Positions 1 to 64,000 of a DNA stretch of 64,000 nucleotides are shown here, piece by piece. The DNA comes from Candidatus Omnitrophota bacterium (GTDB lineage: Bacteria > Omnitrophota > Gorgyraeia > Gygaellales > Profunditerraquicolaceae). Position 1 is the first letter of the stretch, and every line of letters begins with the position of its first letter. The notes under the pieces were generated by a model. That model had not been told where the DNA came from and made no database searches. It saw only the letters and a list, made by a program, of their open reading frames with translations. The stretch covers positions 20,950 through 84,949 of the forward strand of contig JAQTQJ010000005.1 of assembly GCA_028712255.1 (NCBI GenBank), in the 5' to 3' direction. The translations under genes and the position numbers were made by a program.

Positions 1-1
1 T

Positions 2-3000
2 TCGTTTCTTGTAGAGATAACAAAAGGAGGAAGAATATCAGATGGGGCTCTAGAAGTTTTGGCAGAGGCTTTTGGTCGGATAAATATAACCGGCGCAGAT
101 AAAGAGTTGCATCTTGCAGCACTTGTTTCAATTGTTTACCTTGTCCTTCCGGGGATAGATGTATCAGAGGTTATGTCAATTTATTTGGAGAAAGAGAAAG
201 AGTATTTGACAGGGGTTGGATTAAAAGAAAGAGTAAATTTGGCAGCGTTTGTGGGGCTCATGGCCATGCTTTATTATCAGGATAAAAACGGTAGAGATGG
301 TGTTTTGTTTAAAAATTCATTGAGTATTCTTAGAACCTTTATTTCCGAAAGTTATTTAAATGTGAGAGACGTCTTGGAGGTTGCTTTAGAGCAGGATATG
401 GAATTAGCCATGGAGTTATTTCATTGGATATTAATAGAGAAGGCTGATTTCCTTTTTTCTGCTCTGACCGCAACGGATATAGATGAAGCTGGCGAAACAG
501 ATTTTATTATCGATGGTGTATTCCTGGCGGATTATTTATTGATGCATACCATGTATCTTACAGTTATAAAACCCGATTCTAAAAGATTAGTGAAGTTATT
601 AAAAATAGACCCGCTCAATACTTTAATCAAAACAGCCATGGCAGAAGCTGTAAATCCAGCCGCTAAAGGCTTAGATTTCTTTGTAGGTTATTCTAATGTG
701 GAAAAGTTTTTCAAACGATTCTTCTATCCGGGTATGGCCTCCGAAGTAGAACTTGTTAATGAGATTAACGAAAGATTAAATAGTTTTCCGCAAAGGGATG
801 CATTAGGAGAAGCACTGGAGATTGAATTGTTAGTCAGATTTTTGTCTGATGAAGACATCGGGATTTTTAGCGATACAAGAAAAAACATCAAATCAAGAGC
901 AAGTATTTTGATTGCATCTGTTAAAGAATGTGTGAGCCCTGCGGTTATGTCAAGATCAGGCTTACAGCGTGCGGATGCAATCATAGCCGAAAAAGTTAAA
1001 AAGTTTATTGGAGGTGACGGTTTATTAAATAAGGAGGCGATGGCAGGCCTTTTAGAAGCCATAATCTATTTTTCTGAAGATGTTTTAATGGATATTTTTA
1101 GTAATGTTGTTGTGCCTTTTGCCACTAAAGGCCAGTTTAACTTTGGGGGCCGTACTTATAATGTTGAGCCAGGACAAGTGAGCAAAGCTACTGAAATATC
1201 TGTAAGTTCGCTTATCCGGGTGTATCTTGGGCATGGGCATCCTCAGTTTGAAATGCTTAAGCCGATTTTTAGGCGCAATATCAGAAAAATTTATGAACTG
1301 AGCCCGGACCCTGGGAAAAGGATAATAAGGGCAAGCATTGAAGAAGCAGGAGCTGATACCCACGAAGTGCTAGAGGTAAATGAGAGAACAATTACTTTTC
1401 ATGCGCAGTTGCCTCGGCAGCTAGTTTTAATAAATTTAGCTAAAGATAAATACGTACAGAGAAGTGATATTTTAGAGACAAGCGTAACGGAAATCAAAAG
1501 AGGCAACGCAATAACCGTAACCGCAGAGCCGCTTACTTTTAAACAGGAAGAGATTGTCCGGCAAGCAATTGTTGATGGCCTTACGCAAAATAGTGGCCGG
1601 ATGCTTACCGCTGAAGAGCTCGCTGAGCATGATCCAAAAGGGACGGTATCCAAAAATAAAACGATAGTTTATGTATTGCCAGAATTAGCTATTACAGATC
1701 ATTTTTTAGTGGCGTATGCAAATAGGCAAATGTTTGGTATGCGGGTTTTTATTTCAGAAGCCAAATGGGTATTCATTAAAGGTTTACATGAAGATACCAA
1801 AGTGGAATTTTGGAAGCACGAAGTTTTAGGGCATCTTAAACATCCGTTATGGAGCGAAGCAGAAGTTAAAGCAAAGTATCCTTCAGAGATGGTGGTGATA
1901 CCGGCGACCGATCAGGCTACTCTTCCACAGATGCTTAAATTAGCCCTGGAATATGGCGATCCAATCGCCGCCGTAACATTAACCAGGGAGAAATTCCGCA
2001 ATTACGGACCTCCTAATGAGCCTGTTAATTGGGATGAATATTTAGTTTGGTTAGTAGAAAAAAGACACACCTATGCCCTTGAGCAAATCTTGAATAGTAC
2101 ACCTGATGATAGAGAAAAAATAAAAGCTTTGATGGAAAGAATCATCTTTATTAAAACCAATAATCCCAAGTTAAGAAAAATAGAATATAGTCCAGAGATA
2201 AAGCAAAAATTATTGGATGTCTGGATATTCGCTCTCTATAGCCCGGATATAGAAAAATTAACCTCTGCTTTGGCGTTACTAGAAGAATTGAATGCGCAAT
2301 ATCCATACCAAAATGATGGATTAGAAGATGGGGATTTAGTTGTTGGTAAGACTGCAAGGCCCTGTCTTACTTTTCAAATTAAGACTCAAGTTACAAAAGA
2401 ACGCAAACGTAAATTGGTGAATTCTCTTAGAGAAGCTATAGTTGCTTTAGGTTTTGGAGAATTAAAAATCCAAGATACACAGGAATGCCCCTTATCTGCA
2501 TTTGCGGAATCTTTATTAGCTCAGAATCGTTGCATAGTTCCTGCAGGAACGCAGGTTGTATTTCAAGATATAGCCGGCCGATATGCGATTATATTAAAGC
2601 CTAATATAGGCCGAGAATATTCGGTTGCTTTTTCTGACAGACAGACATTGCAATCTGAAGATTTTACTGTAGCAGGCTCTTTTGTTCCAGGTAGTACAAG
2701 AATTCAAGATATAGAAATAGTCGTTGGTGGCATAAGAAAGAATTTACTGGATTTTATAGTTGAAAAAGGCTTTGCACCCGAAGCTATCAAAGAGAATAGT
2801 TTATTTCTTGAGGCAAGTTGTTGTTTTATTTATAACCCTTCTGATGGCAAATTACGTATGATCGAGGGGCGGCAGGTTAAACAATTTAAATACAAAGCGG
2901 ATACAGGCGAGATTACCTGGTGGAATAGTTACTTGCCTCGTTTAAAGATATTTTCTGATAATCAGACAGGATCAGCCCGGGGAGTGTTGCCCGGGGAAAA

Positions 3001-6000
3001 GGTTATTTTTGTCCATAGCCACGGCATAAAAAGAAGAAAAGAAGAGTTGAGAGCTTCTAGCATGGATGTTGATTTTGGCATAGCCTGGACAAGGTGGAGC
3101 TCTATTTTTAGAGTAGGATTATCAAATTCTCAAAGCGACCTAGTTATGGGGACAGGAGATAGCCATGATCTGATAATTAGCGAAACAAGGAATGGTTTTA
3201 AATTTCTTTTACTACATTGCAGCGTTCAAGAAAACTATGCCGTTTGTATGAGCAAAAAGTATAATTTTTCTACACACCGATGGGAGAATGAAGGAATAGA
3301 AAAAATAGAATTTGCTTCAGGTATTCCTGGCGCATCTTATGCTAAAAACGGGGGTGTAACTTTAGTTTGCAGAGATAACGCAGAGGCTTTGCCTACGGAT
3401 GCAGATTCGTGGGGACGGCGTTTAGCGTTGTCCCATGAAGCAATAAGCGCAGATTTTTTAAGTAACGGTGATTACGCCTGCGCCATAGCTGCTTTGAGGT
3501 TGGCATTAGTACATTTACCTAAAGGAGTGAAAAATAAAAATATAAGAGACAGGATTCAGGAAAAGCTAGCGCAGCTTATAGTAGGGCGGGAAGCATCTCA
3601 TCCTAATAATGGAAGCAATCATTCAGAATTAGATTTAGGCGCCTCTGGTTTCGAAGGCGAGGCAATGTTTGCAGAAAGAGCAGCAGAGGTTAAATATGCG
3701 CAGAGCCACTGCGTGAGTAAGCTTAATAATGATAATGAATTGATAGAAGGCGTACGCTGTTTCTTAAGGCAGCTTGATTTATTCCGATTGGCTGATAAAT
3801 ATAAAGAAATTGAGGTTCGGGTAATAGGAGGTATGGGATTTAAGCACCGCGGATGGTGGAATATTGAAAATGGTAGATTGATAATCTATATTAAAGAAAC
3901 ATACGCATCCGATGTTCTTGATTTACAGAAAGTAATTCTTCATGAGATACTGGCGGCAAGCAGAAATCCTGTTTTTGCCGGTAAAGAAGGGCACAATAAC
4001 AGCCTAGCCCTAGAATGTTTATATACCTCCTTCTGTTTGGATTCAAAGCAAATGACAATAGGCGAGTTATTAAGATCTTATGATCCACATGGATTGTTGC
4101 GTCGTATAATTTTCAGAGCTATTCTTTCTCATCAGGAAGTAATCGATGCGAAGCTAGATTTAGGCGCATCAGCCAAAAAACGCCAGCCTGAGCCTACCGT
4201 GTCTTCATTGTCAAGGGTAGCGAAAGTTATTTTATGTTTAATTTTAGCATCTGTAGTTATTGTAGCCCATGCGGTATGGTTATTATTGTTGATTATGTTC
4301 GGTGGTGCTTCACAATTTAATTTAATGGATATATTTGGGATAAATATTACATGGGGTTGGTTGATTATGATGGAGACTATGATTGCAGTGGGGTTAATGT
4401 TTGCTTCGTTTATCATGGATGATGGTTCTATAGTTATAAGCGATGTGAATCTGCATAAAGGCCATACATCTCCTAGGGCTACGGAGGAAGATATTGTGCT
4501 AAGCAATGAACAGGCTATAATGTGGATTCAAGTGAAGCAGGAGCAGGGAGCAAAAACAATCTCCGTTCTAGGCGGTAAACCGGTTAGTATCAAAGAAGCG
4601 ATAGAAGGTGTTAATGACGGAAGATTCGCTGGTTCTCTTACTGGAGGAGATAACAAGCTTATACTGCAGGTAAAGTATCCTTCTGAAAAATTACCTACCA
4701 ACGCTTACAATTCAGATGTTCCTTGCGCGACGCCTCCTGTCCTTACTATTATTGATACCTATGAGGCGGCAGAAGAATTCTTTATTCGCCGAGGCTGGAA
4801 ATCGTTACCGAGATGGGTGGTGGGAATATTTGTTAGCCCTTGGTATGAATTTCAATTCAAGTGGATTTTGCATCCTGTAAAATTTATAAGAGCGCACATT
4901 AATAAAAACATATGGCAGCTTATTTCGCGGATTACTGGCGTAATATTTATGTATGCGGCTATGCTATGTTTTCTATTTCCTGCCATATACCTGTTTTTAA
5001 CCGCGCCATCTTTTAACGTTCTGCCGAATATAATTCAATCCGTACTTTATGGCATCATGGCTTTTATCGGTGTGCACTTTGTATACAATATAGTATTCTT
5101 CTGGGCAATGCTAGTCTTAGGAGATGATTTGCGTTTTCATAGTGAATATAAGCGAGTTTTTACTGCTCAACAAATTCGAGGGTTTATTAGTTGGCTTATA
5201 GAAGGAGAATTGCAACATGAACGGCAGAGGATTGTTATTGGTTTTGTTGAGGGGTACTCAGAAGGTATTTTCCGGAGGGAGGGCGTACGTATTCATGTTG
5301 CCAAGGAATTTTTGGATAGTTTTAGTGAATTATTAATAAGGCAGAAATTACGAAATGCTCTTGTGGATAGGGATTACAAGGAACAGGATCAATATTCTCG
5401 CGCTTTAGAATTAATAATTCAGCAGGCCAATATTATTTTAGGGCCGCAATTGTTTGAAGATTCTTCCGTTGAAATAGTTGACTTAGCTAGGCGTTATCTT
5501 ATTGATGCAGTTGTCAAACATAGTGCTTGGCTTATTACTTTCAGCGGTATTTTGAGTGTGTGGGAAGGTGTTGTGCATAGTATGGAGAGCCAGGTAGATG
5601 CTCGCCAGTTCGGCGAATTTATGAATCGATTATACAGGATAGCTATAAAAGAGCTAGATGTTGAATGGGTTATACGTAAAGGAGCAGTATTGGACCGGGA
5701 GATAATGGTTGTTATTGGAAGAAAGATGCTTTCATTGATTCCTGATCATAATTTCGAACCCACTATTTATAGCGTTTTAATGATTACTCCGGATTTCTCC
5801 TTAGAGGAAGTTAGAAAACGCATTATGTATCTATTAAGTGATTGTATTACCGATGAAACAATTAATTCTTTAAAAGAAATTCTAGTTAAATTAGATAAGG
5901 AGAAAATTAATCCGGAAGCCCAAGCTAAAGTTATAATGGCTTTAAAATATCTTTGTTTTGATGTGAATCCTGGGATATCTAAATTTGCGCGTATTCTCTT

Positions 6001-9000
6001 AGAGGCCTTTGAGCCTAGTTTTCAAAGGGGCCAAACCAGGGTTGATTACGCAATAGTAATAGGTATGGCTTCTGTTTTAACTGCAGTTATTGGTTTAGTT
6101 TTTAATGTAGAGATTTTAGATATAATTAATCAGATCGGCTCCTGGCTTACTGTGCTTTTTCATAGCCCTCCAATACAAGTTAATTTTAATTCTTTACCCG
6201 CCATATCAATTGTAACTGCAATTCCCCTTATTTGTTTAATCGGAAATTTCACACATTTTAACTATGTTTTTGAGCCTCAAGGATATATGTTTTTACATGA
6301 AGATGAGGCTGTTCGGGGTTTAGCAAGGAGAGCATTTAATCTGGCTACAGGAGATTTCTATAGGCAGATATTTAAAGAGATTGGCTTAGGTGATAGGGTG
6401 AGAATATTAGATATCGGTTTCGGCGAAGGTTCACATGTAGCCAGCCTTCTTTCGCAAACAAGACATAAGATTGTTGGCCTTGAAGTTATGCCTGAGTATG
6501 TGAAAAAGGCAAGAGAGAAAGATCCTTTGCAGGAGGTGATTGAAAGCGGATGGTATCATATGCAATTTTCTGATAATTTTTTTAATGCAGTTAGCGGGGT
6601 TAATGCGCTTTATTTTGCCGGAAATGAAAAAGAGTTAAGATGGTTAATTACGGAAATTGACCGGGTAATTAAAGCAGGCCCTGACGGGGTAAAAAGGATT
6701 TATCAGCTTTTTGATCGGCCGCTTACCCAATATTGGTTTACTATTGAAGAATGGTCGGTAATGGAGTCTTTAGGTTTATCCACTCCTGCTTTAAGAGTGA
6801 TGAATAATGGATGGAGAAGATTCTTTACAGTCTTGAGTAGCATTTTTAATGAATTAGGTTATGAAGTTAAGCTTTCTTATGTAACCAAAGAGGCGCAAGG
6901 AGAACGCACTGTCTCTCAAAAACAATTAACTTCAAGCTCACGCGGAAATAAATTCTTCTATGATGTAAATGGCAATCGGTCAGTTGAATATAGTAGTTTG
7001 ATTAGTGAGCCCTATGTGGCAGAAGAGGTGGGCGTTTATATTGTGAGGGCATGGAGACGAGAATCCGTCACTAAAGAAGATATGGTGATTCCTTCTGTTG
7101 CCAACGGTTTCTTTGGAAAACATATAAAAATAGATCAAGCGATGGCAGAGAGGTTGATTAAAAGACTGTTTACTCCCGAAGAATTACCAATTGTTAGTTA
7201 TTCTATTGAGCGCCATGAAAATGCGGAAGCCAAAGGTAAGTCACACTGGAAAGCGATAGGTGAACAAAGGAAGGTAAGTGGATATGAATTGGTAAGGGCA
7301 AGGTTGGAATTGTTGCAGATTCTTATTTACTTAGGCTATAAGAATGAAGTGGATTTAATTTCTATGTTTACCGAAATCCAAAATTTATCTTCGCGTAAAG
7401 AATTCACTGATTTCCGGGATAAAATAAAATCAGCCAGAGATACTGAGCAATTAAGGTTAGTTCTGGATGGGTTAATTTCGGTATTCTGGGGCCAGGGTTA
7501 TAGTAATGTAAATAAATACATGCCTATCTTTGAGTTTTTGGTTAATGGTTTACTAGACAAAGATATTTTCAGATTTATAGAAAATTTAGATATACCGTTA
7601 GAAGAACAAGGGGTCCTTAAGAAATTTATAATTTCCTGCGCTACTTTCCATCAGCTAGCCTATATTATTTTTAGTCTATGGGGTATTAATGTGCAGGCTG
7701 CATTTGCTCCAAGCCATGCGTTTCTCCTTATGCCAATTAACCGGCAAAAGGCCATAATTGTTGATTACAGCCTTGAAGTGGTGCGTGTAATTGACCTTTG
7801 GAAATATACTCGGAAAGGAAGAAAATTTGTTCTAATAGAAGAATATCGGGCTCCGTTAGGAAGAGTAATTGCGATTCGTAAGCAAGTCCGCGATGGTAAT
7901 TTAAAAGACATAAGCAGCCTTTTAGACGAAGAATTACTTAGTTCATATTATCCATATATTGAAATTGTCCCAGCCTACGGTTTTACCACAGGTATTTATA
8001 ATGATGTGGGTACTGTTTATAAGGAATTGGGCATGTACCATGAAGCAGGTGGCTATTTTCAGCAAGCTATTAAATTAATGCCCAGTCTTCCTGATGTCCA
8101 CTTTAACTTAGGCGTTACCTATTGGTGTCAGAATAGACCAAGAGAAGCAGTTGAAGAATTAGAGTTAACTACTAAGTATGATCCCGATGACACCGATGCT
8201 TACTATAATCTTGGCACGATTAATTTAGAATTAGGCAGGCAACAAAAAGCAATGACGGCATTAATAAAAGCAATTGAGCTTAATCCCCTTTTAATCGAAG
8301 CCCGTTATAACTTAGCCAATATTTATATGACGCAGGGTAGGTATCTAGAAGCAATCGAACAATACGAAATAGTAATTGTAATAAAACCCGATTTTGCACA
8401 AGCCCATTATAATCTTGGTATAGCTTACTGGCAGATAGGTAATCGGGATAAGGCGTATGAGGTGTATATTCGAGCCATTATATTTTTTAGAAGATGTCTT
8501 AATACTTTACCTCCCGAGGAAGATATGGTCGGGACAAGAATAGATGATCATTCTGTTTCTGGTGCAACTGAAGATGATGTAAGGCGGGAGTTATTAAGAT
8601 TGAGGGAGTTAAGGCTGATTTCTGAATATACGTTAATAGAAGAGGATCATATAATAGAAAGAGCCAGTCAGCTCTATCAGCAATTAACTGGCAAGATAGT
8701 TGATCTTAGAATTTCCAATATTCATTTTAGAAGAGCTCCCTTCGCAAGTAGATACCGCGCTTTCTGGTTGCGCGAAGATAACAAAATAAAAATATATATA
8801 AAAGGAGAGGCTACGGCGTACGATATCCTGCATGAATTCCTGGCTATTTTAGACAAGACAGGCCATTTGTCTAATGTAATTCTTAGTTGTGCTTACCTGC
8901 CTTTATTTGCAAGGAGATTTATTTACAGAATTGTCAATGGTAGGAATAATTCTGCTGTAGATTTTGCTTCTTATGGGGGATTTGCGCGTTTAGGCAGGTT

Positions 9001-12000
9001 TTTAGTAGGGACGGTTCTTGCTCTAATTGGTAAGCTGTCCCTTAAAAGGGGCACTTCTAGCTTTGACACAAGAAACGACCCTAAAAATGTACCGCCTTTC
9101 GTTTTTATATCAGATAAATTCACTTCGCGCGAGAAGCAATTGATTCAAAAAATAACAGCCGAAGTTATTGGTTTGCTTGTCCCTCAAGAGAAGCAGCAAA
9201 AACTAGCCCTACACCCACTTTTTTTCAAGAGAGTGAATGCGTTTGATGTGCTTGTGGATCATAAATTCATATGTACTTTGTACATTCTCAGTGTGTTAAT
9301 TATGTCAGTCGTGAACATCATACTAGGCAGAGATTTATTTTTTAATATTACGACATATCTAGTTGTAGTAGCAATATTATGGGTTGTCATAAACTATAAG
9401 TTCTATAGTTCGGATTTTTCGTATTATATTCAAGGAATAAGGAGGAGGCATAAAATTCTTATTGGCTCTTATATATTTGATGAGCAACTGGTCTCTATGG
9501 TAGCGCATGAAATGTATCATTATCTGAATTCCATTGGTTTAATTAAAAATCCTGATTTAACAACAGCTTTTGACATGCTTTTTACTTTGGAACACTTTGG
9601 GGAAGAAGCTCTTGATGATCATGATTGGTTGGAAGCTGGAGAGATACTTATGGGGATTCCAAATCCGGAAGTTAGGGAAAAAATTTTGTTAAAAACTGCA
9701 AGAATCAGCAGGTTTGCTTTATTGATGAGAAAAGTTTTCGGGTATTTACCTGAGAGATCATGGGGATATATGTATGGGCGCCTCCAAGCAGCCAATGCTT
9801 ATGCATTATCGAGTGTTTTGAATGGCCCACAAGAGGTCAGTTTTATTGCTCGGGATGCCTTGGAATACATAATATTACGCGTCCATGGCTATGAGCCTGG
9901 CGCGGCAGAAGAAACCATTAGAACATATATAAATAATAGGAACAGTTCTGCTTCCATTGGAAAACCCCATCACCTGCGCCCCGTTACGCAGTGGTTGGCT
10001 GGCCAGATTCTCAGGATTGTTGCTCGTCAAAAAGATAATATTTTCTTTAAAGTCTATCGGGAAACCTACAATGCCAACTTAGCCTACATTCAAGAAATCA
10101 ATGGCAACCGAGGCCCGCCTATATTAAAGAAATTTCTTGCTTTTACTCGCCCCATTGCCCGCGGCCTTACTCCTGATGGCGCTATCTGTTGGCTTATTCC
10201 GGTTAAATTTACTACTCAAGAATACCTTTCCGATGAAACCATTGCCTCTATTAGTAAACACGAATCCCAATCTACAGAATTAGAAGGCTTAATCGCGCAG
10301 TATAAATTAGGGACAGTTCTGAAACCAATAGAGAACCGTTTCTCATTTAAGGGGCATTTTAGTTTCGGCTCAATAATCGTCTTCAATAGTTTTTTGAGGC
10401 GCCTGTTTATTTTAGCGGCATTTATAAGTTTAGGAATAGGGCTTTTTTATGCCGCGAGCATAAGCGGGTTGATGAATTGGTATTTGGAAATAAAGGGAGT
10501 TATTCCTGAAGGCTCTTTGATAGGCTCGCCGAAAGCCATATTATTAGATATGCTCACGGGGGTATTGATTTGGGGCTTGCCTGATTTAGCCGGGCAGTAT
10601 TTAAAAGGCAGCCGCATAATATTAAAACAGGCCTTTATTTTGGCTTTTGCCGGTTTCTTTATCGGCGCCCTTTTGCATTTACTTTATAATTTTCCCGAGG
10701 CCGTTCTTCCCTATTTTATGTCACTTTTGGCAAGCAATATCCTGTTGGCAAAAGTGGCAGCCATAGGCGTTGTCCTGGTGATCGGCGTAGGCATCGCCGT
10801 AAGTTATGGCCGCCTCATCTCTTATTTAAAAGCTAATTTCAGAAAAGAAGAGGAAACCGGCAGAGGAATAGAGGCTTTGAAACTTTATGAAGTGCTCTTG
10901 TATAAACTTTTTGTAACTCCAGTTGTTTTAATTTTCATCGTTTTAACGTTTGAGCCGGTATTGCGTGTATTAGTTTCATTGCCTGTTGAAATAATAAAGA
11001 TGATACCGGTAGGGTACCTTATGAACCGTAGAGAGCCGCTTTTTATCACAGGTATTATTCAAAATATTGCTAGGTTTAAGCATTCTGTTGGATATGCCCG
11101 CGGGCGCAAGGATGTTTCTTCTATGCTTGATTCTCAAACTACAAGCGGCCCGGTAAATGGGGACGCTCCCCAAGGGGACACCCTTTATTGCAGCATTATT
11201 CCGGTTGACCCCGCATTATTGGCGCGTTGGGGTAAGCTATTAGCAGGGATACTTCTTAAGCTAATCGAAAAAGTGTCCTGTATCCGTGAAGGGGACAGGT
11301 TCAGCTTTGGTGTAAGAAGCGTCCTTAAATCTATAGGTATCGTAGCGGTTTTTGTGGGCAGCGCTTTTATGATGGCGCATGGGTTAAAGTCAACTGCCGG
11401 CACTGAAGGCTCTTTTGATGTGTATAGTTATATAGTAATTTTTGCCGTTAGTTTTTTAGCAGTATTGTATTGCGTGCTGTTCTTAGGGGCAGCGCTAATA
11501 AACGCTATGACAGATGAATCCGCCAAGAGGGCTTTTGAGAATCAATCTCTCGGGGTATATTATTTGAACCGTGGGGAATACAAAATGGCAAGCTGGTATT
11601 TCAGAAGGGCTGTAGAGTTTGCTCGTAATAGCAGAAAAGACAAATTCCGTTCCGCGTTGGTTGTGGAGAATGTTATGATGGAGGTTTCACGGACAGATTT
11701 CGTAAAAGCATGTGAGCGCGCGCTGGATGCGATACGCAGGTATTTAGATTTAGGCCAGGCCAGAAAAGCAGCTGATATAAAGGTAGGCATTGATAATTCA
11801 ACAACTACAATTATAGCGAGAGAAAACGTGAGGCAGCATGGCCCATTTATGGTTACAAATGAAGAGCCTTTTTCTCATGGCTGTCTGCAATCAGAAATAG
11901 TAAACGCCGATGATCCCTGCGTGCAAAGAATATTAACTGGCGCTTTCGGCGGATTTAACGCCAACAGCCGCTATTACCTTCTCTTTGGCCATTTAGATAT

Positions 12001-15000
12001 GCCTGTTGCCTTAGCAGAAAAAAGAGGAGGCATTTTATCGGGAATAAGGCCTTATATAGAGAAAACGTCTGCAGTATCGCTTATCAGTTGCAGTATTAGG
12101 TATTATCAGATAACGCTTGCTTATTTATGCCGGTTAAGGGGGTTAGAAAATGAGCAGCCAAATAGAGAATTACTTAAAGATATAGAGAGAATCTATACCC
12201 CTAAAACGGCAGATGCATTGTATTTGATGTATTTTAAAACAGTATCCCGCCTCAGGCCTTTTGAAATAAAATTTTTCCATGCCTGGTTCCATTTCCATCC
12301 GTTTTTTAGATGGATAAAAGGGTTTGACCTTCTATATAGGGCGATGGATGATTTAATAGCGCGGGAATCGCAGGAAGTTATTTCCCAGGAAGAAGGATTA
12401 TTAAGAGAAGGGGGCAGGCTCATATATATCCTGCCTGAGCAGATTGAAGAGGTAGCAGCCCTTTGGGATAAATACCCTCGGGGCAAGCGCCAGCCTTTAA
12501 TTCAGTTTTTGGTTGAGTCCGCGCAGTTAAACAGTTATCTATGGGATAAGGAGAGTAGTTATCAGATATACGAACAATTAGCAGAAAGAATCATACCCAG
12601 GGTGTGGCTTACGGCGACATTGGATGAAGCAGGAATGCTTTGCGATTTAATATGGCTTTTATGCCTCAGCGGCTCATACCCGGTGCGCGCCAGATTAGCC
12701 CAAAGCGTATCGTCTTGTCTTTCCGGGCTAAAAACAAAACGAGAAGAAGCTCAGCAGGAAAAAGGAAAATCGCCGCTAATTAAGCTTCAGGCATATGTTC
12801 TGGAGGAGTTTCTTAAGGCCATATATGTAATGTTACTTGGAGACAGTTCGCCTGTAGTCGTAGCAGCAGCTGAAGGCGAGATACGCTTTTTGGTTGGCGC
12901 AAGAGCAATAACCCGCGAAGAATACCTAGCTATGGAAACTTTTTGCGCAGGAATAAAAACCGTACCTGAAATGTTACCAGGTATAGGATATACACCCATA
13001 ATTCCTGAAGGGGCAGAATTAAGATTGCCATATGCTGAAATGACTCAAGGCATAAGGGACATGCTTGGACTGGGTGATTTACCAATCGCCTATAGATTGT
13101 TAGATGAGGGGGTGCGGCGGATAGACCTTTTTAGCCAACAGAAACCGCGCCATCCTTTGGCTCGTCTTTTTGCTTGGCCTCGGGTGTTATTAAGAAGGCT
13201 TACTTTATTAGGCCACGGTGCTCCGAAGCAGTTGCCTGTTATCCGCGCCATCATCCTTAGCTCCCAGCGCCAGGCAGTAGAGAATGATATCATCCGTGCT
13301 CCCCCCGCTGTAATAGAAGAGGTTGACTTCCACCTTCAAGGCTTTGCCCCTGCCCACCACCAAGCCGGTAAGATTTGTTATGAGGAATTTTCTAATTTAA
13401 ATAATTTAATCGAAGCAGTGAGGCGAGCGCAGCATCCGTTCTTAATAAGCTATGCCAGCGGCAAATTTCATTTAGGAATTCTCTTAGATAAGGGGGCATC
13501 TTGGTTGTGCGGGAAGGATTATATTAAGCAAAAAAGGCAAGAGCATTATGTGGGCAGGTATTTTCGTTTAGAAGAAGAAAGAGACTTGGGCATACGAGAG
13601 CGTATATTTCAATTTGAAGCCGCGACAAGTAATCAGTTAGCAAAGGTTTTAGACGGCCAACAAGTTTTGATTATCGGCCCAGGGGATAATTTAGATGAAG
13701 CTGCATACTTTATTAGAAATTACCCGGGCTTAGCGAGAGTGGTAGTTGTAGATTGGCATCTGCCAAATATTATTGATATATTGGAAAAGATGGCAGGATT
13801 AGAGCAGCCTATTAGGGAAAAGATAGTATTGTGTTATAGCGATGCAGCAAGCATGGTTTTTGATGGGGTTTTTACTATTTGTTATTCACGGTATACAATG
13901 GTAGGCGATATCCTTTCTGATGCCGTCATTGATTCTATATGGAGCAGAATCGCCTTAGCGCTTCAGCCCGGCGGATTTTTCATCGGTTATGCGCATGAGG
14001 CTGCGGCATTTTTTGAGAGTTTTAGCAAGATTGCCGGAGGACAGAAATCAGTAAGTATTGCGGTGAGAAGAGAAGGTATCTCTAGGCCACTAGTTAAATT
14101 CGAGAGCAGGGACGGCAATGGGGACGTTTCCCAAGGGTACACCCTTCCAGCTACTGGTTTAGATGGTGAGCAAGTAGTAACTGACGGTATCGTACGTCTC
14201 AGTGCTTTTACAGGCGCGGGATTAATTATGGCCTCTGCGCAGACAGTTTTAAACAATAACTCCTATTATTTGGATCCGCTTTCAGATTCTATTTTCCAGC
14301 CTGCTTTTTTGCTCGAGCTTATGAATAGAGGCCCGCCTGTAGAGTTGTTCGGTATTTCCTCTGATTTATCAGCCCTCTTTTTAATTCCTCTTGTAGCATT
14401 CTTTGCTTTTCCCTCTTTAAGAAGATTTATAAGTACCTTCTGGGCTAGCTTAAAAAATAATCTCAGGGTGTCCCTTTTGAGGACGTCCTTAACAGTGCAA
14501 AAAATATTTGAAAGAGTATTAAATTTAATTAAATCTTTACTGCAAAGTAAAAAAACATCTAATGGCGCGTTTGCATTAGCTCTGTTGGAATTAAGAAAAG
14601 CAAAAGAAGGGCAAAATATTCCCGAAAGGTTAAGTGAAAAGTTAGCATACCTATTTGCATTAGCTGCAAAATATTCTCATTATTCATTCGAGTTTTATGA
14701 ATGGGAAGAATTGGCGCAAGCGGCGGGTTTAGAAAATCCTAAGAAAACAAGAGACTCAATGCCAGATACTAAAAAGGCAATCAGGGTAAGCGCATTTGAT
14801 GTTTATAGAATAGCTAGAAGTAATTGCGTAGAGAGAAGACATATCGAACTGTCATTCTTTAAGCGGTTAATTAGCGGTTCAAAAAGAGTTTTTCATGGCC
14901 GATATATTAAAACATATGGCATATGTGATTGCATAGCTGTAACTTTATATAACAGACAAAATAGAGTAGGGGCGTTATTGCATTTATATAGAGGTTCCAA

Positions 15001-18000
15001 AGTAGACAAGGTGGTAGATAAAGTTTCTTTAGAATTAGAAAGGGAGTTTAATTTAAGGCCTCAGGATTTCAAAGCGCAACTGGTCGGTGGTTGGTGGACG
15101 CAGTCTCAGGAGCTTGCACTAAAAATTACAAAATGCCTTGAAGAAAAACAGATAGCAATCGAAGGAATTGATGTTTTAAATAATCCCGAGAGGTTTATTT
15201 TTGATGGCAGGGACGCTTTCTACGGAGATTGTAGGATCATTTTAGATTTAGAAACAGGAGAAATATTTGATCTTATAGATTTAATAGAGCCTCACGACGG
15301 AATCTCAAGGCATATTATGCACTTTAGATATTACGCTGAATATATATTTAGGAGGATTTATAATGGAGGACAGCGAATGTTTGTTTTGGCTAAAAAAATT
15401 ACCGTTGTCCCCAATTTAAAGAAACTATTTTTAAGTTTATTAATTGCCATGTATTTTTTCTTAAGCCCCTTGCCTAGTAATATAAGTTTTATTGCTCCAG
15501 GGGTGGTTACAGCGAGTGCCCAGACGCCAACTCCTACCCAATTGTCTACTGAAGATGATTATCTAAATCGAGGTAACGAACATTTTTTTAAAAAAGAATA
15601 TGATGCGGCGATTGAAGATTATACTCAGACAATAAAATTAAACCCAACAAATGCCTTTGCTTATCATAATCGAGGAGTCTCATATAATAACAAAGTTGAT
15701 TATGATAGAGCGATTCGAGATTACGATCAGGCAATATTACTAAATCCAAAATATGCTGAGGCTTACAATAGCAGAGGTCTCGCTTATTATTTTAAAGGAG
15801 AAAATGAGAAAGCAATAAAAGATTATGATAGGGCAATAGAATTAGAACCCGATAATGTAAAGTTTAGAGATTTTCGAGCAGATGCTATAGGAAAATTATC
15901 GGTAAAACCAACTTCTACCCTTACAGCGACAGTTACGCGTACTCCTATACCTAAAACATCTACTCCTGTACTTAAATCATCTACGCCTACAGCAACAGCC
16001 ATACATACTCCCATCGTAACCAATTCGCCAACGCCAACATTTATGCCTATCGTATCTAGGGTGGCGACATGGACAGTAATACCTGTTTCCGCAGTTGAAG
16101 GCCCTGGAACGTTGGATAGGATCAAAGATCACTTGAAAGATAAGTGGTTGTGGTTAATTTTTACAATAGGACTAATAGCTATTTTTATTAAATGGAGACA
16201 GCGAATATTTATTTTTGCTCAAAAAATGGTCATTATTCCTAATTTAAAAGGATTTCTTAAATTTAAACCAGTCAGATTTTACTTAGGGTCGGGTAAAGAA
16301 ATTAATAAATTAACTATTCAAGAACGGCTATCTCTAGCCAAGCTGGCAGATCAATATTACGTTAAACAGATTAAGGATGTCCAGCCGAGCCTTATTTGTA
16401 CTGTTAAGAAAATCTTTAGCTTGAGGGGCCTGATCCTTATGTTGGCCGGAGGATTGATTACTTTTAAACTTTCTGTTTCCAATGATTGGCTTACTTTGGC
16501 CCTCGGAGCATTCTTTATGACTTTGTTGCCATACCTGCTTTCTGTCATCTATAATTTCTTCTTTTCATATATAGAACGCTATAGATTCCGTAGTGAATTT
16601 GTCAGGCAATATCTAAGAGATAAAAAAGTACAAGATAAAATAAAAGAAGAGCTTTCACAGATTAAGTCGGTGACTCAACCTTTACTTTCCATTAGAAGTT
16701 TATGGAATGATTTTACTTTAAGATCTCCTGTGTTTGCCGGTATTGTTATCTTTATTTTAGTAAAGGCCCAGATAGTTTTCTGGGGTTACTTAGCTGGTTT
16801 GGCAATTATCCCCTTGATTAGAATTGATATTGTTAACTTTACCTTAACTGGCATATTATCGACAATTTTAAAACTTATAAAATGGGAATGGTTTATCACT
16901 CCGGGTTTACAATTGGTAAATACATTAAATAATTTGGGTTTTGCTTTTACATTAGGGGATATTATTAAGTTGAGTGTAATTGCTTTAGGGTTAGCAATAC
17001 TATACACATCGCGCCACCGTAAAACATTACGTAAAATTGTTATTCATAATTTTAGGCAATTCTGGGTTAATCTAGTACACATCCTGGTTATTATTGCTAT
17101 AATGGGGAATCTCGGACTTAGTAGTTTTATGTTAAATAATTTCAAGCAAGCAACTGGAATTAGATTTCCTCAAGCGATTCATGCTCCTCTTAGCGGTAAA
17201 GTGGATGCAGGAATTTGGAATAGGGCTAATTTTATTTATCAACAGTTAAAAATAAATTCCGACTTAGCTTTGAAGATGGAGAACGGCCAGCAAGAATTGG
17301 AATTTCTATTAGAAGAATTTAAGGCGGGTAATGATATTAAAATCGAGGGGCCGACTGCTCCGGAGGTCAGGCAATTTTGTCTTTTCCTTCTGGGTCAGAA
17401 AGACAATACTCGGTCTAGAGAACTTCTTAATTTAGCTTTAAATGATCCGGATAAAGATGTACGCACGATGGCAATAATTTCTTTAAGTATAGCTGGCGAT
17501 ACGAAAGTAGCGTCTTTGCTTAATAATGCTTCGTTTAGGCAGGGAGGCCAGGTTCAGCAAGCGGCAGTTATTAGTTTGAAAAGTGTAAAGTCTTCTGAGG
17601 TAACGAATTTTCTACTAAAGAGTTTAAAGGATAATTCGCGTTCGGATATCCGTTCTGCTGCGGCAGGGGGGTTGATGGACAGAGTAAGCTTGCAGACAGT
17701 TAAAGATGCTTTGATATTCGCTTTAAATGATCCCGATCCGCTGGTAAGGAAAGCAGCGATTAAATCTTTGGCGCCGATAATCACAGCTGTAATTCCTCAA
17801 GTGGATTTAAAGACAATTGAGTCCATAAAACCACTTTTGTCTGATCCGGATTTGAATGTTCGTCAAGTTGCAATATTAGTTCTAGCTTTACGACTAGATG
17901 ATTTTCCTGGTAATTTAGGCCTTCTTATGCCTAAATTGACTGATTCTGATCAGCAGATTCGTTTGACTACCGTAGCAGCCGTAGGTTCACACCTAGATAA

Positions 18001-21000
18001 GTTTCCGCAATTAAAACAGTCATTTTCCAATATTGCTAAAGATAGTTCGCAGCCCATTGAGATTCGTAAAGCTGCAGTTTTAAGTTTAGGTAATCTAAAA
18101 GATTGGTATTATTTTGTATCTCTAGCTTCAGATCCTGATTGGCAAATACGGGAAATTGTAGCGACTTCTTTTGGCTATTTTGACCAGTTTCAAGCTTTAT
18201 CGTATCTTAGACCGTTATTAAAAGATGATTCTGCAAAAGTTAGATTAGCGGCAGTGAATTCTCTTAGTCATTTCGACGATCCTCAGGTCTCTGAGATTTT
18301 AATCTCGATATTAGAGGATCATGACTTGCAAGTCCGAGAATCTGCGCTTAATATATTAGTTGATAAGAAGCCTCTGGAATTAAAACAGGTGTTCTTGGAT
18401 GTTGGTAGGGATATCTCTCAACCTGCTGAGGTTAGGCAAGATACGCTTCTATATTTATGCAATATAGATTTCTTAAAACGCAATATTTCATCGCCCAATA
18501 GAGCTCAGTATGTTGGTGGTTATAATTTTTTAATTAGTTCAGAAAAACTTCAAAGGGTAGCCTTATTGTTAGGTAATCTGAAAGGTATAATGATTCTTGA
18601 TTTACTTAAGCCTTTAACTAAGGATCTTAATGGGCCGGTGCGGGGAGCCGCTGCTACTTCACTTGGTAATTTTGACCAACCGGAAACCATAGATTATCTT
18701 AAGCCGCTTTTAAATGATTATGAGTGGCCAGTGAGAGTGGCAGCAATGCGTTCTTTAATTAAATTTAATGATCCTCGAGTTGCTGAATTATTAATTCCCC
18801 TGTTAACTCGCCCTGTTTTAGTAGAACCAATAGGTTATAATCCGTGGGTCCGAGAATATACGATTAGCGCCTTGGCTGACAATATAAATCGACCTGAAGT
18901 AAGGGAGATTTTTTTAGGTTTATTAAAATCTTCGTTTAGGGAGGAAGACGCGATTCTGTCAATAATTTCCCAGGCAAATTTAAAGACAATTGAGTCCGTA
19001 GAACCATTTTTGTCTGATCCTAATCCAAGTGTTCGGCGAATTGCAGTATTAGTTTTAGCTTCAAGGTTAGATGATTTTCCTGAAACATTAACTTTCCTTA
19101 TTCCACTTTTTAATGATAATGATTCACAGGTTCGCTCTACCGCTGTTTCAGCCTTAGCTCCGTATATAGGTAAATTTTCGCAATTAAAGCAGCCATTTTT
19201 CAATATTGTTAAAGATGTTTCTCAGCCTATCGAGGCACGCCAGAACGCATTATTTTATTTATCGAAGCTCGATGTCCCGGAAGTAAAAGCTTTGTTAGTT
19301 AGTAATTTAAATAATACTGACTGGAAAATGCGCCAGGCTGCAGTATTAGGTTTAGGTAATCTCAAGGATTCTGAAATTCCCGATTTACTTAAGCCTTTAA
19401 TTCGGGACCCTTACGAGAATGTCAGGCAAGCCGTTGTAACCTCTCTTGGTAATTTTAATCAACCCCAGGTAATTAGTTATCTTAAACTGTTTCTAAATGA
19501 TGATTCTTCGAATGTGCGTAAAAGTGCGATATTATCTATAGGTTCAAGGTTGGATGATTTTCCTGAAAATGTAACTCTTCTTACTCCACTTTTTAATAAT
19601 AAAGATTCACAGGTTCGCTCTGCTGCTGTCTTAGCTTTAGGCCCATACCTAGATAAGTTTCCGCAATTAAAGCAGCCATTTCTGGATATTACTAAAGATG
19701 TTTCGCAACCTATCGAGGCACGCCAGAATGCATTATTTTATTTGTCGAAGCTCGATGTTCCGGAAGTAAAGGCTTTATTAACTAGTAATTTAACTAGCAC
19801 TGATTGGAAAATGCGCCAGGTTGCAGTATCAGGTTTAGGTAATTTTCGAGGCCCCGAAATCTCTGGCCTACTTCAACCTTTAACCTTAGATCCTATTTCG
19901 GCTGTACGTGTGAGTGTTGCATTATCTTTGGGCCAATTAGATGAACCCCAGGCAGCGCAATCATTAGCATTTTTATTAAAAGATAATGATGTTTCTGTTC
20001 GTCAAGCCGCGTTGACATCTTTAGGTCTAAAGTTAGATCTTTTTCCTAAGAATTTAGATCTTTTGATACCGTTTTTAACTGACCCAAATTTACAGATTCG
20101 CTCTACTGCCGTTTCAGTCTTAGGACCAAGTATAGATAAATTCCCACAATTAAAACAACCATTCCTAGATATTGCTAAGGGTCTTTCTATGCCTATTGAT
20201 ATGCGTCAAAATGCGATGTTTTCTTTATCTAAGCTTGATACTCCTGAAGTAAAAGCTCTGCTAACTAGTAATTTAGCTAATACTGATTGGAGAATGCGTC
20301 AGGTTGCAGTATTGGGCTTGGGTAATTTTAAAGGTCCTGAAATCCTAGATCTGCTTAAACCTTTAACCCTTGATCCTGCCTGGCAGGTCAGACAAGCTAC
20401 TGCAACTTCTTTTGGTAACTTCAACCAACCTCAAACTATAGATTACCTTAAGCCGCTTTTAAGTGATAGTTATTGGCAAGTACGGTCGGCTACTACGGCC
20501 TCTCTTGGTAATTTTAATAATCCTCAAGTTCTAGATTCTCTTATCCCTAGACTAAATGATCCTGCTTGGCAGGTACGCGAGAGTACGGCAGTGTCTTTGG
20601 GTCAATTCGATGAATCCAAGATGGTGGAATCATTAATGCCTTTATTAAAAGATAATAATGTTTTTGTGCGGCAAGCCGCTGTATTATCCTTAGGAGATAA
20701 AGTTAGATTGTACCCGCAGTTGTCAGGAGAATTTGTCAATATTTTAAAAACAGACAACGATCTTTGGATTAAACAAATCTCTGCTTTTTCTCTGCAAAGT
20801 ATAAATACGCCGAAGGTAGAGGAAGTAAAACCATTAATTAAACAAGCCACTTCAGAAATAAGAGTTGTCGTTATTATATCTGGAATTGATGATTGGTTAG
20901 GATTTTTTCCCTTGACGGGTCGTAAAACAGGTGAGACTGGATTGAAAAATTGGTCTTTAGTTAATATACTAAAAGCGGGTGGTTTACAGGTGGTTGAACA

Positions 21001-21796
21001 TCCTTGGTCTGGAAATCTTCCTCTTCCTGGATTTCCAGGAAGTATTACTGGAAAAGAGTTTCGGAAGTCACAATTAGATTTAGATAAAACTATTAATCAT
21101 GCATTAGATTTAGCTAATGGAGGCAAGATAGGGGTTATTCTTTATAGCGGCGGTAATTATGTCGCAGAAAGATTATTTGAATCAGATTTATCTCCAAGAA
21201 TAAGGGAGGCATTTGAAGCAGGCAGGATACATATCGATAGTTTAGGCAATCCTTCTACCAAAAACTTCGGCTTATTAGATCCTAATTGGAAAAATATTTG
21301 GTCAATGAGTGACCCTATTTCTATATTGTCTATAATACCCCTTGGTATACATGATGTTTACTTTCCCAATCTTTCCCATTTTTCATATCAATATCCTAAT
21401 GTTATTTCTTATTTAGGGAATGATATAGCTCATTGGAATTACACTCCTACAAGTGGCTCTTGGCCGGGTACCTATAATTTTAATAGCATTGCGCCTTCTG
21501 ATTATTGGAAACAGCAACAATTTCAACAACCCAATTTTGGGTTACCTCAATATCAACCCTTTCCAAGTCAATCACCGTTGAATAATTATCAGCCGCTTCA
21601 GCAGTATCAGCCGTCTATATTGCAACCACAGCAGCCTTTATATCAACCTCCGCCAAGTGAACTTTTTAAAATACAATCACCGATAAATGATTATCAGTCA
21701 TCTCAACAGTATCAATCGCCGATGAGGGATTATCAGCCTTCGATGGCTCAACCTAATCTTCCATCTCTACCTAATTTCGGTGGGATTGGGAAATAA
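2..21796 (+). CDS. Giant multidomain membrane-associated protein of at least 7,245 aa. The reading frame is open to the 5' window edge, so the first candidate start (TTG at 59) may not be the true start. It carries multiple TM clusters, a SAM-MTase motif, HEXXH, a CheD-like motif, TPR blocks, a HEAT/PBS-like repeat array, and a Q/P/Y-rich C-terminal tail.
   Basis: A single uninterrupted 21.7 kb frame in 40% GC DNA is very unlikely by chance. Six-frame track gives 59..21796. I hand-translated the frame back to position 2 and found no stop. Recognisable motifs: ILDIGFGEG (nt about 6404-6430), HEMYH (9506-9520), GICDCIAVTLYN...ALLHLYRG (about 14917-14990), TPR consensus blocks (about 7990-8470 and 15540-15870), and 30-aa LxDxDxxVRxxAxxALG repeats (about 17400-20720). 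Confidence 0.85.
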   Translation, partial: SFLVEITKGGRISDGALEVLAEAFGRINITGADKELHLAALVSIVYLVLPGIDVSEVMSIYLEKEKEYLTGVGLKERVNLAAFVGLMAMLYYQDKNGRDGVLFKNSLSILRTFISESYLNVRDVLEVALEQDMELAMELFHWILIEKADFLFSALTATDIDEAGETDFIIDGVFLADYLLMHTMYLTVIKPDSKRLVKLLKIDPLNTLIKTAMAEAVNPAAKGLDFFVGYSNVEKFFKRFFYPGMASEVELVNEINERLNSFPQRDALGEALEIELLVRFLSDEDIGIFSDTRKNIKSRASILIASVKECVSPAVMSRSGLQRADAIIAEKVKKFIGGDGLLNKEAMAGLLEAIIYFSEDVLMDIFSNVVVPFATKGQFNFGGRTYNVEPGQVSKATEISVSSLIRVYLGHGHPQFEMLKPIFRRNIRKIYELSPDPGKRIIRASIEEAGADTHEVLEVNERTITFHAQLPRQLVLINLAKDKYVQRSDILETSVTEIKRGNAITVTAEPLTFKQEEIVRQAIVDGLTQNSGRMLTAEELAEHDPKGTVSKNKTIVYVLPELAITDHFLVAYANRQMFGMRVFISEAKWVFIKGLHEDTKVEFWKHEVLGHLKHPLWSEAEVKAKYPSEMVVIPATDQATLPQMLKLALEYGDPIAAVTLTREKFRNYGPPNEPVNWDEYLVWLVEKRHTYALEQILNSTPDDREKIKALMERIIFIKTNNPKLRKIEYSPEIKQKLLDVWIFALYSPDIEKLTSALALLEELNAQYPYQNDGLEDGDLVVGKTARPCLTFQIKTQVTKERKRKLVNSLREAIVALGFGELKIQDTQECPLSAFAESLLAQNRCIVPAGTQVVFQDIAGRYAIILKPNIGREYSVAFSDRQTLQSEDFTVAGSFVPGSTRIQDIEIVVGGIRKNLLDFIVEKGFAPEAIKENSLFLEASCCFIYNPSDGKLRMIEGRQVKQFKYKADTGEITWWNSYLPRLKIFSDNQTGSARGVLPGEKVIFVHSHGIKRRKEELRASSMDVDFGIAWTRWSSIFRVGLSNSQSDLVMGTGDSHDLIISETRNGFKFLLLHCSVQENYAVCMSKKYNFSTHRWENEGIEKIEFASGIPGASYAKNGGVTLVCRDNAEALPTDADSWGRRLALSHEAISADFLSNGDYACAIAALRLALVHLPKGVKNKNIRDRIQEKLAQLIVGREASHPNNGSNHSELDLGASGFEGEAMFAERAAEVKYAQSHCVSKLNNDNELIEGVRCFLRQLDLFRLADKYKEIEVRVIGGMGFKHRGWWNIENGRLIIYIKETYASDVLDLQKVILHEILAASRNPVFAGKEGHNNSLALECLYTSFCLDSKQMTIGELLRSYDPHGLLRRIIFRAILSHQEVIDAKLDLGASAKKRQPEPTVSSLSRVAKVILCLILASVVIVAHAVWLLLLIMFGGASQFNLMDIFGINITWGWLIMMETMIAVGLMFASFIMDDGSIVISDVNLHKGHTSPRATEEDIVLSNEQAIMWIQVKQEQGAKTISVLGGKPVSIKEAIEGVNDGRFAGSLTGGDNKLILQVKYPSEKLPTNAYNSDVPCATPPVLTIIDTYEAAEEFFIRRGWKSLPRWVVGIFVSPWYEFQFKWILHPVKFIRAHINKNIWQLISRITGVIFMYAAMLCFLFPAIYLFLTAPSFNVLPNIIQSVLYGIMAFIGVHFVYNIVFFWAMLVLGDDLRFHSEYKRVFTAQQIRGFISWLIEGELQHERQRIVIGFVEGYSEGIFRREGVRIHVAKEFLDSFSELLIRQKLRNALVDRDYKEQDQYSRALELIIQQANIILGPQLFEDSSVEIVDLARRYLIDAVVKHSAWLITFSGILSVWEGVVHSMESQVDARQFGEFMNRLYRIAIKELDVEWVIRKGAVLDREIMVVIGRKMLSLIPDHNFEPTIYSVLMITPDFSLEEVRKRIMYLLSDCITDETINSLKEILVKLDKEKINPEAQAKVIMALKYLCFDVNPGISKFARILLEAFEPSFQRGQTRVDYAIVIGMASVLTAVIGLVFNVEILDIINQIGSWLTVLFHSPPIQVNFNSLPAISIVTAIPLICLIGNFTHFNYVFEPQGYMFLHEDEAVRGLARRAFNLATGDFYRQIFKEIGLGDRVRILDIGFGEGSHVASLLSQTRHKIVGLEVMPEYVKKAREKDPLQEVIESGWYHMQFSDNFFNAVSGVNALYFAGNEKELRWLITEIDRVIKAGPDGVKRIYQLFDRPLTQYWFTIEEWSVMESLGLSTPALRVMNNGWRRFFTVLSSIFNELGYEVKLSYVTKEAQGERTVSQKQLTSSSRGNKFFYDVNGNRSVEYSSLISEPYVAEEVGVYIVRAWRRESVTKEDMVIPSVANGFFGKHIKIDQAMAERLIKRLFTPEELPIVSYSIERHENAEAKGKSHWKAIGEQRKVSGYELVRARLELLQILIYLGYKNEVDLISMFTEIQNLSSRKEFTDFRDKIKSARDTEQLRLVLDGLISVFWGQGYSNVNKYMPIFEFLVNGLLDKDIFRFIENLDIPLEEQGVLKKFIISCATFHQLAYIIFSLWGINVQAAFAPSHAFLLMPINRQKAIIVDYSLEVVRVIDLWKYTRKGRKFVLIEEYRAPLGRVIAIRKQVRDGNLKDISSLLDEELLSSYYPYIEIVPAYGFTTGIYNDVGTVYKELGMYHEAGGYFQQAIKLMPSLPDVHFNLGVTYWCQNRPREAVEELELTTKYDPDDTDAYYNLGTINLELGRQQKAMTALIKAIELNPLLIEARYNLANIYMTQGRYLEAIEQYEIVIVIKPDFAQAHYNLGIAYWQIGNRDKAYEVYIRAIIFFRRCLNTLPPEEDMVGTRIDDHSVSGATEDDVRRELLRLRELRLISEYTLIEEDHIIERASQLYQQLTGKIVDLRISNIHFRRAPFASRYRAFWLREDNKIKIYIKGEATAYDILHEFLAILDKTGHLSNVILSCAYLPLFARRFIYRIVNGRNNSAVDFASYGGFARLGRFLVGTVLALIGKLSLKRGTSSFDTRNDPKNVPPFVFISDKFTSREKQLIQKITAEVIGLLVPQEKQQKLALHPLFFKRVNAFDVLVDHKFICTLYILSVLIMSVVNIILGRDLFFNITTYLVVVAILWVVINYKFYSSDFSYYIQGIRRRHKILIGSYIFDEQLVSMVAHEMYHYLNSIGLIKNPDLTTAFDMLFTLEHFGEEALDDHDWLEAGEILMGIPNPEVREKILLKTARISRFALLMRKVFGYLPERSWGYMYGRLQAANAYALSSVLNGPQEVSFIARDALEYIILRVHGYEPGAAEETIRTYINNRNSSASIGKPHHLRPVTQWLAGQILRIVARQKDNIFFKVYRETYNANLAYIQEINGNRGPPILKKFLAFTRPIARGLTPDGAICWLIPVKFTTQEYLSDETIASISKHESQSTELEGLIAQYKLGTVLKPIENRFSFKGHFSFGSIIVFNSFLRRLFILAAFISLGIGLFYAASISGLMNWYLEIKGVIPEGSLIGSPKAILLDMLTGVLIWGLPDLAGQYLKGSRIILKQAFILAFAGFFIGALLHLLYNFPEAVLPYFMSLLASNILLAKVAAIGVVLVIGVGIAVSYGRLISYLKANFRKEEETGRGIEALKLYEVLLYKLFVTPVVLIFIVLTFEPVLRVLVSLPVEIIKMIPVGYLMNRREPLFITGIIQNIARFKHSVGYARGRKDVSSMLDSQTTSGPVNGDAPQGDTLYCSIIPVDPALLARWGKLLAGILLKLIEKVSCIREGDRFSFGVRSVLKSIGIVAVFVGSAFMMAHGLKSTAGTEGSFDVYSYIVIFAVSFLAVLYCVLFLGAALINAMTDESAKRAFENQSLGVYYLNRGEYKMASWYFRRAVEFARNSRKDKFRSALVVENVMMEVSRTDFVKACERALDAIRRYLDLGQARKAADIKVGIDNSTTTIIARENVRQHGPFMVTNEEPFSHGCLQSEIVNADDPCVQRILTGAFGGFNANSRYYLLFGHLDMPVALAEKRGGILSGIRPYIEKTSAVSLISCSIRYYQITLAYLCRLRGLENEQPNRELLKDIERIYTPKTADALYLMYFKTVSRLRPFEIKFFHAWFHFHPFFRWIKGFDLLYRAMDDLIARESQEVISQEEGLLREGGRLIYILPEQIEEVAALWDKYPRGKRQPLIQFLVESAQLNSYLWDKESSYQIYEQLAERIIPRVWLTATLDEAGMLCDLIWLLCLSGSYPVRARLAQSVSSCLSGLKTKREEAQQEKGKSPLIKLQAYVLEEFLKAIYVMLLGDSSPVVVAAAEGEIRFLVGARAITREEYLAMETFCAGIKTVPEMLPGIGYTPIIPEGAELRLPYAEMTQGIRDMLGLGDLPIAYRLLDEGVRRIDLFSQQKPRHPLARLFAWPRVLLRRLTLLGHGAPKQLPVIRAIILSSQRQAVENDIIRAPPAVIEEVDFHLQGFAPAHHQAGKICYEEFSNLNNLIEAVRRAQHPFLISYASGKFHLGILLDKGASWLCGKDYIKQKRQEHYVGRYFRLEEERDLGIRERIFQFEAATSNQLAKVLDGQQVLIIGPGDNLDEAAYFIRNYPGLARVVVVDWHLPNIIDILEKMAGLEQPIREKIVLCYSDAASMVFDGVFTICYSRYTMVGDILSDAVIDSIWSRIALALQPGGFFIGYAHEAAAFFESFSKIAGGQKSVSIAVRREGISRPLVKFESRDGNGDVSQGYTLPATGLDGEQVVTDGIVRLSAFTGAGLIMASAQTVLNNNSYYLDPLSDSIFQPAFLLELMNRGPPVELFGISSDLSALFLIPLVAFFAFPSLRRFISTFWASLKNNLRVSLLRTSLTVQKIFERVLNLIKSLLQSKKTSNGAFALALLELRKAKEGQNIPERLSEKLAYLFALAAKYSHYSFEFYEWEELAQAAGLENPKKTRDSMPDTKKAIRVSAFDVYRIARSNCVERRHIELSFFKRLISGSKRVFHGRYIKTYGICDCIAVTLYNRQNRVGALLHLYRGSKVDKVVDKVSLELEREFNLRPQDFKAQLVGGWWTQSQELALKITKCLEEKQIAIEGIDVLNNPERFIFDGRDAFYGDCRIILDLETGEIFDLIDLIEPHDGISRHIMHFRYYAEYIFRRIYNGGQRMFVLAKKITVVPNLKKLFLSLLIAMYFFLSPLPSNISFIAPGVVTASAQTPTPTQLSTEDDYLNRGNEHFFKKEYDAAIEDYTQTIKLNPTNAFAYHNRGVSYNNKVDYDRAIRDYDQAILLNPKYAEAYNSRGLAYYFKGENEKAIKDYDRAIELEPDNVKFRDFRADAIGKLSVKPTSTLTATVTRTPIPKTSTPVLKSSTPTATAIHTPIVTNSPTPTFMPIVSRVATWTVIPVSAVEGPGTLDRIKDHLKDKWLWLIFTIGLIAIFIKWRQRIFIFAQKMVIIPNLKGFLKFKPVRFYLGSGKEINKLTIQERLSLAKLADQYYVKQIKDVQPSLICTVKKIFSLRGLILMLAGGLITFKLSVSNDWLTLALGAFFMTLLPYLLSVIYNFFFSYIERYRFRSEFVRQYLRDKKVQDKIKEELSQIKSVTQPLLSIRSLWNDFTLRSPVFAGIVIFILVKAQIVFWGYLAGLAIIPLIRIDIVNFTLTGILSTILKLIKWEWFITPGLQLVNTLNNLGFAFTLGDIIKLSVIALGLAILYTSRHRKTLRKIVIHNFRQFWVNLVHILVIIAIMGNLGLSSFMLNNFKQATGIRFPQAIHAPLSGKVDAGIWNRANFIYQQLKINSDLALKMENGQQELEFLLEEFKAGNDIKIEGPTAPEVRQFCLFLLGQKDNTRSRELLNLALNDPDKDVRTMAIISLSIAGDTKVASLLNNASFRQGGQVQQAAVISLKSVKSSEVTNFLLKSLKDNSRSDIRSAAAGGLMDRVSLQTVKDALIFALNDPDPLVRKAAIKSLAPIITAVIPQVDLKTIESIKPLLSDPDLNVRQVAILVLALRLDDFPGNLGLLMPKLTDSDQQIRLTTVAAVGSHLDKFPQLKQSFSNIAKDSSQPIEIRKAAVLSLGNLKDWYYFVSLASDPDWQIREIVATSFGYFDQFQALSYLRPLLKDDSAKVRLAAVNSLSHFDDPQVSEILISILEDHDLQVRESALNILVDKKPLELKQVFLDVGRDISQPAEVRQDTLLYLCNIDFLKRNISSPNRAQYVGGYNFLISSEKLQRVALLLGNLKGIMILDLLKPLTKDLNGPVRGAAATSLGNFDQPETIDYLKPLLNDYEWPVRVAAMRSLIKFNDPRVAELLIPLLTRPVLVEPIGYNPWVREYTISALADNINRPEVREIFLGLLKSSFREEDAILSIISQANLKTIESVEPFLSDPNPSVRRIAVLVLASRLDDFPETLTFLIPLFNDNDSQVRSTAVSALAPYIGKFSQLKQPFFNIVKDVSQPIEARQNALFYLSKLDVPEVKALLVSNLNNTDWKMRQAAVLGLGNLKDSEIPDLLKPLIRDPYENVRQAVVTSLGNFNQPQVISYLKLFLNDDSSNVRKSAILSIGSRLDDFPENVTLLTPLFNNKDSQVRSAAVLALGPYLDKFPQLKQPFLDITKDVSQPIEARQNALFYLSKLDVPEVKALLTSNLTSTDWKMRQVAVSGLGNFRGPEISGLLQPLTLDPISAVRVSVALSLGQLDEPQAAQSLAFLLKDNDVSVRQAALTSLGLKLDLFPKNLDLLIPFLTDPNLQIRSTAVSVLGPSIDKFPQLKQPFLDIAKGLSMPIDMRQNAMFSLSKLDTPEVKALLTSNLANTDWRMRQVAVLGLGNFKGPEILDLLKPLTLDPAWQVRQATATSFGNFNQPQTIDYLKPLLSDSYWQVRSATTASLGNFNNPQVLDSLIPRLNDPAWQVRESTAVSLGQFDESKMVESLMPLLKDNNVFVRQAAVLSLGDKVRLYPQLSGEFVNILKTDNDLWIKQISAFSLQSINTPKVEEVKPLIKQATSEIRVVVIISGIDDWLGFFPLTGRKTGETGLKNWSLVNILKAGGLQVVEHPWSGNLPLPGFPGSITGKEFRKSQLDLDKTINHALDLANGGKIGVILYSGGNYVAERLFESDLSPRIREAFEAGRIHIDSLGNPSTKNFGLLDPNWKNIWSMSDPISILSIIPLGIHDVYFPNLSHFSYQYPNVISYLGNDIAHWNYTPTSGSWPGTYNFNSIAPSDYWKQQQFQQPNFGLPQYQPFPSQSPLNNYQPLQQYQPSILQPQQPLYQPPPSELFKIQSPINDYQSSQQYQSPMRDYQPSMAQPNLPSLPNFGGIGK
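17400..20720 (+). repeat. Intragenic HEAT/PBS-lyase-like repeat array inside the giant ORF. Three tandem super-repeats of about 483 bp (161 aa) start near 19179, 19662 and 20145; an older diverged copy starts near 18005.
   Basis: Protein shows recurring DPxxxVRxxAxxxLGN units. Nucleotide stretches such as 19179-19320 and 19662-19800 are about 90% identical at a 483-bp offset. Confidence 0.75.
21490..21796 (+). repeat. Low-complexity Gln/Pro/Tyr-rich C-terminal tail of the giant protein, with YQP/QQYQ repeats.
   Basis: Translation reads KQQQFQQPNFGLPQYQPFPSQSPLNNYQPLQQYQPSILQPQQPLYQPP... Confidence 0.7.
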
Positions 21797-21935
21797 GAAA
21801 GAAGATGAAAAAAACTATTAATTTATAGGTGTTTTTTTGGAAATAAGCCTAGCGGTAACTATACCATCATACACGCTGCCATAATAGACTTATACACTAT
21901 CACCGCGCAGCGTTAAATAGAGAGGAGAGAGTATA

Positions 21936-22337
21936 ATGAATAAGATAAATTTATTTTTACTAATAGTAATAAGCTTAATAGCAATCTGCGTTGATTGTTA
22001 TGCTGGGTACTTTCTTTTTTTTATGACCGCTATGCCTATAGGGTATTATTTATCTCCAATTTTATTATTGATTATTGTTATATCGGCGCCAACCATCTTT
22101 ATTGTTTCGATTATAAATTTATTTAAATTTAAAAAATGGGCGTATTACGCATTTTTTATTATAACAGTCTTGATGCATTTGTTTTTGATAGGGTTAGATA
22201 TGTATTTTTTAAATACTAAAATAATCAAGTACCTAAAGATCGAACAGTTCATTCCCATAATTTCATTGTCATTTTTCGTTATATATTTTATGCTTCCATC
22301 TACCAAAAGCATGTTTAAATATATATCTAAAACATAA
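21936..22337 (+). CDS. Small hydrophobic membrane protein with about 4 TM helices; hypothetical.
   Basis: ORF of 133 aa, strongly hydrophobic and Ile/Leu/Phe-rich. Preceded by gagaggagagagtataATG. Confidence 0.4.
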   Translation: MNKINLFLLIVISLIAICVDCYAGYFLFFMTAMPIGYYLSPILLLIIVISAPTIFIVSIINLFKFKKWAYYAFFIITVLMHLFLIGLDMYFLNTKIIKYLKIEQFIPIISLSFFVIYFMLPSTKSMFKYISKT

Positions 22338-22394
22338 GCAGAACAAACATAAGCATAAGTAAGGACCGTCTGTTTTTATCTATTTGTAGATTAA

Positions 22395-23005
22395 TTAGTT
22401 CCAACGGAACGGTTCCGTTCTTTGAAAAGCTTGTTAGAAATATCTTCTTTCTCCGTCTATTGTCTTAGGAGGGAGGGTATATGGCAAGACAAGAGAGAAT
22501 TTACTTTGAGAATGCTGTTTACCACATAACAATAAGAGGTAATAATAAACAAAATATCTTGAAGCAAGACGAGGATAAAAAAAGTTTTCTTGAGTCTTTA
22601 GTAAGATTCAAATCTCGTTTTGGATTTAAGCTCCACGCTTTCGTTTTAATGGATAACCACGTTCATCTTATTATTGGGACTAACAGTAAGATAAATATAT
22701 CAAAGATTATGCATGCCATAACGCTGTCTTACAGCGTTAAGTTTAGGAGAAAGTATCTTTATTCTGGATACGTTTGGCAGGGAAGGTTCAAAAGTAATGT
22801 CATTGATGGTGATAGATATATTATTGAATGTTTAAACTATATCCATAACAATCCCGTAAGGGCAGGCATGGTTACAAGGGTCGAAGATTACTTTTGGAGT
22901 AGTTATCAATTTTGCAATGGATTAGAAAATAAAATTAAAGATTATATTCAGATAGATTGGTTTAAGGATAATTAAAAAGGGGACAGTTCCTTTGGAACGT
23001 TATAT
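22395..23005 (+). mobile_element. RAYT unit: tnpA(REP)-like gene bracketed by short palindromes, 22403-22419 aacggaacggttccgtt and 22979-22999 ggggacagttcctttggaacg.
   Basis: The hairpins share the GGGGAC(A/G)GTTC core with the dispersed hairpin family found elsewhere in the window. Confidence 0.6.
22481..22975 (+). CDS. REP-associated tyrosine transposase (RAYT, IS200/IS605 TnpA-like, HUH family).
   Basis: Motifs NAVYHITIRGNN, FVLMDNHVHLII (HUH), YVWQGRF (catalytic Tyr region) and NYIHNNPV. RBS ggagggagggtatATG. Flanked on both sides by GGAAC/GTTCC hairpins. Confidence 0.85.
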   Translation: MARQERIYFENAVYHITIRGNNKQNILKQDEDKKSFLESLVRFKSRFGFKLHAFVLMDNHVHLIIGTNSKINISKIMHAITLSYSVKFRRKYLYSGYVWQGRFKSNVIDGDRYIIECLNYIHNNPVRAGMVTRVEDYFWSSYQFCNGLENKIKDYIQIDWFKDN

Positions 23006-23786
23006 ATACCAAAAAGTTAGAAGGAAACGGTGCTGTGTAATAGATTATGCAAAAAATCTTCTTCAACAAGCTGAGATTTCTAGAGCAGGCAATTTAACAT
23101 TTATATTACATAGCGAAGCTAACAATGTGGCTTTTGATGGGATTTCTAGTATAGTTGATGACGCTAGAAAGAAAGGGATAAAAATCAATATTGTTAGCAT
23201 CGGATCACCGTCTCCATTTAGGACTATTGATTACCTTAAATTTTTAAAGCAGAATAAAGACATTGTAAGGTATGAAAATTTCGTTAATACAGCTGATCCT
23301 ATTGCTTGGTTGAGTCTGTCATTTTTGAATCCAGATACGCATTATATTCTTGGTTTAGATTTTATAGGAGCGCATGGGAGTTATTTTTCAGACTCAGGTG
23401 TAAGGCAAACCGCACTTTCAATGGCTACAGGAGTAAATATTCCTATTGGTTACTCTAATTTTTCTACTGGTTCTTTTTCTGATCCTTATTTTTCTGGTAC
23501 TTTTAGCGTGCGAGAGACAGTTATTTATCCTTCTCCAGATGTAAGAATTACCCAAACAAATATTACATCTAATTATGGTTCAAATTACCAGATTTTTTCG
23601 AATTCAAGTATTCCGTCTACTCAATTTGTTGCACCGCAACCATTTAATTCTTCATCAAATTATCAGGTGCCAGATTTTAGTTCTTGGAATGGTAGTAGTT
23701 TTAAACCTCTCCCAAGTATTGATTTTTCTCCGCCTAGTATTAGCATGCCCTCGAGTCCTATTCAAAGACCGGGTAATGGACCTTAA
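22992..23786 (+). CDS. Hypothetical protein with a Ser/Pro/Asn-rich C-terminal half. Start uncertain; TTG at 22992 per the ORF track.
   Basis: 264-aa ORF directly after the RAYT gene. No recognisable domain. Low-complexity S/P tail. Confidence 0.35.
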   Translation: MERYIYQKVRRKRCCVIDYAKNLLQQAEISRAGNLTFILHSEANNVAFDGISSIVDDARKKGIKINIVSIGSPSPFRTIDYLKFLKQNKDIVRYENFVNTADPIAWLSLSFLNPDTHYILGLDFIGAHGSYFSDSGVRQTALSMATGVNIPIGYSNFSTGSFSDPYFSGTFSVRETVIYPSPDVRITQTNITSNYGSNYQIFSNSSIPSTQFVAPQPFNSSSNYQVPDFSSWNGSSFKPLPSIDFSPPSISMPSSPIQRPGNGP

Positions 23787-23799
23787 AAAGGAGTGTAGA

Positions 23800-25134
23800 A
23801 TGAGTCATTTAGGGACAAAGAGATCAAAAATATTAGTAGGATTGATAATTTTATTTATGTTGTTTCAAGTTTATAATTTTTTTAAAGCTCATATCGTTAC
23901 CGTTGGCTTACCTAAAGGTAAAATTGTATTTTGTTCAGGTTTGCGTGGGGATAATGAGGTTTATCTAATGAACCTTAATGGTACTGGTTTACAAAGACTA
24001 ACAGAATACTCATTTTTTGGTCCCACATTTAACACGTGGATATCAGATTTTAGATCTTCTTTCTCTCATAATGGCAATAGAATAATATTTGAATCAGATC
24101 GCGATGATAAGAATTCCCGTAAAAAAACTATTTTTGATTATAAGGGGGAACCCATTGGGTGGGAACATGTATCTCGATTAAGTGATGTATATAGTATGGA
24201 TATAAATGGAGAACATCAGACTCGTTTAACTTATAGCTCTATAGGAAGTGGTTTGCTATTTTTTTCTTTTAATGATCAGAAGATACTGTTTCACTCAGAC
24301 CCTTTACCCGAATATCCACTTTACGAAGAACTGAAAATAATTAATTCTGATGGTTCCAATGAAATAACTTTAGCAAAGGGGTGGGGAATTTCTCAGTTGG
24401 CAAGATTTTCTCCTGATAGCCAAAAAGTTTTTTTTGTTCTTCGAGGGGATCTTCATGTGGTGGATATTTATAAAGGTACTTTAACTAGATTAACTCACTT
24501 TAATACTAGTGATATTGATCGGCCTGATAAGGTAGAAGGTTTACGATTTATTGATAATTTCGCTTTGTCTCCAAACGGAGACAAAATTACTTTGGTAACG
24601 ACAGAAAGAAATGCTTTTCGATTTGTATTTTATTCTATGGATGTAGGTGGGGCAGGTATGACACAAATTAACATATTGGATAATCCTGATCAGCATGGTT
24701 ATTTAGGCTACATTGCTGAGATGAAATATTCTCCTGATGGTAAAAAAATAACATTTATTGGTCATTTTAAAAATAGGCCATTCTATATATTAGATGAAAA
24801 TAATGATTTAAATTTTGTCAGGGATTTTTATGGTATCGATAGCGGAATTGAAGATATCGAACACGATCTTTTTGTCTTTACTCCAGATAGCAAACAAATT
24901 CTTTTCGTAGCCACGTTTCCTTATGGACCATTTAATGATTGGTTCACTTGGATTAAATCAGTAGGTTATGAGGTTTTTAGTAAATTTAAATATTTTATAA
25001 CTAAAACGATAAGTGGAACTTACGATAATAAGTATTTATGTATTATGGATATCAAAACAGGTAAGCTCAAAAAAATAGCCAGAATACTTATTTCATCTGA
25101 CCTTGGCCGTGATTTTATCCATTGGGAAAAGTGA
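23800..25134 (+). CDS. Secreted or membrane-anchored TolB-like beta-propeller protein with PD40/WD40-like repeats.
   Basis: ATG at 23800 preceded by aaaggag. N-terminal TM/signal ILVGLIILFMLFQVY. Recurring FSPDxxKxxF and YSPDGKKITF PD40-type motifs. The upstream part of the 23575 ORF translates to nonsense. Confidence 0.6.
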   Translation: MSHLGTKRSKILVGLIILFMLFQVYNFFKAHIVTVGLPKGKIVFCSGLRGDNEVYLMNLNGTGLQRLTEYSFFGPTFNTWISDFRSSFSHNGNRIIFESDRDDKNSRKKTIFDYKGEPIGWEHVSRLSDVYSMDINGEHQTRLTYSSIGSGLLFFSFNDQKILFHSDPLPEYPLYEELKIINSDGSNEITLAKGWGISQLARFSPDSQKVFFVLRGDLHVVDIYKGTLTRLTHFNTSDIDRPDKVEGLRFIDNFALSPNGDKITLVTTERNAFRFVFYSMDVGGAGMTQINILDNPDQHGYLGYIAEMKYSPDGKKITFIGHFKNRPFYILDENNDLNFVRDFYGIDSGIEDIEHDLFVFTPDSKQILFVATFPYGPFNDWFTWIKSVGYEVFSKFKYFITKTISGTYDNKYLCIMDIKTGKLKKIARILISSDLGRDFIHWEK

Positions 25135-25307
25135 CTCTATTTCCCGATTAGCTTGGAAACTGTTTCGGTGTAACATGTTGTACTGCAAATGGTTTGGAAT
25201 AAATGCGTTTGTGTAGAAAAATATTTTTTTCCTTGATTTATTCGGTGAAATAAGGGATAATATTTGTAAGTTAACTTGTCTCAGTGGCTTAGGGATGGGA
25301 GAAAATA

Positions 25308-25664
25308 ATGGATGAGCGTAGGATTGAGCCTAGATGGCAGATTAATCAGGAGGCAGAGTTAACCGTTGAAAACGGGGTTCGCGCTATCCCCTGTGTCGTA
25401 GAAGATATTAGCCCTACAGGTGTCTGTGTTTCTCTGAAGAGGAACTTATTCGATGATGTGTTTTTAAATTTTAAGTTAGCCCTGGCGCAAGATTTTGAGT
25501 TAGACATTGGCGCTCATGTGGCCTGGCGCGATCAGTCATATGAAAAAAATATCTACGGCCTTTCATTCAACAGGATTGACGATTCGGTAAAAAGTAGGAT
25601 AGGGGAATATGTTAAGAAAAATTTTCCTGGATTGTTAGTTAAGCAATGGTGGAAAGGCGTATAA
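25308..25664 (+). CDS. PilZ domain protein, a putative c-di-GMP receptor.
   Basis: RIEPR...DISPTG matches the RxxxR / D-x-S-x-x-G PilZ signature. Confidence 0.7.
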   Translation: MDERRIEPRWQINQEAELTVENGVRAIPCVVEDISPTGVCVSLKRNLFDDVFLNFKLALAQDFELDIGAHVAWRDQSYEKNIYGLSFNRIDDSVKSRIGEYVKKNFPGLLVKQWWKGV

Positions 25665-26369
25665 ATGAAAGAGCATAGAAAATTAGTCAGATCTCAGATA
25701 AATCAGCATGCCAAGCTTAAATTAGAGCAGGACGTAGGTTCAAAAGAATTATTATGTCAAGTTAAAGATATTAATGCCAGAGGCGCCAGGATTACTTTAA
25801 ACACAAAGTTACCGGAGGATAAATCGTTTAGGATAAGCTTGGAGCTTGATAATGCTTGTTCTATTGATACTGAGGTTTGGGTTGCTCGGAGTAAGGTTAT
25901 TAATGGTATTAATCATTATGGGCTTTTCTTTAGTAAGATAAAAGATGTTGATAAAGATAAAATTTATAAATTTATTAATAAGTATTCTTGTCGTAATTCC
26001 GAACAGAAACCATCTTTGGGAGCTATGGAATTAGAAAAGGAGGAAGGAGGTGAAGATATGAATGATCACCGGATATTCGAAAGGTTCAATAAGGAATTTT
26101 CCGCCCGATTTATCGGTTTAGATGGAAACGAAAGGCAGGCTCAGACTTTTGACGTGAGCGCAAAAGGCTTAGGGTTATCCACTACCGATGAATTGGAATC
26201 CAATGTTCCTTTGGAGATTTGGTTAGACGTTCCCAACAGTACTGAACCGTTATATACACGGGGCCAGGTCGTCTGGTCAAGGCTTTCGGGATCAGGGGTG
26301 GGGTATCACTCAGGTATTGAACTGGAAAGAGCTGATCTTATGGGTATTTCGCGCCTGTTACGTGCTTGA
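25665..26369 (+). CDS. Tandem PilZ domain protein (two PilZ modules), translationally coupled to the upstream PilZ gene.
   Basis: HRKLVR...DINARGARI and HRIFERF...DVSAKGLGL. ATG abuts the TAA of the previous gene. Confidence 0.7.
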   Translation: MKEHRKLVRSQINQHAKLKLEQDVGSKELLCQVKDINARGARITLNTKLPEDKSFRISLELDNACSIDTEVWVARSKVINGINHYGLFFSKIKDVDKDKIYKFINKYSCRNSEQKPSLGAMELEKEEGGEDMNDHRIFERFNKEFSARFIGLDGNERQAQTFDVSAKGLGLSTTDELESNVPLEIWLDVPNSTEPLYTRGQVVWSRLSGSGVGYHSGIELERADLMGISRLLRA

Positions 26370-26484
26370 TTTAGCCAATAAAAAACTTGACCTGCTGGCT
26401 AAAATATGTTAAATTTTAATATTACGTCTTTTTATAATCTATTCCTATTGGGTTAAGCCTCCACGACAAACGGAAGGAGATAAA

Positions 26485-27783
26485 ATGTTGTTTAAGAACG
26501 TATTTTTGGGTATTTTTGTATTGTTTTCAGTCTTAGGTTGTTCAGGCCAAAAAACAGATTCAAAACCTGCCATTAGTATCTGGCATTGGATGACTGACCG
26601 CGATGCGGCTTTCCAGGAATTAGCAAAAAAATATGAAACTTTAACAGGCATAAGGGTAAATTTTGAACTTTATGCTCCTTCAGATGCTTATTCGCAGAAG
26701 ATCCGTGCCGCTGCCCAAGGTATAAACCTTCCGGATGTCTTTGGTATTTTAGGAGAAAAGAGGGATTTTGCCTCTTTCATTAAAGCCGGACATATCTTAG
26801 ATCTTACTTTTTATATGGATGCAAACAATAATATTTGGAAGAATAATTTCTTTCCCAAGGCTTTGGCGGTAAATGAATTTACCGCAGGTAACAGTTACGG
26901 AATAAATCCCGGCATATACGGCGCGCCCATAGATATTATGACCATTCAGATGGTCTATAATAAAAAACTTTTTTCACAATTAGGCCTGAATCCTAATCGG
27001 CCGCCGAAGACTCTGCAAGAGTTTTTGGATATTGGCCCTAAGATTCAGGCTGCCGGAATGCAGGGGTTGGTTTCCGGATGGGGAGAGGTTTGGATGATTG
27101 ATTGTTTGGCCAATGATTTCGCCTTTAATATTATGGGTAAAGATAAGGTATTGGCTACGATAAGAGGGGAAGTTTCTTACACTGACCCGGATTGGATCAA
27201 GGTATTTTCTATTTTTAAGCAGATGCAGGGCTCAGGTGTTTTGGCTAAGGGCTTGGTGACGATGATTAATAAATCTGCTGAGCAGCTTTTTGCCAATGAA
27301 AAAGCAGTGTTTGCTTTTAACGGTTCATGGTGTGTAAACGTTTACAAAGGAATGAATCCTAGCCTTGAGTACGGAGCAATGCTTCCGCCACAGGTATCCG
27401 ATAAGTATCCGGTTTCTATATGGGGAGGAGCAGGCTCTTCTTTTATGGTAAACGCCCGTTCTAAAAACAAAGAAGAAGCAGTTAAGTTTTTAATCTGGTT
27501 GACCGATCAGGAGCAACAGGCATATTTATCTAAAGTTACCAATAATCTGCCTGCTAACAAAAATTGTTTAGCTAAGATTCCCGAGGTTTTGGCCCAGTTT
27601 GCCCGCGGCATGGATTATGCCACTCATCCGAATATCTGGGGGGTTTCAGAGTTTTCTCTTGTGATTGAAGCTTTTGATCGAGGAATCCAATCGATTATTA
27701 TCGGTGAAAAAACTCCCGAACAGGTTGCCAGCGAAGTGCAGCAGATTAAGGAAAGGGAATTAGATAAGAGGAAGGCCCGTTAG
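26485..27783 (+). CDS. ABC transporter substrate-binding lipoprotein (carbohydrate-type SBP, family 1).
   Basis: Lipobox VLGCSG after a signal peptide. SBP_bac_1-like sequence. RBS aaggagat. Confidence 0.85.
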   Translation: MLFKNVFLGIFVLFSVLGCSGQKTDSKPAISIWHWMTDRDAAFQELAKKYETLTGIRVNFELYAPSDAYSQKIRAAAQGINLPDVFGILGEKRDFASFIKAGHILDLTFYMDANNNIWKNNFFPKALAVNEFTAGNSYGINPGIYGAPIDIMTIQMVYNKKLFSQLGLNPNRPPKTLQEFLDIGPKIQAAGMQGLVSGWGEVWMIDCLANDFAFNIMGKDKVLATIRGEVSYTDPDWIKVFSIFKQMQGSGVLAKGLVTMINKSAEQLFANEKAVFAFNGSWCVNVYKGMNPSLEYGAMLPPQVSDKYPVSIWGGAGSSFMVNARSKNKEEAVKFLIWLTDQEQQAYLSKVTNNLPANKNCLAKIPEVLAQFARGMDYATHPNIWGVSEFSLVIEAFDRGIQSIIIGEKTPEQVASEVQQIKERELDKRKAR

Positions 27784-27858
27784 TCATTGCGAGGAGCGAT
27801 AGCGACGAAGCAATCTAAACCGGGATTGCTTCGGGCACTTCGTGCCCTCGCAATGACA
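27783..27858 (+). repeat. Composite palindromic element, family II copy 1. Structure: GTCATTGCGAGG...CGAAGCAATC..GATTGCTTCG..CCTCGCAATGAC.
   Basis: Nested inverted repeats. Sits between the SBP stop and the permease gene. Confidence 0.8.
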
Positions 27859-27877
27859 CATAATAACGATTAACCAG

Positions 27878-28756
27878 ATGAAAATAAAAAATACACTAGA
27901 GAATTATATTTTTATCCTGCCGGCAGTAACTATATTCGCCATATTTTATGTTATTCCCTTTATTTGGGTTTTTCAGTTGGGCCTGTTTGAGTGGGATGGT
28001 ATCTCCTTTACCAAAACATTTGTAGGTTTACAGAATTTTAAAGAGATTTTTCTGCAGGATAAGAATTGGTGGCAGTCGATATGGAATGCCGGTTACATTA
28101 CTTTGATTGCTCTTACCTTTCAAAATATCCTGGCTTTTATGCTTGCCTGGGCATGCGACCGTGAAATCAGAATGAAAAATTTCTACCGGGTGATTTTTTT
28201 TATTCCTCCGGTTCTTTCGGAAGTAGTCGTGGGTATGGCTTGGCGTTTTATCATTAACGATATTGATGGAGCAAATGTAGTTAACCGTATACTTACACAG
28301 ATGGGTTTTCCGCATCTGGTACATAATTGGCTTTCAGATCCTAACACTGCGCTTACCACTGTTGCTTTAGTCCATTGCTGGAAGGGTTTTGGCTGGGGGT
28401 TCCTTATTTTCTTGGCGGGGCTACAAACCATACCGCGTGAACTTTACGAAGCCGCACGTGTTGATGGAGCCAGCGCCTGGCAATCATTTAAAAAAGTAAC
28501 TATTCCCCTAATGATTCCGGTGATGGTATTGGTTGCAATCCTGACGGTTTTGGGTACGATGCAGGTGTTTGTATTGATTGTGAGCCTTGTCGGAGGAGAA
28601 TTTGCCGGCCATACTTCGGTGCCGGTCTTAAGGATTTTGGCTTCTATGCGCGGCTCTTCACGTTTCGGCTATGCCTGCGCCCAGGGGATTACCTTTGGCA
28701 TGGTGTTAATTATGATATCTTTTATTCAGTATCGTTTTTCCAAGAAAGGGCAATAG
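27878..28756 (+). CDS. Sugar ABC transporter permease (MalF/UgpA-like).
   Basis: EAA loop EAARVDGASAWQSFKKVTIP. Six TM segments. Confidence 0.85.
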   Translation: MKIKNTLENYIFILPAVTIFAIFYVIPFIWVFQLGLFEWDGISFTKTFVGLQNFKEIFLQDKNWWQSIWNAGYITLIALTFQNILAFMLAWACDREIRMKNFYRVIFFIPPVLSEVVVGMAWRFIINDIDGANVVNRILTQMGFPHLVHNWLSDPNTALTTVALVHCWKGFGWGFLIFLAGLQTIPRELYEAARVDGASAWQSFKKVTIPLMIPVMVLVAILTVLGTMQVFVLIVSLVGGEFAGHTSVPVLRILASMRGSSRFGYACAQGITFGMVLIMISFIQYRFSKKGQ

Positions 28757-28891
28757 TAAATACTGTGAAAATCTAAAGTTTGTCATCCTGAACGTCAGCG
28801 AAGGATCTCGTTTTAAAATTCTTCGTCGCCCTGCCGTTGGAGGGGTTCCTCAGAATGACGGGATTATTAAGAAAGGCCAGTAAGATAAAAA

Positions 28892-29740
28892 TTGAAGAAT
28901 TCATTTTATTATAAGAGTAAAAAATTTGTTGTAAATACTCTGATTCATATTCTTCTAATCAGCGTAGCGGTAACTTGTTTGTACCCGCTGCTTTGGATGA
29001 TCGTTTCTAGCCTGAAGACTCAAGATATGATTTTTAAAGATATTTCTTTGATTCCTCATCAGTTTCATTTTGAAAACTATACTCAGGCTTGGAAAGAGGG
29101 GGGCTTTGGCGGGAACTTCTTTAATAGTATTGTTTATACAGTATCAGTAGTTTTTGGAATAGTGATTATTTCTTCCATGGCTGCGTATGCTTTCAGCCGC
29201 CTGCGTTTTGTGGGAAGCAAATTTCTGTTTATTATGTTTATGGCGGCAATGATGATTCCTATACCGGGAAGTTTTGTTGCTCTCTATGTTTTATTGAACA
29301 AATTGCATCTAAGAAATACCCCCATTGGTTATATTTTATGTATGATTAATGTGGGTTTATCTACGAGTATATTTCTACTTAAAACTTTTTTTGACAAGAT
29401 GCCCAAAGAGTTAGAAGATGCCGCTCGCATCGACGGCTGCTCAAAGATTGGAATCTGGTGGCATGTGGCTTTGCCGCTAGCAAAACCGGTTTTGGCGGTA
29501 GTTATTGTGTTTAATGCTCTGGCCGTATGGAATGAATATATTTTAGCCTTGATTATTTTTGATAACCGTAAATTTATGCCTCTTCAGGTGGCCTTACAAT
29601 CTTTCCAGGGAGAGTTTGTTACCAACTATCCGCTATTAATGGCAGGCCTAACCATTACTGCCCTACCTATAATTTTGGTATACCTATTTATGCAAAAATA
29701 TATTATTAAAGGTGTTACTCAAGGGGCGGTGGTAGGATGA
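28892..29740 (+). CDS. Sugar ABC transporter permease (MalG/UgpE-like).
   Basis: EDAARIDGCSKIGIWWHVALPLAKP EAA motif. TTG start per ORF track. Confidence 0.8.
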   Translation: MKNSFYYKSKKFVVNTLIHILLISVAVTCLYPLLWMIVSSLKTQDMIFKDISLIPHQFHFENYTQAWKEGGFGGNFFNSIVYTVSVVFGIVIISSMAAYAFSRLRFVGSKFLFIMFMAAMMIPIPGSFVALYVLLNKLHLRNTPIGYILCMINVGLSTSIFLLKTFFDKMPKELEDAARIDGCSKIGIWWHVALPLAKPVLAVVIVFNALAVWNEYILALIIFDNRKFMPLQVALQSFQGEFVTNYPLLMAGLTITALPIILVYLFMQKYIIKGVTQGAVVG

Positions 29741-29764
29741 GTTGTTTAAAATTTGAATTTAATG

Positions 29765-29899
29765 TGTCATTGCGAGCCCGTTATATTAGTCATTACGAGG
29801 AGCGAAGCGACGAAGCAATCTCTAAAAATGGGATTGCTTCGGGCACTTCGTGCCCTCGCAATGACGGAGTTGGTTTTATTCGGCTCCTCGCAATGACAA
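29765..29899 (+). repeat. Family II palindromic element, copy 2. Extended or double unit with four CATTGCGAG/CTCGCAATG half-sites.
   Basis: Same core as copy 1. Overlaps the 5' end of ORF 29737 and supplies the ATG at 29893. Confidence 0.8.
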
Positions 29900-32172
29900 T
29901 AGTTGTGTTTTCAATGTGCCAATGTGTAAATGTCTGGGCGCAAGAATCAATTCCTCAGGCGGCCAAACCTTCCTCAGGCGAACTTACTACTCAGGCCTGG
30001 ATTGCGCATGGTAAAAAAGATATCGAAGCTACAAAAAAATATACTCAAACCTGTATAGATTTATATAAGGAAGAGGCAGATAAGGAGCAGGCTTCATTAA
30101 CTGCGTTGCCCAAAAATAAAAAAGAGATTGAGGCAGTGCAAGTTTTAAATGACGTAACTACCTGTTATTTTATCCAGGCAGAGAGCCTGATGCGCCAGGA
30201 AAAACTTGATGAGGCTAAGAAAATATTCAAGTTAATTATCGATAAATATTCTTACGGCCAGGGCTGGGATCCACGCGGATGGTTCTGGTCAATTAGGCTC
30301 GCTGCCGAACAAAGCATCAAAAAAATCGAAACCGGCTCTATCGAAATAGAGCAGAAAAAAAAGGTCAGCCAGCTTCCGACGAAATTGGTTTTGTTTAGTC
30401 CGGGCAAAGAAGAATTTGTCGATTATGTAAAATACGGTGAGTTTCAAAATATCGGCGAAAAAGATTATAAGTATGTTGTTACCGATCAGCAGGGCTTAAT
30501 CGATGCGGTAGGGGAAGGTGTTTATCCTAATAATAGCGCAGTCAGGAAGGATCCGATCTTTAAGCAGGTTATTAAAGATAAGCGTTTAGAAGGTGATGTT
30601 TGGGATTTTATCTATTCTCCTGATTTAGAGGCAGCATTTGTCAAATGGACGACCTCCAATGAGCCTGTGGGGGTTAGGTTATTTGGCACCGGCTTGATTT
30701 TAGAAAAAGCAGGATTAATTACTCAGGCGATCAAATGTTATTATTCGATAGTCGTGCATTTTCCTGCTAGCTATGGTTGGACTTATTGGCATACTCCTTG
30801 GTATGTTGGGCCTGCATCTTTAGCTAAAATAAATTTTCTTCTCAAACGTAATCCGCAGCTAGGTTATAAATTAGAAGGCGCCCAGATTGATATTGTTAAT
30901 GGTTTTGATAATGATATCTCCAATGATGTTGCCATAACTAATCCTGGGAAATTCGTGAAAGTTGACATGATCCAGGAGGCAGCCAAAGTAAAACCTACAG
31001 CTGAATCTGTGGGGATCAAACAGGAAGTTGGCACAGGTAAGGTGCGTTTAGTGCAATATAAAAATGATGACTGGCAGCTTTTGGTTGATGATAAGCCCTA
31101 TATTATCAAAGGAATTACTTATGCCCCTACCAAGGTTGGGCAGTCTCCGGATGACGGGACTCTCCAGAATTGGATGGAGGAAGACTTAAATAAAAACGGT
31201 AAAACCGATGGCCCTTATGATGCCTTTGTAGATAAAAATAGAAATAACAGCGATGATACTGATGAGCCAGCTGTCGGTGATTTTAAATTGATGCAGGATA
31301 TGGGGGTTAATACTATCAGGCTTTACCACCATCCTTTAAAGATTAATAAAGAGTTAATGCGCGATATGTATAATACTTATGGTATGCGCGTAATTATGGG
31401 TGATTTTTTAGGTAAATACGCCATTGGTAGCGGCGCTGCCTGGAATCCTGGAACCGACTATAATAACGAAGAACATAAAAAGAAAATGGTTGAGTCAGTT
31501 AAGGCGATGGTCAATGAATTTAAAGATGAACCCTATATTCTATTCTGGCTCTTGGGTAATGAAAATGTTTATGGTTATGCTTGTAATGCCAATGAATATC
31601 CGGAAGTTTATTTTAAATTTGCCAATGAAGTGGCTAAGATAATTAAGTCAATTGATCCGAATCATCCGGTAGCTATATGCAGTGGAGACATCCTATTTTT
31701 AGATAAATTTGGTAAGAATACCCCAGACATAGATATTTTTGGGACCAATGCTTACCGCGGGGATTATGGTTTTGGCGCTTTCTGGAGACAGGTTAAGGAG
31801 CAGTCGGGTAAACCAGCTTTTATTACGGAGTTTGGCTGTCCTGCATATGCTGAGGGAAAGAGTGTTGATGAGGCTGAGGAGTTTCAGGCGCAATACCACT
31901 TGGGTTCCTGGGAAGACATCCAGAATAATATGGCATTTGCAGGAGGGCAGGGTAATGCATTAGGTGGAGTGGTTTTTGAATGGCTGGATGAATGGTGGAA
32001 GGCGTATGAACCGGCGATTCATGATACAAAAGGTCTATGGGCTGGGCCATTTCCCGATGGATATATGCATGAAGAATGGCTGGGCGTGGCTGGCCAGGGG
32101 GATGGTTCACAGAGCCCATTTTTAAGGCAGTTGCGAAAAGTATATTATATGTATCAGAAGAAATGGAAATAA
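29893..32172 (+). CDS. Secreted clan GH-A (TIM-barrel) glycoside hydrolase. The start is reassigned to ATG 29893 because the longer ORF N-terminus runs through a palindromic repeat.
   Basis: Signal peptide MTIVVFSMCQCVNVWAQE. NTIRLY, LLGNENVY (acid/base NE) and FITEFG (nucleophile TE) motifs. FEWLDEWWK shared with the paralog at 33555. Confidence 0.7.
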   Translation: MTIVVFSMCQCVNVWAQESIPQAAKPSSGELTTQAWIAHGKKDIEATKKYTQTCIDLYKEEADKEQASLTALPKNKKEIEAVQVLNDVTTCYFIQAESLMRQEKLDEAKKIFKLIIDKYSYGQGWDPRGWFWSIRLAAEQSIKKIETGSIEIEQKKKVSQLPTKLVLFSPGKEEFVDYVKYGEFQNIGEKDYKYVVTDQQGLIDAVGEGVYPNNSAVRKDPIFKQVIKDKRLEGDVWDFIYSPDLEAAFVKWTTSNEPVGVRLFGTGLILEKAGLITQAIKCYYSIVVHFPASYGWTYWHTPWYVGPASLAKINFLLKRNPQLGYKLEGAQIDIVNGFDNDISNDVAITNPGKFVKVDMIQEAAKVKPTAESVGIKQEVGTGKVRLVQYKNDDWQLLVDDKPYIIKGITYAPTKVGQSPDDGTLQNWMEEDLNKNGKTDGPYDAFVDKNRNNSDDTDEPAVGDFKLMQDMGVNTIRLYHHPLKINKELMRDMYNTYGMRVIMGDFLGKYAIGSGAAWNPGTDYNNEEHKKKMVESVKAMVNEFKDEPYILFWLLGNENVYGYACNANEYPEVYFKFANEVAKIIKSIDPNHPVAICSGDILFLDKFGKNTPDIDIFGTNAYRGDYGFGAFWRQVKEQSGKPAFITEFGCPAYAEGKSVDEAEEFQAQYHLGSWEDIQNNMAFAGGQGNALGGVVFEWLDEWWKAYEPAIHDTKGLWAGPFPDGYMHEEWLGVAGQGDGSQSPFLRQLRKVYYMYQKKWK

Positions 32173-32188
32173 ATAATAGAAGACAAGG

Positions 32189-32263
32189 GTGTCATTGCGA
32201 GGAGCCGAAGGCGACGAAGCAATCCAAATCGAGATTGCTTCGCCCTGCGGGCTCGCAATGACG
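32189..32263 (+). repeat. Family II palindromic element, copy 3.
   Basis: gtgtcattgcgaggagccgaaggcgacgaagcaatcc...gattgcttcgccctgcgggctcgcaatgac. Confidence 0.8.
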
Positions 32264-32280
32264 AAATGATGGAGGTGGGT

Positions 32281-33432
32281 ATGAGGAAGTTGTTAGTGGT
32301 GTTATTGGCTTTATTTCTTTTAGCTCCGGTAATGGCCGCAGCTGAAGAAAAAGCCGCAATGTCCCCTAAGGAATTTGTGGTTTTCTTGGATAAGAATGGC
32401 AAGGATAATCATTATATTCCTAGCGGTTGGATGGGTGATTATGGCGATATTAAAATGAATGACCAGGCAGCGGATAATCCGCATAGCGGCACAAGCAGCA
32501 TTCAGTTTATTTATAGCGCTAAGAAATCACAGAATCAAGGTTGGGCTGGAGTTTACTGGCAGAATCCCTCGAACAATTGGGGAAATAAAAAAGGCGGTTT
32601 TGATCTAACCGGCATGACTAAACTTACTTTCTGGGCGCGCGGCGCAAAGGGAGGAGAGATAATTCAAAAGGTAATGGTCGGCGGGATCAAAGGTACATAT
32701 CCTGATACCGTGATGGTTGAGGATGGCCCTATTGAATTGACCAATGAATGGAAACAGTTTACGGTTAACTTAGTAGGCAAAGACCTTTCTTATGTTAACG
32801 GAGCTTTTGGTTGGACGACGACTGCGGATTTAAATCCGGAGGGCGCCACATTCTATATCGATGACATAAAGTTTGAGTCTGATGCAACTTTAAAACCTGA
32901 AGGTAAAAAGCAGCAGGCGATGCCATTTTATATTTATGCCGATCGATCAAGCGCAGCCAATCATTTTATTCCTAGTGGCTGGATGGGTGATTACGGCGAC
33001 ATAAAATATGATGGAGCCTCAAAAGAGGATGCGTATTTAGGGGATACTTGCGTTAAAATAATCTATAGTGGTAAGGCTACCCAAGGGGCGCGCTGGGCAG
33101 GAATTTTCTGGCAGAATCCGGCGAACAACTGGGGCAGTGTGGATGCGGGTATTGATCTTTCCAAAGCAACCAAGCTTACTTTCTGGGCGCGCGGCGCAAA
33201 AGGCGGTGAGCGCATCGAAGAGTTTAAGGTTGGCGGCATTATGGGAGAGTTTTCAGATTCAGATAGCGCAACCATCGGGCCAGTTCTCTTGAACAAAGAG
33301 TGGACTCAATACACTATTGATTTGAAAGGCAAAGATATGTCATATATTATCGGAGGTTTTGCCTGGTCAGCCAATGTGGATAATAACCCGGAAGGCGCAA
33401 CATTCTATCTGGATGAGATTAAGTTTGAATAA
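32281..33432 (+). CDS. Secreted protein made of two tandem carbohydrate-binding-module-like repeats of about 190 aa.
   Basis: Signal peptide MRKLLVVLLALFLLAPVMAAA. The block HFIPSGWMGDYGDIK...FWARGAKGGE...PEGATFY(I/L)D(D/E)IKFE occurs twice. Confidence 0.5.
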   Translation: MRKLLVVLLALFLLAPVMAAAEEKAAMSPKEFVVFLDKNGKDNHYIPSGWMGDYGDIKMNDQAADNPHSGTSSIQFIYSAKKSQNQGWAGVYWQNPSNNWGNKKGGFDLTGMTKLTFWARGAKGGEIIQKVMVGGIKGTYPDTVMVEDGPIELTNEWKQFTVNLVGKDLSYVNGAFGWTTTADLNPEGATFYIDDIKFESDATLKPEGKKQQAMPFYIYADRSSAANHFIPSGWMGDYGDIKYDGASKEDAYLGDTCVKIIYSGKATQGARWAGIFWQNPANNWGSVDAGIDLSKATKLTFWARGAKGGERIEEFKVGGIMGEFSDSDSATIGPVLLNKEWTQYTIDLKGKDMSYIIGGFAWSANVDNNPEGATFYLDEIKFE

Positions 33433-33455
33433 AATAACATTTTGAGTTTAGTTCT

Positions 33456-33535
33456 GTGTCATTGCGAAGAGCCAAGCGACGAAGCAATCTTTTATTAGAT
33501 TGCTTCGTCCGCCTTCGGCGGACTCGCAATGACAC
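33456..33535 (+). repeat. Family II palindromic element, copy 4.
   Basis: gtgtcattgcgaagagccaagcgacgaagcaatc...gattgcttcgtccgccttcggcggactcgcaatgacac. Confidence 0.8.
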
Positions 33536-33554
33536 AAGCATATTTAAAAAATCA

Positions 33555-34787
33555 GTGAAAAAATATTATTTTCTCGTCTTTGCGCTAATTTTTACGGTTA
33601 TCACCAGTATTTCCTGCGCCCCTTCTCCCAAGGTTTTTATTAAACAACTCAAAAACCAGCATTATCAACTTATCGTTAACGGTCGCCCGTATGTTGTCAA
33701 AGGGGTTTGTTATAACCCAATCCCGATAGGCCAGAATCATGAATATGATTGGTGGAGTGATCCGAATAAGCCCTGGATTGTTGACGGGAAACTTATGAAG
33801 GATATGGGGGTTAATACTATTCGTCTTTATCAAGCGCATGATAATCCTGAGGAGGTAAAACAAGTAATTCGAGACCTGTATAATTTGTATGGAATCCGTA
33901 CTCTTTTAGGTGATTGGTTGGGCTTCTGGGAGTATCCCTGCCCTTTTTATGGTGACAAAAAATTTCAGGATAAGGTAAAGGCCCAGGTATTGGAGATGGT
34001 TAATCTCTATAAAGATGAACCCGGAATTTTAGGCTGGATTTTGGGAAATGAGAATAATTATTCCTGCCTTGGACATGTAAATCCCTGGTCAAGCCCAGAG
34101 GTTGATCAAGAACCTGATCCACAGAAACAAAAATTGATGCGTGCAAAAATTTATTATTCTTTTGTAAATGATTTATCTAAGGAAATACATAAGGTTGACC
34201 TAAAGCATCCTGTAGGATTGGGTAATGGCGAATTAGTAGGTTTAGATTCTGCCAATAAATTTTGTCAGGATGTTGATTTTGTAGCCTGTATAATTTACCG
34301 TGGTAAAACCTTCGGCAACCTTTTTAATTCCCTCAAAGCAACATTTGATAAGCCGATGCTGTTAGCAGAATTTGGCGCGGATTGTTATGATGCTTATCTT
34401 AAGAAGGAAGATCAAAATATGCAGGCGTTTTTCTTGCAATCACAGTGGGAGCAGATTTACAAAAACTTAGCCAATAAAAAAGAAGGCGTAGGTAATTGTA
34501 TAGGCGGAACAATTTTTGAATGGGTGGATGAATGGTGGAAATATGCTTCTGATAATCCGCAAGGATGGAAAGTTCATAATACCGAGAGCGGTTGGTCTAA
34601 TGGAAGCTATTATTTTGATATCCGCGCACAAAATAATATGAATATGAATGAAGAATGGTTTGGTATTGTTGCATTAGGAGAGCAGTTGGAAAACGGTTTA
34701 AATAAGCGCATACCGCGTAAGGCTTATTATGTAATTAGGGAGTTTTGGAAGAATCCGGTAGTTAAAAAAACGCGTAAGAAGAAATAA
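33555..34787 (+). CDS. Clan GH-A glycoside hydrolase paralog. Start tentatively GTG 33555, because the ORF 5' part lies in a repeat element.
   Basis: NTIRLYQ, ILGNENNY, LLAEFGADCY, FEWVDEWWKY. Lipoprotein-like N-terminus ...ITSISCAP. Confidence 0.6.
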   Translation: MKKYYFLVFALIFTVITSISCAPSPKVFIKQLKNQHYQLIVNGRPYVVKGVCYNPIPIGQNHEYDWWSDPNKPWIVDGKLMKDMGVNTIRLYQAHDNPEEVKQVIRDLYNLYGIRTLLGDWLGFWEYPCPFYGDKKFQDKVKAQVLEMVNLYKDEPGILGWILGNENNYSCLGHVNPWSSPEVDQEPDPQKQKLMRAKIYYSFVNDLSKEIHKVDLKHPVGLGNGELVGLDSANKFCQDVDFVACIIYRGKTFGNLFNSLKATFDKPMLLAEFGADCYDAYLKKEDQNMQAFFLQSQWEQIYKNLANKKEGVGNCIGGTIFEWVDEWWKYASDNPQGWKVHNTESGWSNGSYYFDIRAQNNMNMNEEWFGIVALGEQLENGLNKRIPRKAYYVIREFWKNPVVKKTRKKK

Positions 34788-34791
34788 AACA

Positions 34792-34838
34792 AAGGGGACG
34801 GTTCTCTTAAAAAAGAGAACCGTCCCCTTTATTTTTAA
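34792..34838 (+). terminator. Terminator / REP-like hairpin aggggacggttctc-ttaaaaaa-gagaaccgtcccct + TTATTTTT.
   Basis: 14-bp perfect stem followed by a T-tract. Confidence 0.7.
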
Positions 34839-34850
34839 GACGGAGGCCGT

Positions 34851-36416
34851 ATGACAGTTTTCTTAAAATACTTATTGACAATTTTTTTAAGTTTATTTTT
34901 ATGCCTGCCTTCACTTTACTCTGTTGAGCAGACAAGCTGTTCTTCTATTGAAGAATCCAAGATAAAATATTTGGCAGTCAATCAGTATAATGAATTTATT
35001 GACTTCCTCAGCAATTTTAAAGAGAAAGATTTAGTTAACCAGCTTTGTCTTAATTATTATAAAGCGCAAGCGCGTTACCTGCAACTTAAGTATTTAGAAG
35101 AAAAGCAATCCTGGGATGATTATTTTACTAATGGCAACAGCTATCGCCAGCAGTTAGAGCAGAGCGCCCAGAAAGTTATCAGCCAGGCTCAAACCGATAA
35201 TCCCTTAAGGCTAAAAGCCAGGCTTTTACTTTGGCAATACCATCACGGCCAGCAGGATGTTCTTGCTCAGGCTGCCTTAGATGACCTGCTTACAGACGTT
35301 GGCGCTTATGCTAAAGATGAAAGAAATCCGGGGTTAATTAAAAATATTGCCGATACTCTTTTGGCTGGCGAAGAAAAGTCAAAGGCCCGCCAAATCTATA
35401 AACTTTATGTCGACCAGCTTATCGCAGGCGAGATTACTGATGCGCAGCTCAAAAGCATAGCAGGCGCTTCCTATAAGGAAGGCAATGTAGAATTAGCCGA
35501 GGTTCTTTATAATATTTATATAAATATTTGTATAGAAAAGATTTCAAAAACTCTTGAACCGGAAAAATTTATCCAGGAGTTATTTGAAGTTGCCAGCCTT
35601 TTCGTCTATAAGCCGCAAGGTTTATATGATATGGCTTATGCTGAAGAAATCTATTCCAAGATAGAAGGGTTAGGCAAAGCAGATGTTTTTAACCAGACGA
35701 CAATCTACTTGCGCGCATTTAACTTAGAGAAACTAAGAGATTATAAGGGGGCAATAAAACTTTATCTGCAGTTGATCCAGCTTTATCCCGACAGTAAAAT
35801 TTTTGACGAGGCCAATTATAAAATTGCTATGATTAATGCGTATGTATTCTCTAATATAAAAGAAGCAAAAAAATACTTTAATATACTTGCGGCAAAACAA
35901 GAGTTTAGTCCCCATGTTATTTCCAGTTTATACCAGTTAGGGTTGTTGGCGCAATGGGAAGGGGATTTAGTCAAAGCCAAAGAGTATTATGAGCTATTGT
36001 TGAAGAATGCTGTAGATCAATACCCTTCAGTTGTTGACCGGGCTAAGGAAAGGCTCAAGGAAATCCAGGAAAATAAACAGCTCGACTACAATTTAAAAAC
36101 ATTTTTAGACCTTTGTTTTAAAAATGAAAATTCTCTCAGTGAAATGGGCAAAGCAGAATTGAAATCTTCAAGTTATGTATTAAAAAAAGGAGAGCCGGTT
36201 ACAGTTTTCTCTTCTGTTAATATGCCTCAGAGTGGCTGCAACCAGGTCCAATTGCAGTATCTCTGGAGCGGTGATATAGGTGATGTTATTTCCCCGGTAA
36301 ACAATGATAGTCTTCAATGTAACTATTCCGATCCCGGGACAAAAGCAATAAATATGGTTACGATTTCACCTTCAGGGACTATAGACCGTTCTTTTACCAT
36401 GGTGGATGTCTATTAA
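34851..36416 (+). CDS. Secreted alpha-helical (TPR-like) protein; hypothetical.
   Basis: Signal peptide and helical repeat composition. Followed by a strong terminator hairpin. Confidence 0.4.
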   Translation: MTVFLKYLLTIFLSLFLCLPSLYSVEQTSCSSIEESKIKYLAVNQYNEFIDFLSNFKEKDLVNQLCLNYYKAQARYLQLKYLEEKQSWDDYFTNGNSYRQQLEQSAQKVISQAQTDNPLRLKARLLLWQYHHGQQDVLAQAALDDLLTDVGAYAKDERNPGLIKNIADTLLAGEEKSKARQIYKLYVDQLIAGEITDAQLKSIAGASYKEGNVELAEVLYNIYINICIEKISKTLEPEKFIQELFEVASLFVYKPQGLYDMAYAEEIYSKIEGLGKADVFNQTTIYLRAFNLEKLRDYKGAIKLYLQLIQLYPDSKIFDEANYKIAMINAYVFSNIKEAKKYFNILAAKQEFSPHVISSLYQLGLLAQWEGDLVKAKEYYELLLKNAVDQYPSVVDRAKERLKEIQENKQLDYNLKTFLDLCFKNENSLSEMGKAELKSSSYVLKKGEPVTVFSSVNMPQSGCNQVQLQYLWSGDIGDVISPVNNDSLQCNYSDPGTKAINMVTISPSGTIDRSFTMVDVY

Positions 36417-36436
36417 CCTGGATTCCGCTGAAAACT

Positions 36437-36495
36437 AGGGACCGTTTCTATTTTTTTTAAAAAAAATAGAAACGGTCCCTTTCCTTTTTTTGTTT
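36437..36495 (+). terminator. Terminator / REP-like hairpin gggaccgtttcta...tagaaacggtccc + TTTCCTTTTTTT. An inverted half-site tagaaccgccccc lies at 36510-36523.
   Basis: 13-bp stem with an AT loop, followed by a T-tract. Confidence 0.65.
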
Positions 36496-36636
36496 TAAAA
36501 ACAAACAAAAAATAGAACCGCCCCCTTAGATTTAAACATTCACTTTTCTTGAAATCGCTTGACTTAAGAGTTTTTTAGTAGTACAGTAAAATTAATATTT
36601 TATTTAACTTTTTAGAAAGCTAAGTAATTTTATATT

Positions 36637-37869
36637 ATGCAATTATTAGATTTACAAAAAGAAGATTTTAGCGAAAAAGAAAAACGTAATATTGAAATGC
36701 TGGGCATACTTAGAAAGCACGGGCCCATAAGCCGTCCTGATATTTCGCAAGAAATGGGCATAAATATCGTAAGTATCTCTAATTACATCGATAATTTTAT
36801 CAAAGATAATCTTGTTTATGAAAAGGAGCTCGATGTATCTGAAGGCGGCAGGCGGCCGGTATTGTTAGATTTAAATCCCCGCGCAGGTTACGCAATAGGG
36901 GTGGGGTTAAATTTAATGAATATGGTCGGACTTCTTGTGGATTTAAAAGGCAACATTATTACTAAGACCCAAATTGCCCGTCCGCAACCTTCAGTCAGAG
37001 AAGTATCTGAGTGCCTTTTAGAAATTGTGCGTGAGATTTTAAGGCGCTCTAAAGGGTATGTTGAAAATATAAAAGGTATTGGCATCGGTGTGGCCGGATT
37101 AATCAATAAGAGAGATGGCTCTATCCACTGGCCTCAAAAAATGGATCATTATTATACCTATGCTTCAGTAGATCTTCCTTTGAAGGGATTAATTGAAAGA
37201 GAATTTAACCTACCAACCTTAATTGAAAATGACGCAACCAGCGCCTGTTTTGGCGAAAATTGGCTGAATCTCGGGAAAACTTACAAAAATATTATTTATA
37301 TGTTTTCTGGAGTTGGCTGCGGTATTATGATTAATGGAGAACTTTATCGCGGCGCCCAAGGATATGCTGGAGAGGTTTCTGTATATAATTATAAAGAACA
37401 GGATCTCTTTAGCTGTGTAAGTGGGGCTCCCTGTTTTGTTAAGCGTTGGGATATGGACTTAGGGATAGTTGATGAGGTGAAGGATATCTTACTGAAAGAT
37501 AAATCAAAAGCTTTAGAGTTTTCTAAAACTACATCAACCAATATAGAGAATCTGGATTTTAAAAGTATTTTTACCGCTAGTCGGCTAAAGAACCAGGTAG
37601 CATCGACGGCACTAGAAGGTGCAGCTAAAAGATTGGGAATTAAAATTGCTTATTTAGTAAATCTACTTAATCCTCAGGTAGTGATTATTGGCGGAGGTTT
37701 TGAGGAGGCAGGTGAAGAGTTTTTAAGCAAGGTAAGAAGTACGGTTATGGATTGGGCTTTTCGAGAAGTAGCAAATGATTTAAAAATAATTTACTCCAAA
37801 TTAAGAGAGAATGCCGTGGCAATGGGGGCGGCAAGTTTGGTTTTAGAAAGAGTATTCGCCCAATTATAA
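36637..37869 (+). CDS. ROK family transcriptional regulator (NagC/XylR-like).
   Basis: N-terminal wHTH plus ROK fold motifs GIGIGVAGLIN, LIENDATSACFGE, Cys-rich CVSGAPC. Confidence 0.75.
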   Translation: MQLLDLQKEDFSEKEKRNIEMLGILRKHGPISRPDISQEMGINIVSISNYIDNFIKDNLVYEKELDVSEGGRRPVLLDLNPRAGYAIGVGLNLMNMVGLLVDLKGNIITKTQIARPQPSVREVSECLLEIVREILRRSKGYVENIKGIGIGVAGLINKRDGSIHWPQKMDHYYTYASVDLPLKGLIEREFNLPTLIENDATSACFGENWLNLGKTYKNIIYMFSGVGCGIMINGELYRGAQGYAGEVSVYNYKEQDLFSCVSGAPCFVKRWDMDLGIVDEVKDILLKDKSKALEFSKTTSTNIENLDFKSIFTASRLKNQVASTALEGAAKRLGIKIAYLVNLLNPQVVIIGGGFEEAGEEFLSKVRSTVMDWAFREVANDLKIIYSKLRENAVAMGAASLVLERVFAQL

Positions 37870-37923
37870 GCCGCAAGGCGGATGGTTTGGCTTCTACTAG
37901 CCAAAGCTATAACAGGGGGGATT

Positions 37924-39078
37924 ATGGAACAAAAAACAAAATTTATCATTATCGGCCTGATAGGTTTTTCAGTAATATGCCTTTTTCTTTTTGTACAGGT
38001 AAATAGTAAGCAGCAGGTATTGGTCAGGGAAAATGCTGATTTAAAGACTGAAAACACTAGCATGCTTAGCAAAGTCAGCCAGCTTGAGAATGATTTAAGG
38101 GCTAACCAAGGTAAGATTGAGTCTCTTAAGGCTGAAAGAGATAAAGGTGTTGATGCGCTTAGCGACCTACAAAAAAAGTATGATACGGCCACTAAGGACA
38201 GAGATGAATTGATTGAGAAACTAAAAAGACAAAGCCAACGTCAGCAAGAAATGGTTGTTACTCAAGCGCCAGCGGTTTCAGCTCCGGAAAATAATGATGC
38301 ATATTGGGGCCAGATACTTAAAGCAAAAACAGATTTGGAGATGCAGCTAGCTAGTATAAGAGTGGATTTAAGGAATCTGCAGATTAGTAACGAGGCGTTG
38401 CAGAGGCAAAAGGCCGTTTTAGAGATGGATGTCAATAGCCTGCATAATGAAAAGAAGGATCTTTTAAGGCAGCTTGATTATAATCAGAAGCTCCTTGATA
38501 GTATATCTCAAGAGGTAGTACGGGAAAAGAATGATAAGACAGGAATCCAGGATACCCTTAAAATACTTAGGGCCGAAAATGAGGCTTTTAGCCGGCAGTT
38601 AAAGAGTTTAACCAGCCGTAAAATAGCTTTGGATCAGAAGGTTCAGGGCCTTCAGGATAGTAAAGCTACGGTGGAGAAACGTTTGAGTGAAATGGATACA
38701 ATGCTTACCGATAAGATATCTCAGATTGATTCTCTTAAAAGTGAATTGGACGCGGTAAAAAGCGGCAAGCCTGCGGTTTTAGAGAGAGAAAAGGAATCCG
38801 TTGAATTGCCGGCAATAGTGGTAAAGTCTTCATCTTCTCCCGGAAAGGCACAAGCTCCGGCATCCAGCGGTAAAATCCTGGCAATAAATGCGGATAATAA
38901 TTTTGTGGTTGTAGATTTGGGTTCTTCAAGCGGGGTTAAGGTTGGAGATATGTTTAATGTTTACCGCGCAGGTAAACAAATAGGAGCGCTTGTAGTGATT
39001 CAGACAAGGGATAGTATTTCTGCTTGTGATATAAAAAGGATTAATGTACCTTTAAGAATTGGTGATAATATTAAATAG
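37924..39078 (+). CDS. Membrane-anchored coiled-coil protein; hypothetical.
   Basis: ATG 37924 after gggggg. One TM (FIIIGLIGFSVICLFLFV), then a long heptad-rich region. Confidence 0.4.
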   Translation: MEQKTKFIIIGLIGFSVICLFLFVQVNSKQQVLVRENADLKTENTSMLSKVSQLENDLRANQGKIESLKAERDKGVDALSDLQKKYDTATKDRDELIEKLKRQSQRQQEMVVTQAPAVSAPENNDAYWGQILKAKTDLEMQLASIRVDLRNLQISNEALQRQKAVLEMDVNSLHNEKKDLLRQLDYNQKLLDSISQEVVREKNDKTGIQDTLKILRAENEAFSRQLKSLTSRKIALDQKVQGLQDSKATVEKRLSEMDTMLTDKISQIDSLKSELDAVKSGKPAVLEREKESVELPAIVVKSSSSPGKAQAPASSGKILAINADNNFVVVDLGSSSGVKVGDMFNVYRAGKQIGALVVIQTRDSISACDIKRINVPLRIGDNIK

Positions 39079-39093
39079 TTTGTCTTTATACAA

Positions 39094-40119
39094 ATGACTC
39101 GTACCAAAAAAGTTCCTTCCAAAAATGTTTCTATCGTAGATGTTGCTCGTTCCAGCGGAGTATCCATAACTACCGTTTCCCGGGTTATCAATAAAATCGG
39201 AACCGTTAAAGAAGCTAATCGCATAAAAGTGATGAATGCGGTCCGTGAATTAAAATTCCAGCCGTCTATTTTCGCGCAACGCCTGGCAACTGGCAGGAGC
39301 AATGTTGTGGCCTTGGTTATTCCCCGTTATGAAGGAGTATTCTATTCTTTTTATGCCTTGGAGCTTATCCGTGGGGTAGGCACAATGTGTGAAGCTTTAA
39401 AATTAGATTTACTTTTACATTTAACTGATTCACGCACTCCGCTAGCTTTACGCGGGGTAGGCGGAATAATTTTTTCTGATATTATCGGTAATCGCGCTCA
39501 GTTAGAAGAGGCTCTAGCCAAGGGTATTCCTAGCGTTGTGATTAATTATTATGTGGATGATCTGAATGTTTCTTGTATTGCCATTGATAATGCTGGAGGG
39601 GCAGAGAGCGCGGTTAATTATTTGATTGAACTGGGACATAAAAAGATAGCGCATATTACCGGAGATATAATGACTCAGGCAGCGGCAAAACGCTTGGAGG
39701 GTTATAAGCGTGCGCTAGAAAAAAATAATATTAAGGTGCGGGAAGATTATATATTTCAAACTGATTATTCCCGCGGAGCAGCAAGAGGCGCGGCTGAGAA
39801 GTTGATTAAAGCGGCCGACCCGGCAACTGCTGTATTTGTCGCCTCTGATGCTATGGCGCTGGAGGTAATGGCAGTAGCTCGCGAATTAGGAAAAAAGATT
39901 CCGGATGATTTATCGATTGTCGGTTTTGATGATAATCCTTCCGGGCTCTATGGCCCGGTTGGGCTTACTACTGTTCGCCAGCCCTTAATCCGCATGGCTG
40001 AAGAAAGCGTTAAAGAATTAAACCGTCTGATTGCTGTAAATAAAAATTCTCCAAAAAAAATTCTGCTTCCTGCAGAATTAGTTATTCGAGAGTCCTGCAA
40101 ATCTCTTGTCGGCAGATAA
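39094..40119 (+). CDS. LacI family transcriptional regulator.
   Basis: HTH VSIVDVARSSGVSITTVSRVIN plus a periplasmic-binding-like core. Confidence 0.8.
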   Translation: MTRTKKVPSKNVSIVDVARSSGVSITTVSRVINKIGTVKEANRIKVMNAVRELKFQPSIFAQRLATGRSNVVALVIPRYEGVFYSFYALELIRGVGTMCEALKLDLLLHLTDSRTPLALRGVGGIIFSDIIGNRAQLEEALAKGIPSVVINYYVDDLNVSCIAIDNAGGAESAVNYLIELGHKKIAHITGDIMTQAAAKRLEGYKRALEKNNIKVREDYIFQTDYSRGAARGAAEKLIKAADPATAVFVASDAMALEVMAVARELGKKIPDDLSIVGFDDNPSGLYGPVGLTTVRQPLIRMAEESVKELNRLIAVNKNSPKKILLPAELVIRESCKSLVGR

Positions 40120-40183
40120 ACTTTTTCTACAATCAGTAGTATATTATGATAAATGGTTATACCATATATTGTAAAATTTTTTG

Positions 40184-40212
40184 TTGACAATAGATATCAC
40201 TTTTGTTATATT
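40184..40212 (+). promoter_or_regulatory. Sigma70-like promoter for nrdJ: TTGACA-17 nt-TATATT.
   Basis: TTGACA at 40184-40189, TATATT at 40207-40212, 47 nt before the ATG. Confidence 0.5.
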
Positions 40213-40258
40213 GCTTAAGTAATTTATCACTAATCTTCCTAATTATTCGAGGTGAAAA

Positions 40259-42583
40259 ATGGATTTAAAATTATCCCCCAATGCCGTCAAGGTTCTTGAG
40301 CGCAGGTATTTACGCAAGGACCAGGGGGGCTCGCTCATCGAGACCCCGGAGCAGTTGTTCGTTCGTGTAGCAGGCGCTATTGCTATTGCGGACAAACTTT
40401 ACGGGGCAGGAGAGCAGGAGCTAAAGCTTCTTACGGATTCATTTTTTAAGATGATGGTTAATTTAGAATTTTTGCCGAATTCTCCCTGTTTAATGAACGC
40501 GGGAAAAGAATTAGGGCAACTCTCAGCTTGTTTTACCCTTCCCATTGAAGATTCAATGGAGTCGATTTTTGAGACCTTGAAGGTCACTAGCCTTATTCAT
40601 AAATCCGGCGGCGGCACAGGTTTTAATTTTTCTCGCCTGCGCCCTAAAAATGCCGTAGTTAAAACTACAGGTGGCGTAGCAAGCGGGCCGATTTCATTTA
40701 TGCGTGTATATGATGCGGCAACTGAGGCGGTCAAACAAGGGGGAACCCGACGCGGGGCAAATATGGGGATCTTGCGCGTCGACCATCCGGATATTATGGA
40801 GTTTATTACTTGCAAGGAGAATAATAATCATATTACTAACTTTAATATTTCCGTTGCCATTACTGATGAGTTTATGCGTAGGCTTGCTCGCGGCGAAGAT
40901 TATGATTTGATTGATCCGCACACGCATAAGCCGGTGCAGAAAATCAATAGTAAGGATGTATTTAATCTAATCGTAAAACAGGCGCACAAAAATGGCGAGC
41001 CCGGAATTATTTTCATTGACCGTATTAATCAATATAATCCTACTCCAAAATTAGGGGAAATTGAAAGTACTAATCCTTGTGGCGAACAACCGCTTTTGCC
41101 TTATGAAAGTTGCGATTTGGGTTCGATAAATTTAGACCAGATGTTTAAGAAGGTTGGTACGCGTTGTGAAATTAATTGGGACAGGTTAAAAGAGGTTACA
41201 TCTTTAGCCGTACATTTTCTGGATAATTTAATTGATGTAAATAAATTTCCTCTTCCGGAAATTGAGCAGGCTACCAAGGCTACCCGTAAAATCGGCTTAG
41301 GGGTTATGGGTTGGGCGAGTTTATTGATTCGCCTGAATATTCCTTATAATAGCGAAGAGGCTGTGAATTTGGCTGAAAAAGTAATGTCATTTATTTTAGA
41401 TGAAGCAAATAAAAAATCCTTGGAGTTAGGGAAAAAGAAGGGTGTATTTCCTGCTTTTAAAGAAAGTATTTATGATAGAAAAGACGGTTCGACCAGAATG
41501 CGCAATGCTACGCTGACTACCATTGCTCCTACCGGAACCATTAGTATCATTGGCGGGCCATGTTCATCGGGAATCGAGCCTTTGTTTGCGTTATCATATT
41601 ATCGCAAAGTTATGGATAATGATAAATTAGTGGAAGTAGAGCCACTATTTGAACAGGTTGCCCATCAGAGGGGATTCTATAGTTTGAAGCTTATGGAGAA
41701 GGTTGCTGAGAGCGCGTCCATAAAAGATATTAAAGAGATTCCTGAAGATGTGCGCAGAGTTTTTGTAACTAGCCATGATATTGCTCCGGAGTGGCATGTG
41801 CGTATGCAGGCAGCTTTTCAGAAATATGTGCATAATGCCACAAGCAAAACAATTAATTTTCCGCATGAAGCAACTATTGAGGAAGTACGAAAATCTTATA
41901 TTATGGCATTTGATTTAGGCTGTAAAGGCATAACTATTTATCGTGACAGGAGCCGTGAAGAGCAGGTATTAAATGTTGGTAAGCCTAAAGAGAAGCAAGA
42001 AGAACAGGCAAAACACCTTGGCCTATCGGAAGGCCAAGTGTTCGCTCGTGCGAAAGAGATTGCCCCCCGTCCGCGTCCGGAAGTAATTATCGGTACGACT
42101 ACTAAGGTTTCGACCGGTTGTGGCAATCTTTACGTAACTATAAATATCGATGAAGACGGTAAACCGTTTGAGTTATTTACCCAGATGGGTAAAGCCGGAG
42201 GCTGCGCAGCCAGCCAGCTGGAAGCAACCGGACGCCTAGTTTCTTTGGCATTTCGCGCCAACATTGAAGTAAAATCTATTATTGAGCAATTGCGTAATAT
42301 TCGCTGTCCATCTCCTTCCTGGGAAAAAGGGCAGAGAATATTTTCTTGCGCTGATGCTATTGCCCGGGTTATCGAGCGGCGCCTTATAAATACGCAGCCA
42401 GCTGTTATTGTATCATCAGAATCGGTGACTATTCCTATGAAGCATTCACATGATGACCAGCTACAGTCATCGGATTTAGATGAGCAGGTAAATATCGTCG
42501 GCATGTGTCCTGATTGTGGAGGTGCTTTGCGTCACGAGGAAGGCTGTGTTAAGTGCCACGGCTGCGGTTATTCTAAGTGCTAA
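40259..42583 (+). CDS. nrdJ: Class II adenosylcobalamin-dependent ribonucleotide reductase.
   Basis: NPCGEQPL active-site region. C-terminal Cys cluster CPDCGG...CVKCHGCGYSKC. Overall RNR class II architecture. Confidence 0.9.
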   Translation: MDLKLSPNAVKVLERRYLRKDQGGSLIETPEQLFVRVAGAIAIADKLYGAGEQELKLLTDSFFKMMVNLEFLPNSPCLMNAGKELGQLSACFTLPIEDSMESIFETLKVTSLIHKSGGGTGFNFSRLRPKNAVVKTTGGVASGPISFMRVYDAATEAVKQGGTRRGANMGILRVDHPDIMEFITCKENNNHITNFNISVAITDEFMRRLARGEDYDLIDPHTHKPVQKINSKDVFNLIVKQAHKNGEPGIIFIDRINQYNPTPKLGEIESTNPCGEQPLLPYESCDLGSINLDQMFKKVGTRCEINWDRLKEVTSLAVHFLDNLIDVNKFPLPEIEQATKATRKIGLGVMGWASLLIRLNIPYNSEEAVNLAEKVMSFILDEANKKSLELGKKKGVFPAFKESIYDRKDGSTRMRNATLTTIAPTGTISIIGGPCSSGIEPLFALSYYRKVMDNDKLVEVEPLFEQVAHQRGFYSLKLMEKVAESASIKDIKEIPEDVRRVFVTSHDIAPEWHVRMQAAFQKYVHNATSKTINFPHEATIEEVRKSYIMAFDLGCKGITIYRDRSREEQVLNVGKPKEKQEEQAKHLGLSEGQVFARAKEIAPRPRPEVIIGTTTKVSTGCGNLYVTINIDEDGKPFELFTQMGKAGGCAASQLEATGRLVSLAFRANIEVKSIIEQLRNIRCPSPSWEKGQRIFSCADAIARVIERRLINTQPAVIVSSESVTIPMKHSHDDQLQSSDLDEQVNIVGMCPDCGGALRHEEGCVKCHGCGYSKC

Positions 42584-42663
42584 AATCTAGGGGACGGTTC
42601 TATTTTTCTGCCGTCTAGTTGAGTAGGAAAATAGAATTGCCCCCCTTGTTTTTCAATATCCCC

Positions 42664-44577
42664 ATGAAAAATTTTGATGTAATCGTTATCGGTGCCGGCC
42701 ATGCCGGTATTGAAGCAAGCCTGGCGTGCGCCCGTATGGGCGCTAGAACCCTTATGCTTACTCTGGATATTAATTCTATCGGAAGGATGAGTTGCAATCC
42801 GGCTATCGGTGGAGTAGGTAAGGGCCAGTTGGTAAAAGAGATTGATGCTTTAGGCGGACAAATAGGTATTGCTACCGATGCCTGCGCAATTCAATTTCGT
42901 ATTCTTAATTCTTCCAAAGGCCAAGCTGTTCAGTCATCGCGGGCCCAGATTGATATGCACAGATATAGCCGTTATATGCGTGGAATAGTTTTACATCAGA
43001 AGAATTTAACGGTAAAAGAAGCGCAGGTAAGAAAATTAATTGTAGAAGATGGCAGAGTTTTGGGGGTAATTACGGATAATGAAAAGATTCGTTCTAAAAG
43101 TGTAGTTATATGCCCGGGAACATTCCTAGATGGTGTAATTCATATAGGATTAAAACATTTTAGTGCCGGGCGTATCAATGAGCGTGCTTCTATAGGCCTG
43201 GCGGATAATTTAAAAAGCCTAGGTTTTAACCTATTACGTTTTAAAACCGGAACCTGCCCGCGCCTGGATAAGCGTACAATTGAATTCTCTAATCTGATAA
43301 TCCAAGAAGGTGATTTAATCCCTAAGCCTTTTTCATTCTCAACCAAACAAATAAAACAAAAACAAGTTCCTTGCCACATCACTTATACCAATAAGAGTAC
43401 TCATGAGATAATTCGCGCTAACCTTGATCGCTCGCCGCTTTATGCAGGGATAATTAAAGCTACAGGCGTTAGGTATTGCCCTTCAATTGAAGACAAGATT
43501 GTTAAATTTGCAGGCAAAGAACGCCACCAGGTATTTCTGGAACCTGAAGGTTTAGGGGTTAATGAAATTTATCCTAATGGCATATCTACCAGTTTGCCTG
43601 AAGATGCGCAGCTTAAACTTTTGCATTCTATTTCGGGCTTAGAGAAAACAAAGGTTATCCGTTTTGGTTATGGTATTGAACATACCGTAGTTGACCCCAC
43701 GCAGCTTTTCCCAACTCTGGAGACAAAGCTAATTAAAAATCTTTATTTGGCTGGCCAAATTAACGGCACAACCGGTTATGAAGAAGCAGCCGCGCAGGGA
43801 TTGGTTGCCGGAATTAATGCGGCTTTACGTTTAAAAAATAAGGAACCTCTAATTTTGGACCGCGCAAGCAGTTATATCGGCGTATTAATTGATGATTTAA
43901 CTACTAGGGGGACTCTTGAGCCATACCGGATGTTTACCTCAAGAGTAGAATATCGTCTGGTTATCCGTGAAGATAATGCGGATTTGCGCCTGGGAAAAGT
44001 AGGTTTTGAGTTGGGGTTGGTGAAAAAAAATGTTTATCGTAAAATAAAAAAGAAAGCGGATGGCATTAAAGAAGGGATGGAATTTTTAAGAAAAACGCGG
44101 ATTAATTGTCCTGTTGGCCATTCTGAGCCCGCCGCTTTAGGCGGCGAGGCGAAGAATCTAAGATTGGTAACCCTAGAAAAATTATTGAAGCGGCCGCAAA
44201 TAACGATCAAAGATTTAAAGAAGATGCATAAATTAAAAACAGGTATACCCGAATCTGCTTGGCAACAGATTCAAATCGAGGTAAAATATGCTGGATTTAT
44301 CCAGAGGCAACTTAAAGATGTAGAACGGTTTGAGCATCTAGAAAAAATTAAATTGCCGCAAGATTTTGATTATAGCAGTTTGTCTGGAATATCCCTGGAG
44401 ATAAGAGAAAAACTGGCTAAATTTAAACCGCTTAACTTGGGGCAGGCGTCGCGTATTTCAGGAGTAACCCCGGCAGCCGTATCTCTTTTGATGGTTTATT
44501 TGCGAAAATGTAACAGCTTTCGGAATTCAGCGACGAGTGTCATTGCGAGCGACCGAAGGGAGCGAAGCAATCTTTAA
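42664..44577 (+). CDS. mnmG: tRNA uridine 5-carboxymethylaminomethyl modification enzyme MnmG (GidA). The last roughly 20 codons read into a repeat element.
   Basis: MKNFDVIVIGAGHAGIEA FAD motif. GidA-family sequence throughout. Confidence 0.9.
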   Translation: MKNFDVIVIGAGHAGIEASLACARMGARTLMLTLDINSIGRMSCNPAIGGVGKGQLVKEIDALGGQIGIATDACAIQFRILNSSKGQAVQSSRAQIDMHRYSRYMRGIVLHQKNLTVKEAQVRKLIVEDGRVLGVITDNEKIRSKSVVICPGTFLDGVIHIGLKHFSAGRINERASIGLADNLKSLGFNLLRFKTGTCPRLDKRTIEFSNLIIQEGDLIPKPFSFSTKQIKQKQVPCHITYTNKSTHEIIRANLDRSPLYAGIIKATGVRYCPSIEDKIVKFAGKERHQVFLEPEGLGVNEIYPNGISTSLPEDAQLKLLHSISGLEKTKVIRFGYGIEHTVVDPTQLFPTLETKLIKNLYLAGQINGTTGYEEAAAQGLVAGINAALRLKNKEPLILDRASSYIGVLIDDLTTRGTLEPYRMFTSRVEYRLVIREDNADLRLGKVGFELGLVKKNVYRKIKKKADGIKEGMEFLRKTRINCPVGHSEPAALGGEAKNLRLVTLEKLLKRPQITIKDLKKMHKLKTGIPESAWQQIQIEVKYAGFIQRQLKDVERFEHLEKIKLPQDFDYSSLSGISLEIREKLAKFKPLNLGQASRISGVTPAAVSLLMVYLRKCNSFRNSATSVIASDRRERSNL

Positions 44578-44613
44578 AGATTGCTTCGTCGCTGTCGCTC
44601 CTCGCAATGACAC
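44537..44613 (+). repeat. Family II palindromic element, copy 5, at the mnmG 3' end.
   Basis: gtgtcattgcgagcgaccgaagggagcgaagcaatc...gattgcttcgtcgctgtcgctcctcgcaatgacac. Confidence 0.8.
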
Positions 44614-44651
44614 GATTAATTTCGAAATTTTGATTGTTATAAGAAAAGGCA

Positions 44652-45326
44652 ATGGATAAAGAAAAAAATTATATAGAGCTAGAGAAATTTTGTCTCGATG
44701 AAGGCATAGACCTTTTTGGAGTTGCTGATATAAGTAAGGTAAGGGAGGAATTTAAGCTTTCTCCTAAAATATCCCAGAATTTACAGAGCGCTATTTGTTT
44801 GGGAGTTATGCTTTCTGGAGCAGTATTATCTGAAATAGATATCGTGCCTACTAAATTATATTTTCATCATTACAAAATAGTCAATTCTTTTTTGGATCAT
44901 ATAGCATTAAGATTATGTAATATAATTCAGAAAAAGGGTTTTTTGGCTTTGGCTGTTCCTGCGACACAAATTATCGATTGGGAAAAAAATGTTGGGCATC
45001 TCTCGCATAGAAAATTAGGTGTTTTAGCAGGTTTAGGTTGGATCGGCAGGAATAATCTTCTGGTGAATGAAAAATTAGGCAGCCAATTCCGTATAGTTTC
45101 GGTATTGACCAATATTCCGCTAAAAATAGATGAATCAAACAAAAAAGACTGCGGTGAGTGTAGGCGTTGTGTTGAGGTATGCCCGTCAGGAGCGATTCAG
45201 GATAATCCTGCTGATTTTGATCATGTTAAATGCTTTGAAAAACTCAAAAGTTTTCAAAAACAGCGTCAAGCTGAACAGTTTGTCTGCGGAATATGTGTGA
45301 ATGTTTGTAAAGGCAAGAGAAATTAA
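44652..45326 (+). CDS. Short QueG-like (epoxyqueuosine reductase-related) 4Fe-4S protein.
   Basis: LGVLAGLGWIGRNNLL and CGECRRCVEVCPSGAI motifs. Only 224 aa, compared with about 380 for canonical QueG. Confidence 0.5.
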   Translation: MDKEKNYIELEKFCLDEGIDLFGVADISKVREEFKLSPKISQNLQSAICLGVMLSGAVLSEIDIVPTKLYFHHYKIVNSFLDHIALRLCNIIQKKGFLALAVPATQIIDWEKNVGHLSHRKLGVLAGLGWIGRNNLLVNEKLGSQFRIVSVLTNIPLKIDESNKKDCGECRRCVEVCPSGAIQDNPADFDHVKCFEKLKSFQKQRQAEQFVCGICVNVCKGKRN

Positions 45327-45359
45327 CAGTAACAGCTTAGTTCTCGGAAGTATCCGTCG

Positions 45360-45439
45360 GTGTCATTGCGAGTCCGCCGAAGGCGGACGAAGCAATCTAA
45401 TAAAAGATTGCTTCGTCGCTATCGCTCCTCGCAATGACA
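45360..45439 (+). repeat. Family II palindromic element, copy 6. A degenerate short relative gtcattcccgctttcgcgggaataac lies at 52398-52426.
   Basis: gtgtcattgcgagtccgccgaaggcggacgaagcaatc...gattgcttcgtcgctatcgctcctcgcaatgacac. Confidence 0.8.
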
Positions 45440-45475
45440 CAGATAATTCCAAGGGCTGAGCTGAACAATTAAAAA

Positions 45476-46168
45476 ATGAAAGAAAAAATATTAATTGTTG
45501 AAGACGAAAAAGATATTGTTAAGATGCTCAGGTATAATCTTGAAAAAGAAGGGTTTAAGGTTATTGATGCCAGAGATGGAGAGGATGCTCTAGATTTGGC
45601 TGTGCGCCAGCATCCGGATCTTATTTTGCTGGATTTAATGCTTCCGGGTATGGATGGTTTGGAGGTATGTAAGGCTTTAAAGAAGGAAAGTAAGACCGGT
45701 TCCATACCGATAATTATGCTTACTGCAAAAAGCCAGGAATCGGATAAAGTGGTAGGGCTAGAGCTGGGTGCCGATGATTATATTACTAAACCATTTAGCC
45801 CGCGCGAGCTGATTGCGCGCATTAAAGCGGTTTTACGCCGCGCAACTGAAAAAGAAAAGCTCCCTGAAATATTTCAAGTAGAAGATTTAAAAATAGATTT
45901 TGCCAAGATCTCCGTGAACGTTAAGGATAAACCGGTTGAGTTAACCTCAAAAGAGTTTGAGCTTTTAAAAACCCTGCTTAAAGCCAAAGGTAGAGTTTTA
46001 TCACGTGATTATCTCTTGGACACTATCTGGGGTTTTGATCATGCCATGGAGATTCAAACACGCACAGTGGATGTGCATATCCGCACTTTACGTAAAAAAT
46101 TAAAAAGTGCATCCAAGTATATTATAACAGTTAAGAATTACGGTTACCGTTTTGAAACCGAGGATTAA
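45476..46168 (+). CDS. phoB: OmpR/PhoB family response regulator.
   Basis: REC domain (DLILLDLMLPGMDG) plus winged-helix C-terminus. Adjacent to PhoR and pst genes. Confidence 0.85.
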   Translation: MKEKILIVEDEKDIVKMLRYNLEKEGFKVIDARDGEDALDLAVRQHPDLILLDLMLPGMDGLEVCKALKKESKTGSIPIIMLTAKSQESDKVVGLELGADDYITKPFSPRELIARIKAVLRRATEKEKLPEIFQVEDLKIDFAKISVNVKDKPVELTSKEFELLKTLLKAKGRVLSRDYLLDTIWGFDHAMEIQTRTVDVHIRTLRKKLKSASKYIITVKNYGYRFETED

Positions 46169-46170
46169 AC

Positions 46171-47277
46171 TTGTTCAATTCCCACCTAAAAAAGAAGATC
46201 TTTGAGTTAGATTCTCAGCTAGAAACATTCAAAAAACGCATTAACATTCTAGAAAACGAGAACAACCGCATACATGCCATATTAAATAGCATGGTTGAAG
46301 GGGTAATCGCGGTAGATAGGGATACGCGTGTCCTTTGGCTTAATCCGACAGCTGAAGATATTTTTAATATCTCTCAGGGCAGTGCGCAAGGCAGGATTTT
46401 TCTGGAGGTGTTTCCTAATAATGATATTGCTGCGATTATAGCTTTGGTTTTAAAAAAAGGGGAACATATCTCTAAAGAGTTAACTCTTATTTGGCCGATG
46501 CAGAAAGTATTTCAGGTGAACGCTTCGCCCATCTTTGAATCTAAAGCAACAAGTGGCTGCCTTATGGTTATACATGATATTACCGAGATAAGGCGCCTGG
46601 AAAACATGCGCCGGGATTTTGTGGCCAATGTTTCACATGAATTAAAAACTCCTCTTACTTCTATAAAGGGCTTTGTGGAGACTCTTTTAGAGGGTGCCAT
46701 CAACGATAAAGAGAATAGCGTTAACTTCCTAAAGATAATTAATGATCACGCTGATAGGCTTAGTACTTTGATTAATGATTTGCTTGATCTTTCGCATATC
46801 GAATCAAAGCAGATGCAATTAAGAAGGGATAAATTTGATTTGTTAGGGCTTATTAATGAAATTATATTGGGGTTTAATTCTCAGGCCAAAAAGAAAGAAA
46901 TAGAAATTAATTATAAATTACCTCAAAGCTTAGAGATCATCGCTGATAAGAGCAAGATCGAACAGGTATTTACCAACTTAATTGATAATGCTATTAAATA
47001 TAATAAAGAAAAAGGCTTTGTGAAGATTTATTCTGAAGAACCTGTAAACAAGATAAAGATTGTTATCGAGGACTCCGGCCCAGGAATACCTGCAAAAGAT
47101 ATCCTTCGTATTTTTGAGCGTTTCTATCGTGTAGATAAAGCCCGCTCGCGCCAGCTTGGAGGCACCGGGCTTGGGTTATCTATTGTTAAGCATATTATCG
47201 AGCTGCATGGCGGTAATGTTGGCGTTGAAAGTACTGAAGGAATAGGCTCGAAGTTTTGGTTTATACTTCCAAGGTAG
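46171..47277 (+). CDS. phoR: Sensor histidine kinase PhoR-like (PAS + HisKA + HATPase).
   Basis: H-box FVANVSHELKTPLTSI. N, G1 and G2 boxes DNAIKY and GGTGLGLSIV. Confidence 0.85.
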   Translation: MFNSHLKKKIFELDSQLETFKKRINILENENNRIHAILNSMVEGVIAVDRDTRVLWLNPTAEDIFNISQGSAQGRIFLEVFPNNDIAAIIALVLKKGEHISKELTLIWPMQKVFQVNASPIFESKATSGCLMVIHDITEIRRLENMRRDFVANVSHELKTPLTSIKGFVETLLEGAINDKENSVNFLKIINDHADRLSTLINDLLDLSHIESKQMQLRRDKFDLLGLINEIILGFNSQAKKKEIEINYKLPQSLEIIADKSKIEQVFTNLIDNAIKYNKEKGFVKIYSEEPVNKIKIVIEDSGPGIPAKDILRIFERFYRVDKARSRQLGGTGLGLSIVKHIIELHGGNVGVESTEGIGSKFWFILPR

Positions 47278-47289
47278 TTTTCTTAGTGA

Positions 47290-47378
47290 GATCCTTCGTC
47301 GCTTCGGTCATATCTAGGGCTCTTCAGGATAAATGCGCCTCTAATTAAAATAATTGGCGCATTTAGTTTTACTTACAT
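47290..47378 (+). promoter_or_regulatory. Conserved 3'/intergenic dual-hairpin element: GATCCTTCGTC...TCAGGATAAAT followed by hairpin aaatgcgcc/ggcgcattt and a TTTTACTTACA box. Copy A, after phoR.
   Basis: Relatives at 48194-48266, 58521-58618 and 61325-61423. The ATCCT/AGGAT arms and the AAAT...ATTT stems are conserved, while the loop sequences vary. Confidence 0.45.
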
Positions 47379-47533
47379 TTTACCTGCCTTTGAAGCGGAT
47401 TTAACTACCTCCTTTTATACTATCTTTAGAGTTAAAAAGGAAGGAGGTGAAATGTTTAACGAGTTAGTGTTATTGGGGATATTCTGTATATTGACAGAAT
47501 TTAAAATTAACAAGTTATTTAATAGGAGAGAAT

Positions 47534-48190
47534 ATGAAAAGGATAGTTTTGGTTGCGATAGGGGCGGTTTTGTTTTTATCAGTTAACGCCCATGCTTATG
47601 ATGATGGTGATTTTCAAATTTGGAACACTGATGTGGAAGAGATGCAACTTAAGAAAGATCTAAAGCTTGTATTTGAACAGGAGTTTCGCTGGGGGGAAAA
47701 TGCAAGTGATTTTTACTATCAGCATTATGATCTGGGGCTATTCTATAATCTAAATAAATATTGGAGTATAGGTGGTGGATACAGGCATGTTCTTAATAAA
47801 AGCAAAGGTAAATTTTTGGTTGAAAATGAGCCTTATGTTGCTGCTACTTTTACTAACCAATTTGCAGGGTTTAAATATGATGACCGCAGCCGGCTCGAAT
47901 ATAACCATTTTGATTATAAAGATGATACCTGGAGGTATCGCAATAAGCTTACCGTGAAGGCGCCGTGGAAATTCACCAAGTTAGAATTTCAACCGTTTGT
48001 TGCTGAGGAATTATTTATCCTTTTTGATGATGGACAAAGGCTAAATGAAAGCAGGTCTACTGCCGGTTTGACAATGAGTATAACTAAAAACCTCAAAGGT
48101 GAAATCTATTACATGTTCAGAACCACAAAAAGCGGCCTGAAGTGGACAGATACAAATGTGCTGGGAACTAAGTTAAAGCTTGTGTTCTAA
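47534..48190 (+). CDS. Putative outer-membrane beta-barrel protein (DUF2490-like), next to the Pho genes.
   Basis: Signal peptide ending NAHA. Alternating amphipathic pattern with aromatic residues. C-terminal F. Confidence 0.45.
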   Translation: MKRIVLVAIGAVLFLSVNAHAYDDGDFQIWNTDVEEMQLKKDLKLVFEQEFRWGENASDFYYQHYDLGLFYNLNKYWSIGGGYRHVLNKSKGKFLVENEPYVAATFTNQFAGFKYDDRSRLEYNHFDYKDDTWRYRNKLTVKAPWKFTKLEFQPFVAEELFILFDDGQRLNESRSTAGLTMSITKNLKGEIYYMFRTTKSGLKWTDTNVLGTKLKLVF

Positions 48191-48328
48191 AAAGATCTTT
48201 CGCTAACGCTTTAGGATAAATGCGCCCGTATGTTAAAAAATTATAGCGCATTTAATTTTACGTAGATTTAACATTGGTTTGGTATAAATAAGGTATAATA
48301 TACAGTAAAGATAAATGGAGGATTTAAA

Positions 48329-49180
48329 ATGTTTAAAAAGGATTTATTTATTTTAGCCGTACTTATGTTTACGGCTTCGGCGTTTGCTGGAAATGATAAA
48401 AATTCTATTCAGATTAAAGGTTCTGATACTATGGTTAATCTGGCTCAAGCCTGGGCAGAGAAATATATGGAAAAAAATTCCGAAGATTTTGTGGCAGTAA
48501 CCGGTGGTGGTTCAGGTACAGGAATAGCCGCGTTTATTAACTCAACATGTGATATTGCTGAGTGCTCTCGCTCGATGAAAAAAGAAGAGATTCAGCTTGC
48601 CGAAAATAAAGGAGTAAAACCAGTTGAGCACATTGTGGCTTTAGACGGGATTGTTGTAGTCGTGAGCCCGAAAAATCCCGTAAGTAAACTTACTATAGAA
48701 CAGCTTCGTGCAATATTTATGGGTACTATAAAAAACTGGAAGGAAGTTGGAGGGGAAGATAAAACTATAGTCATATTATCCAGGGAAATCAACTCCGGTA
48801 CGCACGTATTTTTTAAAGAGCATGTTTTGCGAGGCGGCCATGAAAAAGGCCCTGAAGAATTTGCGCCTGGTGCATTGCTTATGTCATCAAGCCAGGCAAT
48901 CGCAGACGAAGTAGCACAGAATCAAAATGCAATAGGATATTATGGTATGGGATATATCAGCCCTAAGCAGAAAGTTATTTTGGTTGCCAAAGATGAAAAA
49001 TCCGAATATATCATGCCGACAATAGAAAACGTGGTGAAAGGCAGATATCCTATATCGCGGCCTTTGTATCTTTATACTAATGGAGAAGCTTTAGGGTTAG
49101 TGAAAAAGTTTTTGGATTTTACGCTTTCTAAAGAAGGACAGGAGATTGTAGCAAAAACTGATTTTGTGCCGGTTAAATAA
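48329..49180 (+). CDS. pstS: Phosphate ABC transporter substrate-binding protein.
   Basis: GSDTMVNLAQAWAEKY and TGGGSGTGIAA motifs. Confidence 0.85.
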   Translation: MFKKDLFILAVLMFTASAFAGNDKNSIQIKGSDTMVNLAQAWAEKYMEKNSEDFVAVTGGGSGTGIAAFINSTCDIAECSRSMKKEEIQLAENKGVKPVEHIVALDGIVVVVSPKNPVSKLTIEQLRAIFMGTIKNWKEVGGEDKTIVILSREINSGTHVFFKEHVLRGGHEKGPEEFAPGALLMSSSQAIADEVAQNQNAIGYYGMGYISPKQKVILVAKDEKSEYIMPTIENVVKGRYPISRPLYLYTNGEALGLVKKFLDFTLSKEGQEIVAKTDFVPVK

Positions 49181-50043
49181 TGCGTAAGCTAAAAGAATTT
49201 ATTATTGAGAAGCTAATCCTGATTTCAGGGTTAGCTTCCATATTTTTTGTAATTTTAATATTTTTATTTTTGGCTAAGGAAGGGCTATCGGTATTTAAAT
49301 CCGTTACTCCATTTAATTTCCTCTTAGGTAAAAATTGGTATCCCATTTCTGAGCCTGCGCAATTAGGGATTTTACCGTTAATATTGGGTTCATTAATCGT
49401 AACTTTAGGAGCAGCAATTATCTCTATTCCTATAGGAGTGGCTTGTGCGGTCTATATTGCCGAAATTGCCCCATTAAAAATCAAAGAAATTTTAAAAGCT
49501 GGGATCGAATTATTAGCTGCAATTCCCAGTGTAGTTTTAGGCTTTATCGGTATGGTAACTTTAGTCCCATGGGTAAAGTCTACTTTTCATTTGCCTACAG
49601 GCCTTACTGCTTTGTCAGGAGCAATAATCTTAGCTTTTATGGCTATGCCGACGATAGTTTCAATTGCTGAAGACGCTTTATACTCGGTGCCCAAGAGTTA
49701 TAAAGAAGGTGCTTTTGCTTTAGGGGCAACACATTGGCAGACAATTTATCGGGTTTTGCTTCCGGCTGCCTCTTCAGGGATTGTTGCTGCGGTAATGCTT
49801 GGTATAGGCCGCGTAATCGGTGAGACTATGGCGGTGATGATGATTACCGGAAATGCAGCGGTTATTCCGCAAAGCATTTTTGTCCCGGTACGTACTTTAA
49901 CTGCTACTATCGCCGCTGAAATGGGGGAGGCAGTTGTAGGCAGCGAACATTATTTTGCCTTGTTTGCTATCGGTATAGTTTTATTTATTATGAGTTTTAT
50001 TATCAATGTTACTGCAGACCTATTTTTACATAAAAGGAACTGA
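49180..50043 (+). CDS. pstC: Phosphate ABC transporter permease PstC.
   Basis: Permease with an EAA-like loop. Gene order pstSCAB. Confidence 0.85.
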   Translation: MRKLKEFIIEKLILISGLASIFFVILIFLFLAKEGLSVFKSVTPFNFLLGKNWYPISEPAQLGILPLILGSLIVTLGAAIISIPIGVACAVYIAEIAPLKIKEILKAGIELLAAIPSVVLGFIGMVTLVPWVKSTFHLPTGLTALSGAIILAFMAMPTIVSIAEDALYSVPKSYKEGAFALGATHWQTIYRVLLPAASSGIVAAVMLGIGRVIGETMAVMMITGNAAVIPQSIFVPVRTLTATIAAEMGEAVVGSEHYFALFAIGIVLFIMSFIINVTADLFLHKRN

Positions 50044-50891
50044 TGCGTAATACGCAAAGATCACAAAGAATCGCATTCTTTTTTCTTTTTCTGGCAACAC
50101 TTTTAATCGTCGTACCTGTTGGCCTGATTGTGGTAATTATTATTCAGAAAGGCCTGCCTGCAATTAACTGGCAGTTTTTATTGGATGTTCCACGCCTGGG
50201 AATGCGTGCCGGAGGTATTTTTCCGGCAATTATCGGAACTTTTTACCTAGTTTTGGGTGCCATAATCTTTGCACTTCCTATAGGCTTACTTGCAGCAATT
50301 TATTTGAGCGAATATGCCAAAGATAACATACTTAACCGCATAATTAAGCTGGCAATAGTGAATCTTTCCGGTGTGCCTTCAGTTGTCTACGGTTTATTTG
50401 GTTTGGCGCTTTTTGTTGTCTTTTTAAAATTTGGGGCATCTATTTTATCCGGCTCCCTTACTTTAGGGATAATGATTCTGCCGATAATTATTACTACATC
50501 GCGGGAAGCACTGGAAAGTGTACCGCAATCATTTCGTGAGGTAAGTTTATCATTAGGCGCAAGTAAATGGCAGACTATAAGGCATATAGTTTTGCCCAAT
50601 GCAATACCCGGAATTCTGACTGGTACTATTCTTGGCTTAGGCCGTGCAGCAGGGGAAACTGCGCCGATTCTTTTTACTGTGGCTGCTTTTTATTTACCAC
50701 GGCTTCCCAAATCTATTTTTGATCAGGCAATGGCTTTACCGTATCACTTATATGTAATTTCAACTCAAGTGCCCAACGTAGATGAAAAAATACGTTATGG
50801 CACGGCTTTAGTTTTGTTATCTTTAGTTTTGTTTATGAATCTGGTTGCTATAATTATTCGTTACAATTTCAGGAAGAAAAAGAAATGGTGA
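50043..50891 (+). CDS. pstA: Phosphate ABC transporter permease PstA.
   Basis: Permease. Overlaps neighbouring genes by 1-7 nt, consistent with operon coupling. Confidence 0.85.
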   Translation: MRNTQRSQRIAFFFLFLATLLIVVPVGLIVVIIIQKGLPAINWQFLLDVPRLGMRAGGIFPAIIGTFYLVLGAIIFALPIGLLAAIYLSEYAKDNILNRIIKLAIVNLSGVPSVVYGLFGLALFVVFLKFGASILSGSLTLGIMILPIIITTSREALESVPQSFREVSLSLGASKWQTIRHIVLPNAIPGILTGTILGLGRAAGETAPILFTVAAFYLPRLPKSIFDQAMALPYHLYVISTQVPNVDEKIRYGTALVLLSLVLFMNLVAIIIRYNFRKKKKW

Positions 50892-51631
50892 AATTTAAAG
50901 CTAAAGATTTGAATATTTGGTTTGGGCAGATTCATGCTTTAAAAGGCGTGAACATCGAGGTGGAGGATAATGAGATTTTGAGTGTAATCGGTCCGTCCAA
51001 TAGCGGAAAGACAAGTTTTCTGCGTATGCTCAACCGTTTGAATGACTTACATCCGGGTTTTAAAATGGGTGGAAGTTTAGAGTTTGATCAAGAAGATATA
51101 AGAAAAATAGATATTGAAGGTTTACGTAAAAGAGTGGGAATGGTTTTTGCTTTGCCTCTACCTTTACCCTTGTCCATTTTTGAGAATGTGGCTTATGGTG
51201 TGAAAATGCATGGAGAGAAAAACCGCAATAAGATATCTGAGGTTGTTGAGGGTTCATTAAAACAAGCATATCTTTGGGAAGAAGTTAAGGACAGGCTTGA
51301 TGTGTCAGCTTTTAAATTATCTGGCGGCCAGCAACAGAGGCTTTGCATTGCCCGGACGCTGGCTGTTAGCCCCGAGGTAATTTTATTTGATGAGCCGTGT
51401 TCCGGACTGGATCCGATTTCAACCGCTAAAGTTGAAGAGGCGATTGTTAAGCTGAAGAAAGACTACACAATAGTTTTGGTGACTAATAATGTTAAGCAGG
51501 CAGCCAGAGTCGGTGATCGCACAGCTTTCTTCTTATTAGGTGAGCTAGTGGAACTGGATAAAACAGAGAAAATATTTACTGTGCCAAGTGACCAGCGTAC
51601 GGATGGATATATCAGAGGGAAATTCGGATAA
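50885..51631 (+). CDS. pstB: Phosphate ABC transporter ATPase, copy 1.
   Basis: Walker [10 protein letters not shown], signature LSGGQQQRL, Walker B ILFDEP. Confidence 0.9.
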
Positions 51632-52386
51632 TGGCGGATATTTTGGTAGATAAATTGAATTTATGGTATGGTGATTTTCAAGCGCTTATAAATGTAAACG
51701 CGCATTTCACCCAAAATCAGATTACCGCGATGATCGGGCCTTCGGGTTGTGGTAAGTCGACTTTATTACGGGTATTTAACCGGATGAACGACCTTATTGA
51801 AGGTGTACGCGTAAAAGGAGAGGTAATTATTGATGCGGAGAATATAATTTCGGATAAAACTGATCTGGTGAGATTACGTAAGAAAGTGGGAATGGTGTTT
51901 CAGCGGCCTAATCCGTTTCCCCTATCTATTTATGAAAATATTGTTTTTGGCCAGAAAGTACATGCTGAAGGGTTGACTAGATTAAAGCTGGATGAGGTAG
52001 TCGAAAGTAGTTTGAAATCCGTTCTTTTATGGGATGAATTAAAAGATAAGCTTAATAAATCAGCGCTTAGTTTATCGCTGGAACAGAAACAGCGGCTTTG
52101 TATTGCCAGATTGATTGCGGTAAAGCCTGAGATTTTACTGATGGATGAACCATGTTCTACGCTTGACCCGCAGGCAACCAGCCGTATTGAAGAATTAATG
52201 CGTGAACTCAAGAATAACTATACTATAATAATTGTTACACACAATATGCAGCAAGCAGCGCGTGTTTCCGATGATACGGGTTTTATGCTTTTAGGCGAGT
52301 TAGTTGAGTTTGCTAAAACAGAAGATATTTTTACTAGGCCAAAAGACAAGAAAACAGAAGACTATATTACCGGCCGTTACGGTTAA
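51631..52386 (+). CDS. pstB: Phosphate ABC transporter ATPase, copy 2 (tandem paralog).
   Basis: Walker [10 protein letters not shown], signature LSLEQKQRL, Walker B LLMDEP. Confidence 0.9.
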
Positions 52387-52447
52387 AGATTTAACTATGT
52401 CATTCCCGCTTTCGCGGGAATAACAATGGGAAAACAGGAGGTACTTA

Positions 52448-53116
52448 ATGTTAAGACATCTAGACGAAGAATTAAAAGAATTGCATAAAGAGATTTTGAA
52501 GATGGCGGTGTTTGCCCAGGAGGCAATCTTTAAATCTATTGAGTCATTGAAAAACCGTGATAAATACCTGGCTCAGGAAGTAATTGATACCGATAATAAA
52601 ATTGACGAACTTGAGTTGGCCATAGATGAGAAATGTATCGATCTTATTGCCCGCTACCAGCCGATGGCAGGCGATTTAAGGTATATTACAACCGGGATGA
52701 AGATAAATAACGAGCTTGAACGTATTGCCGATATAGCATTGGATATTGCGCAAAAGTCTTTAGGGTTGATTGATAAACCTTTACTTAAGCCATTAGTCGA
52801 TATTCCTAAGCTTTCCCAGGTGGCACAAAACATGGTGCATGATGCGATTGATGCTTTTGTCAAAAGGGATGCGTATTTAGCCCGTCAAGTAGTTTTGGCG
52901 GATTCAGAAGCCGATCGTTTACGTAATTTGGTGCAGGATGAATTGGTTAGTGAATATCTGGCGCGCGATGCTAAAACTGCAGACCGAGCTGTGGCGTTGA
53001 TACTTATTGCCCGTTATCTTGAGCGTATTTGCGACCATACTACTAACATTGCCGAAGATGTAATTTATATGGTTGAGGCAAAGGTAGTTAAGCATCATCC
53101 TGAAGAACTAAAATAG
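52448..53116 (+). CDS. phoU: Phosphate signalling regulator PhoU.
   Basis: Two PhoU repeats. E(N)xxERIAD and ERICDHTTNIAE motifs. Confidence 0.85.
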   Translation: MLRHLDEELKELHKEILKMAVFAQEAIFKSIESLKNRDKYLAQEVIDTDNKIDELELAIDEKCIDLIARYQPMAGDLRYITTGMKINNELERIADIALDIAQKSLGLIDKPLLKPLVDIPKLSQVAQNMVHDAIDAFVKRDAYLARQVVLADSEADRLRNLVQDELVSEYLARDAKTADRAVALILIARYLERICDHTTNIAEDVIYMVEAKVVKHHPEELK

Positions 53117-53201
53117 TCGGCTAATTTATCCTCTTGACCCTCTCTATTTAGTGGTATATAATCCTTTCATTATCTCTTGAATATAACCAAAATAATATTT
53201 C

Positions 53202-53933
53202 TTGGAGTTTAGGTGCATGAAAAATAAAATTGTTTTCTGGATCAAGAAACAGATTAAGGATTCTGGGGCCAAGGGTATTGTGATGGGGCTTTCCGGAGGG
53301 ATAGATTCTGCCGTAGTGGCTGCTTTGTGTAAAGAGGCAGTAGGTAAGAATAATATGCTGGTCCTATTTATGCCTTGTAATAGTAATATACAGGATCTAA
53401 AGGATGCTCGATTAGTTGCCAGGAAGTTTAATCTTAAATCAAAGCTGGTAGACCTTTGCGGCGTATATAATGATTTCTTAAGAGTTCTGCCTCAGGCAGG
53501 AGGCTTAGCCAGAGGGAATCTTAAGCCCCGCCTGCGTATGAGCACGCTTTATTATTTTGCTAATAAGCTAAATTACTTAGTATGCGGAACAGGAAATAAA
53601 TCTGAACTTATGGTTGGGTATTTCACCAAATATGGCGACGGCGGAGTGGATATTTTACCGATTGCGGATTTATTCAAGCGCCAGGTGCGTCAACTTGCGC
53701 AGGAGTTGAAGATACCGCAAAATATTATTACCAAGCCGCCTACTGCCGGGCTTTGGCAGGGGCAGACTGATGAAGGAGAGATGGGGATAACTTATAATGA
53801 ACTGGATGATATCTTAGATAGGTTTTGTAATAATCGAAAACAGATTGTTGGTAGCAGTAAAATTAACAAGGTAAAAAGAATGTACAAAAATTCAGAGCAT
53901 AAACGAAAAGGTGCGGATATTTGCCGCATTTAG
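53202..53933 (+). CDS. nadE: NH3-dependent NAD+ synthetase.
   Basis: PP-loop GLSGGIDSAVVAAL. YGDGG motif. Confidence 0.85.
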   Translation: MEFRCMKNKIVFWIKKQIKDSGAKGIVMGLSGGIDSAVVAALCKEAVGKNNMLVLFMPCNSNIQDLKDARLVARKFNLKSKLVDLCGVYNDFLRVLPQAGGLARGNLKPRLRMSTLYYFANKLNYLVCGTGNKSELMVGYFTKYGDGGVDILPIADLFKRQVRQLAQELKIPQNIITKPPTAGLWQGQTDEGEMGITYNELDDILDRFCNNRKQIVGSSKINKVKRMYKNSEHKRKGADICRI

Positions 53934-53947
53934 CTGGAGGAGCCAGA

Positions 53948-54433
53948 ATGGATGAGATCTTAGAGATTTTAGAAAAAGATGGCCGGGCAAGTATAGAAGA
54001 TATTGCCAAGATGACCTGCAGGAAGCCTGAGGACGTTAAAAAAGCGATTAAGAAATACGAAAAAGAGGGAGCAATTTTAAAATATAAGGCAGTAATTAAC
54101 AAGGATTTGGTTAGAGATAATGAATCTGAGGTTAGGGCTTTAATTGAAGTGAATATCGTTCCGCAGAAGGATCTGGGTTTTGAGAAGATTGCCGAGCGCA
54201 TCTATTCGTTTCCTGAGGTCACTAGCTGTTATTTAATCAGCGGCACATATGATTTACTGGTGGTTGTAGAAGGTAAGAATTTGCATACGGTTTCCAATTT
54301 TGTGGCAGAGAAGCTTTCCTGTTTAGAAAATGTGCGCGGCACAGCGACACATTTTTTATTAAAGAAATACAAGGAAGACGGAGTAATCCTGAAGCAGAAG
54401 TCGGAGAATAAGAGGATAGCGATATCCTATTAA
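53948..54433 (+). CDS. Lrp/AsnC family transcriptional regulator.
   Basis: N-terminal HTH (ILEILEKDGRASIEDIAKMT) plus a RAM domain. Confidence 0.75.
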   Translation: MDEILEILEKDGRASIEDIAKMTCRKPEDVKKAIKKYEKEGAILKYKAVINKDLVRDNESEVRALIEVNIVPQKDLGFEKIAERIYSFPEVTSCYLISGTYDLLVVVEGKNLHTVSNFVAEKLSCLENVRGTATHFLLKKYKEDGVILKQKSENKRIAISY

Positions 54434-54435
54434 AC

Positions 54436-54500
54436 AAGCTGTCAGCTGTAAGCGGTAAGTTTTAAGCTTACAGCTTATAACTTAAAGCTTATGGCTTAGT
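54436..54500 (+). repeat. Family III palindromic element (GTAAGCGG.AAGTTTTAAGCTTACAGCTTATAACTTAAA core).
   Basis: Related copies at 60886-60952 and 62910-62976. Nested inverted repeats ctgtaagc/gcttacag. Confidence 0.65.
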
Positions 54501-54518
54501 TTTTAGGGCCTATAAAAA

Positions 54519-55688
54519 ATGAAAGATCTTATTTCAAAAAAAGTTCAAGTTATGCAGCCATCCGGAATTCGGGCGTTCTTTGATTTAGTGCTTGGGATGA
54601 AGGATGTTATATCTTTGGGCGTAGGTGAGCCGGATTTTGTTACTCCTTGGCAGATTCGTGAAGCGGGAGTTTATTCTCTGGAGCAGGGGTTTACCAGTTA
54701 TACCTCAAATAAGGGGTTGTATAAACTGCGTTTGGGGATCAGCCGTTTTTTAAAAAATAAATATGGTTTAGATTATTGCCCGGATGAAGAAATATTAATT
54801 ACGGTAGGAGTTAGTGAAGGTTTGGATTTGCTCATGCGGGCGATAATTAACCCCGGTGATAAAATACTGGTTCCACAGCCAAGTTATGTTTCATATGGGC
54901 CGATTACAGAGCTTGCAGGGGGTACTCCGATTTATATCGATACTTCCAAAGATGGTTTTAAAATTACCCCTAAACTTTTGGAAAAACATATTGATAAGAA
55001 AACCAAAGGAATTGTTTTGAATTATCCCACTAATCCTACTGGAGTTTCTTATCGGCGTAAGGAATTAGAAGAGATAAATAAAGTTTTATTGAAGCATAAA
55101 ATACTTTGTATCAGCGACGAGGTTTATGGCGATTTAACCTACGATTTTGAACATGTTGCTTTTTCGACTTTGTCTGGAGCAAAGAAAAATACGGTTTATT
55201 TTAACGGATTTTCCAAATCCTATGCGATGACCGGCTGGCGGGTGGGTTTTGCTTGCGGCCCGAAAGAGATTATCGCGGCGATGACCAAGATTCATCAGTA
55301 TACGATTATGTGCGTGCCAATTACCAGCCAAATGGCAGCGGCAGAAGCTTTGATTAGCGGCGCAAGATCAGTTGAGCAGATGAAACGCGAATATAATCGC
55401 CGGAGAGAGCTTATGGTATTTGAGTTAAATTCTTTAGGATTAAAATGTTCTCGGCCGCAAGGGGCTTTCTATGTTTTTCCTTGTATTAAAAGTACAGGAT
55501 TAAGTTCAATTGAATTTTCGCGCAAGCTGCTGGAAGAAGAAAAGGTGGCGGTTGTTCCAGGCACGGCTTTTGGTACAAGCGCAGAAGGTTATATTAGAAT
55601 CTCTTATGCTTCTAGTATGGATAATTTAAAAGAAGCTTTAGTTCGCGTGAGGAGATTCTTGGATAAAATAAAACTTAAACCTAGGTAG
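54519..55688 (+). CDS. Class I/II PLP-dependent aminotransferase (aspartate aminotransferase-like).
   Basis: PLP-lysine motif FNGFSKSYAMTGWRVGF. Confidence 0.85.
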   Translation: MKDLISKKVQVMQPSGIRAFFDLVLGMKDVISLGVGEPDFVTPWQIREAGVYSLEQGFTSYTSNKGLYKLRLGISRFLKNKYGLDYCPDEEILITVGVSEGLDLLMRAIINPGDKILVPQPSYVSYGPITELAGGTPIYIDTSKDGFKITPKLLEKHIDKKTKGIVLNYPTNPTGVSYRRKELEEINKVLLKHKILCISDEVYGDLTYDFEHVAFSTLSGAKKNTVYFNGFSKSYAMTGWRVGFACGPKEIIAAMTKIHQYTIMCVPITSQMAAAEALISGARSVEQMKREYNRRRELMVFELNSLGLKCSRPQGAFYVFPCIKSTGLSSIEFSRKLLEEEKVAVVPGTAFGTSAEGYIRISYASSMDNLKEALVRVRRFLDKIKLKPR

Positions 55689-55692
55689 TAAA

Positions 55693-56190
55693 ATGTTCAT
55701 CTATGAAGATATCTTACGTGAATTTCAAAAACATAAAATTCAATATATCGTTATCGGCGGTATTGCTGTTAATTTGCATGGGGCCTTAAGAAGTACTGCT
55801 GATTTGGATATAATGCTTGAAATGAGCGAGGATAATCTTAAGAATTGTTTAATTATTCTGAAAAGAAACAATTACCGCAGCAAACAACCTATTGATTGGA
55901 TTCAGATAGCTGATAAAAAAACTAGAGAATATTTAATACGAAAGAAGAATTTAAAAGCGGTGAATTTCTATAAAAATAGTAGTTTTGAGGAAGTCGATAT
56001 AATAATAGAGGCGCCGTTTACTTTTGGAGAAGCAAGAAATGATATTATTTGGGTTAGGAGCGGGAGCATAAGAATACCATTGTTATCAATTGATGGTTTG
56101 ATTAAAATGAAAAAAAAAGCGGGACGTATTGTTGATAAGCTTGATATAGACGCATTAAAGCGGATAAAAAGATTAAGGGTGAACGCATGA
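55693..56190 (+). CDS. Nucleotidyltransferase-fold protein, possibly the toxin/antitoxin-type minimal NTase.
   Basis: YIVIGGIAVNLHGALRSTADLDIM resembles the GS...D.D NTase motif. Confidence 0.45.
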   Translation: MFIYEDILREFQKHKIQYIVIGGIAVNLHGALRSTADLDIMLEMSEDNLKNCLIILKRNNYRSKQPIDWIQIADKKTREYLIRKKNLKAVNFYKNSSFEEVDIIIEAPFTFGEARNDIIWVRSGSIRIPLLSIDGLIKMKKKAGRIVDKLDIDALKRIKRLRVNA

Positions 56191-56345
56191 TTTTTAAATG
56201 GGAGAGTGAAGATGAACGTATTCTCAGGTTCATAAGTATTCCTGTAAAAAAGAAGCTAGAGTGGCTTTATGAAATGAATAAGTTTTTAAATAATTTTTCT
56301 TCGGTAAAAATTAGAAAAATTAGGCAGAAGCTAAGGGAATCTTAA
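56187..56345 (+). CDS. Small ORF of 52 aa that overlaps the stop of the NTase gene (ATGA). Possible partner protein.
   Basis: Hand-translated as MIFKWESEDERILRFISIPVKKKLEWLYEMNKFLNNFSSVKIRKIRQKLRES. Below the ORF-track size cut-off. Confidence 0.3.
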   Translation: MIFKWESEDERILRFISIPVKKKLEWLYEMNKFLNNFSSVKIRKIRQKLRES

Positions 56346-56360
56346 ATATTAGGAGAATAG

Positions 56361-57083
56361 ATGGTGGTGAAAAAGAAGGAAAATTATGAAATATACGTAA
56401 AACAGATCGAGGCTATTTCAAAAGTGGCGAATTTGCTTACCTCGGGAATGTATTTGGAGGAAATTTTACGTTTAGTGGTGCAGGTTACCGCTGAAATTAT
56501 GAATTCTAAAATTTCTTCTTTAATGCTGCTTGACCCGGAGAAAAAAGAGCTGGTGGTTAAAGCTACCCAATCAATATCCGAGGCATATAATAAGAAGCCG
56601 AATATCCGTTTAGGCCAGGGGATAGCCGGCGCGGTGGCACAGGAGAACAAGCCGATGTGTATCTTGGATATTAAGACCGATGCGCGCTACCTGAACCAGG
56701 ATATTGCTAGAAAAGAGGGTCTTTGTTCTTTAGCCTGCGTTCCGCTGGCAGTCAAGGGAAGAGTTATTGGAGTGCTTAATTGTTATACTTCTAAAAAGCA
56801 TAAATTTTCCAAGCATGAATTGGATCTTCTGACGGCTTTGGCTAATCAGGCAGCCATTGCTATTGAAAACGCAGAGCTTGATTTACGCGCGCGCTCCGCA
56901 GAGGAGGCTCTTACCATCCGTAAATTAGTCGAACGGGCAAAGGATATTCTGTCTCAGGAAGCTAATATTTTGCCTTCAGAGGCTTATCGGCTGATTCAAA
57001 AGCAAAGCATGGATATGCGTAAATCCATGCGTGAAGTGGCAGAAGCCATAATTCTAGCTAAAGATATTAGAGGTAAGAGGTAG
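56361..57083 (+). CDS. GAF-ANTAR regulator (RNA-binding antitermination regulator with a GAF sensor domain).
   Basis: C-terminal ANTAR signature IRKLVERAKDILSQEANILPSEAYRLIQKQSMDMRKSMREVAEAII. N-terminal GAF-like domain. Confidence 0.75.
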   Translation: MVVKKKENYEIYVKQIEAISKVANLLTSGMYLEEILRLVVQVTAEIMNSKISSLMLLDPEKKELVVKATQSISEAYNKKPNIRLGQGIAGAVAQENKPMCILDIKTDARYLNQDIARKEGLCSLACVPLAVKGRVIGVLNCYTSKKHKFSKHELDLLTALANQAAIAIENAELDLRARSAEEALTIRKLVERAKDILSQEANILPSEAYRLIQKQSMDMRKSMREVAEAIILAKDIRGKR

Positions 57084-57114
57084 TTATAGGAGAGGTTGAG
57101 CTGGCTTACAATTC

Positions 57115-57762
57115 ATGGAATTTTTCCCAAAGTTAATCGATGTATTACTTCATTTTAATACCTACCTTAGTGTTTTAATCCAGCAGTGCGGTTTGTGGAC
57201 ATATCTTATACTTTTTGGGGTTATTTTTGCGGAGACCGGATTTGTGGTAACGCCGTTTCTGCCCGGGGATTCGCTTCTTTTTGTGTTAGGCGCTTTTTCC
57301 GCCCAAGGAACATTTAATCCTTTTGTTTTGTCCGGAATTCTCATGTTTGCGGCGATTTTAGGCGATAGTGTCAATTATGCTATCGGGAAATATTTAGGAA
57401 ATCGGCTGATTTCCGCTAGACACATCCCTTTTTTTAAGAAAGAACATTTGGACCGGACCCACCATTTCTATAAAAAGTATGGCGGCAAAACAATTATTTT
57501 AGCCAGGTTTATACCTATAGTAAGGATGTTTGCTCCGTTTATCGCAGGTATCGTGCGTATGGATTATGCCAAATTCTTTATCTATAATGTAATAGGGGGC
57601 ATATTATGGGTAGCAATCTTTGTGTTTGGAGGTTTTTATTTCGGAAATATTCCTATTGTGAAAGAAAATTTTTCTGTAGTTACGCTACTAATTATTAGTA
57701 TCTCGATAATACCGGTTATAGTTGAATTTATTAAAGCGAGAAGAAAAAAGAATTTACCTTGA
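57115..57762 (+). CDS. DedA/SNARE-associated family membrane protein.
   Basis: PGDSLLF and ARFIPIVRMFAPFIAGIV motifs. Confidence 0.8.
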   Translation: MEFFPKLIDVLLHFNTYLSVLIQQCGLWTYLILFGVIFAETGFVVTPFLPGDSLLFVLGAFSAQGTFNPFVLSGILMFAAILGDSVNYAIGKYLGNRLISARHIPFFKKEHLDRTHHFYKKYGGKTIILARFIPIVRMFAPFIAGIVRMDYAKFFIYNVIGGILWVAIFVFGGFYFGNIPIVKENFSVVTLLIISISIIPVIVEFIKARRKKNLP

Positions 57763-57997
57763 CAGTAGTAAAAGGTATGGTATGCTTTAATTAGATTACA
57801 GCGTTGTAGTAAAAGACACAGAAGTCTTCTAGGCGGTTAGGTTTGCTTAGGAGGCTTTTTGTTGGTCAGGACTAAGGCGTCCTTACCCGATAAAAGGGTG
57901 AGGACGTTTTTTATTGTACGGGAGATTAGTATATCTAGTAGGGACTGTCCCACGACAAGTTAAGTATAATTTGCTGCTAACGAAAAAAGGAATAGCA

Positions 57998-58519
57998 ATG
58001 AGTTTTGAGGAGCTGTATCATAAATTATCGCCAACAATTAAGCGGATTGCCTATAAGTTAAACGGACGCTACCGTTCCTTTAACCATGATGATCTGTACC
58101 AAGAGGCTTCAATCCACCTTTGGAGTAATTTCTTAAAAGGGAAACTTAACGATAAAACTGATAGCTATATTTTACAGGGGTGTTATTTTCACTTGAGGAA
58201 CCATATTCGAAAAGTAAATGAGTATTCCAATATTATTAGTATTGATACTCACCTGAGCACGAATGAGAAATCAACCATAGAGGATATTTTGGGTAAATTT
58301 TGGTCTTGTCCTGATTGCCGGGAAGATTTACACAATAAGTTTCTGGCGCAAAATATCCAAAATAACGGTTTTAGCCCAAGAGAGAAAAAGCTGCTTGCTT
58401 ATTTTAGCCAGGGCTTAACTACCAGGGATATAGGTAATCGTATGGGGATATCTCATGTTAGCGTAGTTAAGATGATGCAAAAAGTTAGAGCTAAGGCAAA
58501 AAAACATTTAGATAGATAA
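57998..58519 (+). CDS. Sigma-70 family (ECF-like) sigma factor. Start moved to ATG 57998, which has an aagga RBS.
   Basis: Region-2-like DLYQEASIHLW. Region-4 HTH LTTRDIGNRMGISHVSVVKMMQKVRAKAKK. Confidence 0.6.
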   Translation: MSFEELYHKLSPTIKRIAYKLNGRYRSFNHDDLYQEASIHLWSNFLKGKLNDKTDSYILQGCYFHLRNHIRKVNEYSNIISIDTHLSTNEKSTIEDILGKFWSCPDCREDLHNKFLAQNIQNNGFSPREKKLLAYFSQGLTTRDIGNRMGISHVSVVKMMQKVRAKAKKHLDR

Positions 58520-58588
58520 TATCCTTCGTCTCTAGATAAAAACTTATTGTAGACTCAGGATAAATTTTGCTTGGCAAAATTTAATTTG

Positions 58589-58618
58589 GTTACCAGATTT
58601 AGTTATTCTTTACTTGTA
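58589..58618 (+). promoter_or_regulatory. Promoter-like motif GTTACC-N16-TACTTGTA, upstream of the OM-protein/amt/glnB unit.
   Basis: The same bipartite motif with identical spacing recurs at 61394-61423 and 63403-63432. Confidence 0.5.
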
Positions 58619-58656
58619 GTAATGTAAAACACATTGAAGTGTAAGATTTAAACAAC

Positions 58657-58686
58657 GGCGTTCTATGAAAATAGAGCGCCTTTTTT
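58657..58686 (+). terminator. Leader intrinsic-terminator-like hairpin (ggcgttctat gaaa atagagcgcc + TTTTTT) between the promoter motif and the OM-protein gene.
   Basis: 10-bp stem followed by a T6 tract. Further hairpin/T-tract structures at about 58697-58716 and 58770-58800. Confidence 0.45.
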
Positions 58687-58841
58687 GTTTTAACCAGACG
58701 CAGGCGTCTTTTGCCCAACAAGGGCACACCCGCGCAATTCCTTATAAGCGCGGGGTGTTACTGAGAGGGGTTTAGAAAGGCGCTTTTTGTTTTTAAAAGC
58801 AATTTAAGCGCAACACGGGCATAATAATAAAAAGGAGAAAA

Positions 58842-59642
58842 ATGCGAAAATTATCAATGATTTTGTTTTTTCTGTTTTCTGTCCTCTGTTTTCTGTTCTC
58901 TGTATGTTATGCAACACCTTCAACGCTTATTTGGGCTCCTTCAACCGATATTCAACCTTATGGTTTGATCCATTTAACCGTAGATAACTACACGCCGGTT
59001 AAGAGCAGGGATCATAATGATAATCAGCTTTATGTTCAACAAGTTTATGGACCAACTTTTAGTTTGTTATCCAATAAGCCGGAAGATAACTTTTTAGGTA
59101 AATTTTGGTCGCCTTTAGGTAAAATAATGGCAGAGACTGGTTTTGATTACAAAAAGGGTTTTGGCTCCATACTGGACAAGTGGCCGGTATATTTTCATTT
59201 TAAATTCGGCGTACCTGAAAGCGCCTATTTTAACTATATGCCTGCATTTGCAATCGGTGTATATGATATGGGTTATAAGCATAATTTTACCAATAACAAT
59301 GTTTGGTACTTGAGGGCAGCAAAAACTGCTTCTATAGGTAAGTTTAATTTAGGTAGGTTCTCTGTCGGTTATTTTAACGGTAATGGCAGGACTTTGCGGG
59401 ATAAAAATGGAGAGCGTGATAATTCCGGGCCGATGATTGCTTGGGAACGCACGATTTCAGAGATAAGTGACAGGCTTTGGTTATGTGTGGATTATCAGGG
59501 AACGCAGTCATCTTACGGCGCGCTTAATTACGGATTTGCCTGGAAGTTTACGAATAATATCGTAGCGATACTTGCATATGATGTTTATAATAATCCGAAT
59601 TCAAAAAATACCGTAACGTTTCAGTTAGATGTTGATTTTTAA
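58842..59642 (+). CDS. Putative outer-membrane/secreted protein encoded upstream of amt.
   Basis: Signal peptide MRKLSMILFFLFSVLCFLFSVCYA. Aromatic-rich beta-strand-like pattern. C-terminal DVDF. Confidence 0.4.
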   Translation: MRKLSMILFFLFSVLCFLFSVCYATPSTLIWAPSTDIQPYGLIHLTVDNYTPVKSRDHNDNQLYVQQVYGPTFSLLSNKPEDNFLGKFWSPLGKIMAETGFDYKKGFGSILDKWPVYFHFKFGVPESAYFNYMPAFAIGVYDMGYKHNFTNNNVWYLRAAKTASIGKFNLGRFSVGYFNGNGRTLRDKNGERDNSGPMIAWERTISEISDRLWLCVDYQGTQSSYGALNYGFAWKFTNNIVAILAYDVYNNPNSKNTVTFQLDVDF

Positions 59643-59657
59643 CATAGGAGGAGCCAA

Positions 59658-60884
59658 ATGAATTCAGGTGATACAGCATGGGTTTTAATTTCATCAGCCC
59701 TTGTTTTACTGATGACTCCCGGCCTTGCTTTTTTCTACGGAGGCATGGTGCGGCGCAAAAATGTTTTAAGTGTTTTGATGCAATGTTTTATTATCATGTG
59801 TGTTTTAAGCCTTCAGTGGGTTTTGGTTGGTTATAGCCTATCTTTTCATCCGGGAAATGGATTTTGGGGAGGTTTACAATGGATGGGTTTAAATGGAGTA
59901 GGTTTAGAGCCTTACGCGGACTACGCAGGGTCAATACCACATCAAGCGTTTATGGTCTTTCAAGGGATGTTTGCCATAATTACACCGGCTTTGATTATTG
60001 GCGCGTTTGCCGAAAGGATGAAATTTTCCGCGTTTTTGATTTTTACTTTGCTTTGGGCAACGTTTGTTTATGATCCTTTATGCCACTGGGTTTGGGGAAT
60101 GGGTGGTTGGTTAAGAAATTTAGGCGCTTTGGATTTTGCCGGAGGTACGGTTGTGCATATCAATGCCGGTATTGCAGCTTTGGTTACGGCAATCGTATTA
60201 GGTAAAAGAAGTAACCTGGATAAAAATGTTCCTACGCCGCATAACATGCCTTTTGTGGTTTTAGGCACAGTGCTTTTGTGGTTTGGTTGGTTTGGTTTTA
60301 ATGCCGGCAGTGCGTTAGCGGCAAACGGCTTAGCGGTAAATGCGTTTGTGGTAACTAATACCGCAGCAGCGGCTGCGGGTTTAGCTTGGGCTTTGATCGA
60401 ATGGATGCATAATGGAAAGCCTACCATTTTTGGTGTCTGTTCTGGTGCAGTCGCAGGCTTAGTCGCGATTACTCCTGCAGCAGGTTTTGTGGGTGTAATT
60501 GGAGCTATAGTTATTGGTTTATTGGTGAGTGTAGTTTGTTTTATTGCCGTGACTGTAATCAAGCCGCTTTTTGGTTATGATGATTCTTTGGATGCATTTG
60601 GCGTACACTGTGTAGGAGGAATCTGGGGGGCGTTAGCTACAGGATTATTTGCTTCTAAGCTGATTAATCCTGCTGGAGCCAATGGGTTATTTTTTGGTAA
60701 TCCTAAACAATTCCTGACACAGGCTTTAGCTGTAGGTGTAACCATTGTTTATACAGGAGTTGTAACCTTTATTATTTATAAATTAGTGGATATTTTTATT
60801 GGGGTTAGGGTTGATGAGAAGTCAGAAGCTATAGGTCTTGACCTTACCCAGCATCGTGAGAGGGCATATACGATACTTGAATGA
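59658..60884 (+). CDS. amt: Ammonium transporter, copy 1.
   Basis: DFAGGTVVHINAGIAALV Amt signature. 11 TM helices. Confidence 0.9.
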   Translation: MNSGDTAWVLISSALVLLMTPGLAFFYGGMVRRKNVLSVLMQCFIIMCVLSLQWVLVGYSLSFHPGNGFWGGLQWMGLNGVGLEPYADYAGSIPHQAFMVFQGMFAIITPALIIGAFAERMKFSAFLIFTLLWATFVYDPLCHWVWGMGGWLRNLGALDFAGGTVVHINAGIAALVTAIVLGKRSNLDKNVPTPHNMPFVVLGTVLLWFGWFGFNAGSALAANGLAVNAFVVTNTAAAAAGLAWALIEWMHNGKPTIFGVCSGAVAGLVAITPAAGFVGVIGAIVIGLLVSVVCFIAVTVIKPLFGYDDSLDAFGVHCVGGIWGALATGLFASKLINPAGANGLFFGNPKQFLTQALAVGVTIVYTGVVTFIIYKLVDIFIGVRVDEKSEAIGLDLTQHRERAYTILE

Positions 60885-60885
60885 A

Positions 60886-60952
60886 AGCTCTAAGCCATAA
60901 GCCGTAAGCGGCAAGTTTTAAGCTTACAGCTTATAACTTAAAACTTAGAGCT
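60886..60952 (+). repeat. Family III palindromic element between amt1 and glnB1. An exact second copy lies at 62910-62976.
   Basis: agctctaagccataagccgtaagcggcaagttttaagcttacagcttataacttaaaacttagagct. The outer agctctaag/cttagagct and inner gtaagc/gcttac arms are inverted repeats. Confidence 0.65.
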
Positions 60953-60974
60953 AGAGTTTACAAAGGAGGATAAT

Positions 60975-61316
60975 ATGAAACTAGTGATTGCTATAATTCA
61001 ACCGTATAAGCTAGAAGAAGTAAAGGAGGAGCTGTATAAGGTAGAAGTAAACCTGATTACCGTAAGCGAAGTTTTAGGCCATGGCCGCCAGAAAGGTATC
61101 ACTGAAGTCTACCGCGGTTCTAAAGAAACCGGGAATCTCCTGCGAAAAATCCGCCTTGAGATTGCCGTAAACGATAATTATCTTGAACCGACAATCAAGG
61201 CAATTGTTAAAGGCGCCAAAACCGGTGAAACCGGAGATGGAAAAATATTTGTCCTCGATCTTAAAGAATGCATCCGTATCCGCACTGAAGAACGCGGGGC
61301 AGTGGCGATAGGGTAG
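60975..61316 (+). CDS. glnB: P-II nitrogen regulatory protein, copy 1.
   Basis: GHGRQKG and TGETGDGKIFV P-II motifs. T-loop YRGS. Confidence 0.9.
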   Translation: MKLVIAIIQPYKLEEVKEELYKVEVNLITVSEVLGHGRQKGITEVYRGSKETGNLLRKIRLEIAVNDNYLEPTIKAIVKGAKTGETGDGKIFVLDLKECIRIRTEERGAVAIG

Positions 61317-61393
61317 GAATTAGAGATCCTTCGTCTGTAGATAAAAGCTTATTGTGGACTCAGGATAAATTTTGCTTCGCAAAATTTAATTTA

Positions 61394-61423
61394 AGTTACC
61401 AAAACAGGTAGTTGTTTACTTGT
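61394..61423 (+). promoter_or_regulatory. Promoter-like motif GTTACC-N16-TACTTGTA, upstream of amt copy 2.
   Basis: See 58589-58618. Confidence 0.5.
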
Positions 61424-61481
61424 ACTATTATAGATTAATATAAGCACACAGTAGTGTTTATATTGAAGAAGCGCAATGTAA

Positions 61482-61525
61482 GCGCCAATACGGTTTATAA
61501 AATAACCGTAAAGGCGCTTTTTTTT
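61482..61525 (+). terminator. Leader terminator-like nested hairpin (gcgcc...acggtt/aaccgt...ggcgc + T8) upstream of amt copy 2.
   Basis: GC stem followed by TTTTTTTT. Confidence 0.45.
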
Positions 61526-61681
61526 CGCCAGAAATCGTGGCGAATCCGCCATGTATTATGGCGGAATTTACTTACCCTATTTTTACGCAATTGGTTATCC
61601 AGTTGAGCAAATTAATCGAAACAGTTTCCAGCCCAATCGGGAAATGGGGTTTAAGAGAAGAAACTATTTATGGGAGGTGAG

Positions 61682-62908
61682 ATGATTAATCAAGCGGATA
61701 CGTTGTTTGTTCTGATGTCGGCGGCGTTTGTAATGCTGATGACTCCCGGCCTTGCTTTTTTCTACGGAGGCATGGTCAGGCGCAAGAATATTTTAAGCGT
61801 TTTAATGCAATGTTTTGTTGCTTTATGTCTGTTGTCTTTACAATGGATAATTTTTGGTTATAGCCTATCTTTTGCTCCAGGAAATGGGTTTTGGGGAGGC
61901 CTTAGTTGGTTTGGTTTAAACGGAGTGGGGGCAGCTCCTTATGCGGGTTATTCTGTGACTATTCCGCATCAGGCATTTATGGTTTTTCAGATGATGTTTG
62001 CTGTTATAACTCCAGCGCTTATTATTGGTGCTTTTGCCGAAAGGATGAAGTTTTCGGCTTTCTTAGTTTTCACCCTACTTTGGGCAACCTTTGTTTATGA
62101 TCCTTTGTGTCACTGGATTTGGGGAGTAGGAGGTTGGCTTAGAAACCTTGGCGTGCTTGATTTTGCCGGAGGTATTGTTGTGCATACTAGCGCCGGAATT
62201 GCAGCTTTAGTTTCTACTATTATCATTGGTAAAAGAAAGAACTTGGAGCATACACCGTCTCCACATAACCTCCCTTTTGTAGTTTTAGGAACTGCGCTTT
62301 TATGGTTTGGCTGGTATGGTTTTAATGCCGGCAGCGCTTTGGCGGTAAATGGAATTGCAGTAAGCGCTTTTATTGCTACTAATACTGCTGCAGCCGCAGC
62401 CGGTTTAAGCTGGGCGTTCTTGGAGTGGATACGTAATGGCAAACCTACGGTTTTTGGTATTGTAACCGGTTCGATTGCTGGGCTTGCCACTGTTACTCCT
62501 GCTTCGGGATTTGTAAGCCCGATTTCAGCAATTATTATCGGTATTGCTGCCAGTATAATTTGTTTTATCGCGGTTGCAGTAACTAAACCGCGGTTTGGTT
62601 ATGATGATTCTTTGGATGCCTTCGGCGTGCATGGCGTAGGAGGAATACTGGGTACGCTTTTAACCGGGGTATTGGCTTCTAAAGCAATAAATCCGGCAGG
62701 AGCGGACGGTTTATTATATGGTAATCCTAAGCAGTTACTTATACAATTATTGGCGGTTACGGTTGCAGTAAGCTATACTTTTATTGCTACTTTTATTATT
62801 TATAAGCTCGTAGATATTTTCTTTAGGATGCGTGTAAGTGAGAAAGATGAGCTGGTCGGTCTTGACCTTACCCAGCATCGTGAGAGGGCATATACGATAC
62901 TTGAATGA
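61682..62908 (+). CDS. amt: Ammonium transporter, copy 2. Start set at ATG 61682, which has a ggaggtgag RBS.
   Basis: About 80% identical to copy 1. DFAGGIVVHTSAGIAALV. Confidence 0.9.
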   Translation: MINQADTLFVLMSAAFVMLMTPGLAFFYGGMVRRKNILSVLMQCFVALCLLSLQWIIFGYSLSFAPGNGFWGGLSWFGLNGVGAAPYAGYSVTIPHQAFMVFQMMFAVITPALIIGAFAERMKFSAFLVFTLLWATFVYDPLCHWIWGVGGWLRNLGVLDFAGGIVVHTSAGIAALVSTIIIGKRKNLEHTPSPHNLPFVVLGTALLWFGWYGFNAGSALAVNGIAVSAFIATNTAAAAAGLSWAFLEWIRNGKPTVFGIVTGSIAGLATVTPASGFVSPISAIIIGIAASIICFIAVAVTKPRFGYDDSLDAFGVHGVGGILGTLLTGVLASKAINPAGADGLLYGNPKQLLIQLLAVTVAVSYTFIATFIIYKLVDIFFRMRVSEKDELVGLDLTQHRERAYTILE

Positions 62909-62998
62909 AAGCTCTAAGCCATAAGCCGTAAGCGGCAAGTTTTAAGCTTACAGCTTATAACTTAAAACTTAGAGCTAGAGTTTACAAAGGAGGATAAT

Positions 62999-63340
62999 AT
63001 GAAACTAGTGATTGCTATAATTCAACCGTATAAGCTAGAAGAAGTAAAGGAGGAGCTGTATAAGGTAGAAGTAAACCTGATTACCGTAAGCGAAGTTTTA
63101 GGCCATGGCCGCCAGAAAGGTATCACTGAAGTCTACCGCGGTTCTAAAGAAACCGGGAATCTCCTGCGAAAAATCCGCCTTGAGATTGCCGTAAACGATA
63201 ATTATCTTGAACCGACAATCAAGGCAATTGTTAAAGGCGCCAAAACCGGTGAAACCGGAGATGGAAAAATATTTGTCCTCGATCTTAAAGAATGCATCCG
63301 TATCCGCACTGAAGAACGCGGGGCAGTGGCGATAGGGTAG
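62999..63340 (+). CDS. glnB: P-II nitrogen regulatory protein, copy 2. Identical nucleotide sequence to copy 1.
   Basis: Exact duplicate of 60975-61316. Confidence 0.9.
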   Translation: MKLVIAIIQPYKLEEVKEELYKVEVNLITVSEVLGHGRQKGITEVYRGSKETGNLLRKIRLEIAVNDNYLEPTIKAIVKGAKTGETGDGKIFVLDLKECIRIRTEERGAVAIG

Positions 63341-63345
63341 GAAAA

Positions 63346-63391
63346 CCAGGTGACGGTTCTCTTTCTTAAGAGAACCGTCACCTGGTTTTTA
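63346..63391 (+). terminator. Rho-independent terminator / REP-like hairpin ccaggtgacggttctc-tttcttaa-gagaaccgtcacctgg + TTTTT.
   Basis: Perfect 16-bp stem followed by a T-tract. Member of the GGGGACGGTTC hairpin family. Confidence 0.7.
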
Positions 63392-63402
63392 AGAAGATTG
63401 AA

Positions 63403-63432
63403 GTTACCAGAAATGATTCTTTTTTACTTGTA
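63403..63432 (+). promoter_or_regulatory. Promoter-like motif GTTACC-N16-TACTTGTA, upstream of glnN.
   Basis: See 58589-58618. Followed by hairpin agaggc...gcctct + T-rich at 63443-63485. Confidence 0.5.
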
Positions 63433-63537
63433 ATTAGAGAACAGAGGCGTTCTGGTGTATTAGAGAATGCCTCTTTTAATTTTTGCTGATTGTGGTAAGA
63501 TAAATCCAATATTCTTTTAATGTGCAAGGGGGGGAAA

Positions 63538-64000
63538 ATGAGCATAAGACAGAAGGTTTTATTTAAAATTAAGAGCACTGACTTGGAAAAAATTGATTCT
63601 CCGAAAAAGGTTTCTTCTTATTTTGGAGAAAATACTTTTAACACCGAAACTATGCAGAAGCATATCTCTAAGCCTACCTTTGAAGCTTTTAAGCTTTGGA
63701 TGTCTGAGGGCAAGACCATTACCATGGAACAGGCGAATGAGATTGCCGGTGCCATGAAAGACTGGGCGATGGCCAAAGGCGCCACATATTATACGCATTG
63801 GTTTCAGCCGATGACCGGCCTGACTGCAGAGAAGCACGATAGTTTCATCTCTATTACTGCTCCGGGAAAAGTAATTGAAAAATTTTCAGGCAATAAATTA
63901 ATCCAGGGTGAGCCGGATGCCTCAAGTTTTCCCTCAGGAGGAATTCGCGCGACTTTTGAAGCCAGAGGTTATACTGCCTGGGATCCTTCAAGCCCGGCAT
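63538..64000 (+). CDS. glnN: Glutamine synthetase type III, N-terminal fragment. Runs off the 3' window edge.
   Basis: Hand-translated as MSIRQK...[18 protein letters not shown]...[31 protein letters not shown], matching GSIII N-terminal motifs. Confidence 0.8.

Follow-up and report, generated by a model that had tools for sequence, protein, structure and literature searches.

HEAT arrays in giant proteins of Omnitrophota have already been described. The Archaeovorins (bioRxiv 10.1101/2023.11.21.568195; 2026 survey, bioRxiv 10.64898/2026.06.07.730766) are encoded by very long Omnitrophota ORFs with many transmembrane helices, and HEAT_2 is their dominant repeat, accompanied by TPR and methyltransferase domains. 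The repeats of Omnitrophota giant proteins are old duplications, not fresh tandems, and GH2-type and sugar-uptake genes adjoin. All of this holds for the locus analysed here, which lies in a 64,000-nucleotide stretch of Candidatus Omnitrophota DNA (the window; GCA_028712255.1 JAQTQJ010000005.1:20950-84949). However, Archaeovorin examples reach 30,000-147,000 aa and contain glycosyltransferase, glycoside hydrolase, peptidase or NUDIX domains, whereas the ORF visible here is far shorter, at least 7,264 aa, and Pfam detected none of these domains in the visible 7,264 aa (the N-terminus lies outside the window). Furthermore, unlike in Archaeovorins as described, the HEAT arm ends in an unannotated alpha/beta-hydrolase domain; neither "lipase" nor "esterase" is mentioned in West-Roberts 2023 (bioRxiv 10.1101/2023.11.21.568195).

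The repeat itself has close counterparts elsewhere. PBS-lyase-type HEAT repeats (PF03130/PF13646) and the designed alphaReps derived from them (PMC3754942) share the ~31-residue helix-turn-helix unit and the Asp-Pro...Val-Arg...Ala...Leu-Gly consensus, and alphaRep 6fsq is the best structural match. CpcE/F, the natural PBS lyases, attach bilins and are short cytoplasmic proteins of cyanobacteria, unlike the ~35 units found here, which belong to a giant membrane protein in a non-phototroph. A CpcE/F-type function was rejected on the basis of Omnitrophota synteny, the location of the array inside an ORF spanning 7,264 aa or more, and the finding of no phycobiliprotein genes among the twenty neighbouring ORFs scanned. 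PP2A PR65/A, karyopherins and CAND1 form the same extended hairpin alpha-solenoid and act as flexible protein-binding scaffolds (Foldseek against canonical HEAT scaffolds: E about 1e-10 to 1e-9, TM 0.45-0.59), but these are eukaryotic, cytoplasmic or nuclear proteins with longer and less regular units, and without a membrane tether, enzyme fusion or five-unit super-repeat.

The array is not a separate protein of ~1,100 aa but forms the C-terminal part of a longer ORF, open from 2 to 21796. This frame is intact through 21.8 kb and, as the left edge of the window cuts it, comprises at least 7,264 codons. By Pfam it contains a methyltransferase (Methyltransf_25/11), two TPR blocks and the HEAT array, with the C-terminal hydrolase domain besides, and Kyte-Doolittle scans gave ~25 clustered hydrophobic segments. 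Synteny links the locus to Omnitrophota MAG contigs, with orthologous loci on JBAYMG010000018.1 and JBTSUS010000024.1 (labelled Candidatus Omnitrophota), and by this synteny the ORF is a predicted giant polytopic membrane protein of Candidatus Omnitrophota. Its features are:

2..21796, + strand: giant ORF (frame without stop from base 2; the ORF listing gives 59..21796)
15395..15526, + strand: internal, Sec signal peptide-like segment, KKITVVPNLKKLFLSLLIAMYFFLSPL...VVTASA/Q, read directly from the translation
15551-15868, + strand: TPR block downstream of the signal-like segment (TPR_1, E=2.3e-27)
15896-16063, + strand: Thr/Pro-rich linker downstream of the signal-like segment (translation)
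16391..17134, + strand: last transmembrane helix cluster, aa 5445-5692 (Kyte-Doolittle scans)
17414..20818, + strand: HEAT (PBS/alphaRep-type) array, ~35 units, 1,135 aa (Pfam, unit HMM, consensus unit)
20852..21523, + strand: orphan alpha/beta-hydrolase (lipase/cutinase-like) domain, with the fold seen in a structure model
21146-21148 (Ser), 21311-21313 (Asp) and 21377-21379 (His), + strand: candidate catalytic triad (alignment)
21524..21793, + strand: Gln/Pro/Tyr-rich low-complexity tail, Gln 22% and Pro 20% (translation)

The array occupies aa 5786 to 6920, near the C-terminus, and its earlier assignment to HEAT/PBS-type repeats was confirmed by Pfam, with HEAT_2 (PF13646) matching at E=1.3e-133 and 436 bits (cutoff 27.7) over 13 stretches and HEAT_PBS (PF03130) at E=8e-31 and 103.4 bits (cutoff 20.9). 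A unit HMM built from the array identified 28 confident units, with ~6 more degenerate units discerned by eye in the gaps. The unit consensus, TLELLKPLLNDPDWQVRQAAVLSLGNFDDPQV, matches the motif given previously, although the modal unit length is 31 aa (range 30-38) and not 30 aa. Likewise, the previous extent of 17400-20720 described a real array but ended ~100 nt short of the boundary given by the unit HMM (17414-20818). An AF2 model of three tandem super-repeats (18980-20428; pLDDT 92.2) contained 30 helices in 483 aa, equal to 15 hairpins, and Foldseek returned alphaRep 6fsq (E 1.6e-12, 24% identity), PP2A PR65 and karyopherins as the best matches. Model and matches together display HEAT architecture, with units of ~30-40 aa, each of two antiparallel helices, stacked into an alpha-solenoid.

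Above the single unit there is a 483-nt super-repeat, equal to 161 aa or five HEAT units, which is present in three tandem copies at 18980-20428 and in more diverged form upstream:

17807..18289, + strand: super-repeat c0, an ancient paralogue, 42-47% aa identity to c1-c3 by gapped alignment
~18191-18679, + strand: degenerate further copy overlapping the end of c0 (super-repeat HMM)
18980..19462, + strand: super-repeat c1, 161 aa, five HEAT units (TRF, alignment; HMM score 307)
19463..19945, + strand: super-repeat c2, 73% nt and 63% aa identity to c1
19946..20428, + strand: super-repeat c3, 67-68% nt and 59-60% aa identity to c1 and c2
19054..19353, + strand: tract in c1, 85% identical to 19537-19836 in c2 (repeat-family search)

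This organisation had been recognised correctly from the outset. When self-match was computed across lags, 483 nt was the strongest, at 0.377 compared with a mean of 0.280 and SD of 0.009 for the other in-frame lags (z=10.5), while in a control region from the same ORF the value stayed at or below 0.299; absence of this periodicity would have counted against the earlier proposal. TRF reported a period of 483 with 2.7 copies at 19062-20377 and 74% identity. The copy starts proposed previously (19179, 19662, 20145 and, for an older diverged copy, 18005) each fall in register with the DKFPQLKQ motif of the copy concerned, and the older copy is indeed present as c0, which shows 48-53% nt and 33-35% aa identity to c1-c3 without gaps; the super-repeat HMM scored c0 and the degenerate further copy at 138 and 94, respectively. 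The accompanying figure of ~90% nt identity was not reproduced, with values of 73%, 68% and 67% when all 483 nt are compared and 85% only in the 300-nt core of copies 1 and 2. Between copies 1 and 3 the same core is 73% identical, and 88-89% is reached only in 90-nt windows.

Identity of ~90% had suggested a recently amplified, recombinationally unstable contingency or variable-surface locus that is difficult to assemble. True 483-nt tandem periodicity, the single 300-nt tract at 85% identity and differences in super-repeat number between lineages are consistent with this, but the divergence of the copies makes it very improbable and largely refutes it. The dS values between c1-c3 pairs are 0.70, 1.04 and 0.97, with the lowest value, 0.35, confined to one tract, and protein identity among the copies, at 62-66%, is close to the 66% between the adjacent C-terminal domain and its nearest known orthologue, so that the amplification cannot be called recent. 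With dN/dS of ~0.3 among c1-c3, the copies are therefore kept by purifying selection, and because 483 nt is 3 x 161 the gain or loss of a copy leaves the reading frame as it was; the near-identical copies and frame switching of a phase-variable locus are both absent, and contingency behaviour is not supported. As for ongoing expansion and contraction, c1 and c2 share in-register exact runs of no more than 20 nt and the runs in the other two pairs all stay below 15 nt, while the longest exact repeat in the array as a whole measures 25 nt. In E. coli, RecA-dependent recombination has a minimal processing segment of roughly 23-27 nt, and the longest repeat lies at or below this; with a match as short as this, the array lends itself poorly to recombination and is a minor hazard for assembly. 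A survey of long genes in Omnitrophota, from 2026, also found that repeat architecture did not arise from recent tandem expansion (bioRxiv 10.64898/2026.06.07.730766). The repeats are thus an old, selectively maintained helical arm and are neither recently amplified nor unstable.

One part of the array probably has a younger history. Between c1 and c2, dS is 0.35 in the 300-nt core compared with 2.8 in the flanks, and third codon positions are identical at 81/102 sites in the core versus 28/59 in the flanks (Fisher p=5e-5), with no such contrast found in the other two copy pairs. This tract is probably the product of later gene conversion or partial re-duplication.

Tandem repeats are known to collapse or expand in short-read assemblies, and three tandem copies could in principle be mis-joined or mis-counted repeats, but this is hardly credible here. 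The copies differ at 27-33% of positions and are therefore readily separated by short reads, so that a serious hazard for assembly is not supported; exact stretches are no longer than 25 nt, the reading frame is unbroken over 21.8 kb, each copy has its own synonymous and non-synonymous pattern, consistent with selection, and independent assemblies of relatives also contain one or two cassettes in tandem. Had the array been young and unstable, it would have pointed to a hypervariable surface gene and to trouble with the assembly; as neither holds, the region can be trusted and regarded as an ordinary HEAT arm in a giant protein of Omnitrophota.

Comparison of repeat number among relatives, as recommended previously, showed one super-repeat in L001/P0033, P0014, P0005 and P0019 and two in P0015, P0017 and L022, compared with four or five here, and copy number has therefore changed over long evolutionary time. 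Detectable HEAT units numbered 2-13 in relatives versus 28 here, although the counts in distant relatives are underestimates because the unit HMM was trained on this window. In the domain adjoining the array, the nearest of the relatives found reaches only 66% aa identity. In an NJ tree (without support values), c1-c3 formed their own clade and c0 grouped with the first copy from L022 and that from P0017, a topology in which concerted evolution could mimic lineage-specific triplication. We propose that the arm was lengthened through duplication of a five-hairpin, 161-aa cassette: the first duplication, separating c0 from the rest, would be ancient and common to other lineages, the tandem triplication giving c1-c3 would be lineage-specific but also old, and the 300-nt c1/c2 tract would have been homogenised later, with purifying selection acting on all copies.

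The order HEAT, hydrolase, tail is kept in more than 40 relatives, with the hydrolase domain always C-terminal and followed in relatives by similar Pro/Tyr/Gln-rich tails. No Pfam or NCBIfam match to the hydrolase domain was found, and just 36 representatives of the family occur among 1.84 billion protein clusters. Its structure model is moderately confident (pLDDT 73.9, five-sequence alignment) and resembles minimal lipases and cutinases, including Lip_vut1 (6nkc), a Streptomyces lipase (5h6g), B. subtilis LipA (1i6w), cutinases, LysB of a mycobacteriophage (3hc7) and Rv3802c of M. tuberculosis (5w95). As in these enzymes, the serine sits at a strand-helix elbow, with invariant Ser105 between strand 98-104 and helix 106-115, and the predicted catalytic residues S105, D160 and H182, which follow the canonical order, do not vary among six sequences. 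In contrast, sequence identity to these enzymes is only 10-20%, the domain is tethered to a HEAT arm, and the nucleophile elbow reads L-Y-S-G-G and not G-x-S-x-G, while P0004 and L001 have GHSAG or GYSAG. The C-terminal domain may have catalytic, ester-hydrolysing activity.

We consider it rather likely that the locus encodes an old HEAT arm of a giant Omnitrophota membrane protein, serving as an extracytoplasmic spacer and scaffold for the C-terminal hydrolase. Here ~35 PBS-type hairpins form a long alpha-solenoid reaching from the last transmembrane cluster to the hydrolase domain and its Gln/Pro-rich tail. The arm may act both as spacer and as protein-binding scaffold, keeping the hydrolase away from the membrane, with cassette number fixing its reach and shifting on an evolutionary time scale, not as a switch.

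Which side of the membrane the arm occupies depends on the last helices. Were it a cytoplasmic scaffold at the inner membrane face, organising other proteins or the enzymatic domains of its own chain, the hydrolase substrate would be cytoplasmic or in the inner leaflet; we regard this as unlikely, though deserving serious consideration. To our knowledge, characterised HEAT proteins are all intracellular (cytoplasmic or nuclear). A helix count from the internal signal-like segment can also put the array in the cytoplasm, as aa 5557-5615 can be read as one, two or three helices and two in aa 5557-5597 leave the C-terminus inside. Moreover, 46% of long Omnitrophota proteins belong to a TM-only class whose bulk is predicted to be cytoplasmic (bioRxiv 10.64898/2026.06.07.730766). 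The L002/L005 and L033 ORFs start within the array without a signal peptide, but these seemingly stand-alone versions are interrupted longer ORFs or fragments at assembly gaps. Against a cytoplasmic arm, the final helix, LVHILVIIAIMGNLGLSSF, directly follows a strongly basic loop, RHRKTLRKIVIHNFRQFW, and with 6 Lys+Arg in the 20 residues before it and 2 in the 20 after it obeys the positive-inside rule in a way that favours C-terminus-out. In addition, ten relatives have a lipoprotein-type signal directly before the module, consisting of a K/R-rich n-region, a 14-17-aa hydrophobic core, a small residue (Arg in L016) and Cys. Tails rich in Pro/Gln/Tyr and Thr/Pro linkers, as seen here, are typical of exported proteins. 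By inferred topology, the array is most likely extracytoplasmic. HEAT is also the commonest domain of the Omnitrophota "Archaeovorin" giant proteins and is found solely in their predicted extracellular segments, on topology predictions that the authors call unreliable (West-Roberts et al. 2023, bioRxiv 10.1101/2023.11.21.568195). Of the surface-interaction and contingency role first suggested, surface interaction is therefore plausible outside the cytoplasm, given the signals of relatives and West-Roberts 2023, and the contingency part is not supported.

Modest advances on the literature are that arm length evolves via duplication of a defined five-hairpin cassette, that the arm in every case terminates with a domain of a tiny, unannotated alpha/beta-hydrolase family whose Ser, Asp and His are invariant, and that an internal lipoprotein-like signal precedes the module in many relatives; the latter two, if true, bear on the membrane side of the domains and on the processing of giant proteins into pieces. 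A further idea, which we think distinctly improbable, is that HEAT arm, lipase-like domain and Gln/Pro-rich tail form an exported effector module ending Omnitrophota giant "polyproteins". Given the internal lipoprotein-type signal in many relatives, the module may be cut by signal peptidase II and lipid-anchored, whereas in this lineage a signal-anchor helix would keep it tethered and cassette duplication would have extended the arm to ~35 hairpins. If so, the esterase could reach the envelope of a host or prey cell.

The array is the C-terminal part of a much larger protein. The region at 17400-20720, previously described as a repeat array of about 1,100 aa, lies inside one reading frame that stays open from base 2 until its stop at 21794-21796, so that the encoded protein has at least 7,264 aa; this ORF (2-21796) is cut by the start of the window, beyond which lies its true N-terminus. 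It encodes a giant polytopic membrane protein of the Omnitrophota bacterium, along which a hydropathy scan showed ~25 hydrophobic segments in clusters, and on which Pfam detected a methyltransferase domain, two TPR blocks and, towards the C-terminus, HEAT_2 (E=1.3e-133, 13 stretches) and HEAT_PBS (E=8e-31). The array contains copies of a 161-aa (483-nt), five-unit super-repeat, here termed cassettes c0 to c3, whose boundaries were set with the DDFP/DLFP motif as anchor.

Features of the C-terminal part of the giant ORF
16391-17134, + strand, last hydrophobic cluster by hydropathy scan (aa 5445-5692)
17807-18289, + strand, cassette c0, diverged
18980-19462, + strand, cassette c1
19463-19945, + strand, cassette c2
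19946-20428, + strand, cassette c3
21146-21148, + strand, codon of candidate triad residue Ser105
21311-21313, + strand, codon of candidate triad residue Asp160
21377-21379, + strand, codon of candidate triad residue His182
21524-21793, + strand, low-complexity tail (22% Gln, 20% Pro; also Tyr-rich)

With an HMM trained on the array's own units, we found 28 confident HEAT units (aa 5786-6920; nt 17414-20818), and reading by eye added ~6 degenerate units between them, bringing the total to ~35. Their consensus, TLELLKPLLNDPDWQVRQAAVLSLGNFDDPQV, agrees with the pattern described before, but units were most often spaced 31 aa apart and nucleotide self-matching peaked at 93 nt, rather than 30 aa and 90 nt. 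Self-comparison of 17000-21800 recovered the super-repeat, with lag 483 giving the strongest identity (0.377; z=10.5) against a mean of 0.280 (SD 0.009) for other in-frame lags; the maximum in a control stretch of the giant ORF was 0.299, and Tandem Repeats Finder (TRF) reported a period of 483 over 19062-20377 (2.7 copies, 74% matches). The copy starts of the preliminary description were in phase with c0-c3, and what it had observed stood as to period, motif and phase, but not as to the 30-aa unit or an identity of ~90%. We regarded two antisense ORFs within the array, at 18835-19203 and 20602-20850, as spurious.

The three cassettes c1-c3 (483 aa), modelled with AlphaFold2, had a mean pLDDT of 92.2 and showed 30 helices forming 15 HEAT hairpins, five per cassette. 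The best Foldseek PDB match of the model was the designed alphaRep 6fsq (24% identity, E 1.6e-12), followed by the PP2A PR65/A subunit, karyopherins and CAND1. The design of alphaReps drew on one subgroup of thermostable HEAT-like repeats (PMC3754942). The array forms a regular PBS/alphaRep-type HEAT alpha-solenoid. The assigned HEAT/PBS repeat type is upheld by both the Pfam matches and the model; the array is not a PBS lyase.

We then compared the cassettes, which had been described as roughly 90% identical and recently amplified.

Divergence between cassettes over the full 483 nt (dS by Nei-Gojobori)
c1-c2: 73% nt identity, 63% aa identity, dS 0.70
c1-c3: 68% nt identity, 60% aa identity, dS 1.04
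c2-c3: 67% nt identity, 59% aa identity, dS 0.97

A 300-nt core of c1 (19054-19353) was 85% identical to its c2 counterpart (19537-19836) and 73% to its c3 counterpart; c1 and c2 reached 88-89% in 90-nt windows only, and dN/dS was ~0.3 for all three pairs alike. Between c1 and c2, dS was 0.35 in the core vs ~2.8 in the flanks, and third codon positions matched at 81/102 vs 28/59 (Fisher p=5e-5), a contrast absent from c1-c3 and c2-c3. Because core dS is so far below flank dS, this tract suggests later gene conversion or partial re-duplication superimposed on an older triplication. Exact repeats anywhere in the array measured up to 25 nt; in-register exact runs did not exceed 20 nt in c1-c2 and none reached 15 nt in c1-c3 or c2-c3. 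Given these identities, dS values and short exact repeats, neither the ~90% identity nor the recent amplification holds. That the array is a young repeat kept unstable by recombination is thus highly improbable: exact repeats of at most 25 nt are a poor substrate for homologous recombination, and the array is very probably not a contingency locus. As the unit is 3 x 161 nt, a change in copy number cannot alter the reading frame. The same divergence and exact-repeat data show that the array is not a serious assembly hazard, and we regard an outright assembly artefact as also very unlikely.

For comparison across lineages, a non-repetitive C-terminal segment was used as query and matched a MAG of Candidatus Omnitrophota at a syntenic locus (L001); a metagenome scan with the domain at 20852-21523 returned 36 loci. 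An exhaustive representative search placed this domain family in 36 cluster representatives out of 1.84 billion, the nearest relative being protein P0014 (66% identity in the domain); the metagenome scan gave nothing above 56% identity, and the single genome scan, with a longer C-terminal query, nothing above 39%, so that no strain-level relative came up in these searches.

Cassettes in relatives (L, loci; P, proteins) and in the window
One full-length cassette: L001/P0033, P0014, P0005, P0019
Two full-length cassettes: P0015, P0017, L022
Four to five cassettes: window (c0, a degenerate copy at ~18191-18679, c1, c2, c3)

Upstream of the C-terminal domain 2-13 HEAT units were detectable in relatives vs 28 in the window, counts that run too low in distant relatives, the HMM having been derived from the window. 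No nucleotide tandem at super-repeat scale was found by TRF in 18 relatives' arrays, the sole match being a 93-nt repeat of 2.3 copies in L009. In neighbour-joining trees, built without support values, c1-c3 formed their own clade (mutual identity 62-66% vs 53-59% to other lineages' cassettes) and c0 clustered with the first cassette of each of L022 and P0017. Most simply, these sequences would reflect an ancient cassette duplication followed by a lineage-specific triplication, with concerted evolution as another possible source of the c1-c3 clade. The triplication would itself be old, because identity among the paralogues (62-66%) is not above that of the nearest orthologue in the adjacent domain (66%). 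Of the preliminary interpretation, then, three elements were retained (repeat type, super-repeat and variation between lineages), and recency, instability and assembly hazard were not.

Behind the array, the domain at 20852-21523 had no match in Pfam (E up to 10) or NCBIfam, and a sequence search against solved structures gave a chance match only. Its AlphaFold2 model, from a five-sequence alignment (pLDDT 73.9, pTM 0.77), showed an alpha/beta fold with an invariant Ser between strand 98-104 and helix 106-115, the nucleophile-elbow position, and Foldseek matched it to Rv3802c, family I lipases, mycobacteriophage LysB, cutinases and B. subtilis LipA. The segment thus models as a lipase/cutinase-like alpha/beta-hydrolase domain, in which the candidate triad of Ser105, Asp160 and His182 is in canonical order and invariant in six sequences; the elbow motif is LYSGG in the window vs GHSAG or GYSAG in two relatives. 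The order of array, hydrolase and tail was kept in all relatives, with the hydrolase invariably C-terminal behind HEAT repeats. The Gln/Pro/Tyr-rich tails in the window, P0002, P0004, P0015 and P0018 come after a conserved GSWPGxYNFxSIAPxDYW motif, which is present twice in some relatives.

We next considered on which side of the membrane this module of array, hydrolase and tail lies. The last helix before the array has RHRKTLRKIVIHNFRQFW directly ahead, and six Lys/Arg in the preceding 20 residues vs two in the following 20 favour a C-terminus-out orientation. Ten more distant relatives (L006, L008, L010, L012, L015, L016, L020, L021, L024 and L027) carry a lipoprotein-signal-like segment inside the giant ORF directly before the module, 228-915 aa ahead of the hydrolase domain, with a basic n-region and a hydrophobic core of 14-17 residues ahead of a small residue (Arg in L016) and then Cys; this Cys is absent in the window and L001. 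From these internal signals the giant proteins may be processed, and from these sequence features and the predicted extracellular placing of HEAT repeats in Omnitrophota giant proteins (West-Roberts 2023) the module is probably extracytoplasmic. Against this, counting hydrophobic segments from a signal-like segment at aa 5113-5156 was compatible with both orientations, according to the number of helices assigned to aa 5557-5615, and to our knowledge all characterised HEAT proteins are intracellular; a cytoplasmic scaffold is less likely but a serious alternative.

Short versions of 504-564 aa (P0002 in L002/L005; P0003 in L004; L033) and the 1,450-aa P0014 were rejected as evidence for a stand-alone cytoplasmic module, these being uninformative on location because their ORFs are interrupted or truncated. 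L004 has an N-gap just 5' of the module ORF (~9990), L033 an in-frame stop inside the array (~nt 180), HEAT units are already present 5' of the called start in L002, and the P0014 ORF is open at the contig start. In L009 a frame change splits array from hydrolase (~5309-5358), and L002 and L005, two independent assemblies, show multiple frame changes in the module (7743-10000). The interruptions in L033, L009, L002/L005 and L004 could reflect decay, recoding or assembly limits.

In our preferred account the region would be a long, selectively maintained HEAT arm anchoring the lipase-like domain to the part of the giant protein that sits in the membrane, probably on the outside, the arm's length having been set by old duplications of the five-hairpin cassette. 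HEAT arrays of Omnitrophota giant proteins are already published: HEAT is the commonest domain of the 'Archaeovorin' proteins and is found in predicted extracellular regions only, predictions which the authors caution are unreliable (West-Roberts 2023, bioRxiv 10.1101/2023.11.21.568195). A 2026 survey of long Omnitrophota genes, putting the same question as the preliminary description, attributed repeat architecture to ancient duplication with nucleotide tandems largely dissolved (bioRxiv 10.64898/2026.06.07.730766), and the present locus fits this picture. Beyond West-Roberts 2023, in which 'lipase', 'esterase' and 'lipoprotein' are not mentioned, our additions are small: cassette-wise growth of the arm, an orphan predicted alpha/beta-hydrolase family behind it, and internal lipoprotein-like signals in relatives.

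Elsewhere in the giant ORF, 15395-16063 encodes an internal Sec-signal-peptide-like segment ending VVTASA/Q, with a TPR block and then a Thr/Pro-rich linker behind it, and a 'PNLK' motif ahead of a hydrophobic stretch is found again at aa 5389 (~nt 16223). An 'IYIK...(V/I)LHE(I/F)LA' module occurs twice in the N-terminal half, and there is a single HExxH motif (VAHEMYHYL, aa 3150), none of these being covered by Pfam; the three sites (~3938, 8828 and 9506) may be degenerate metallopeptidase-like modules.

At L001 the gene order is giant ORF, PilZ, sugar-binding protein, two permeases and a GH2-like gene, and this order was seen again in other contigs.

Neighbours of the giant ORF in the window (+ strand)
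IS200-type transposase, PD40 and PilZ proteins
ABC sugar transporter, GH2-like protein, ROK- and LacI-family proteins
Ribonucleotide reductase, MnmG, two-component system

The IS200-type Y1 transposase gene (22481-22975; Y1_Tnp E 8e-18) lies between the giant and PilZ genes; no Y1_Tnp match was recorded for small genes called at the corresponding position in L002, L003 and L004. Two plus-strand ORFs, 22992-23786 and 23575-25134, overlap by ~210 nt, the second with PD40 beta-propeller repeats; a frameshift within one gene or an incorrectly called start may explain the overlap. Across 1-64000, 37 of the 38 ORFs of at least 150 aa are on the plus strand, the lone exception being nested in a plus-strand ORF, and GC skew is positive in every 2-kb bin except 20001-22000 (-0.003), in keeping with a single replichore and a strong strand bias of the genes.

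Follow-up and report, generated by a model that had tools for sequence, protein, structure and literature searches.

The RAYT-type gene studied here lies in a 64-kb stretch of Omnitrophota DNA (hereafter the window) that also holds a scatter of GGGGAC-containing hairpins, and the locus raises the question of what these hairpins are to the gene. The initial annotation took the two for a RAYT and its cognate REP family. We favor, with a probability of about 70%, the reading that a single-copy, vertically inherited RAYT-type nuclease gene sits in a conserved cassette of 55-nt units and that the dispersed palindromes are relatives of those units.

A single-copy RAYT-type nuclease gene

The open reading frame at 22481..22975 on the + strand encodes 164 aa and is a member of the RAYT family by HMM, by sequence-to-PDB comparison and by fold, in agreement with the initial call made from its HVHLII and YVWQGRF strings, both of which are present. 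Pfam shows Y1_Tnp as the sole domain (E 7.8e-18). The protein scores 95 bits with the NCBIfam model REP_Tyr_transpos (NF047646, cut-off 80) and falls below the cut-off of the IS200 model NF033573 (32.6 bits, cut-off 55). Its sole PDB sequence match is 4ER8, the E. coli TnpA_REP, and 4er8_A is also the top fold match of an AlphaFold model of the protein (pLDDT 79), over the full length with a TM of 0.68 and E 7e-9, compared to a TM of 0.42-0.50 and E about 1e-5 for the IS200-type TnpAs (IS200, IS608 and ISDra2 transposases).

The HUH/Y1 signature had been read from these same two strings. HVHLII indeed holds the HUH motif (H60-V-H62), but YVWQGRF does not supply the catalytic tyrosine, which is, judging from the alignment, Y120 in YIHNNPV: Y120 falls on Y115 of 4ER8 and N124 on N119, a metal ligand of TnpA_REP. 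The HUH motif, the WQxRF motif (W99-Q-G-R-F103) and Y120 with N124-P125 of the YxxxNP helix are invariant in 29 homologues. An identical protein is encoded in the Logan assemblies of SRR22315508 and SRR22315506. Pfam found no HTH domain beside Y1_Tnp in the 164-aa protein, nor at E<=0.01 in four relatives of ~230 aa or in the 302-aa protein of the low-GC contig L177.

The separation of the gene from canonical IS200/IS605 elements with tnpB holds, given the sub-threshold IS200 score and the lack of a tnpB partner, or of any neighbor with a transposase domain, around the gene in the window. We found one copy of the RAYT gene in the 64 kb and one RAYT locus per genome in close relatives, and neighboring genes are common to four genome pairs (window/L009, L016/L020, L005/L012 and L007/L018). 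Within the scope of the window and the relatives' loci, the gene is single copy and vertically inherited.

A conserved cassette bounded by inverted 55-nt units

A conserved cassette spanning about 670 bp (22363-23033) contains the gene. At its two ends stand 55-nt units inverted relative to each other, 22363-22417 on the left and 22979-23033 on the right, which are kept gap-free in about 15 Omnitrophota relatives; an alignment of 27 units, drawn from the window and 14 relatives, has zero gaps. Whereas the bracket had been thought to end at 23005, comparison with these relatives carries the right unit to 23033. Each unit has a GGGGACAGTTCT end toward the gene and a AGAAACGGTC end exactly 41 nt away, a half-site spacing found in every unit aligned, and the cassette layout of the closest relative (L203) is identical to that of the window.

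The left unit (22363..22417, - strand, read as the reverse complement) aligns gap-free with the 26 others and has degenerate half-sites, GGACCGTCTGTTT on the outside (22363-22375) and GGAACCGTTCCGT on the inside (22404-22416), with position weight matrix (PWM) scores of 12.9 and 12.1 bits vs 17-22 in relatives. The right unit (22979..23033, + strand), its inverted counterpart by alignment and PWM, carries GGGACAGTTCCTT at its inner (22980-22992) and AAGGAAACGGTGC at its outer end (23021-23033), scoring 19.0 and 15.0 at the 41-nt offset. The gene-proximal end reads GGGGACAG in the relatives' units and in the window's right unit and is degenerate in the left one. The window's own flank units are degenerate while the ORF is intact. 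The right unit also overlaps the TTG start called for an ORF at 22992..23786.

The hairpins that had been described as bracketing the gene change their meaning in this alignment. The upstream perfect palindrome aacggaacggttccgtt (17 nt, 22403-22419) is present, but belongs to the left unit as a mutated copy of the conserved AGAACTGTCCCC box and is not a bracketing hairpin; downstream, ggggacagttcctttggaacg is found at 22979-22999, but its hairpin, GTTCC-TTT-GGAAC, has a stem of only 5 bp.

Between the left unit and the start codon lies a further conserved block (22417..22480, + strand) with the boxes GTTCTTTGAAA (22417-22427), TGTTAGAA (22432-22439), CGTCTATT (22454-22461) and AGGAGGGAGGG (22467-22477), whose order is identical in L003, L004, L006, L007, L009-L014 and L203. 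Promoter, leader and ribosome-binding site of the RAYT gene probably all lie in this block. The promoter may be read as TTAGAA, a 16-17 nt spacer and TCTAnT; a sigma-70 scan did not pick up a promoter in 22417-22480.

From their sequence, the two ends of a unit can pair imperfectly, the resulting hairpin having a single A.G mismatch and a single bulged A. This hairpin, named by hand, is 79.6% paired across the flank units vs 32-54% with slid partners, and columns 20/53 and 21/52 show compensatory changes, which gives it moderate support; RNAalifold returned no consensus structure for the 27 units. Single-strand folds are weak for the units of the window, L006 and L011 (-3.5 to -7.6 kcal/mol, z about 0.6 to -2.1), the left unit of L012 being the only clearly stable one (-13 kcal/mol, z -4.6). 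For the window, L006 and L011, the energies show no clear advantage over shuffles, and we therefore do not claim a stable flank hairpin.

Dispersed palindromes with terminator anatomy

Four intergenic loci of the window carry five palindromic elements that share the end motifs GGGGACGGTTCT... or ...AGAAACGGTCCC. The first palindrome, AAAACAAAGGGGACGGTTCTCTT-aaaa-AAGAGAACCGTCCCCTTTATTTT at 34786..34835, overlaps the stop codon of ORF 33456..34787. Its 23-nt arms are 96% complementary, it folds as single-stranded DNA at -23.3 kcal/mol (z -9.3), and as the top terminator-like site on both strands it looks like a bidirectional terminator.

The second, AGGGACCGTTTCTATTTTTT-ttaa-AAAAAATAGAAACGGTCCCT at 36437..36480, follows ORF 34851..36416 and is likewise terminator-like, with a T tract; its perfect arms were placed at 22 nt by one analysis and in a 20-nt stem with a 4-nt loop by another. 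Its right arm is identical, at 13/13 positions, to the consensus of the outer end in the relatives' RAYT flanks, and the ATAGAAACGGTCC that it contains scores 21.4 of a possible 21.9 bits. About 30 nt downstream stands a solitary half-site, AGGGGGCGGTTCTATTTTTT (36507..36526, - strand, 12.8 bits).

An imperfect palindrome, GGGGACGGTTCTATTTTTCT-15 nt-AGGAAAATAGAATTGCCCCC, occupies 42590..42644 between the ribonucleotide reductase gene and mnmG (-10.8 kcal/mol, z -4.1); the 20-mer GGGGACGGTTCTATTTTTCT recurs identically in the relative L012 (L012:173-238) in unrelated surroundings. Directly after a P-II gene, AAAACCAGGTGACGGTTCTCTT-tctt-AAGAGAACCGTCACCTGGTTTT at 63342..63389 has 22-nt perfect arms and folds at -26.5 kcal/mol (z -11.9), with one mismatch in the core.

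Hairpins thus exist at all the places where the initial annotation had put them, but the core GGGGAC(A/G)GTTC that it gave for them is not found in every one: 36437-36480 has GGGACCGTTTCT / AGAAACGGTCCC in its stead, and the sites at 36515 (-) and 63349/63372 match with one mismatch each (GGGGGCGGTTC and GGTGACGGTTC).

The palindromes at 34786, 36437, 42590 and 63342 are stable, stand directly after stop codons and are accompanied by A and T tracts; every copy in the window is intergenic and behind + strand genes. The terminator scan is topped by 34786 and 36437, and the other two have the same anatomy. Intrinsic (Rho-independent) terminators are stable G+C-containing stem-loops that close off a gene and are followed by a T tract; the dispersed palindromes have this form, and we infer that the dispersed palindromes most likely now act as strong bidirectional terminators of this kind. 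They are perfect palindromes with short loops and are free of the mismatch and bulge kept in the flank units. Palindromes of the GGGGACNGTTCT/AGAAACGGTCCC type are, within the 64-kb window, repeats that are both extragenic and dispersed.

Flank units and dispersed palindromes share their end motifs

GGGGACRGTTC occurs exactly four times in the window (22979+, 34794+, 34817- and 42590+) vs 0.05 expected from 100 dinucleotide-preserving shuffles. A PWM built solely from the relatives' flanks found, in the part of the window beyond the cassette, 13 sites scoring 12 bits or more, compared to 4.7 expected (0/200 shuffles), and 3 of at least 18 bits compared to 0.06. The agreement of the dispersed hairpins with the relatives' flank consensus far exceeds what chance would give.

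This likeness is confined to the ends. Flank units and dispersed palindromes share end motifs of 12-13 nt and differ in loop length and pairing; the former are not copies of the latter. In the 64 kb, no 14- or 16-mer of the window's RAYT flanks recurs exactly, and the flank-k-mer criterion of Bertels is therefore negative at that scale. At 13.5 bits, the window and 17 relatives' loci (287 kb) hold 17 half-sites away from the gene vs 11.3 expected; with 10/17 of these in relatives, most relatives are therefore without a dispersed family within 10 kb of the gene.

The 64 kb of the window contain the core GGGACGGTTCT 4 times, as do 187 kb of short-RAYT loci. The core is missing altogether from 986 kb of loci that have other RAYT forms, where a GACACC-type flank motif of their own is seen 80 times (palindromes count twice in these tallies). 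Its tie, as a core, to the short RAYT form is confounded with phylogeny, one clade carrying both. Hairpins of the same kind were seen in L004, L005, L012 and five metagenome contigs, and the 2 kb on each side of them gave no tblastx match (E 1e-6) in the window. Such unrelated surroundings hint at mobility, and the lack of shared neighbors between genomes argues, over short flanks, against simple vertical inheritance of the sites. Contig L177 is an independent parallel to this association of motif and RAYT, with 11 copies of GGGGAC(G/A)GTTAA in 10.4 kb, some on both sides of its RAYT-like gene.

Among the matches listed in metagenomes, GGGACGGTTCT-core palindromes come from very diverse sources, so that the core is not tied to this organism. 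For the pattern GGGACNGTT-N10-40-AACNGTCCC, a RAYT-like ORF was present in 1/120 loci among the matches listed, and free positions of the pattern were strongly conserved among them (75/124 with G/C, 65/124 with CT next, 74/124 with G before). Rfam at gathering thresholds reported nothing in the window. A literature search for the core strings returned primer matches alone, and one for "RAYT" with "Omnitrophota" a single, unrelated paper.

These observations bear on the best-surviving alternative, which we consider unlikely: that the dispersed hairpins are ordinary intrinsic terminators on which the RAYT does not act, their likeness to the flanks being a relic of old common descent or the product of selection on a G-rich clamp with a T tract, and the cassette a self-contained domesticated gene whose units serve its own regulation only. 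Textbook terminator anatomy behind the stop codons in all dispersed copies is what this explanation predicts, but conserved free positions among the listed matches are unexpected for unrelated terminators. The scarcity of dispersed copies in relatives, the absence of recurring flank k-mers and the perfect symmetry that sets the dispersed copies apart from the flank units also speak for this alternative; against these stand arms that are identical or nearly so between species while the gene contexts are unrelated, and the one arm that reproduces the relatives' flank consensus throughout. While the spread of the core through diverse metagenomes detaches it from this host, its absence from the 986 kb of other-RAYT loci is harder to reconcile with plain terminators.

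It is very improbable that another hairpin family of the window, B (GACGAAGCAATCT...AGATTGCTTCGTC with a CGCTCCTCGCAATGACAC tail) or C, is the true cognate repeat in place of the GGGGAC family (A). Family B has five copies in the window vs the four intergenic loci of A, occurs also in relative L011 and has an asymmetric conserved tail as in canonical REPs, but B and C motifs are absent from the RAYT flanks of the window and of every relative, and family A alone has ends in common with the flanks.

Comparison with known systems

The cassette could also be imagined as an autonomous IS200-like insertion sequence, a TIRtron that still transposes whole and ends in the 55-nt units, and a transposase-family gene within fixed-length inverted terminal units, found in several different genomic contexts across the clade and sharing the HUH/Y1 fold and Pfam domain of IS200/IS605 TnpA, would suit that idea; it is nevertheless highly unlikely given the single copy here and the single locus per close-relative genome, neighbors on both sides common to genomes with proteins only 52-60% identical, the missing tnpB, the IS200 cut-off not reached, the low TM to IS200-type TnpAs, degenerate ends around an intact ORF, and ends that are inverted where those of IS200/IS605 keep the same orientation.

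Of the published systems, the one nearest to the favored reading, a conserved cassette with dispersed relatives of its units, is the class of TIRtrons with their TIR-associated tyrosine transposases, or TIRYT (Di Nocera et al. 2013, PMC3733652), which Quentin et al. 2018 (PMC6006769) equate with TnpA_REP-like subclass 2.1. TIRtron inverted repeats carry GGGGWSAS and form moderately abundant dispersed families, often as dimers (PMC3733652). Our locus resembles them in having long inverted repeats on both sides of a RAYT-like gene, at a constant distance from it, and GGGGACAG at the unit ends fits GGGGWSAS. It departs from them in its bipartite units with strict 41-nt spacing and in dispersed copies that read GGGGACGG and have terminator anatomy, and Candidatus Omnitrophota is not among the taxa described. 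All described members of subclass 2.1 are reported to have a C-terminal HTH (Bac_DnaA_C, HTH_23 or HTH_28; PMC6006769), unlike the 164-aa protein with Y1_Tnp only.

The proposed pairing of a RAYT with a cognate REP family survives at the level of the motif, but not in its classical form: flank k-mers do not recur in the window, copies are sparse in relatives, and no free GTAG adjoins any flank unit or dispersed palindrome, whereas REPs have a conserved GT[AG]G as 5' tetranucleotide at the hairpin foot, the feature that had been suggested as a check. The published TIRtron/TIRYT type is a better fit than a canonical REP/REPtron. Like the E. coli TnpA_REP (4ER8; Messing et al. 2012, PMC3479197), the protein keeps the HUH, the catalytic Tyr and the Asn ligand, and its gene is single copy and lies between inverted repeats that can fold into an imperfect hairpin whose mismatch is conserved. 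In E. coli, removal of the stem mismatch abolishes RAYT binding (PMC3479197), a point against the favored reading, given that the dispersed palindromes have no such mismatch. Identity is only 19%, however, H123 of E. coli has no counterpart (A128), and the units lack the 5' GTAG of E. coli REPs and are 55 nt long, with about 30 nt in the loop, as opposed to REPs of 20-40 nt. The TAG inside nTAGAAACGG of the flank unit is part of a paired arm and not a free tag.

Likewise, CGTC lies inside a paired arm (AGAACCGTCCCC) with no free tag before a short stem, unlike CGTC-tagged REPs, which have an unpaired CGTC, an 8-9-bp stem, a 4-5-nt loop and a CCA tail (Di Nocera 2013, PMC3733652). With the REPIN-RAYT systems of Pseudomonas and Enterobacteria (Bertels and Rainey 2011; Bertels et al. 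2017, PMC5581495) the locus has in common a single-copy, vertically inherited RAYT and palindromic doublets dispersed in extragenic space. Flanking 16-mers number tens to hundreds per genome in those systems (PMC5581495), in contrast to the lack of recurrence in our 64 kb and the low density in relatives.

Proposed mechanism and significance

Starting from the family membership, cassette conservation, motif relatedness and placement described above, we propose that the dispersed palindromes are relatives of the flank units comparable to REPINs or TIR dimers. By analogy with the E. coli TnpA_REP, the RAYT would bind the folded motif on single-stranded DNA and cut it with Y120 and a HUH-bound metal ion, and this cutting may seed or maintain the palindrome copies. 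The copies, lying directly behind stop codons between A and T tracts, would now be bidirectional intrinsic terminators.

The locus is a further example of a known element type. Nearly all that has been worked out on REP/RAYT systems comes from Proteobacteria, and the TIR-flanked relatives (TIRYT) have been catalogued only, with no biochemistry in the TIRYT literature cited here. Together with about 15 relatives, the locus offers a clean and well-delimited substrate for the TIRYT class: a gene kept across a clade of an uncultivated phylum, and two defined half-sites per unit at fixed 41-nt spacing. It makes two questions concrete, whether TIRYT-type enzymes cut GGGGWSAS-type motifs and whether genomes obtain terminators from domesticated RAYTs. 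It also accounts for a "transposase" call that recurs in annotated Omnitrophota MAGs and does not denote an insertion sequence.

A bolder hypothesis, which we hold tentatively and think rather doubtful, is that GGGGAC(N)GTT is an ancient cross-phylum recognition or cleavage signature of a large RAYT/TIRYT clade, that its palindromic derivatives were taken over in Omnitrophota as the main strong bidirectional terminators, and that the short HTH-less RAYT with its two fixed-length units is under purifying selection as a maintenance enzyme. The motif was seen in Omnitrophota, in contig L177 and in the termite-gut contig L142, whose nearest named protein homologues come from Desulfobulbus and Treponema MAGs. 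The histidine kinase of the gut-type contig, of ambiguous taxonomy, has its best named matches in Desulfobulbus and then Treponema; by sequence comparison, its nearest homologues are not from Omnitrophota.

A RAYT-type nuclease with the pattern of a domesticated gene

The initial annotation, a RAYT gene bracketed by hairpins, was right in outline but erred over which residue is catalytic, and over what the flanks are and how far they reach. The 164-aa ORF on which it was based, containing HVHLII and YVWQGRF, is present at 22481..22975 (+). Its product matches Pfam Y1_Tnp (E 7.8e-18) and scores 95 bits on the NCBIfam REP_Tyr_transpos model (cut-off 80), and YVWQGRF contains the RAYT-typical WQxRF motif. 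The sole PDB sequence matched by a profile of 29 homologues is E. coli TnpA_REP (4ER8), which is also the closest fold to the AlphaFold model (pLDDT 79; E 7e-9, TM 0.68, full length); the IS200, IS608 and ISDra2 transposases rank after it (E about 1e-5, TM 0.42-0.50). The NCBIfam score and the two matches to 4ER8 bear out the RAYT identity: the window gene is a member of the RAYT-type nuclease family, and its product would be expected to cleave DNA. Membership in IS200/IS605 fails because the protein scores below the cut-off of the IS200/IS605 model (32.6 bits, cut-off 55), neither tnpB nor a transposase domain is found among the ORFs neighbouring the gene, and the RAYT is single copy in the 64-kb window.

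The catalytic tyrosine and a metal ligand of E. coli TnpA_REP are Y115 and N119 (Messing 2012, PMC3479197). Because these align with Y120 and N124 of the window protein in the 29-homologue profile alignment, the catalytic tyrosine is that of YIHNNPV and not that of YVWQGRF. Y120, N124, H60 and H62 are invariant across the 29 homologues, and nearly all homologues of the protein are found in Candidatus Omnitrophota MAGs.

Close relatives carry one RAYT locus per genome. Comparing loci from relatives (L-numbers), we found four pairs (window/L009, L016/L020, L005/L012 and L007/L018) with neighbour genes in common on one side or both; the RAYT proteins within a pair are only 52-60 % identical. A single locus per genome with shared neighbours is the behaviour of domesticated RAYTs (Bertels 2017, PMC5581495); the inheritance of this locus fits that pattern and not that of insertion sequences. 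Genes on both sides of the cassette are common to the window and L009 (window 22976-25307 versus L009:1992-2356), and two extra window ORFs, one of 264 aa and one coding for a PD40 beta-propeller protein of 444 aa, lie between cassette and PilZ genes and are absent in L009. This difference is an insertion or deletion.

Inverted flank units of fixed geometry

The palindromes reported around the gene, aacggaacggttccgtt at 22403-22419 and ggggacagttcctttggaacg at 22979-22999, are both present. The flanks are nevertheless 55-nt inverted units, at 22363-22417 (-) and 22979-23033 (+), so that the right unit runs past the end coordinate first proposed (23005), and the upstream "perfect palindrome" is the window's mutated form of the AGAACTGTCCCC box. 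This cassette layout is common to about 15 genomes with a RAYT protein 51-87 % identical. Downstream of the gene it reads GGGGACAGTTCTATCGTAAC...AAATAGAAACGGTCT. On the upstream side a unit of this kind is present as its reverse complement, and between it and the ATG come the conserved boxes GTTCTTTGAAA, TGTTAGA and CGTCTAnT and then a probable ribosome-binding site. Aligning 27 flank units required zero gaps, and in every unit the gene-proximal and distal half-sites are 41 nt apart. The window half-sites are degenerate (12.1-19.0 bits versus 17-22 in most relatives) and the RAYT ORF is intact.

GAC.GTTCTAT at one end of a unit can base-pair with ATAG.AAC.GTC at the other, leaving an A.G mismatch and a bulged A. 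This imperfect hairpin is 79.6 % paired across the alignment, compared to 32-54 % with the partners slid, and two of its pairs have compensatory changes. The fold is thermodynamically weak and RNAalifold found no consensus structure for the flank units. Taken together, we consider it plausible that the hairpin is real.

In L008, L016, L018 and L020 the right unit has its gene-proximal half-site (GGGACA(C/T)TTCT..) within the 3'-terminal part of the RAYT CDS and not past the stop (around locus coordinate 10488). The 264-aa ORF 3' of the window RAYT gene (22992-23786, +), for which Pfam gave no match, has its called TTG start within the right unit. Its homologue in the closest relative, L203, starts 83 nt past the RAYT stop, outside the unit. 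The window ORF probably has its true start further downstream.

RAYT-like genes between long inverted repeats have been described as TIRtrons or TIRYT; many of their repeats keep a fixed distance to the gene and have GGGGWSAS in common, and some are members of dispersed families of moderate abundance, often as dimers (Di Nocera et al. 2013, PMC3733652). GGGGACAG agrees with GGGGWSAS. TIRYT has been equated with subclass 2.1, all members of which have a C-terminal HTH domain (Quentin et al. 2018, PMC6006769), whereas the 164-aa window protein has Y1_Tnp only; Pfam found no HTH in it, in four relatives of about 230 aa or in a 302-aa protein of contig L177. The window elements also differ from canonical REPs in having no GTAG tag, and they do not have the CGTC-REP architecture. 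The locus is a TIRtron-like cassette with a RAYT-type nuclease gene. Of interest are its phylum, the strict constancy of the unit geometry and a core found across phyla.

Dispersed palindromes share the motif of the RAYT flanks

The initial annotation had the core GGGGACRGTTC recur in hairpins across the window. A hairpin is indeed found at every site named, but the core departs at three of them: 36437-36480 has the related GGGACCGTTTCT / AGAAACGGTCCC, the half-site at 36515 (-) is GGGGGCGGTTC and the arms at 63349/63372 are GGTGACGGTTC, the latter two with one mismatch. The core occurs exactly 4 times (22979+, 34794+, 34817- and 42590+) versus 0.05 expected, and 29 times versus 12.6 with up to two mismatches. 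Exact 14- or 16-mers from the RAYT flanks do not recur within the 64 kb.

We scanned the window, with its cassette masked, using a half-site position weight matrix built from the relatives' flanks only, with 200 shuffles as control. At ≥12 bits there are 13 sites versus 4.7 expected and at ≥18 bits 3 versus 0.06; none of the 200 shuffles attained either count. The palindrome arms are closer to the relatives' flank consensus than are the window's own flanks: ATAGAAACGGTCC at 36439/36466 agrees with the distal consensus at 13/13 positions and GGGACGGTTCTAT at 42591 with the proximal consensus at 12/13. The dispersed palindromes are related in motif to the RAYT flanks.

All apparently real genes of the window (G+C about 39 %) are on the + strand, and all dispersed palindromes (34786, 36437, 42590 and 63342) are intergenic, immediately 3' of + strand genes; 42590 lies between ribonucleotide reductase and mnmG, and 63342 directly behind a P-II gene. 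As single strands they are very stable (-23 to -28 kcal/mol, z -7.6 to -12), with 42590 weaker (-10.8 kcal/mol). They are flanked by A and T tracts and come top of a terminator scan on both strands. We infer that these palindromes, which stem from the end motif of the RAYT flanks and were presumably mobilised, probably serve as bidirectional terminators. A terminator-like hairpin at 58657-58680, GGCGTTCTATGAAAATAGAGCGCC then TTTTTT, has GTTCTAT/ATAGA in common with the arms and may be a degenerate member of the family.

The core in relatives and metagenomes

GGGACGGTTCT occurs 4 times in the window, 4 times in 187 kb of loci with the short RAYT form and not in 986 kb of loci with other RAYT relatives, compared to 0, 1 and 80 for the GACACC-type motif, an association confounded with phylogeny and tallied with palindromes counted twice. 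In short-form loci two hairpins, at L004:4078 and L012:173, are made by the core, and a third, at L005:7870, by a variant of it. Half-sites of ≥13.5 bits away from the gene number 17 in 18 loci including the window, versus 11.3 expected, with only 10 of the 17 in relatives. The L012 hairpin has the 20-mer GGGGACGGTTCTATTTTTCT in common with window 42590. For the 2 kb on either side of this hairpin, of the other relatives' hairpins and of five similar ones from metagenomes, tblastx (E 1e-6) found no match in the window, which argues against orthologous sites passed on by descent.

The other RAYT relatives, more distant at 37-48 % identity (L021-L082, e.g. L025, L035, L039, L046, L050), come from Omnitrophota, Planctomycetota and Patescibacteria, and most of the proteins have about 225-240 aa. 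A motif different from that of the window family, GAGTTCTGACACC, GAACTGACACCAATTATT, GAGAAACGACAC or GAGAAACGACACTATTT, stands on both sides of the gene as inverted copies, with frequent tandem arrays (L046, L029, L024).

Scanning metagenomes with GGGACNGTT-N10-40-AACNGTCCC gave at least 120 matching loci, in samples of gut, termite, soil and reactor origin. Among the matches listed, the free positions are G/C in 75 of 124, with CT next in 65 and G before in 74. This strong bias indicates that conservation of GGGGACGGTTCT as a core extends far outside this organism. The Omnitrophota-type arm AAATAAAGGGGACGGTTCTATTTTT is found in at least 5 matches, and one termite-gut contig has its nearest named homologues in Desulfobulbus and Treponema MAGs. 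L177 (30 % G+C) carries 11 copies of GGGGAC(G/A)GTTAA within 10.4 kb, at 350-650, 5799-5930, 8754 and 10093, three being tandem palindromic units; its RAYT-like gene (L177:9045-9959, -, 302 aa) has copies to either side.

Palindromes of the form (G)GGGACGGTTCT / AGAACCGTCCC(C) occur in termite-gut, human-gut, rhinoceros, soil and reactor metagenomes (L083-L202, e.g. L120, L132, L142, L143, L167), with arm sequence around the core specific to each source. In many arms the bases flanking the core are mutually complementary (e.g. GTGTCAag-core-gcTGACAC), and a single arm could by itself fold into a small hairpin whose loop contains the core.

Other features of the window

One third of the window is a single 7245-aa ORF (59-21796, +), with dense HEAT repeats in its last 1265 residues (HEAT_2 E 4e-116). 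A second intergenic hairpin family, (GA)CGAAGCAATC(T/C)..loop..GATTGCTTCG(TC), occurs in both orientations at 29811-29841, 32213-32244, 33478-33509, 44563-44588 and 45386-45417, five hairpins versus four intergenic loci of the GGGGAC family, and in another species (L011, 5585-5614 and 9171-9198). In three or more of the copies the hairpin has a CGCCGAAGGCG-like head and a tail, GCT(A/G)TCGCTCCTCGCAATGACAC, that is asymmetric and conserved. A third palindrome family, AGCTCTAAGCCATAAGCCGTAAGCGGCAAGTTT / AAGCTTACAGCTTATAACTTAAAACTTAGAGCT, is found at 54426-54507, 60886-60952 and 62910-62976. In a tandem amtB/P-II duplication (59658-61316, 61670-63340) each copy has it between amtB and the P-II gene, and a further site separates the genes of an AsnC-type regulator and an aminotransferase.

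Follow-up and report, generated by a model that had tools for sequence, protein, structure and literature searches.

Repeats in the window and their gene neighbourhood

The window is a stretch of 64,000 nt from a Candidatus Omnitrophota contig. A single repeat family occupies five consecutive gaps of a sugar-ABC/glycosidase operon, as well as both gaps that flank a Fer4 (QueG-like) gene (Table 1). The six palindromic elements of the original prediction (75-136 bp) are all present where it placed them, and the window copies have blocks of 34-61 nt in common that are 100% identical. They do not, however, all lie in the same orientation as had been supposed: an oriented HMM places four of them one way and two the other, with scores over the six copies of 70-82 bits in the correct orientation and 32-44 bits in the wrong one. 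The opposite orientations are also evident from the reverse complement of 45360-45420, which matches 33475-33535 exactly.

Table 1. Repeat elements of the window, with their positions, strands and neighbouring genes (SBP, solute-binding protein; HMM, position of the copy in the oriented HMM search).
Feature	Position	Strand	HMM	Gap	Identified by	Details
Element 1	27781-27859	+	27782	SBP/permease-1	Arm search, oriented HMM	Left monomer (TA)GTC-ATTGC-GAG-GAGCGATAGCGA-CGAA-GCAAT-C; loop TAAACCGG; right monomer mini-hairpin GGCAC-TTC-GTGCC
Diverged sister-family dimer	28782-28860	-		permease-1/permease-2	nhmmer, E=0.0011	Halves CGTC-ATTCT-GAGG...CGAAG-AGAAT and ATCCT...AGGAT-GAC
Composite element	29764-29899	+	29788	permease-2/GH	Arm search, oriented HMM	Orphan left arm 29764-29776; complete element 29787-29867; extra right arm 29879-29899
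Element	32189-32264	+	32189	GH/P388		Left module GAGCCGAAGGCGA; right mini-hairpin CCC-TGC-GGG
Element	33456-33535	+	33456	P388/GH5	Arm search, oriented HMM	
Element	44537-44613	-	44538	MnmG/Fer4		Flipped orientation
Element	45360-45440	-	45361	Fer4/response regulator		Flipped orientation
Single monomer	52398-52426	+				CGTC-1/dRS3/NTS type; TGTC-ATTCCCGC-TTTC-GCGGGAAT-A

Two of the elements are in direct contact with coding sequence. The first three bases of element 1, TAG, serve as the SBP stop codon, and the MnmG ORF enters the element at 44537 for 13 codons and terminates in its loop, with an added tail that ends in SVIASDRRERSNL. The stuttered arms of the composite element recur at two further loci.

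The diverged dimer at 28782-28860, which had been overlooked, is an ATTCT/AGAAT + ATCCT/AGGAT heterodimer with complementary stems within each half and not between the halves. The same heterodimer type was found at three other loci, and the ATTCT family is present in at least 120 viral contigs. The fold of this copy (computed for 28788-28864, without the last 6 nt of the right outer arm) is no better than that of shuffled sequences, and the copy may therefore be decayed. The segment at 52398-52426, originally taken for a degenerate relative, is a sister-family monomer rather than a decayed copy. The family is the CGTC-1 type to which Neisseria dRS3/NTS belongs, as identified by the peptide VIPAKAGI, corresponding to GTCATTCCCGCGAAAGCGGGAATC, and by the NTS definition. 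The C found after the NTS palindrome is missing from this monomer, whose DNA fold reaches -9.7 kcal/mol (z -5.2).

Architecture of the repeat unit

The outer arm GTGTCATTGCGAG, with up to two mismatches, occurs 13 times in the window compared to 0.67 expected, a count reached in none of 100 shuffles. The inner arm CGAAGCAATC occurs 12 times without mismatch, always as inverted pairs within the outer arms. In RNA structure prediction the six copies fold far beyond shuffled sequences (-43 to -70 kcal/mol, z -7 to -11). The arms of the nested inverted repeats proposed originally are therefore real, but the nested palindrome is not the constrained structure, since covariation favours a monomer hairpin.

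Each element consists of an inverted pair of REP-type hairpin monomers, with the tags outward and the tails inward. The monomer comprises an unpaired YGTC tag, a 5-bp basal stem (ATTGC/GCAAT) and a C directly after the stem; its interior is a GA-rich internal loop with a variable mini-hairpin whose apex is a GNA triloop. In the window copies a 6-11 nt AT-rich spacer lies at the place of a gene between the monomers. The monomers belong to the CGTC/TGTC-tagged superfamily. In a set of 166 elements the base at -1 is mostly C (99) or T (55), and that at +1 mostly G (96) or A (57). The module length of 458 half-units peaks at 5 nt (CGNAG) and 11 nt (GAG-CGNAG-CGA). A hairpin of at least 3 bp is formed by 56% of 227 unique modules of 9-30 nt, as opposed to 22 +/- 2.6% of shuffles; the module loops are mostly GAA, GCA, GTA or GGA, and the stems comprise 75 different strings.

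Among the halves with a non-canonical outer 5-mer, 15 of 24 carry an exactly complementary inner 5-mer, the compensatory pairs being ATCGC:GCGAT, ACTGC:GCAGT, ATGGC:GCCAT and ACCGC:GCGGT. In 32 elements both within-half pairings are kept and both cross-half pairings broken, and the reverse is true for a single element; in an unascertained by-catch set the corresponding numbers are 10 and 0. This covariation identifies the monomer hairpin as the unit, rather than the long outer/inner palindrome, and each element as an inverted dimer. In nearest-neighbour folding the short-form monomer hairpin does not come out as stable. The predicted stability of the full dimer hairpin is far greater, and the long hairpin may therefore matter as well.

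The family is thus an interspersed, intergenic, palindromic family of REP/BIME-like type, distinct from the GGGGACGGTTC family, as originally proposed. The alternative offered with it, classical MITEs (deletion derivatives of insertion sequences with a DDE transposase and terminal inverted repeats), would be consistent with short, insertion-polymorphic elements that end in inverted repeats and with the transposase-like ORF that lies between two elements at one locus. This origin is contradicted by the data and hardly credible. None of the 166 elements has a target-site duplication of 2-9 nt, which places them on the REP-like side; no recurrent transposase family was found near the elements at 240 loci; the halves act as independent hairpin units; and the recurrent gene between arms encodes a GIY-YIG nuclease rather than a DDE transposase.

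As GC-rich hairpins 3' of genes, the elements might also serve as Rho-independent terminators or attenuators. We give this function almost no credence, as a terminator scan that does call the GGGGACGGTTC palindromes at 34791-34830 and 36437-36480 calls none of the six copies, no T-tract follows any of them on the 3' side, and they sit in operons that are translationally coupled in relatives.

Occurrence in other genomes and probable recent gain

The repeats are not a local duplication artefact. Among the matches listed, the family occurs in at least 120 genome contigs, which represent at least 18 phylum-level lineages. It is also present in at least 120 IMG/VR viral contigs and in 11 plasmids, the latter with no annotation under the element matches. 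Isolates that carry it include Bradyrhizobium, Pedobacter, Chryseobacterium, Nostoc and Helicobacter.

Among 85 Omnitrophota relatives (75-91% amino-acid identity), about 960 kb of DNA contains only three full elements. This near absence from close relatives points to a recent burst specific to the present lineage. The four upstream sites are without an element in every relative sampled: the junction at 27781 is empty in 30 of 30 relatives, whose stop and start codons overlap there, and those at 29764, 32189 and 33456 lack the element in 40 of 40, 57 of 57 and 13 of 13, respectively. The two downstream sites are polymorphic. The 44537 site is empty in L241 and L244 and holds a copy in the opposite orientation in L243; the 45360 site is empty in L243 and L244, and the L241 site holds a dimer of the CGTC-1/NTS type with a match to the published SRM motif. 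Extra non-repeat sequence beside the elements renders the insertion junctions unclean, and the insertion chemistry therefore cannot be read from them.

The repeats could also act primarily at the RNA level, as intercistronic stem-loops selected for stabilisation or processing of operon mRNA, with no dedicated DNA enzyme. Their RNA folds are very stable, and the genes on the two sides of each full-length window copy run in the same direction, with one copy exactly between SBP and permease; the diverged dimer and the single monomer are intergenic as well. Of the elements in the wider sample, 68 have unidirectional genes as neighbours, 17 convergent and 15 divergent ones, with a median of 23.5 nt between the upstream stop codon and the element. 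We nevertheless consider such a primary role unlikely. The elements show no preferred orientation with respect to transcription (17:19, p=0.87), Rfam yields no family match, and each of the six sites lacks an element in relatives. Selection for a generic RNA hairpin would be expected to produce neither arms that are identical across at least 18 phyla nor covariation confined to the halves. In addition, the RNA form of the related Neisseria repeat is, as reported in PMC11893778, not bound by the nuclease SsnA. The RNA-level reading is likely to hold as a side effect, rather than as the reason why the family exists.

Associated genes and probable origin

Outside the window, a pair of ATTGC monomers brackets a gene for a GIY-YIG protein of about 95 aa in all eight independent contexts. 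In two of them (L035 and L100) the ORF between the monomers matches PF01541 (E 6e-18 and 3e-15); the other six belong to Desulfobacteraceae, Tolypothrix, Dehalococcoidia, WOR-3, KSB1 and a metagenome group. Homologues that are more distant (45-49% identity) have other GTC-tagged hairpins as their flanks, and the published SRM motif fits one of these hairpins. The putative catalytic residues of the L100 protein (Y8/Y19/E66) are spaced exactly like Y6/Y17/E64 of SsnA (PMC11893778). No GIY-YIG gene or remnant was found in either the 64-kb window or the 960 kb of syntenic DNA of relatives.

The enzyme associated with the family elsewhere thus appears to be an Ssn-type nuclease and not an HUH transposase, to which the original prediction had looked. 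The window does encode a Y1_Tnp protein at 22481-22975 (PF01797, E 8e-18), and inverted doublets of tagged hairpins resemble REPINs, so that a REP-associated Y1/HUH transposase, possibly this one, could be thought to mobilise the elements. That reading is largely refuted and most improbable. The inverted repeats on either side of the Y1 gene, GTTCCAACGGAACGGTTCC / GGGGACAGTTCC, are those of the other repeat family of the window and fit the published TIRYT flank consensus GGGG[AT][CG]A[CG] (PMC6006769), and the nearest element is 4.8 kb away. Relative L310 has its orthologue, and L252, L257 and L260 have paralogues, all of them without ATTGC elements, and none of 245 other loci tested contained a Y1 gene. 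The tag is CGTC/TGTC, not GTAG, and CGTC REPs are reported without Y1 association (PMC3733652).

Like REPIN/RAYT and E. coli REP/BIME, the family consists of non-autonomous, intergenic, inverted doublets of tagged hairpins, with an enzyme gene in single copy between hairpins of the same kind. In those systems, unlike the ATTGC family, the tag is GTAG and the enzyme a Y1 HUH transposase. Moreover, REPIN-RAYT systems are described as mostly vertically inherited and lineage-specific (10.1101/2022.05.22.493013), whereas the ATTGC sequence is the same across phyla and the bracketed partner proteins are 67-81% identical across phyla.

A closer parallel is provided by the Ssn nucleases (GIY-YIG, cd10448) with their NTS/SRM repeats and NTS-ssnA-NTS architecture (Chenal et al. 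2025, Nat Commun 16:2388, PMC11893778). As described there, SsnA binds the hairpin only as single-stranded DNA; cleavage is governed by the three bases 5' of the palindrome, and binding by the C that comes after it. Both systems exhibit a hairpin with (C/T)GTC before and C after it, inverted repeat pairs around a single-domain gene of about 95 aa with identically spaced Y-Y-E catalytic residues, dispersed gene-less intergenic copies (tens to hundreds per genome) and a patchy occurrence among close relatives. NTS, however, has a continuous 8-bp ATTCCCGC stem and a 4-nt loop, in contrast to the 5-bp stem, GA-rich internal loop and variable apical mini-hairpin of the ATTGC type, which nearly always occurs as tightly fused dimers of 75-135 bp. 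The SRM search motif, in its published form, has no match in the window and does not fit ATTGC-type monomers. Unlike the Ssn loci, the window has no nuclease gene, and the host phylum lies outside the coverage of that study as far as its accessible text indicates.

The CGTC-tagged REPs (CGTC-1 to -4, including Neisseria dRS3 and Rickettsia RPE-4/RPE-6; Di Nocera 2013, PMC3733652) are a superfamily described as having no Y1 transposase. They share with the ATTGC type the CGTC/TGTC tag, a stem that starts with AT, a short tail that starts with C, a preference for inverted dimers, a location between unidirectional or convergent genes near the upstream stop codon, and occasional in-frame intrusion into ORFs. 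Unlike the ATTGC type, the CGTC families defined there have continuous stems of 8-9 bp and loops of 4-5 nt, and the peptides listed for CGTC-1, -3 and -4, together with the CGTC-2 entries covered here (VIPAKAGI, VIAGLDPAI, VIPWLDHGI and RHSELVSGS) do not correspond to ATTGCGAG...CGAAGCAAT. The ATTGC type may overlap the "Bradyrhizobium CGTC-1 with unusual loops" of that report, which covers five phyla compared to at least 18 here.

Since the same hairpins bracket an Ssn-type gene in other bacteria, the window repeats are most likely the gene-less counterparts of a selfish or domesticated Ssn-type GIY-YIG-associated element that has recently spread in this Omnitrophota genome. Monomers would fold in single-stranded DNA during lagging-strand replication, transformation or conjugation; a cognate nuclease of the Ssn type, supplied by another part of the genome or by an incoming phage or plasmid, would bind the folded monomer and nick just upstream of GTC; and repair or template switching would then copy dimers into new intergenic sites. 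We consider this explanation as a whole, from tagged hairpin dimers through nuclease recognition and nick-driven copying to recent expansion, to be probable. Experiments on the Ssn system have, to our knowledge, demonstrated nuclease activity and an influence on transformation, but not mobility of the associated repeats.

On transcripts the full dimer would form a stem-loop of very high stability (-43 to -50 kcal/mol) with no U-tract, for which mRNA stabilisation or processing is a plausible side effect. Such a stem-loop would end the coupling of genes that formerly overlapped and might shield the upstream mRNA, like the REPs in malE-malF; the REP that follows malE is the standard example of differential expression within an operon.

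Palindromic elements of the window and their repeating unit

The original prediction placed six palindromic elements in the window, and all six are borne out by the frequency of their arms (see table). The 13-nt outer arm, with no more than two mismatches, is found 13 times compared to 0.67 expected, a count reached by no shuffle, and the 10-nt inner arm has 12 exact occurrences, invariably as inverted pairs nested within outer arms. As RNA, every one of the six folds far better than dinucleotide shuffles (-43 to -70 kcal/mol, z -7 to -11); the corresponding DNA fold energies are -28 to -31 kcal/mol, and the window has a G+C content of 39%. Taken as a whole, the earlier reading of these ATTGC elements stands in part. 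The uniform orientation claimed for them is wrong, since an oriented HMM places four on the + and two on the - strand, and reverse-complementing 33475-33535 gives 45360-45420 without a mismatch. The elements are intergenic, and two copies touch coding sequence, at the binding-protein and MnmG genes. The supposed degenerate relative is instead a copy of a sister family of the ATTCCCGC type, and a further, diverged copy was absent from the earlier description.

Repeat elements and Y1 transposase gene in the window
Feature	Position	Strand	Remarks
Y1_Tnp gene, 164 aa	22481-22975		PF01797, E 8e-18
ATTGC element 1	27781-27859	+	supplies TAG stop of binding-protein gene
Diverged copy	28782-28860		between two permease genes
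ATTGC composite	29764-29899	+	mosaic: orphan left arm, full element, extra right arm
ATTGC element	32189-32264	+	oriented HMM
ATTGC element	33456-33535	+	oriented HMM
ATTGC element	44537-44613	-	oriented HMM; MnmG reading frame extends 13 codons inside
ATTGC element	45360-45440	-	oriented HMM
Sister-family copy	52398-52426		TGTC-ATTCCCGC-TTTC-GCGGGAAT

The termini of the elements, assessed in 166 copies, read YGTC...GACR, with C or T before GTC (154 copies at position -1) and G or A after GAC. All 12 monomers of the six window elements show the pattern GTC-ATTGC...GCAAT-C. The segment between the outer and inner arms has favoured lengths of 5 nt (CGNAG) and 11 nt (GAG-CGNAG-CGA) and is otherwise a variable mini-hairpin, the module ranging from 5 to 45 nt; in the window the halves of an element are unlike, with a GAG-CGNAG-CGA module in one and a GC mini-hairpin in the other. 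Mini-hairpins of at least 3 bp occur in 56% of the variable modules, compared to 22% of shuffles, and comprise 75 different stems with GNA loops. A UUCG-tetraloop signature was dropped as a candidate, the loops being actually TTC/GAA triloops that are symmetric on both strands.

Variants of the outer 5-mer are matched by a complementary inner 5-mer within the same half (ATCGC:GCGAT, ACTGC:GCAGT, ATGGC:GCCAT, ATTCT:AGAAT and ATCCT:AGGAT). In elements composed of two unlike halves the within-half pairing is kept and the cross-half pairing is lost: 32 elements of the ascertained set behave so and 1 the other way, and in the by-catch the numbers are 10 and 0. The conserved unit is therefore the monomer (tag, 5-bp stem, module and C) and not the nest of outer and inner inverted repeats that had been proposed; the "nested palindrome" of 75-135 bp is an inverted dimer of such monomers. 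The predicted fold of a monomer with a hairpin module matches this arrangement of tag, stem and module. The variable, GNA-capped mini-hairpins hint at how nuclease specificity could diversify, which bears on the proposal to employ Ssn-type enzymes as programmable ssDNA cutters.

Outer arms are sometimes arranged in tandem with spacers of 2-10 nt, for example CTCGCAATGACAC-TA-CTCGCAATGACAC (12583-12609 in L259, a syntenic locus of an Omnitrophota relative; 2729-2790 in L088, a locus fetched from elsewhere; and 29764-29776 and 29879-29899 in the window), and L088 contains four consecutive left arms. Such tandems suggest repeated insertion or excision at element ends, or slippage.

A small GIY-YIG gene and the relationship to known tagged repeats

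CGTC-type tagged repeats, among them Neisseria dRS3, the Rickettsia RPEs and alphaproteobacterial REPs, have been catalogued for more than ten years without, to our knowledge, a known partner enzyme; in 2025 one branch of them was linked to a site-specific ssDNA nuclease. A motif scan for GIY-YIG ORFs in all fetched loci yielded two of about 95 aa, in L035 (Planctomycetota) and L100. In both loci the gene is enclosed precisely by two monomers: GTCATTGCGAG-module-CGAAGCAATC on the left, which precedes the ATG by a few nt, and GATTGCTTCG-CTWCG-CTCGCAATGAC on the right. In both, the protein (95-96 aa) carries PF01541 as its sole domain. Six further independent contexts are bracketed alike, some of them within element arrays, in Desulfobacteraceae, Tolypothrix, Dehalococcoidia, WOR-3, KSB1 and a metagenome group. 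Outside the window, monomers thus occur on both sides of a small single-domain GIY-YIG gene in all eight contexts. The protein has at least 8000 homologues, with 67-81% identity across phyla. More distant homologues, at 45-49% identity, have GTC-tagged hairpins of other kinds on their flanks, and one such flank matches the published SRM motif; the associated proteins are 45% identical to the homologue so flanked. Neither the gene nor a remnant of it was found in the 64-kb window or in 960 kb of syntenic DNA from relatives.

The work on the Ssn nucleases (Chenal et al. 2025, PMC11893778) describes SsnA as a GIY-YIG protein of about 100 aa, whose gene is bracketed by NTS repeats. NTS is the ATTCCCGC repeat and contains dRS3; SsnA binds and cuts it solely as ssDNA, cleavage being governed by the three bases 5' of the palindrome and binding by the C after it. 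Like the SRM/NTS repeats, the ATTGC hairpin is directly preceded by GTC and followed by C, and its monomers bracket a GIY-YIG gene, although the window copies are gene-less. The catalytic spacing of the associated protein (Y8/Y19/E66) equals that of SsnA (Y6/Y17/E64). The Ssn family (CDD cd10448) consists of single-domain GIY-YIG proteins of about 100 aa with catalytic Y, Y and E residues, and the associated proteins are candidate members. Unlike NTS and a dimer in the relative's locus L241, however, no form of the ATTGC monomer matches the published SRM search motif, HGTCWYN(0-2)YYVSBRHN(0-5)WNVSBRGN(0-2)RNCYNB, which has no match on either strand of the window. A survey based on this motif would therefore miss the ATTGC family.

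The CGTC REPs, according to Di Nocera et al. 2013 (PMC3733652), have an unpaired 5' tag (CGTC, TGTC or CCTC), a stem that starts with AT and a short tail; they are mostly inverted dimers near the 3' ends of genes, occur in 5 phyla and lack a dedicated transposase. The ATTGC elements resemble them in the unpaired YGTC tag and in being mostly inverted dimers, intergenic, near the upstream stop codon and without association with a Y1 transposase. The stem differs: in the CGTC REPs it is a continuous 8-9 bp from AT with a loop of 4-5 nt, whereas the ATTGC stem also begins with AT but extends for 5 bp, followed by an internal loop and the module. Family consensus sequences were back-translated from the published peptides. 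On this basis CGTC-1 is of the ATTCCCGC type, identical in type to the sister-family copy of the window, and the CGTC-1, -3 and -4 peptides and four CGTC-2 entries from two species show no correspondence to ATTGCGAG...CGAAGCAAT. The ATTGC family is of a known kind (CGTC-tagged REPs and Ssn-related repeats), yet outside the published definitions.

Most likely, the window elements are dimers, without a gene, of a GTC-tagged hairpin repeat that elsewhere is partnered by an Ssn-type ssDNA nuclease. In this organism a cognate nuclease would act on the ATTGC elements, and its nicking may lie behind their spread. It is possible, if somewhat improbable, that the hairpin pair and the 95-aa GIY-YIG gene together form a mobile, horizontally spreading element: a minimal, "nuclease-only" transposon, about 450 bp long, whose gene-less derivatives resemble MITEs and which moves via ssDNA across at least 18 bacterial phyla and rides on phages and plasmids. 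If so, it would be the agent, long missing, that mobilises CGTC-tagged REPs, Neisseria dRS3 and Rickettsia RPE-type repeats, and it would define a class of bacterial mobile DNA whose driver is a GIY-YIG ssDNA endonuclease in place of a transposase or recombinase. Relative to the repeats described in the Ssn paper, the ATTGC family constitutes a second branch with a probable Ssn-type partnership, which is structurally distinct, far wider spread and invisible to the SRM motif.

On either side of the gene-bearing element of L035 (about 4900-5600, - strand) stands a directly repeated stretch of about 105 nt. It resembles the start of the gene that lies downstream, whose product (N-terminus MNVSYNWLKELVEFDLTPEELAQKLTFLGLE) is presumably PheT-like, and in the upstream copy a stop codon right at the element cuts it short. 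The insertion mechanism may have left this duplication behind, or it may have arisen in assembly. Many GIY-YIG homologues lie on very short contigs (0.4-2 kb), and several identical proteins occur on 7-20 contigs each; both observations are what one would expect of a gene-bearing unit that is itself repetitive and interrupts assemblies.

Distribution and gain of the elements

An exact-pattern scan, with one genome per species, detected the ATTGC pattern in at least 120 genome contigs, including those of cultured isolates. The lineages among the matches listed include Alpha-, Gamma- and Deltaproteobacteria, Campylobacterota, Chloroflexota, Bacteroidota, Ignavibacteriota, Patescibacteria, Cyanobacteria, Planctomycetota, Omnitrophota, Armatimonadota, Spirochaetota, Gemmatimonadota, Latescibacterota, Bacillota, Binatia and others. 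IMG/VR holds at least 120 contigs with the pattern, many of them from a single group of tailed phages, and 11 plasmids carry it with no annotation beneath the matches. No Rfam family reached the gathering threshold anywhere in the window, and a search of 27.6-33.7 kb at E up to 10 gave only two irrelevant weak matches; a full-text literature search for the arm sequences and translated peptides returned nothing relevant.

The Fer4 protein of the window has homologues of 71-91% identity in Candidatus Omnitrophota. The gap between MnmG and Fer4 is empty in two relatives and holds an element of opposite orientation in a third; that between Fer4 and the response regulator is empty in two and holds a ATTCCCGC sister-family dimer in a third. 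A metagenome scan added 80 relatives, and the loci of all 85 (about 960 kb) contain only three full elements. At the four upstream junctions no element was found in 30, 40, 57 and 13 scorable relatives, respectively. In most of the closest relatives aligned, the stop codon of the binding-protein gene overlaps or directly adjoins the start codon of the permease gene. The window copies share 100% identical blocks of 34-61 nt, and about 20 nt of flank beyond the element is weakly similar between the two flipped copies. Since the sites are mostly element-free in relatives, elements there are few and identical blocks are shared within the window, these comparisons indicate a recent lineage-specific expansion.

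The contrast between six filled sites and their element-free counterparts in most or all sampled relatives, two of the sites being independently occupied in single relatives, is unusually clean natural evidence of recent gain. Together with the cross-phylum conservation, it makes the spread of these repeats experimentally approachable. Whether Ssn-type nucleases spread their repeats is now directly testable, as is the effect of insertion on operon expression, e.g., by uncoupling the binding-protein gene from the permease.

Other partners and roles

The insertion junctions are unclean. Target-site duplications, proposed earlier as a means of separating a MITE from a REP or BIME, were at or below chance expectation for lengths of 2-9 nt among the 166 elements. 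A DDE-type MITE, which would share the terminal repeats, was rejected since these are present without a target-site duplication of fixed length.

An HUH transposase, also raised earlier as a possible partner, is encoded in the window but belongs with another repeat family. When published RAYT/TIRYT sequences were used as tblastn queries against the window and 245 other loci, the sole match was the Y1_Tnp gene. This gene is bracketed by 25-nt inverted repeats (22398-22422 and 22974-22998), which contain GGAACGGTTCC and GGGGACAGTTCC, respectively, resemble the GGGGACGGTTC family, the other palindromic family of the window, and match the TIRYT flank consensus GGGG[AT][CG]A[CG] (PMC6006769). An orthologue (60% identity) is syntenic in the relative's locus L310, and paralogues occur in three other relatives; none of these four carries ATTGC elements. 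The Y1 lead thus belongs to the GGGGACGGTTC family, and by its flanks the transposase is probably the partner enzyme of that family. A REPIN/RAYT system, in which the tag is GTAG and the repeats themselves flank a Y1 gene, was rejected in view of the YGTC tag, the GGGGACGGTTC-type flanks and the presence of the Y1 gene in relatives without ATTGC elements.

Clustering of 3688 ORFs from the neighbourhoods of 240 element-bearing loci revealed no recurrent transposase; the only genes shared were tailed-phage structural genes from about 25 related viral contigs. The 95-aa GIY-YIG gene was missed there because the ORF cut-off was 150 aa. Between element pairs we found ordinary genes and one transposase-like ORF, of 321 aa with an N-terminal zinc ribbon, located between two ATTGC elements in the Patescibacteria locus L028 (653-1726). 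The facing ends of these elements read ...CTCGCAATGGG and CCCATTGCGAG..., and it may be that an insertion sequence integrated within or beside an ATTGC element.

The six ATTGC elements of the window carry no T-tract and none was called as an intrinsic terminator, a role that was rejected on these grounds; GGGGACGGTTC palindromes were called. Those at 34786-34835 and 36437-36480 have A/T-run flanks and score as bidirectional intrinsic terminators. The junction between the GH5 and TPR genes holds a GGGGACGGTTC palindrome in the window, an ATTGC element in the relatives' loci L259 and L243, and nothing in L244 and L310. Of the elements placed relative to genes, 68 lie between unidirectional, 17 between convergent and 15 between divergent genes, and 17 inside crude ORF calls. 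Orientation relative to transcription shows no strand bias (17:19), which argues against a strand-specific RNA role. Effects on operon expression are nevertheless likely, judging from the intergenic placement, the very stable hairpin predicted in the transcript and the uncoupling of formerly overlapping genes.

The genes flanking the elements are all on the + strand and encode a sugar ABC transporter, glycosidase-like and TPR proteins, ROK, LacI, RNR, MnmG, the QueG-like Fer4 protein and a two-component system. A single ORF of 7245 codons (59-21796, + strand), with TPR and HEAT-like repeats, takes up the window's first third. The ribonucleotide reductase of the window (40259-42583, 774 aa) lacks an intein, whereas that of the 90%-identical relative L241 (4498-8049, 1183 aa) has one with a LAGLIDADG domain. 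A 388-aa protein encoded between two elements contains an internal tandem duplication (32415-32687 versus 32967-33239, period 552 nt, 73-88% identity), and the glycosidase-like genes on either side of it are paralogues (31254-32000 versus 33758-34540, 71-80% identity over conserved stretches).
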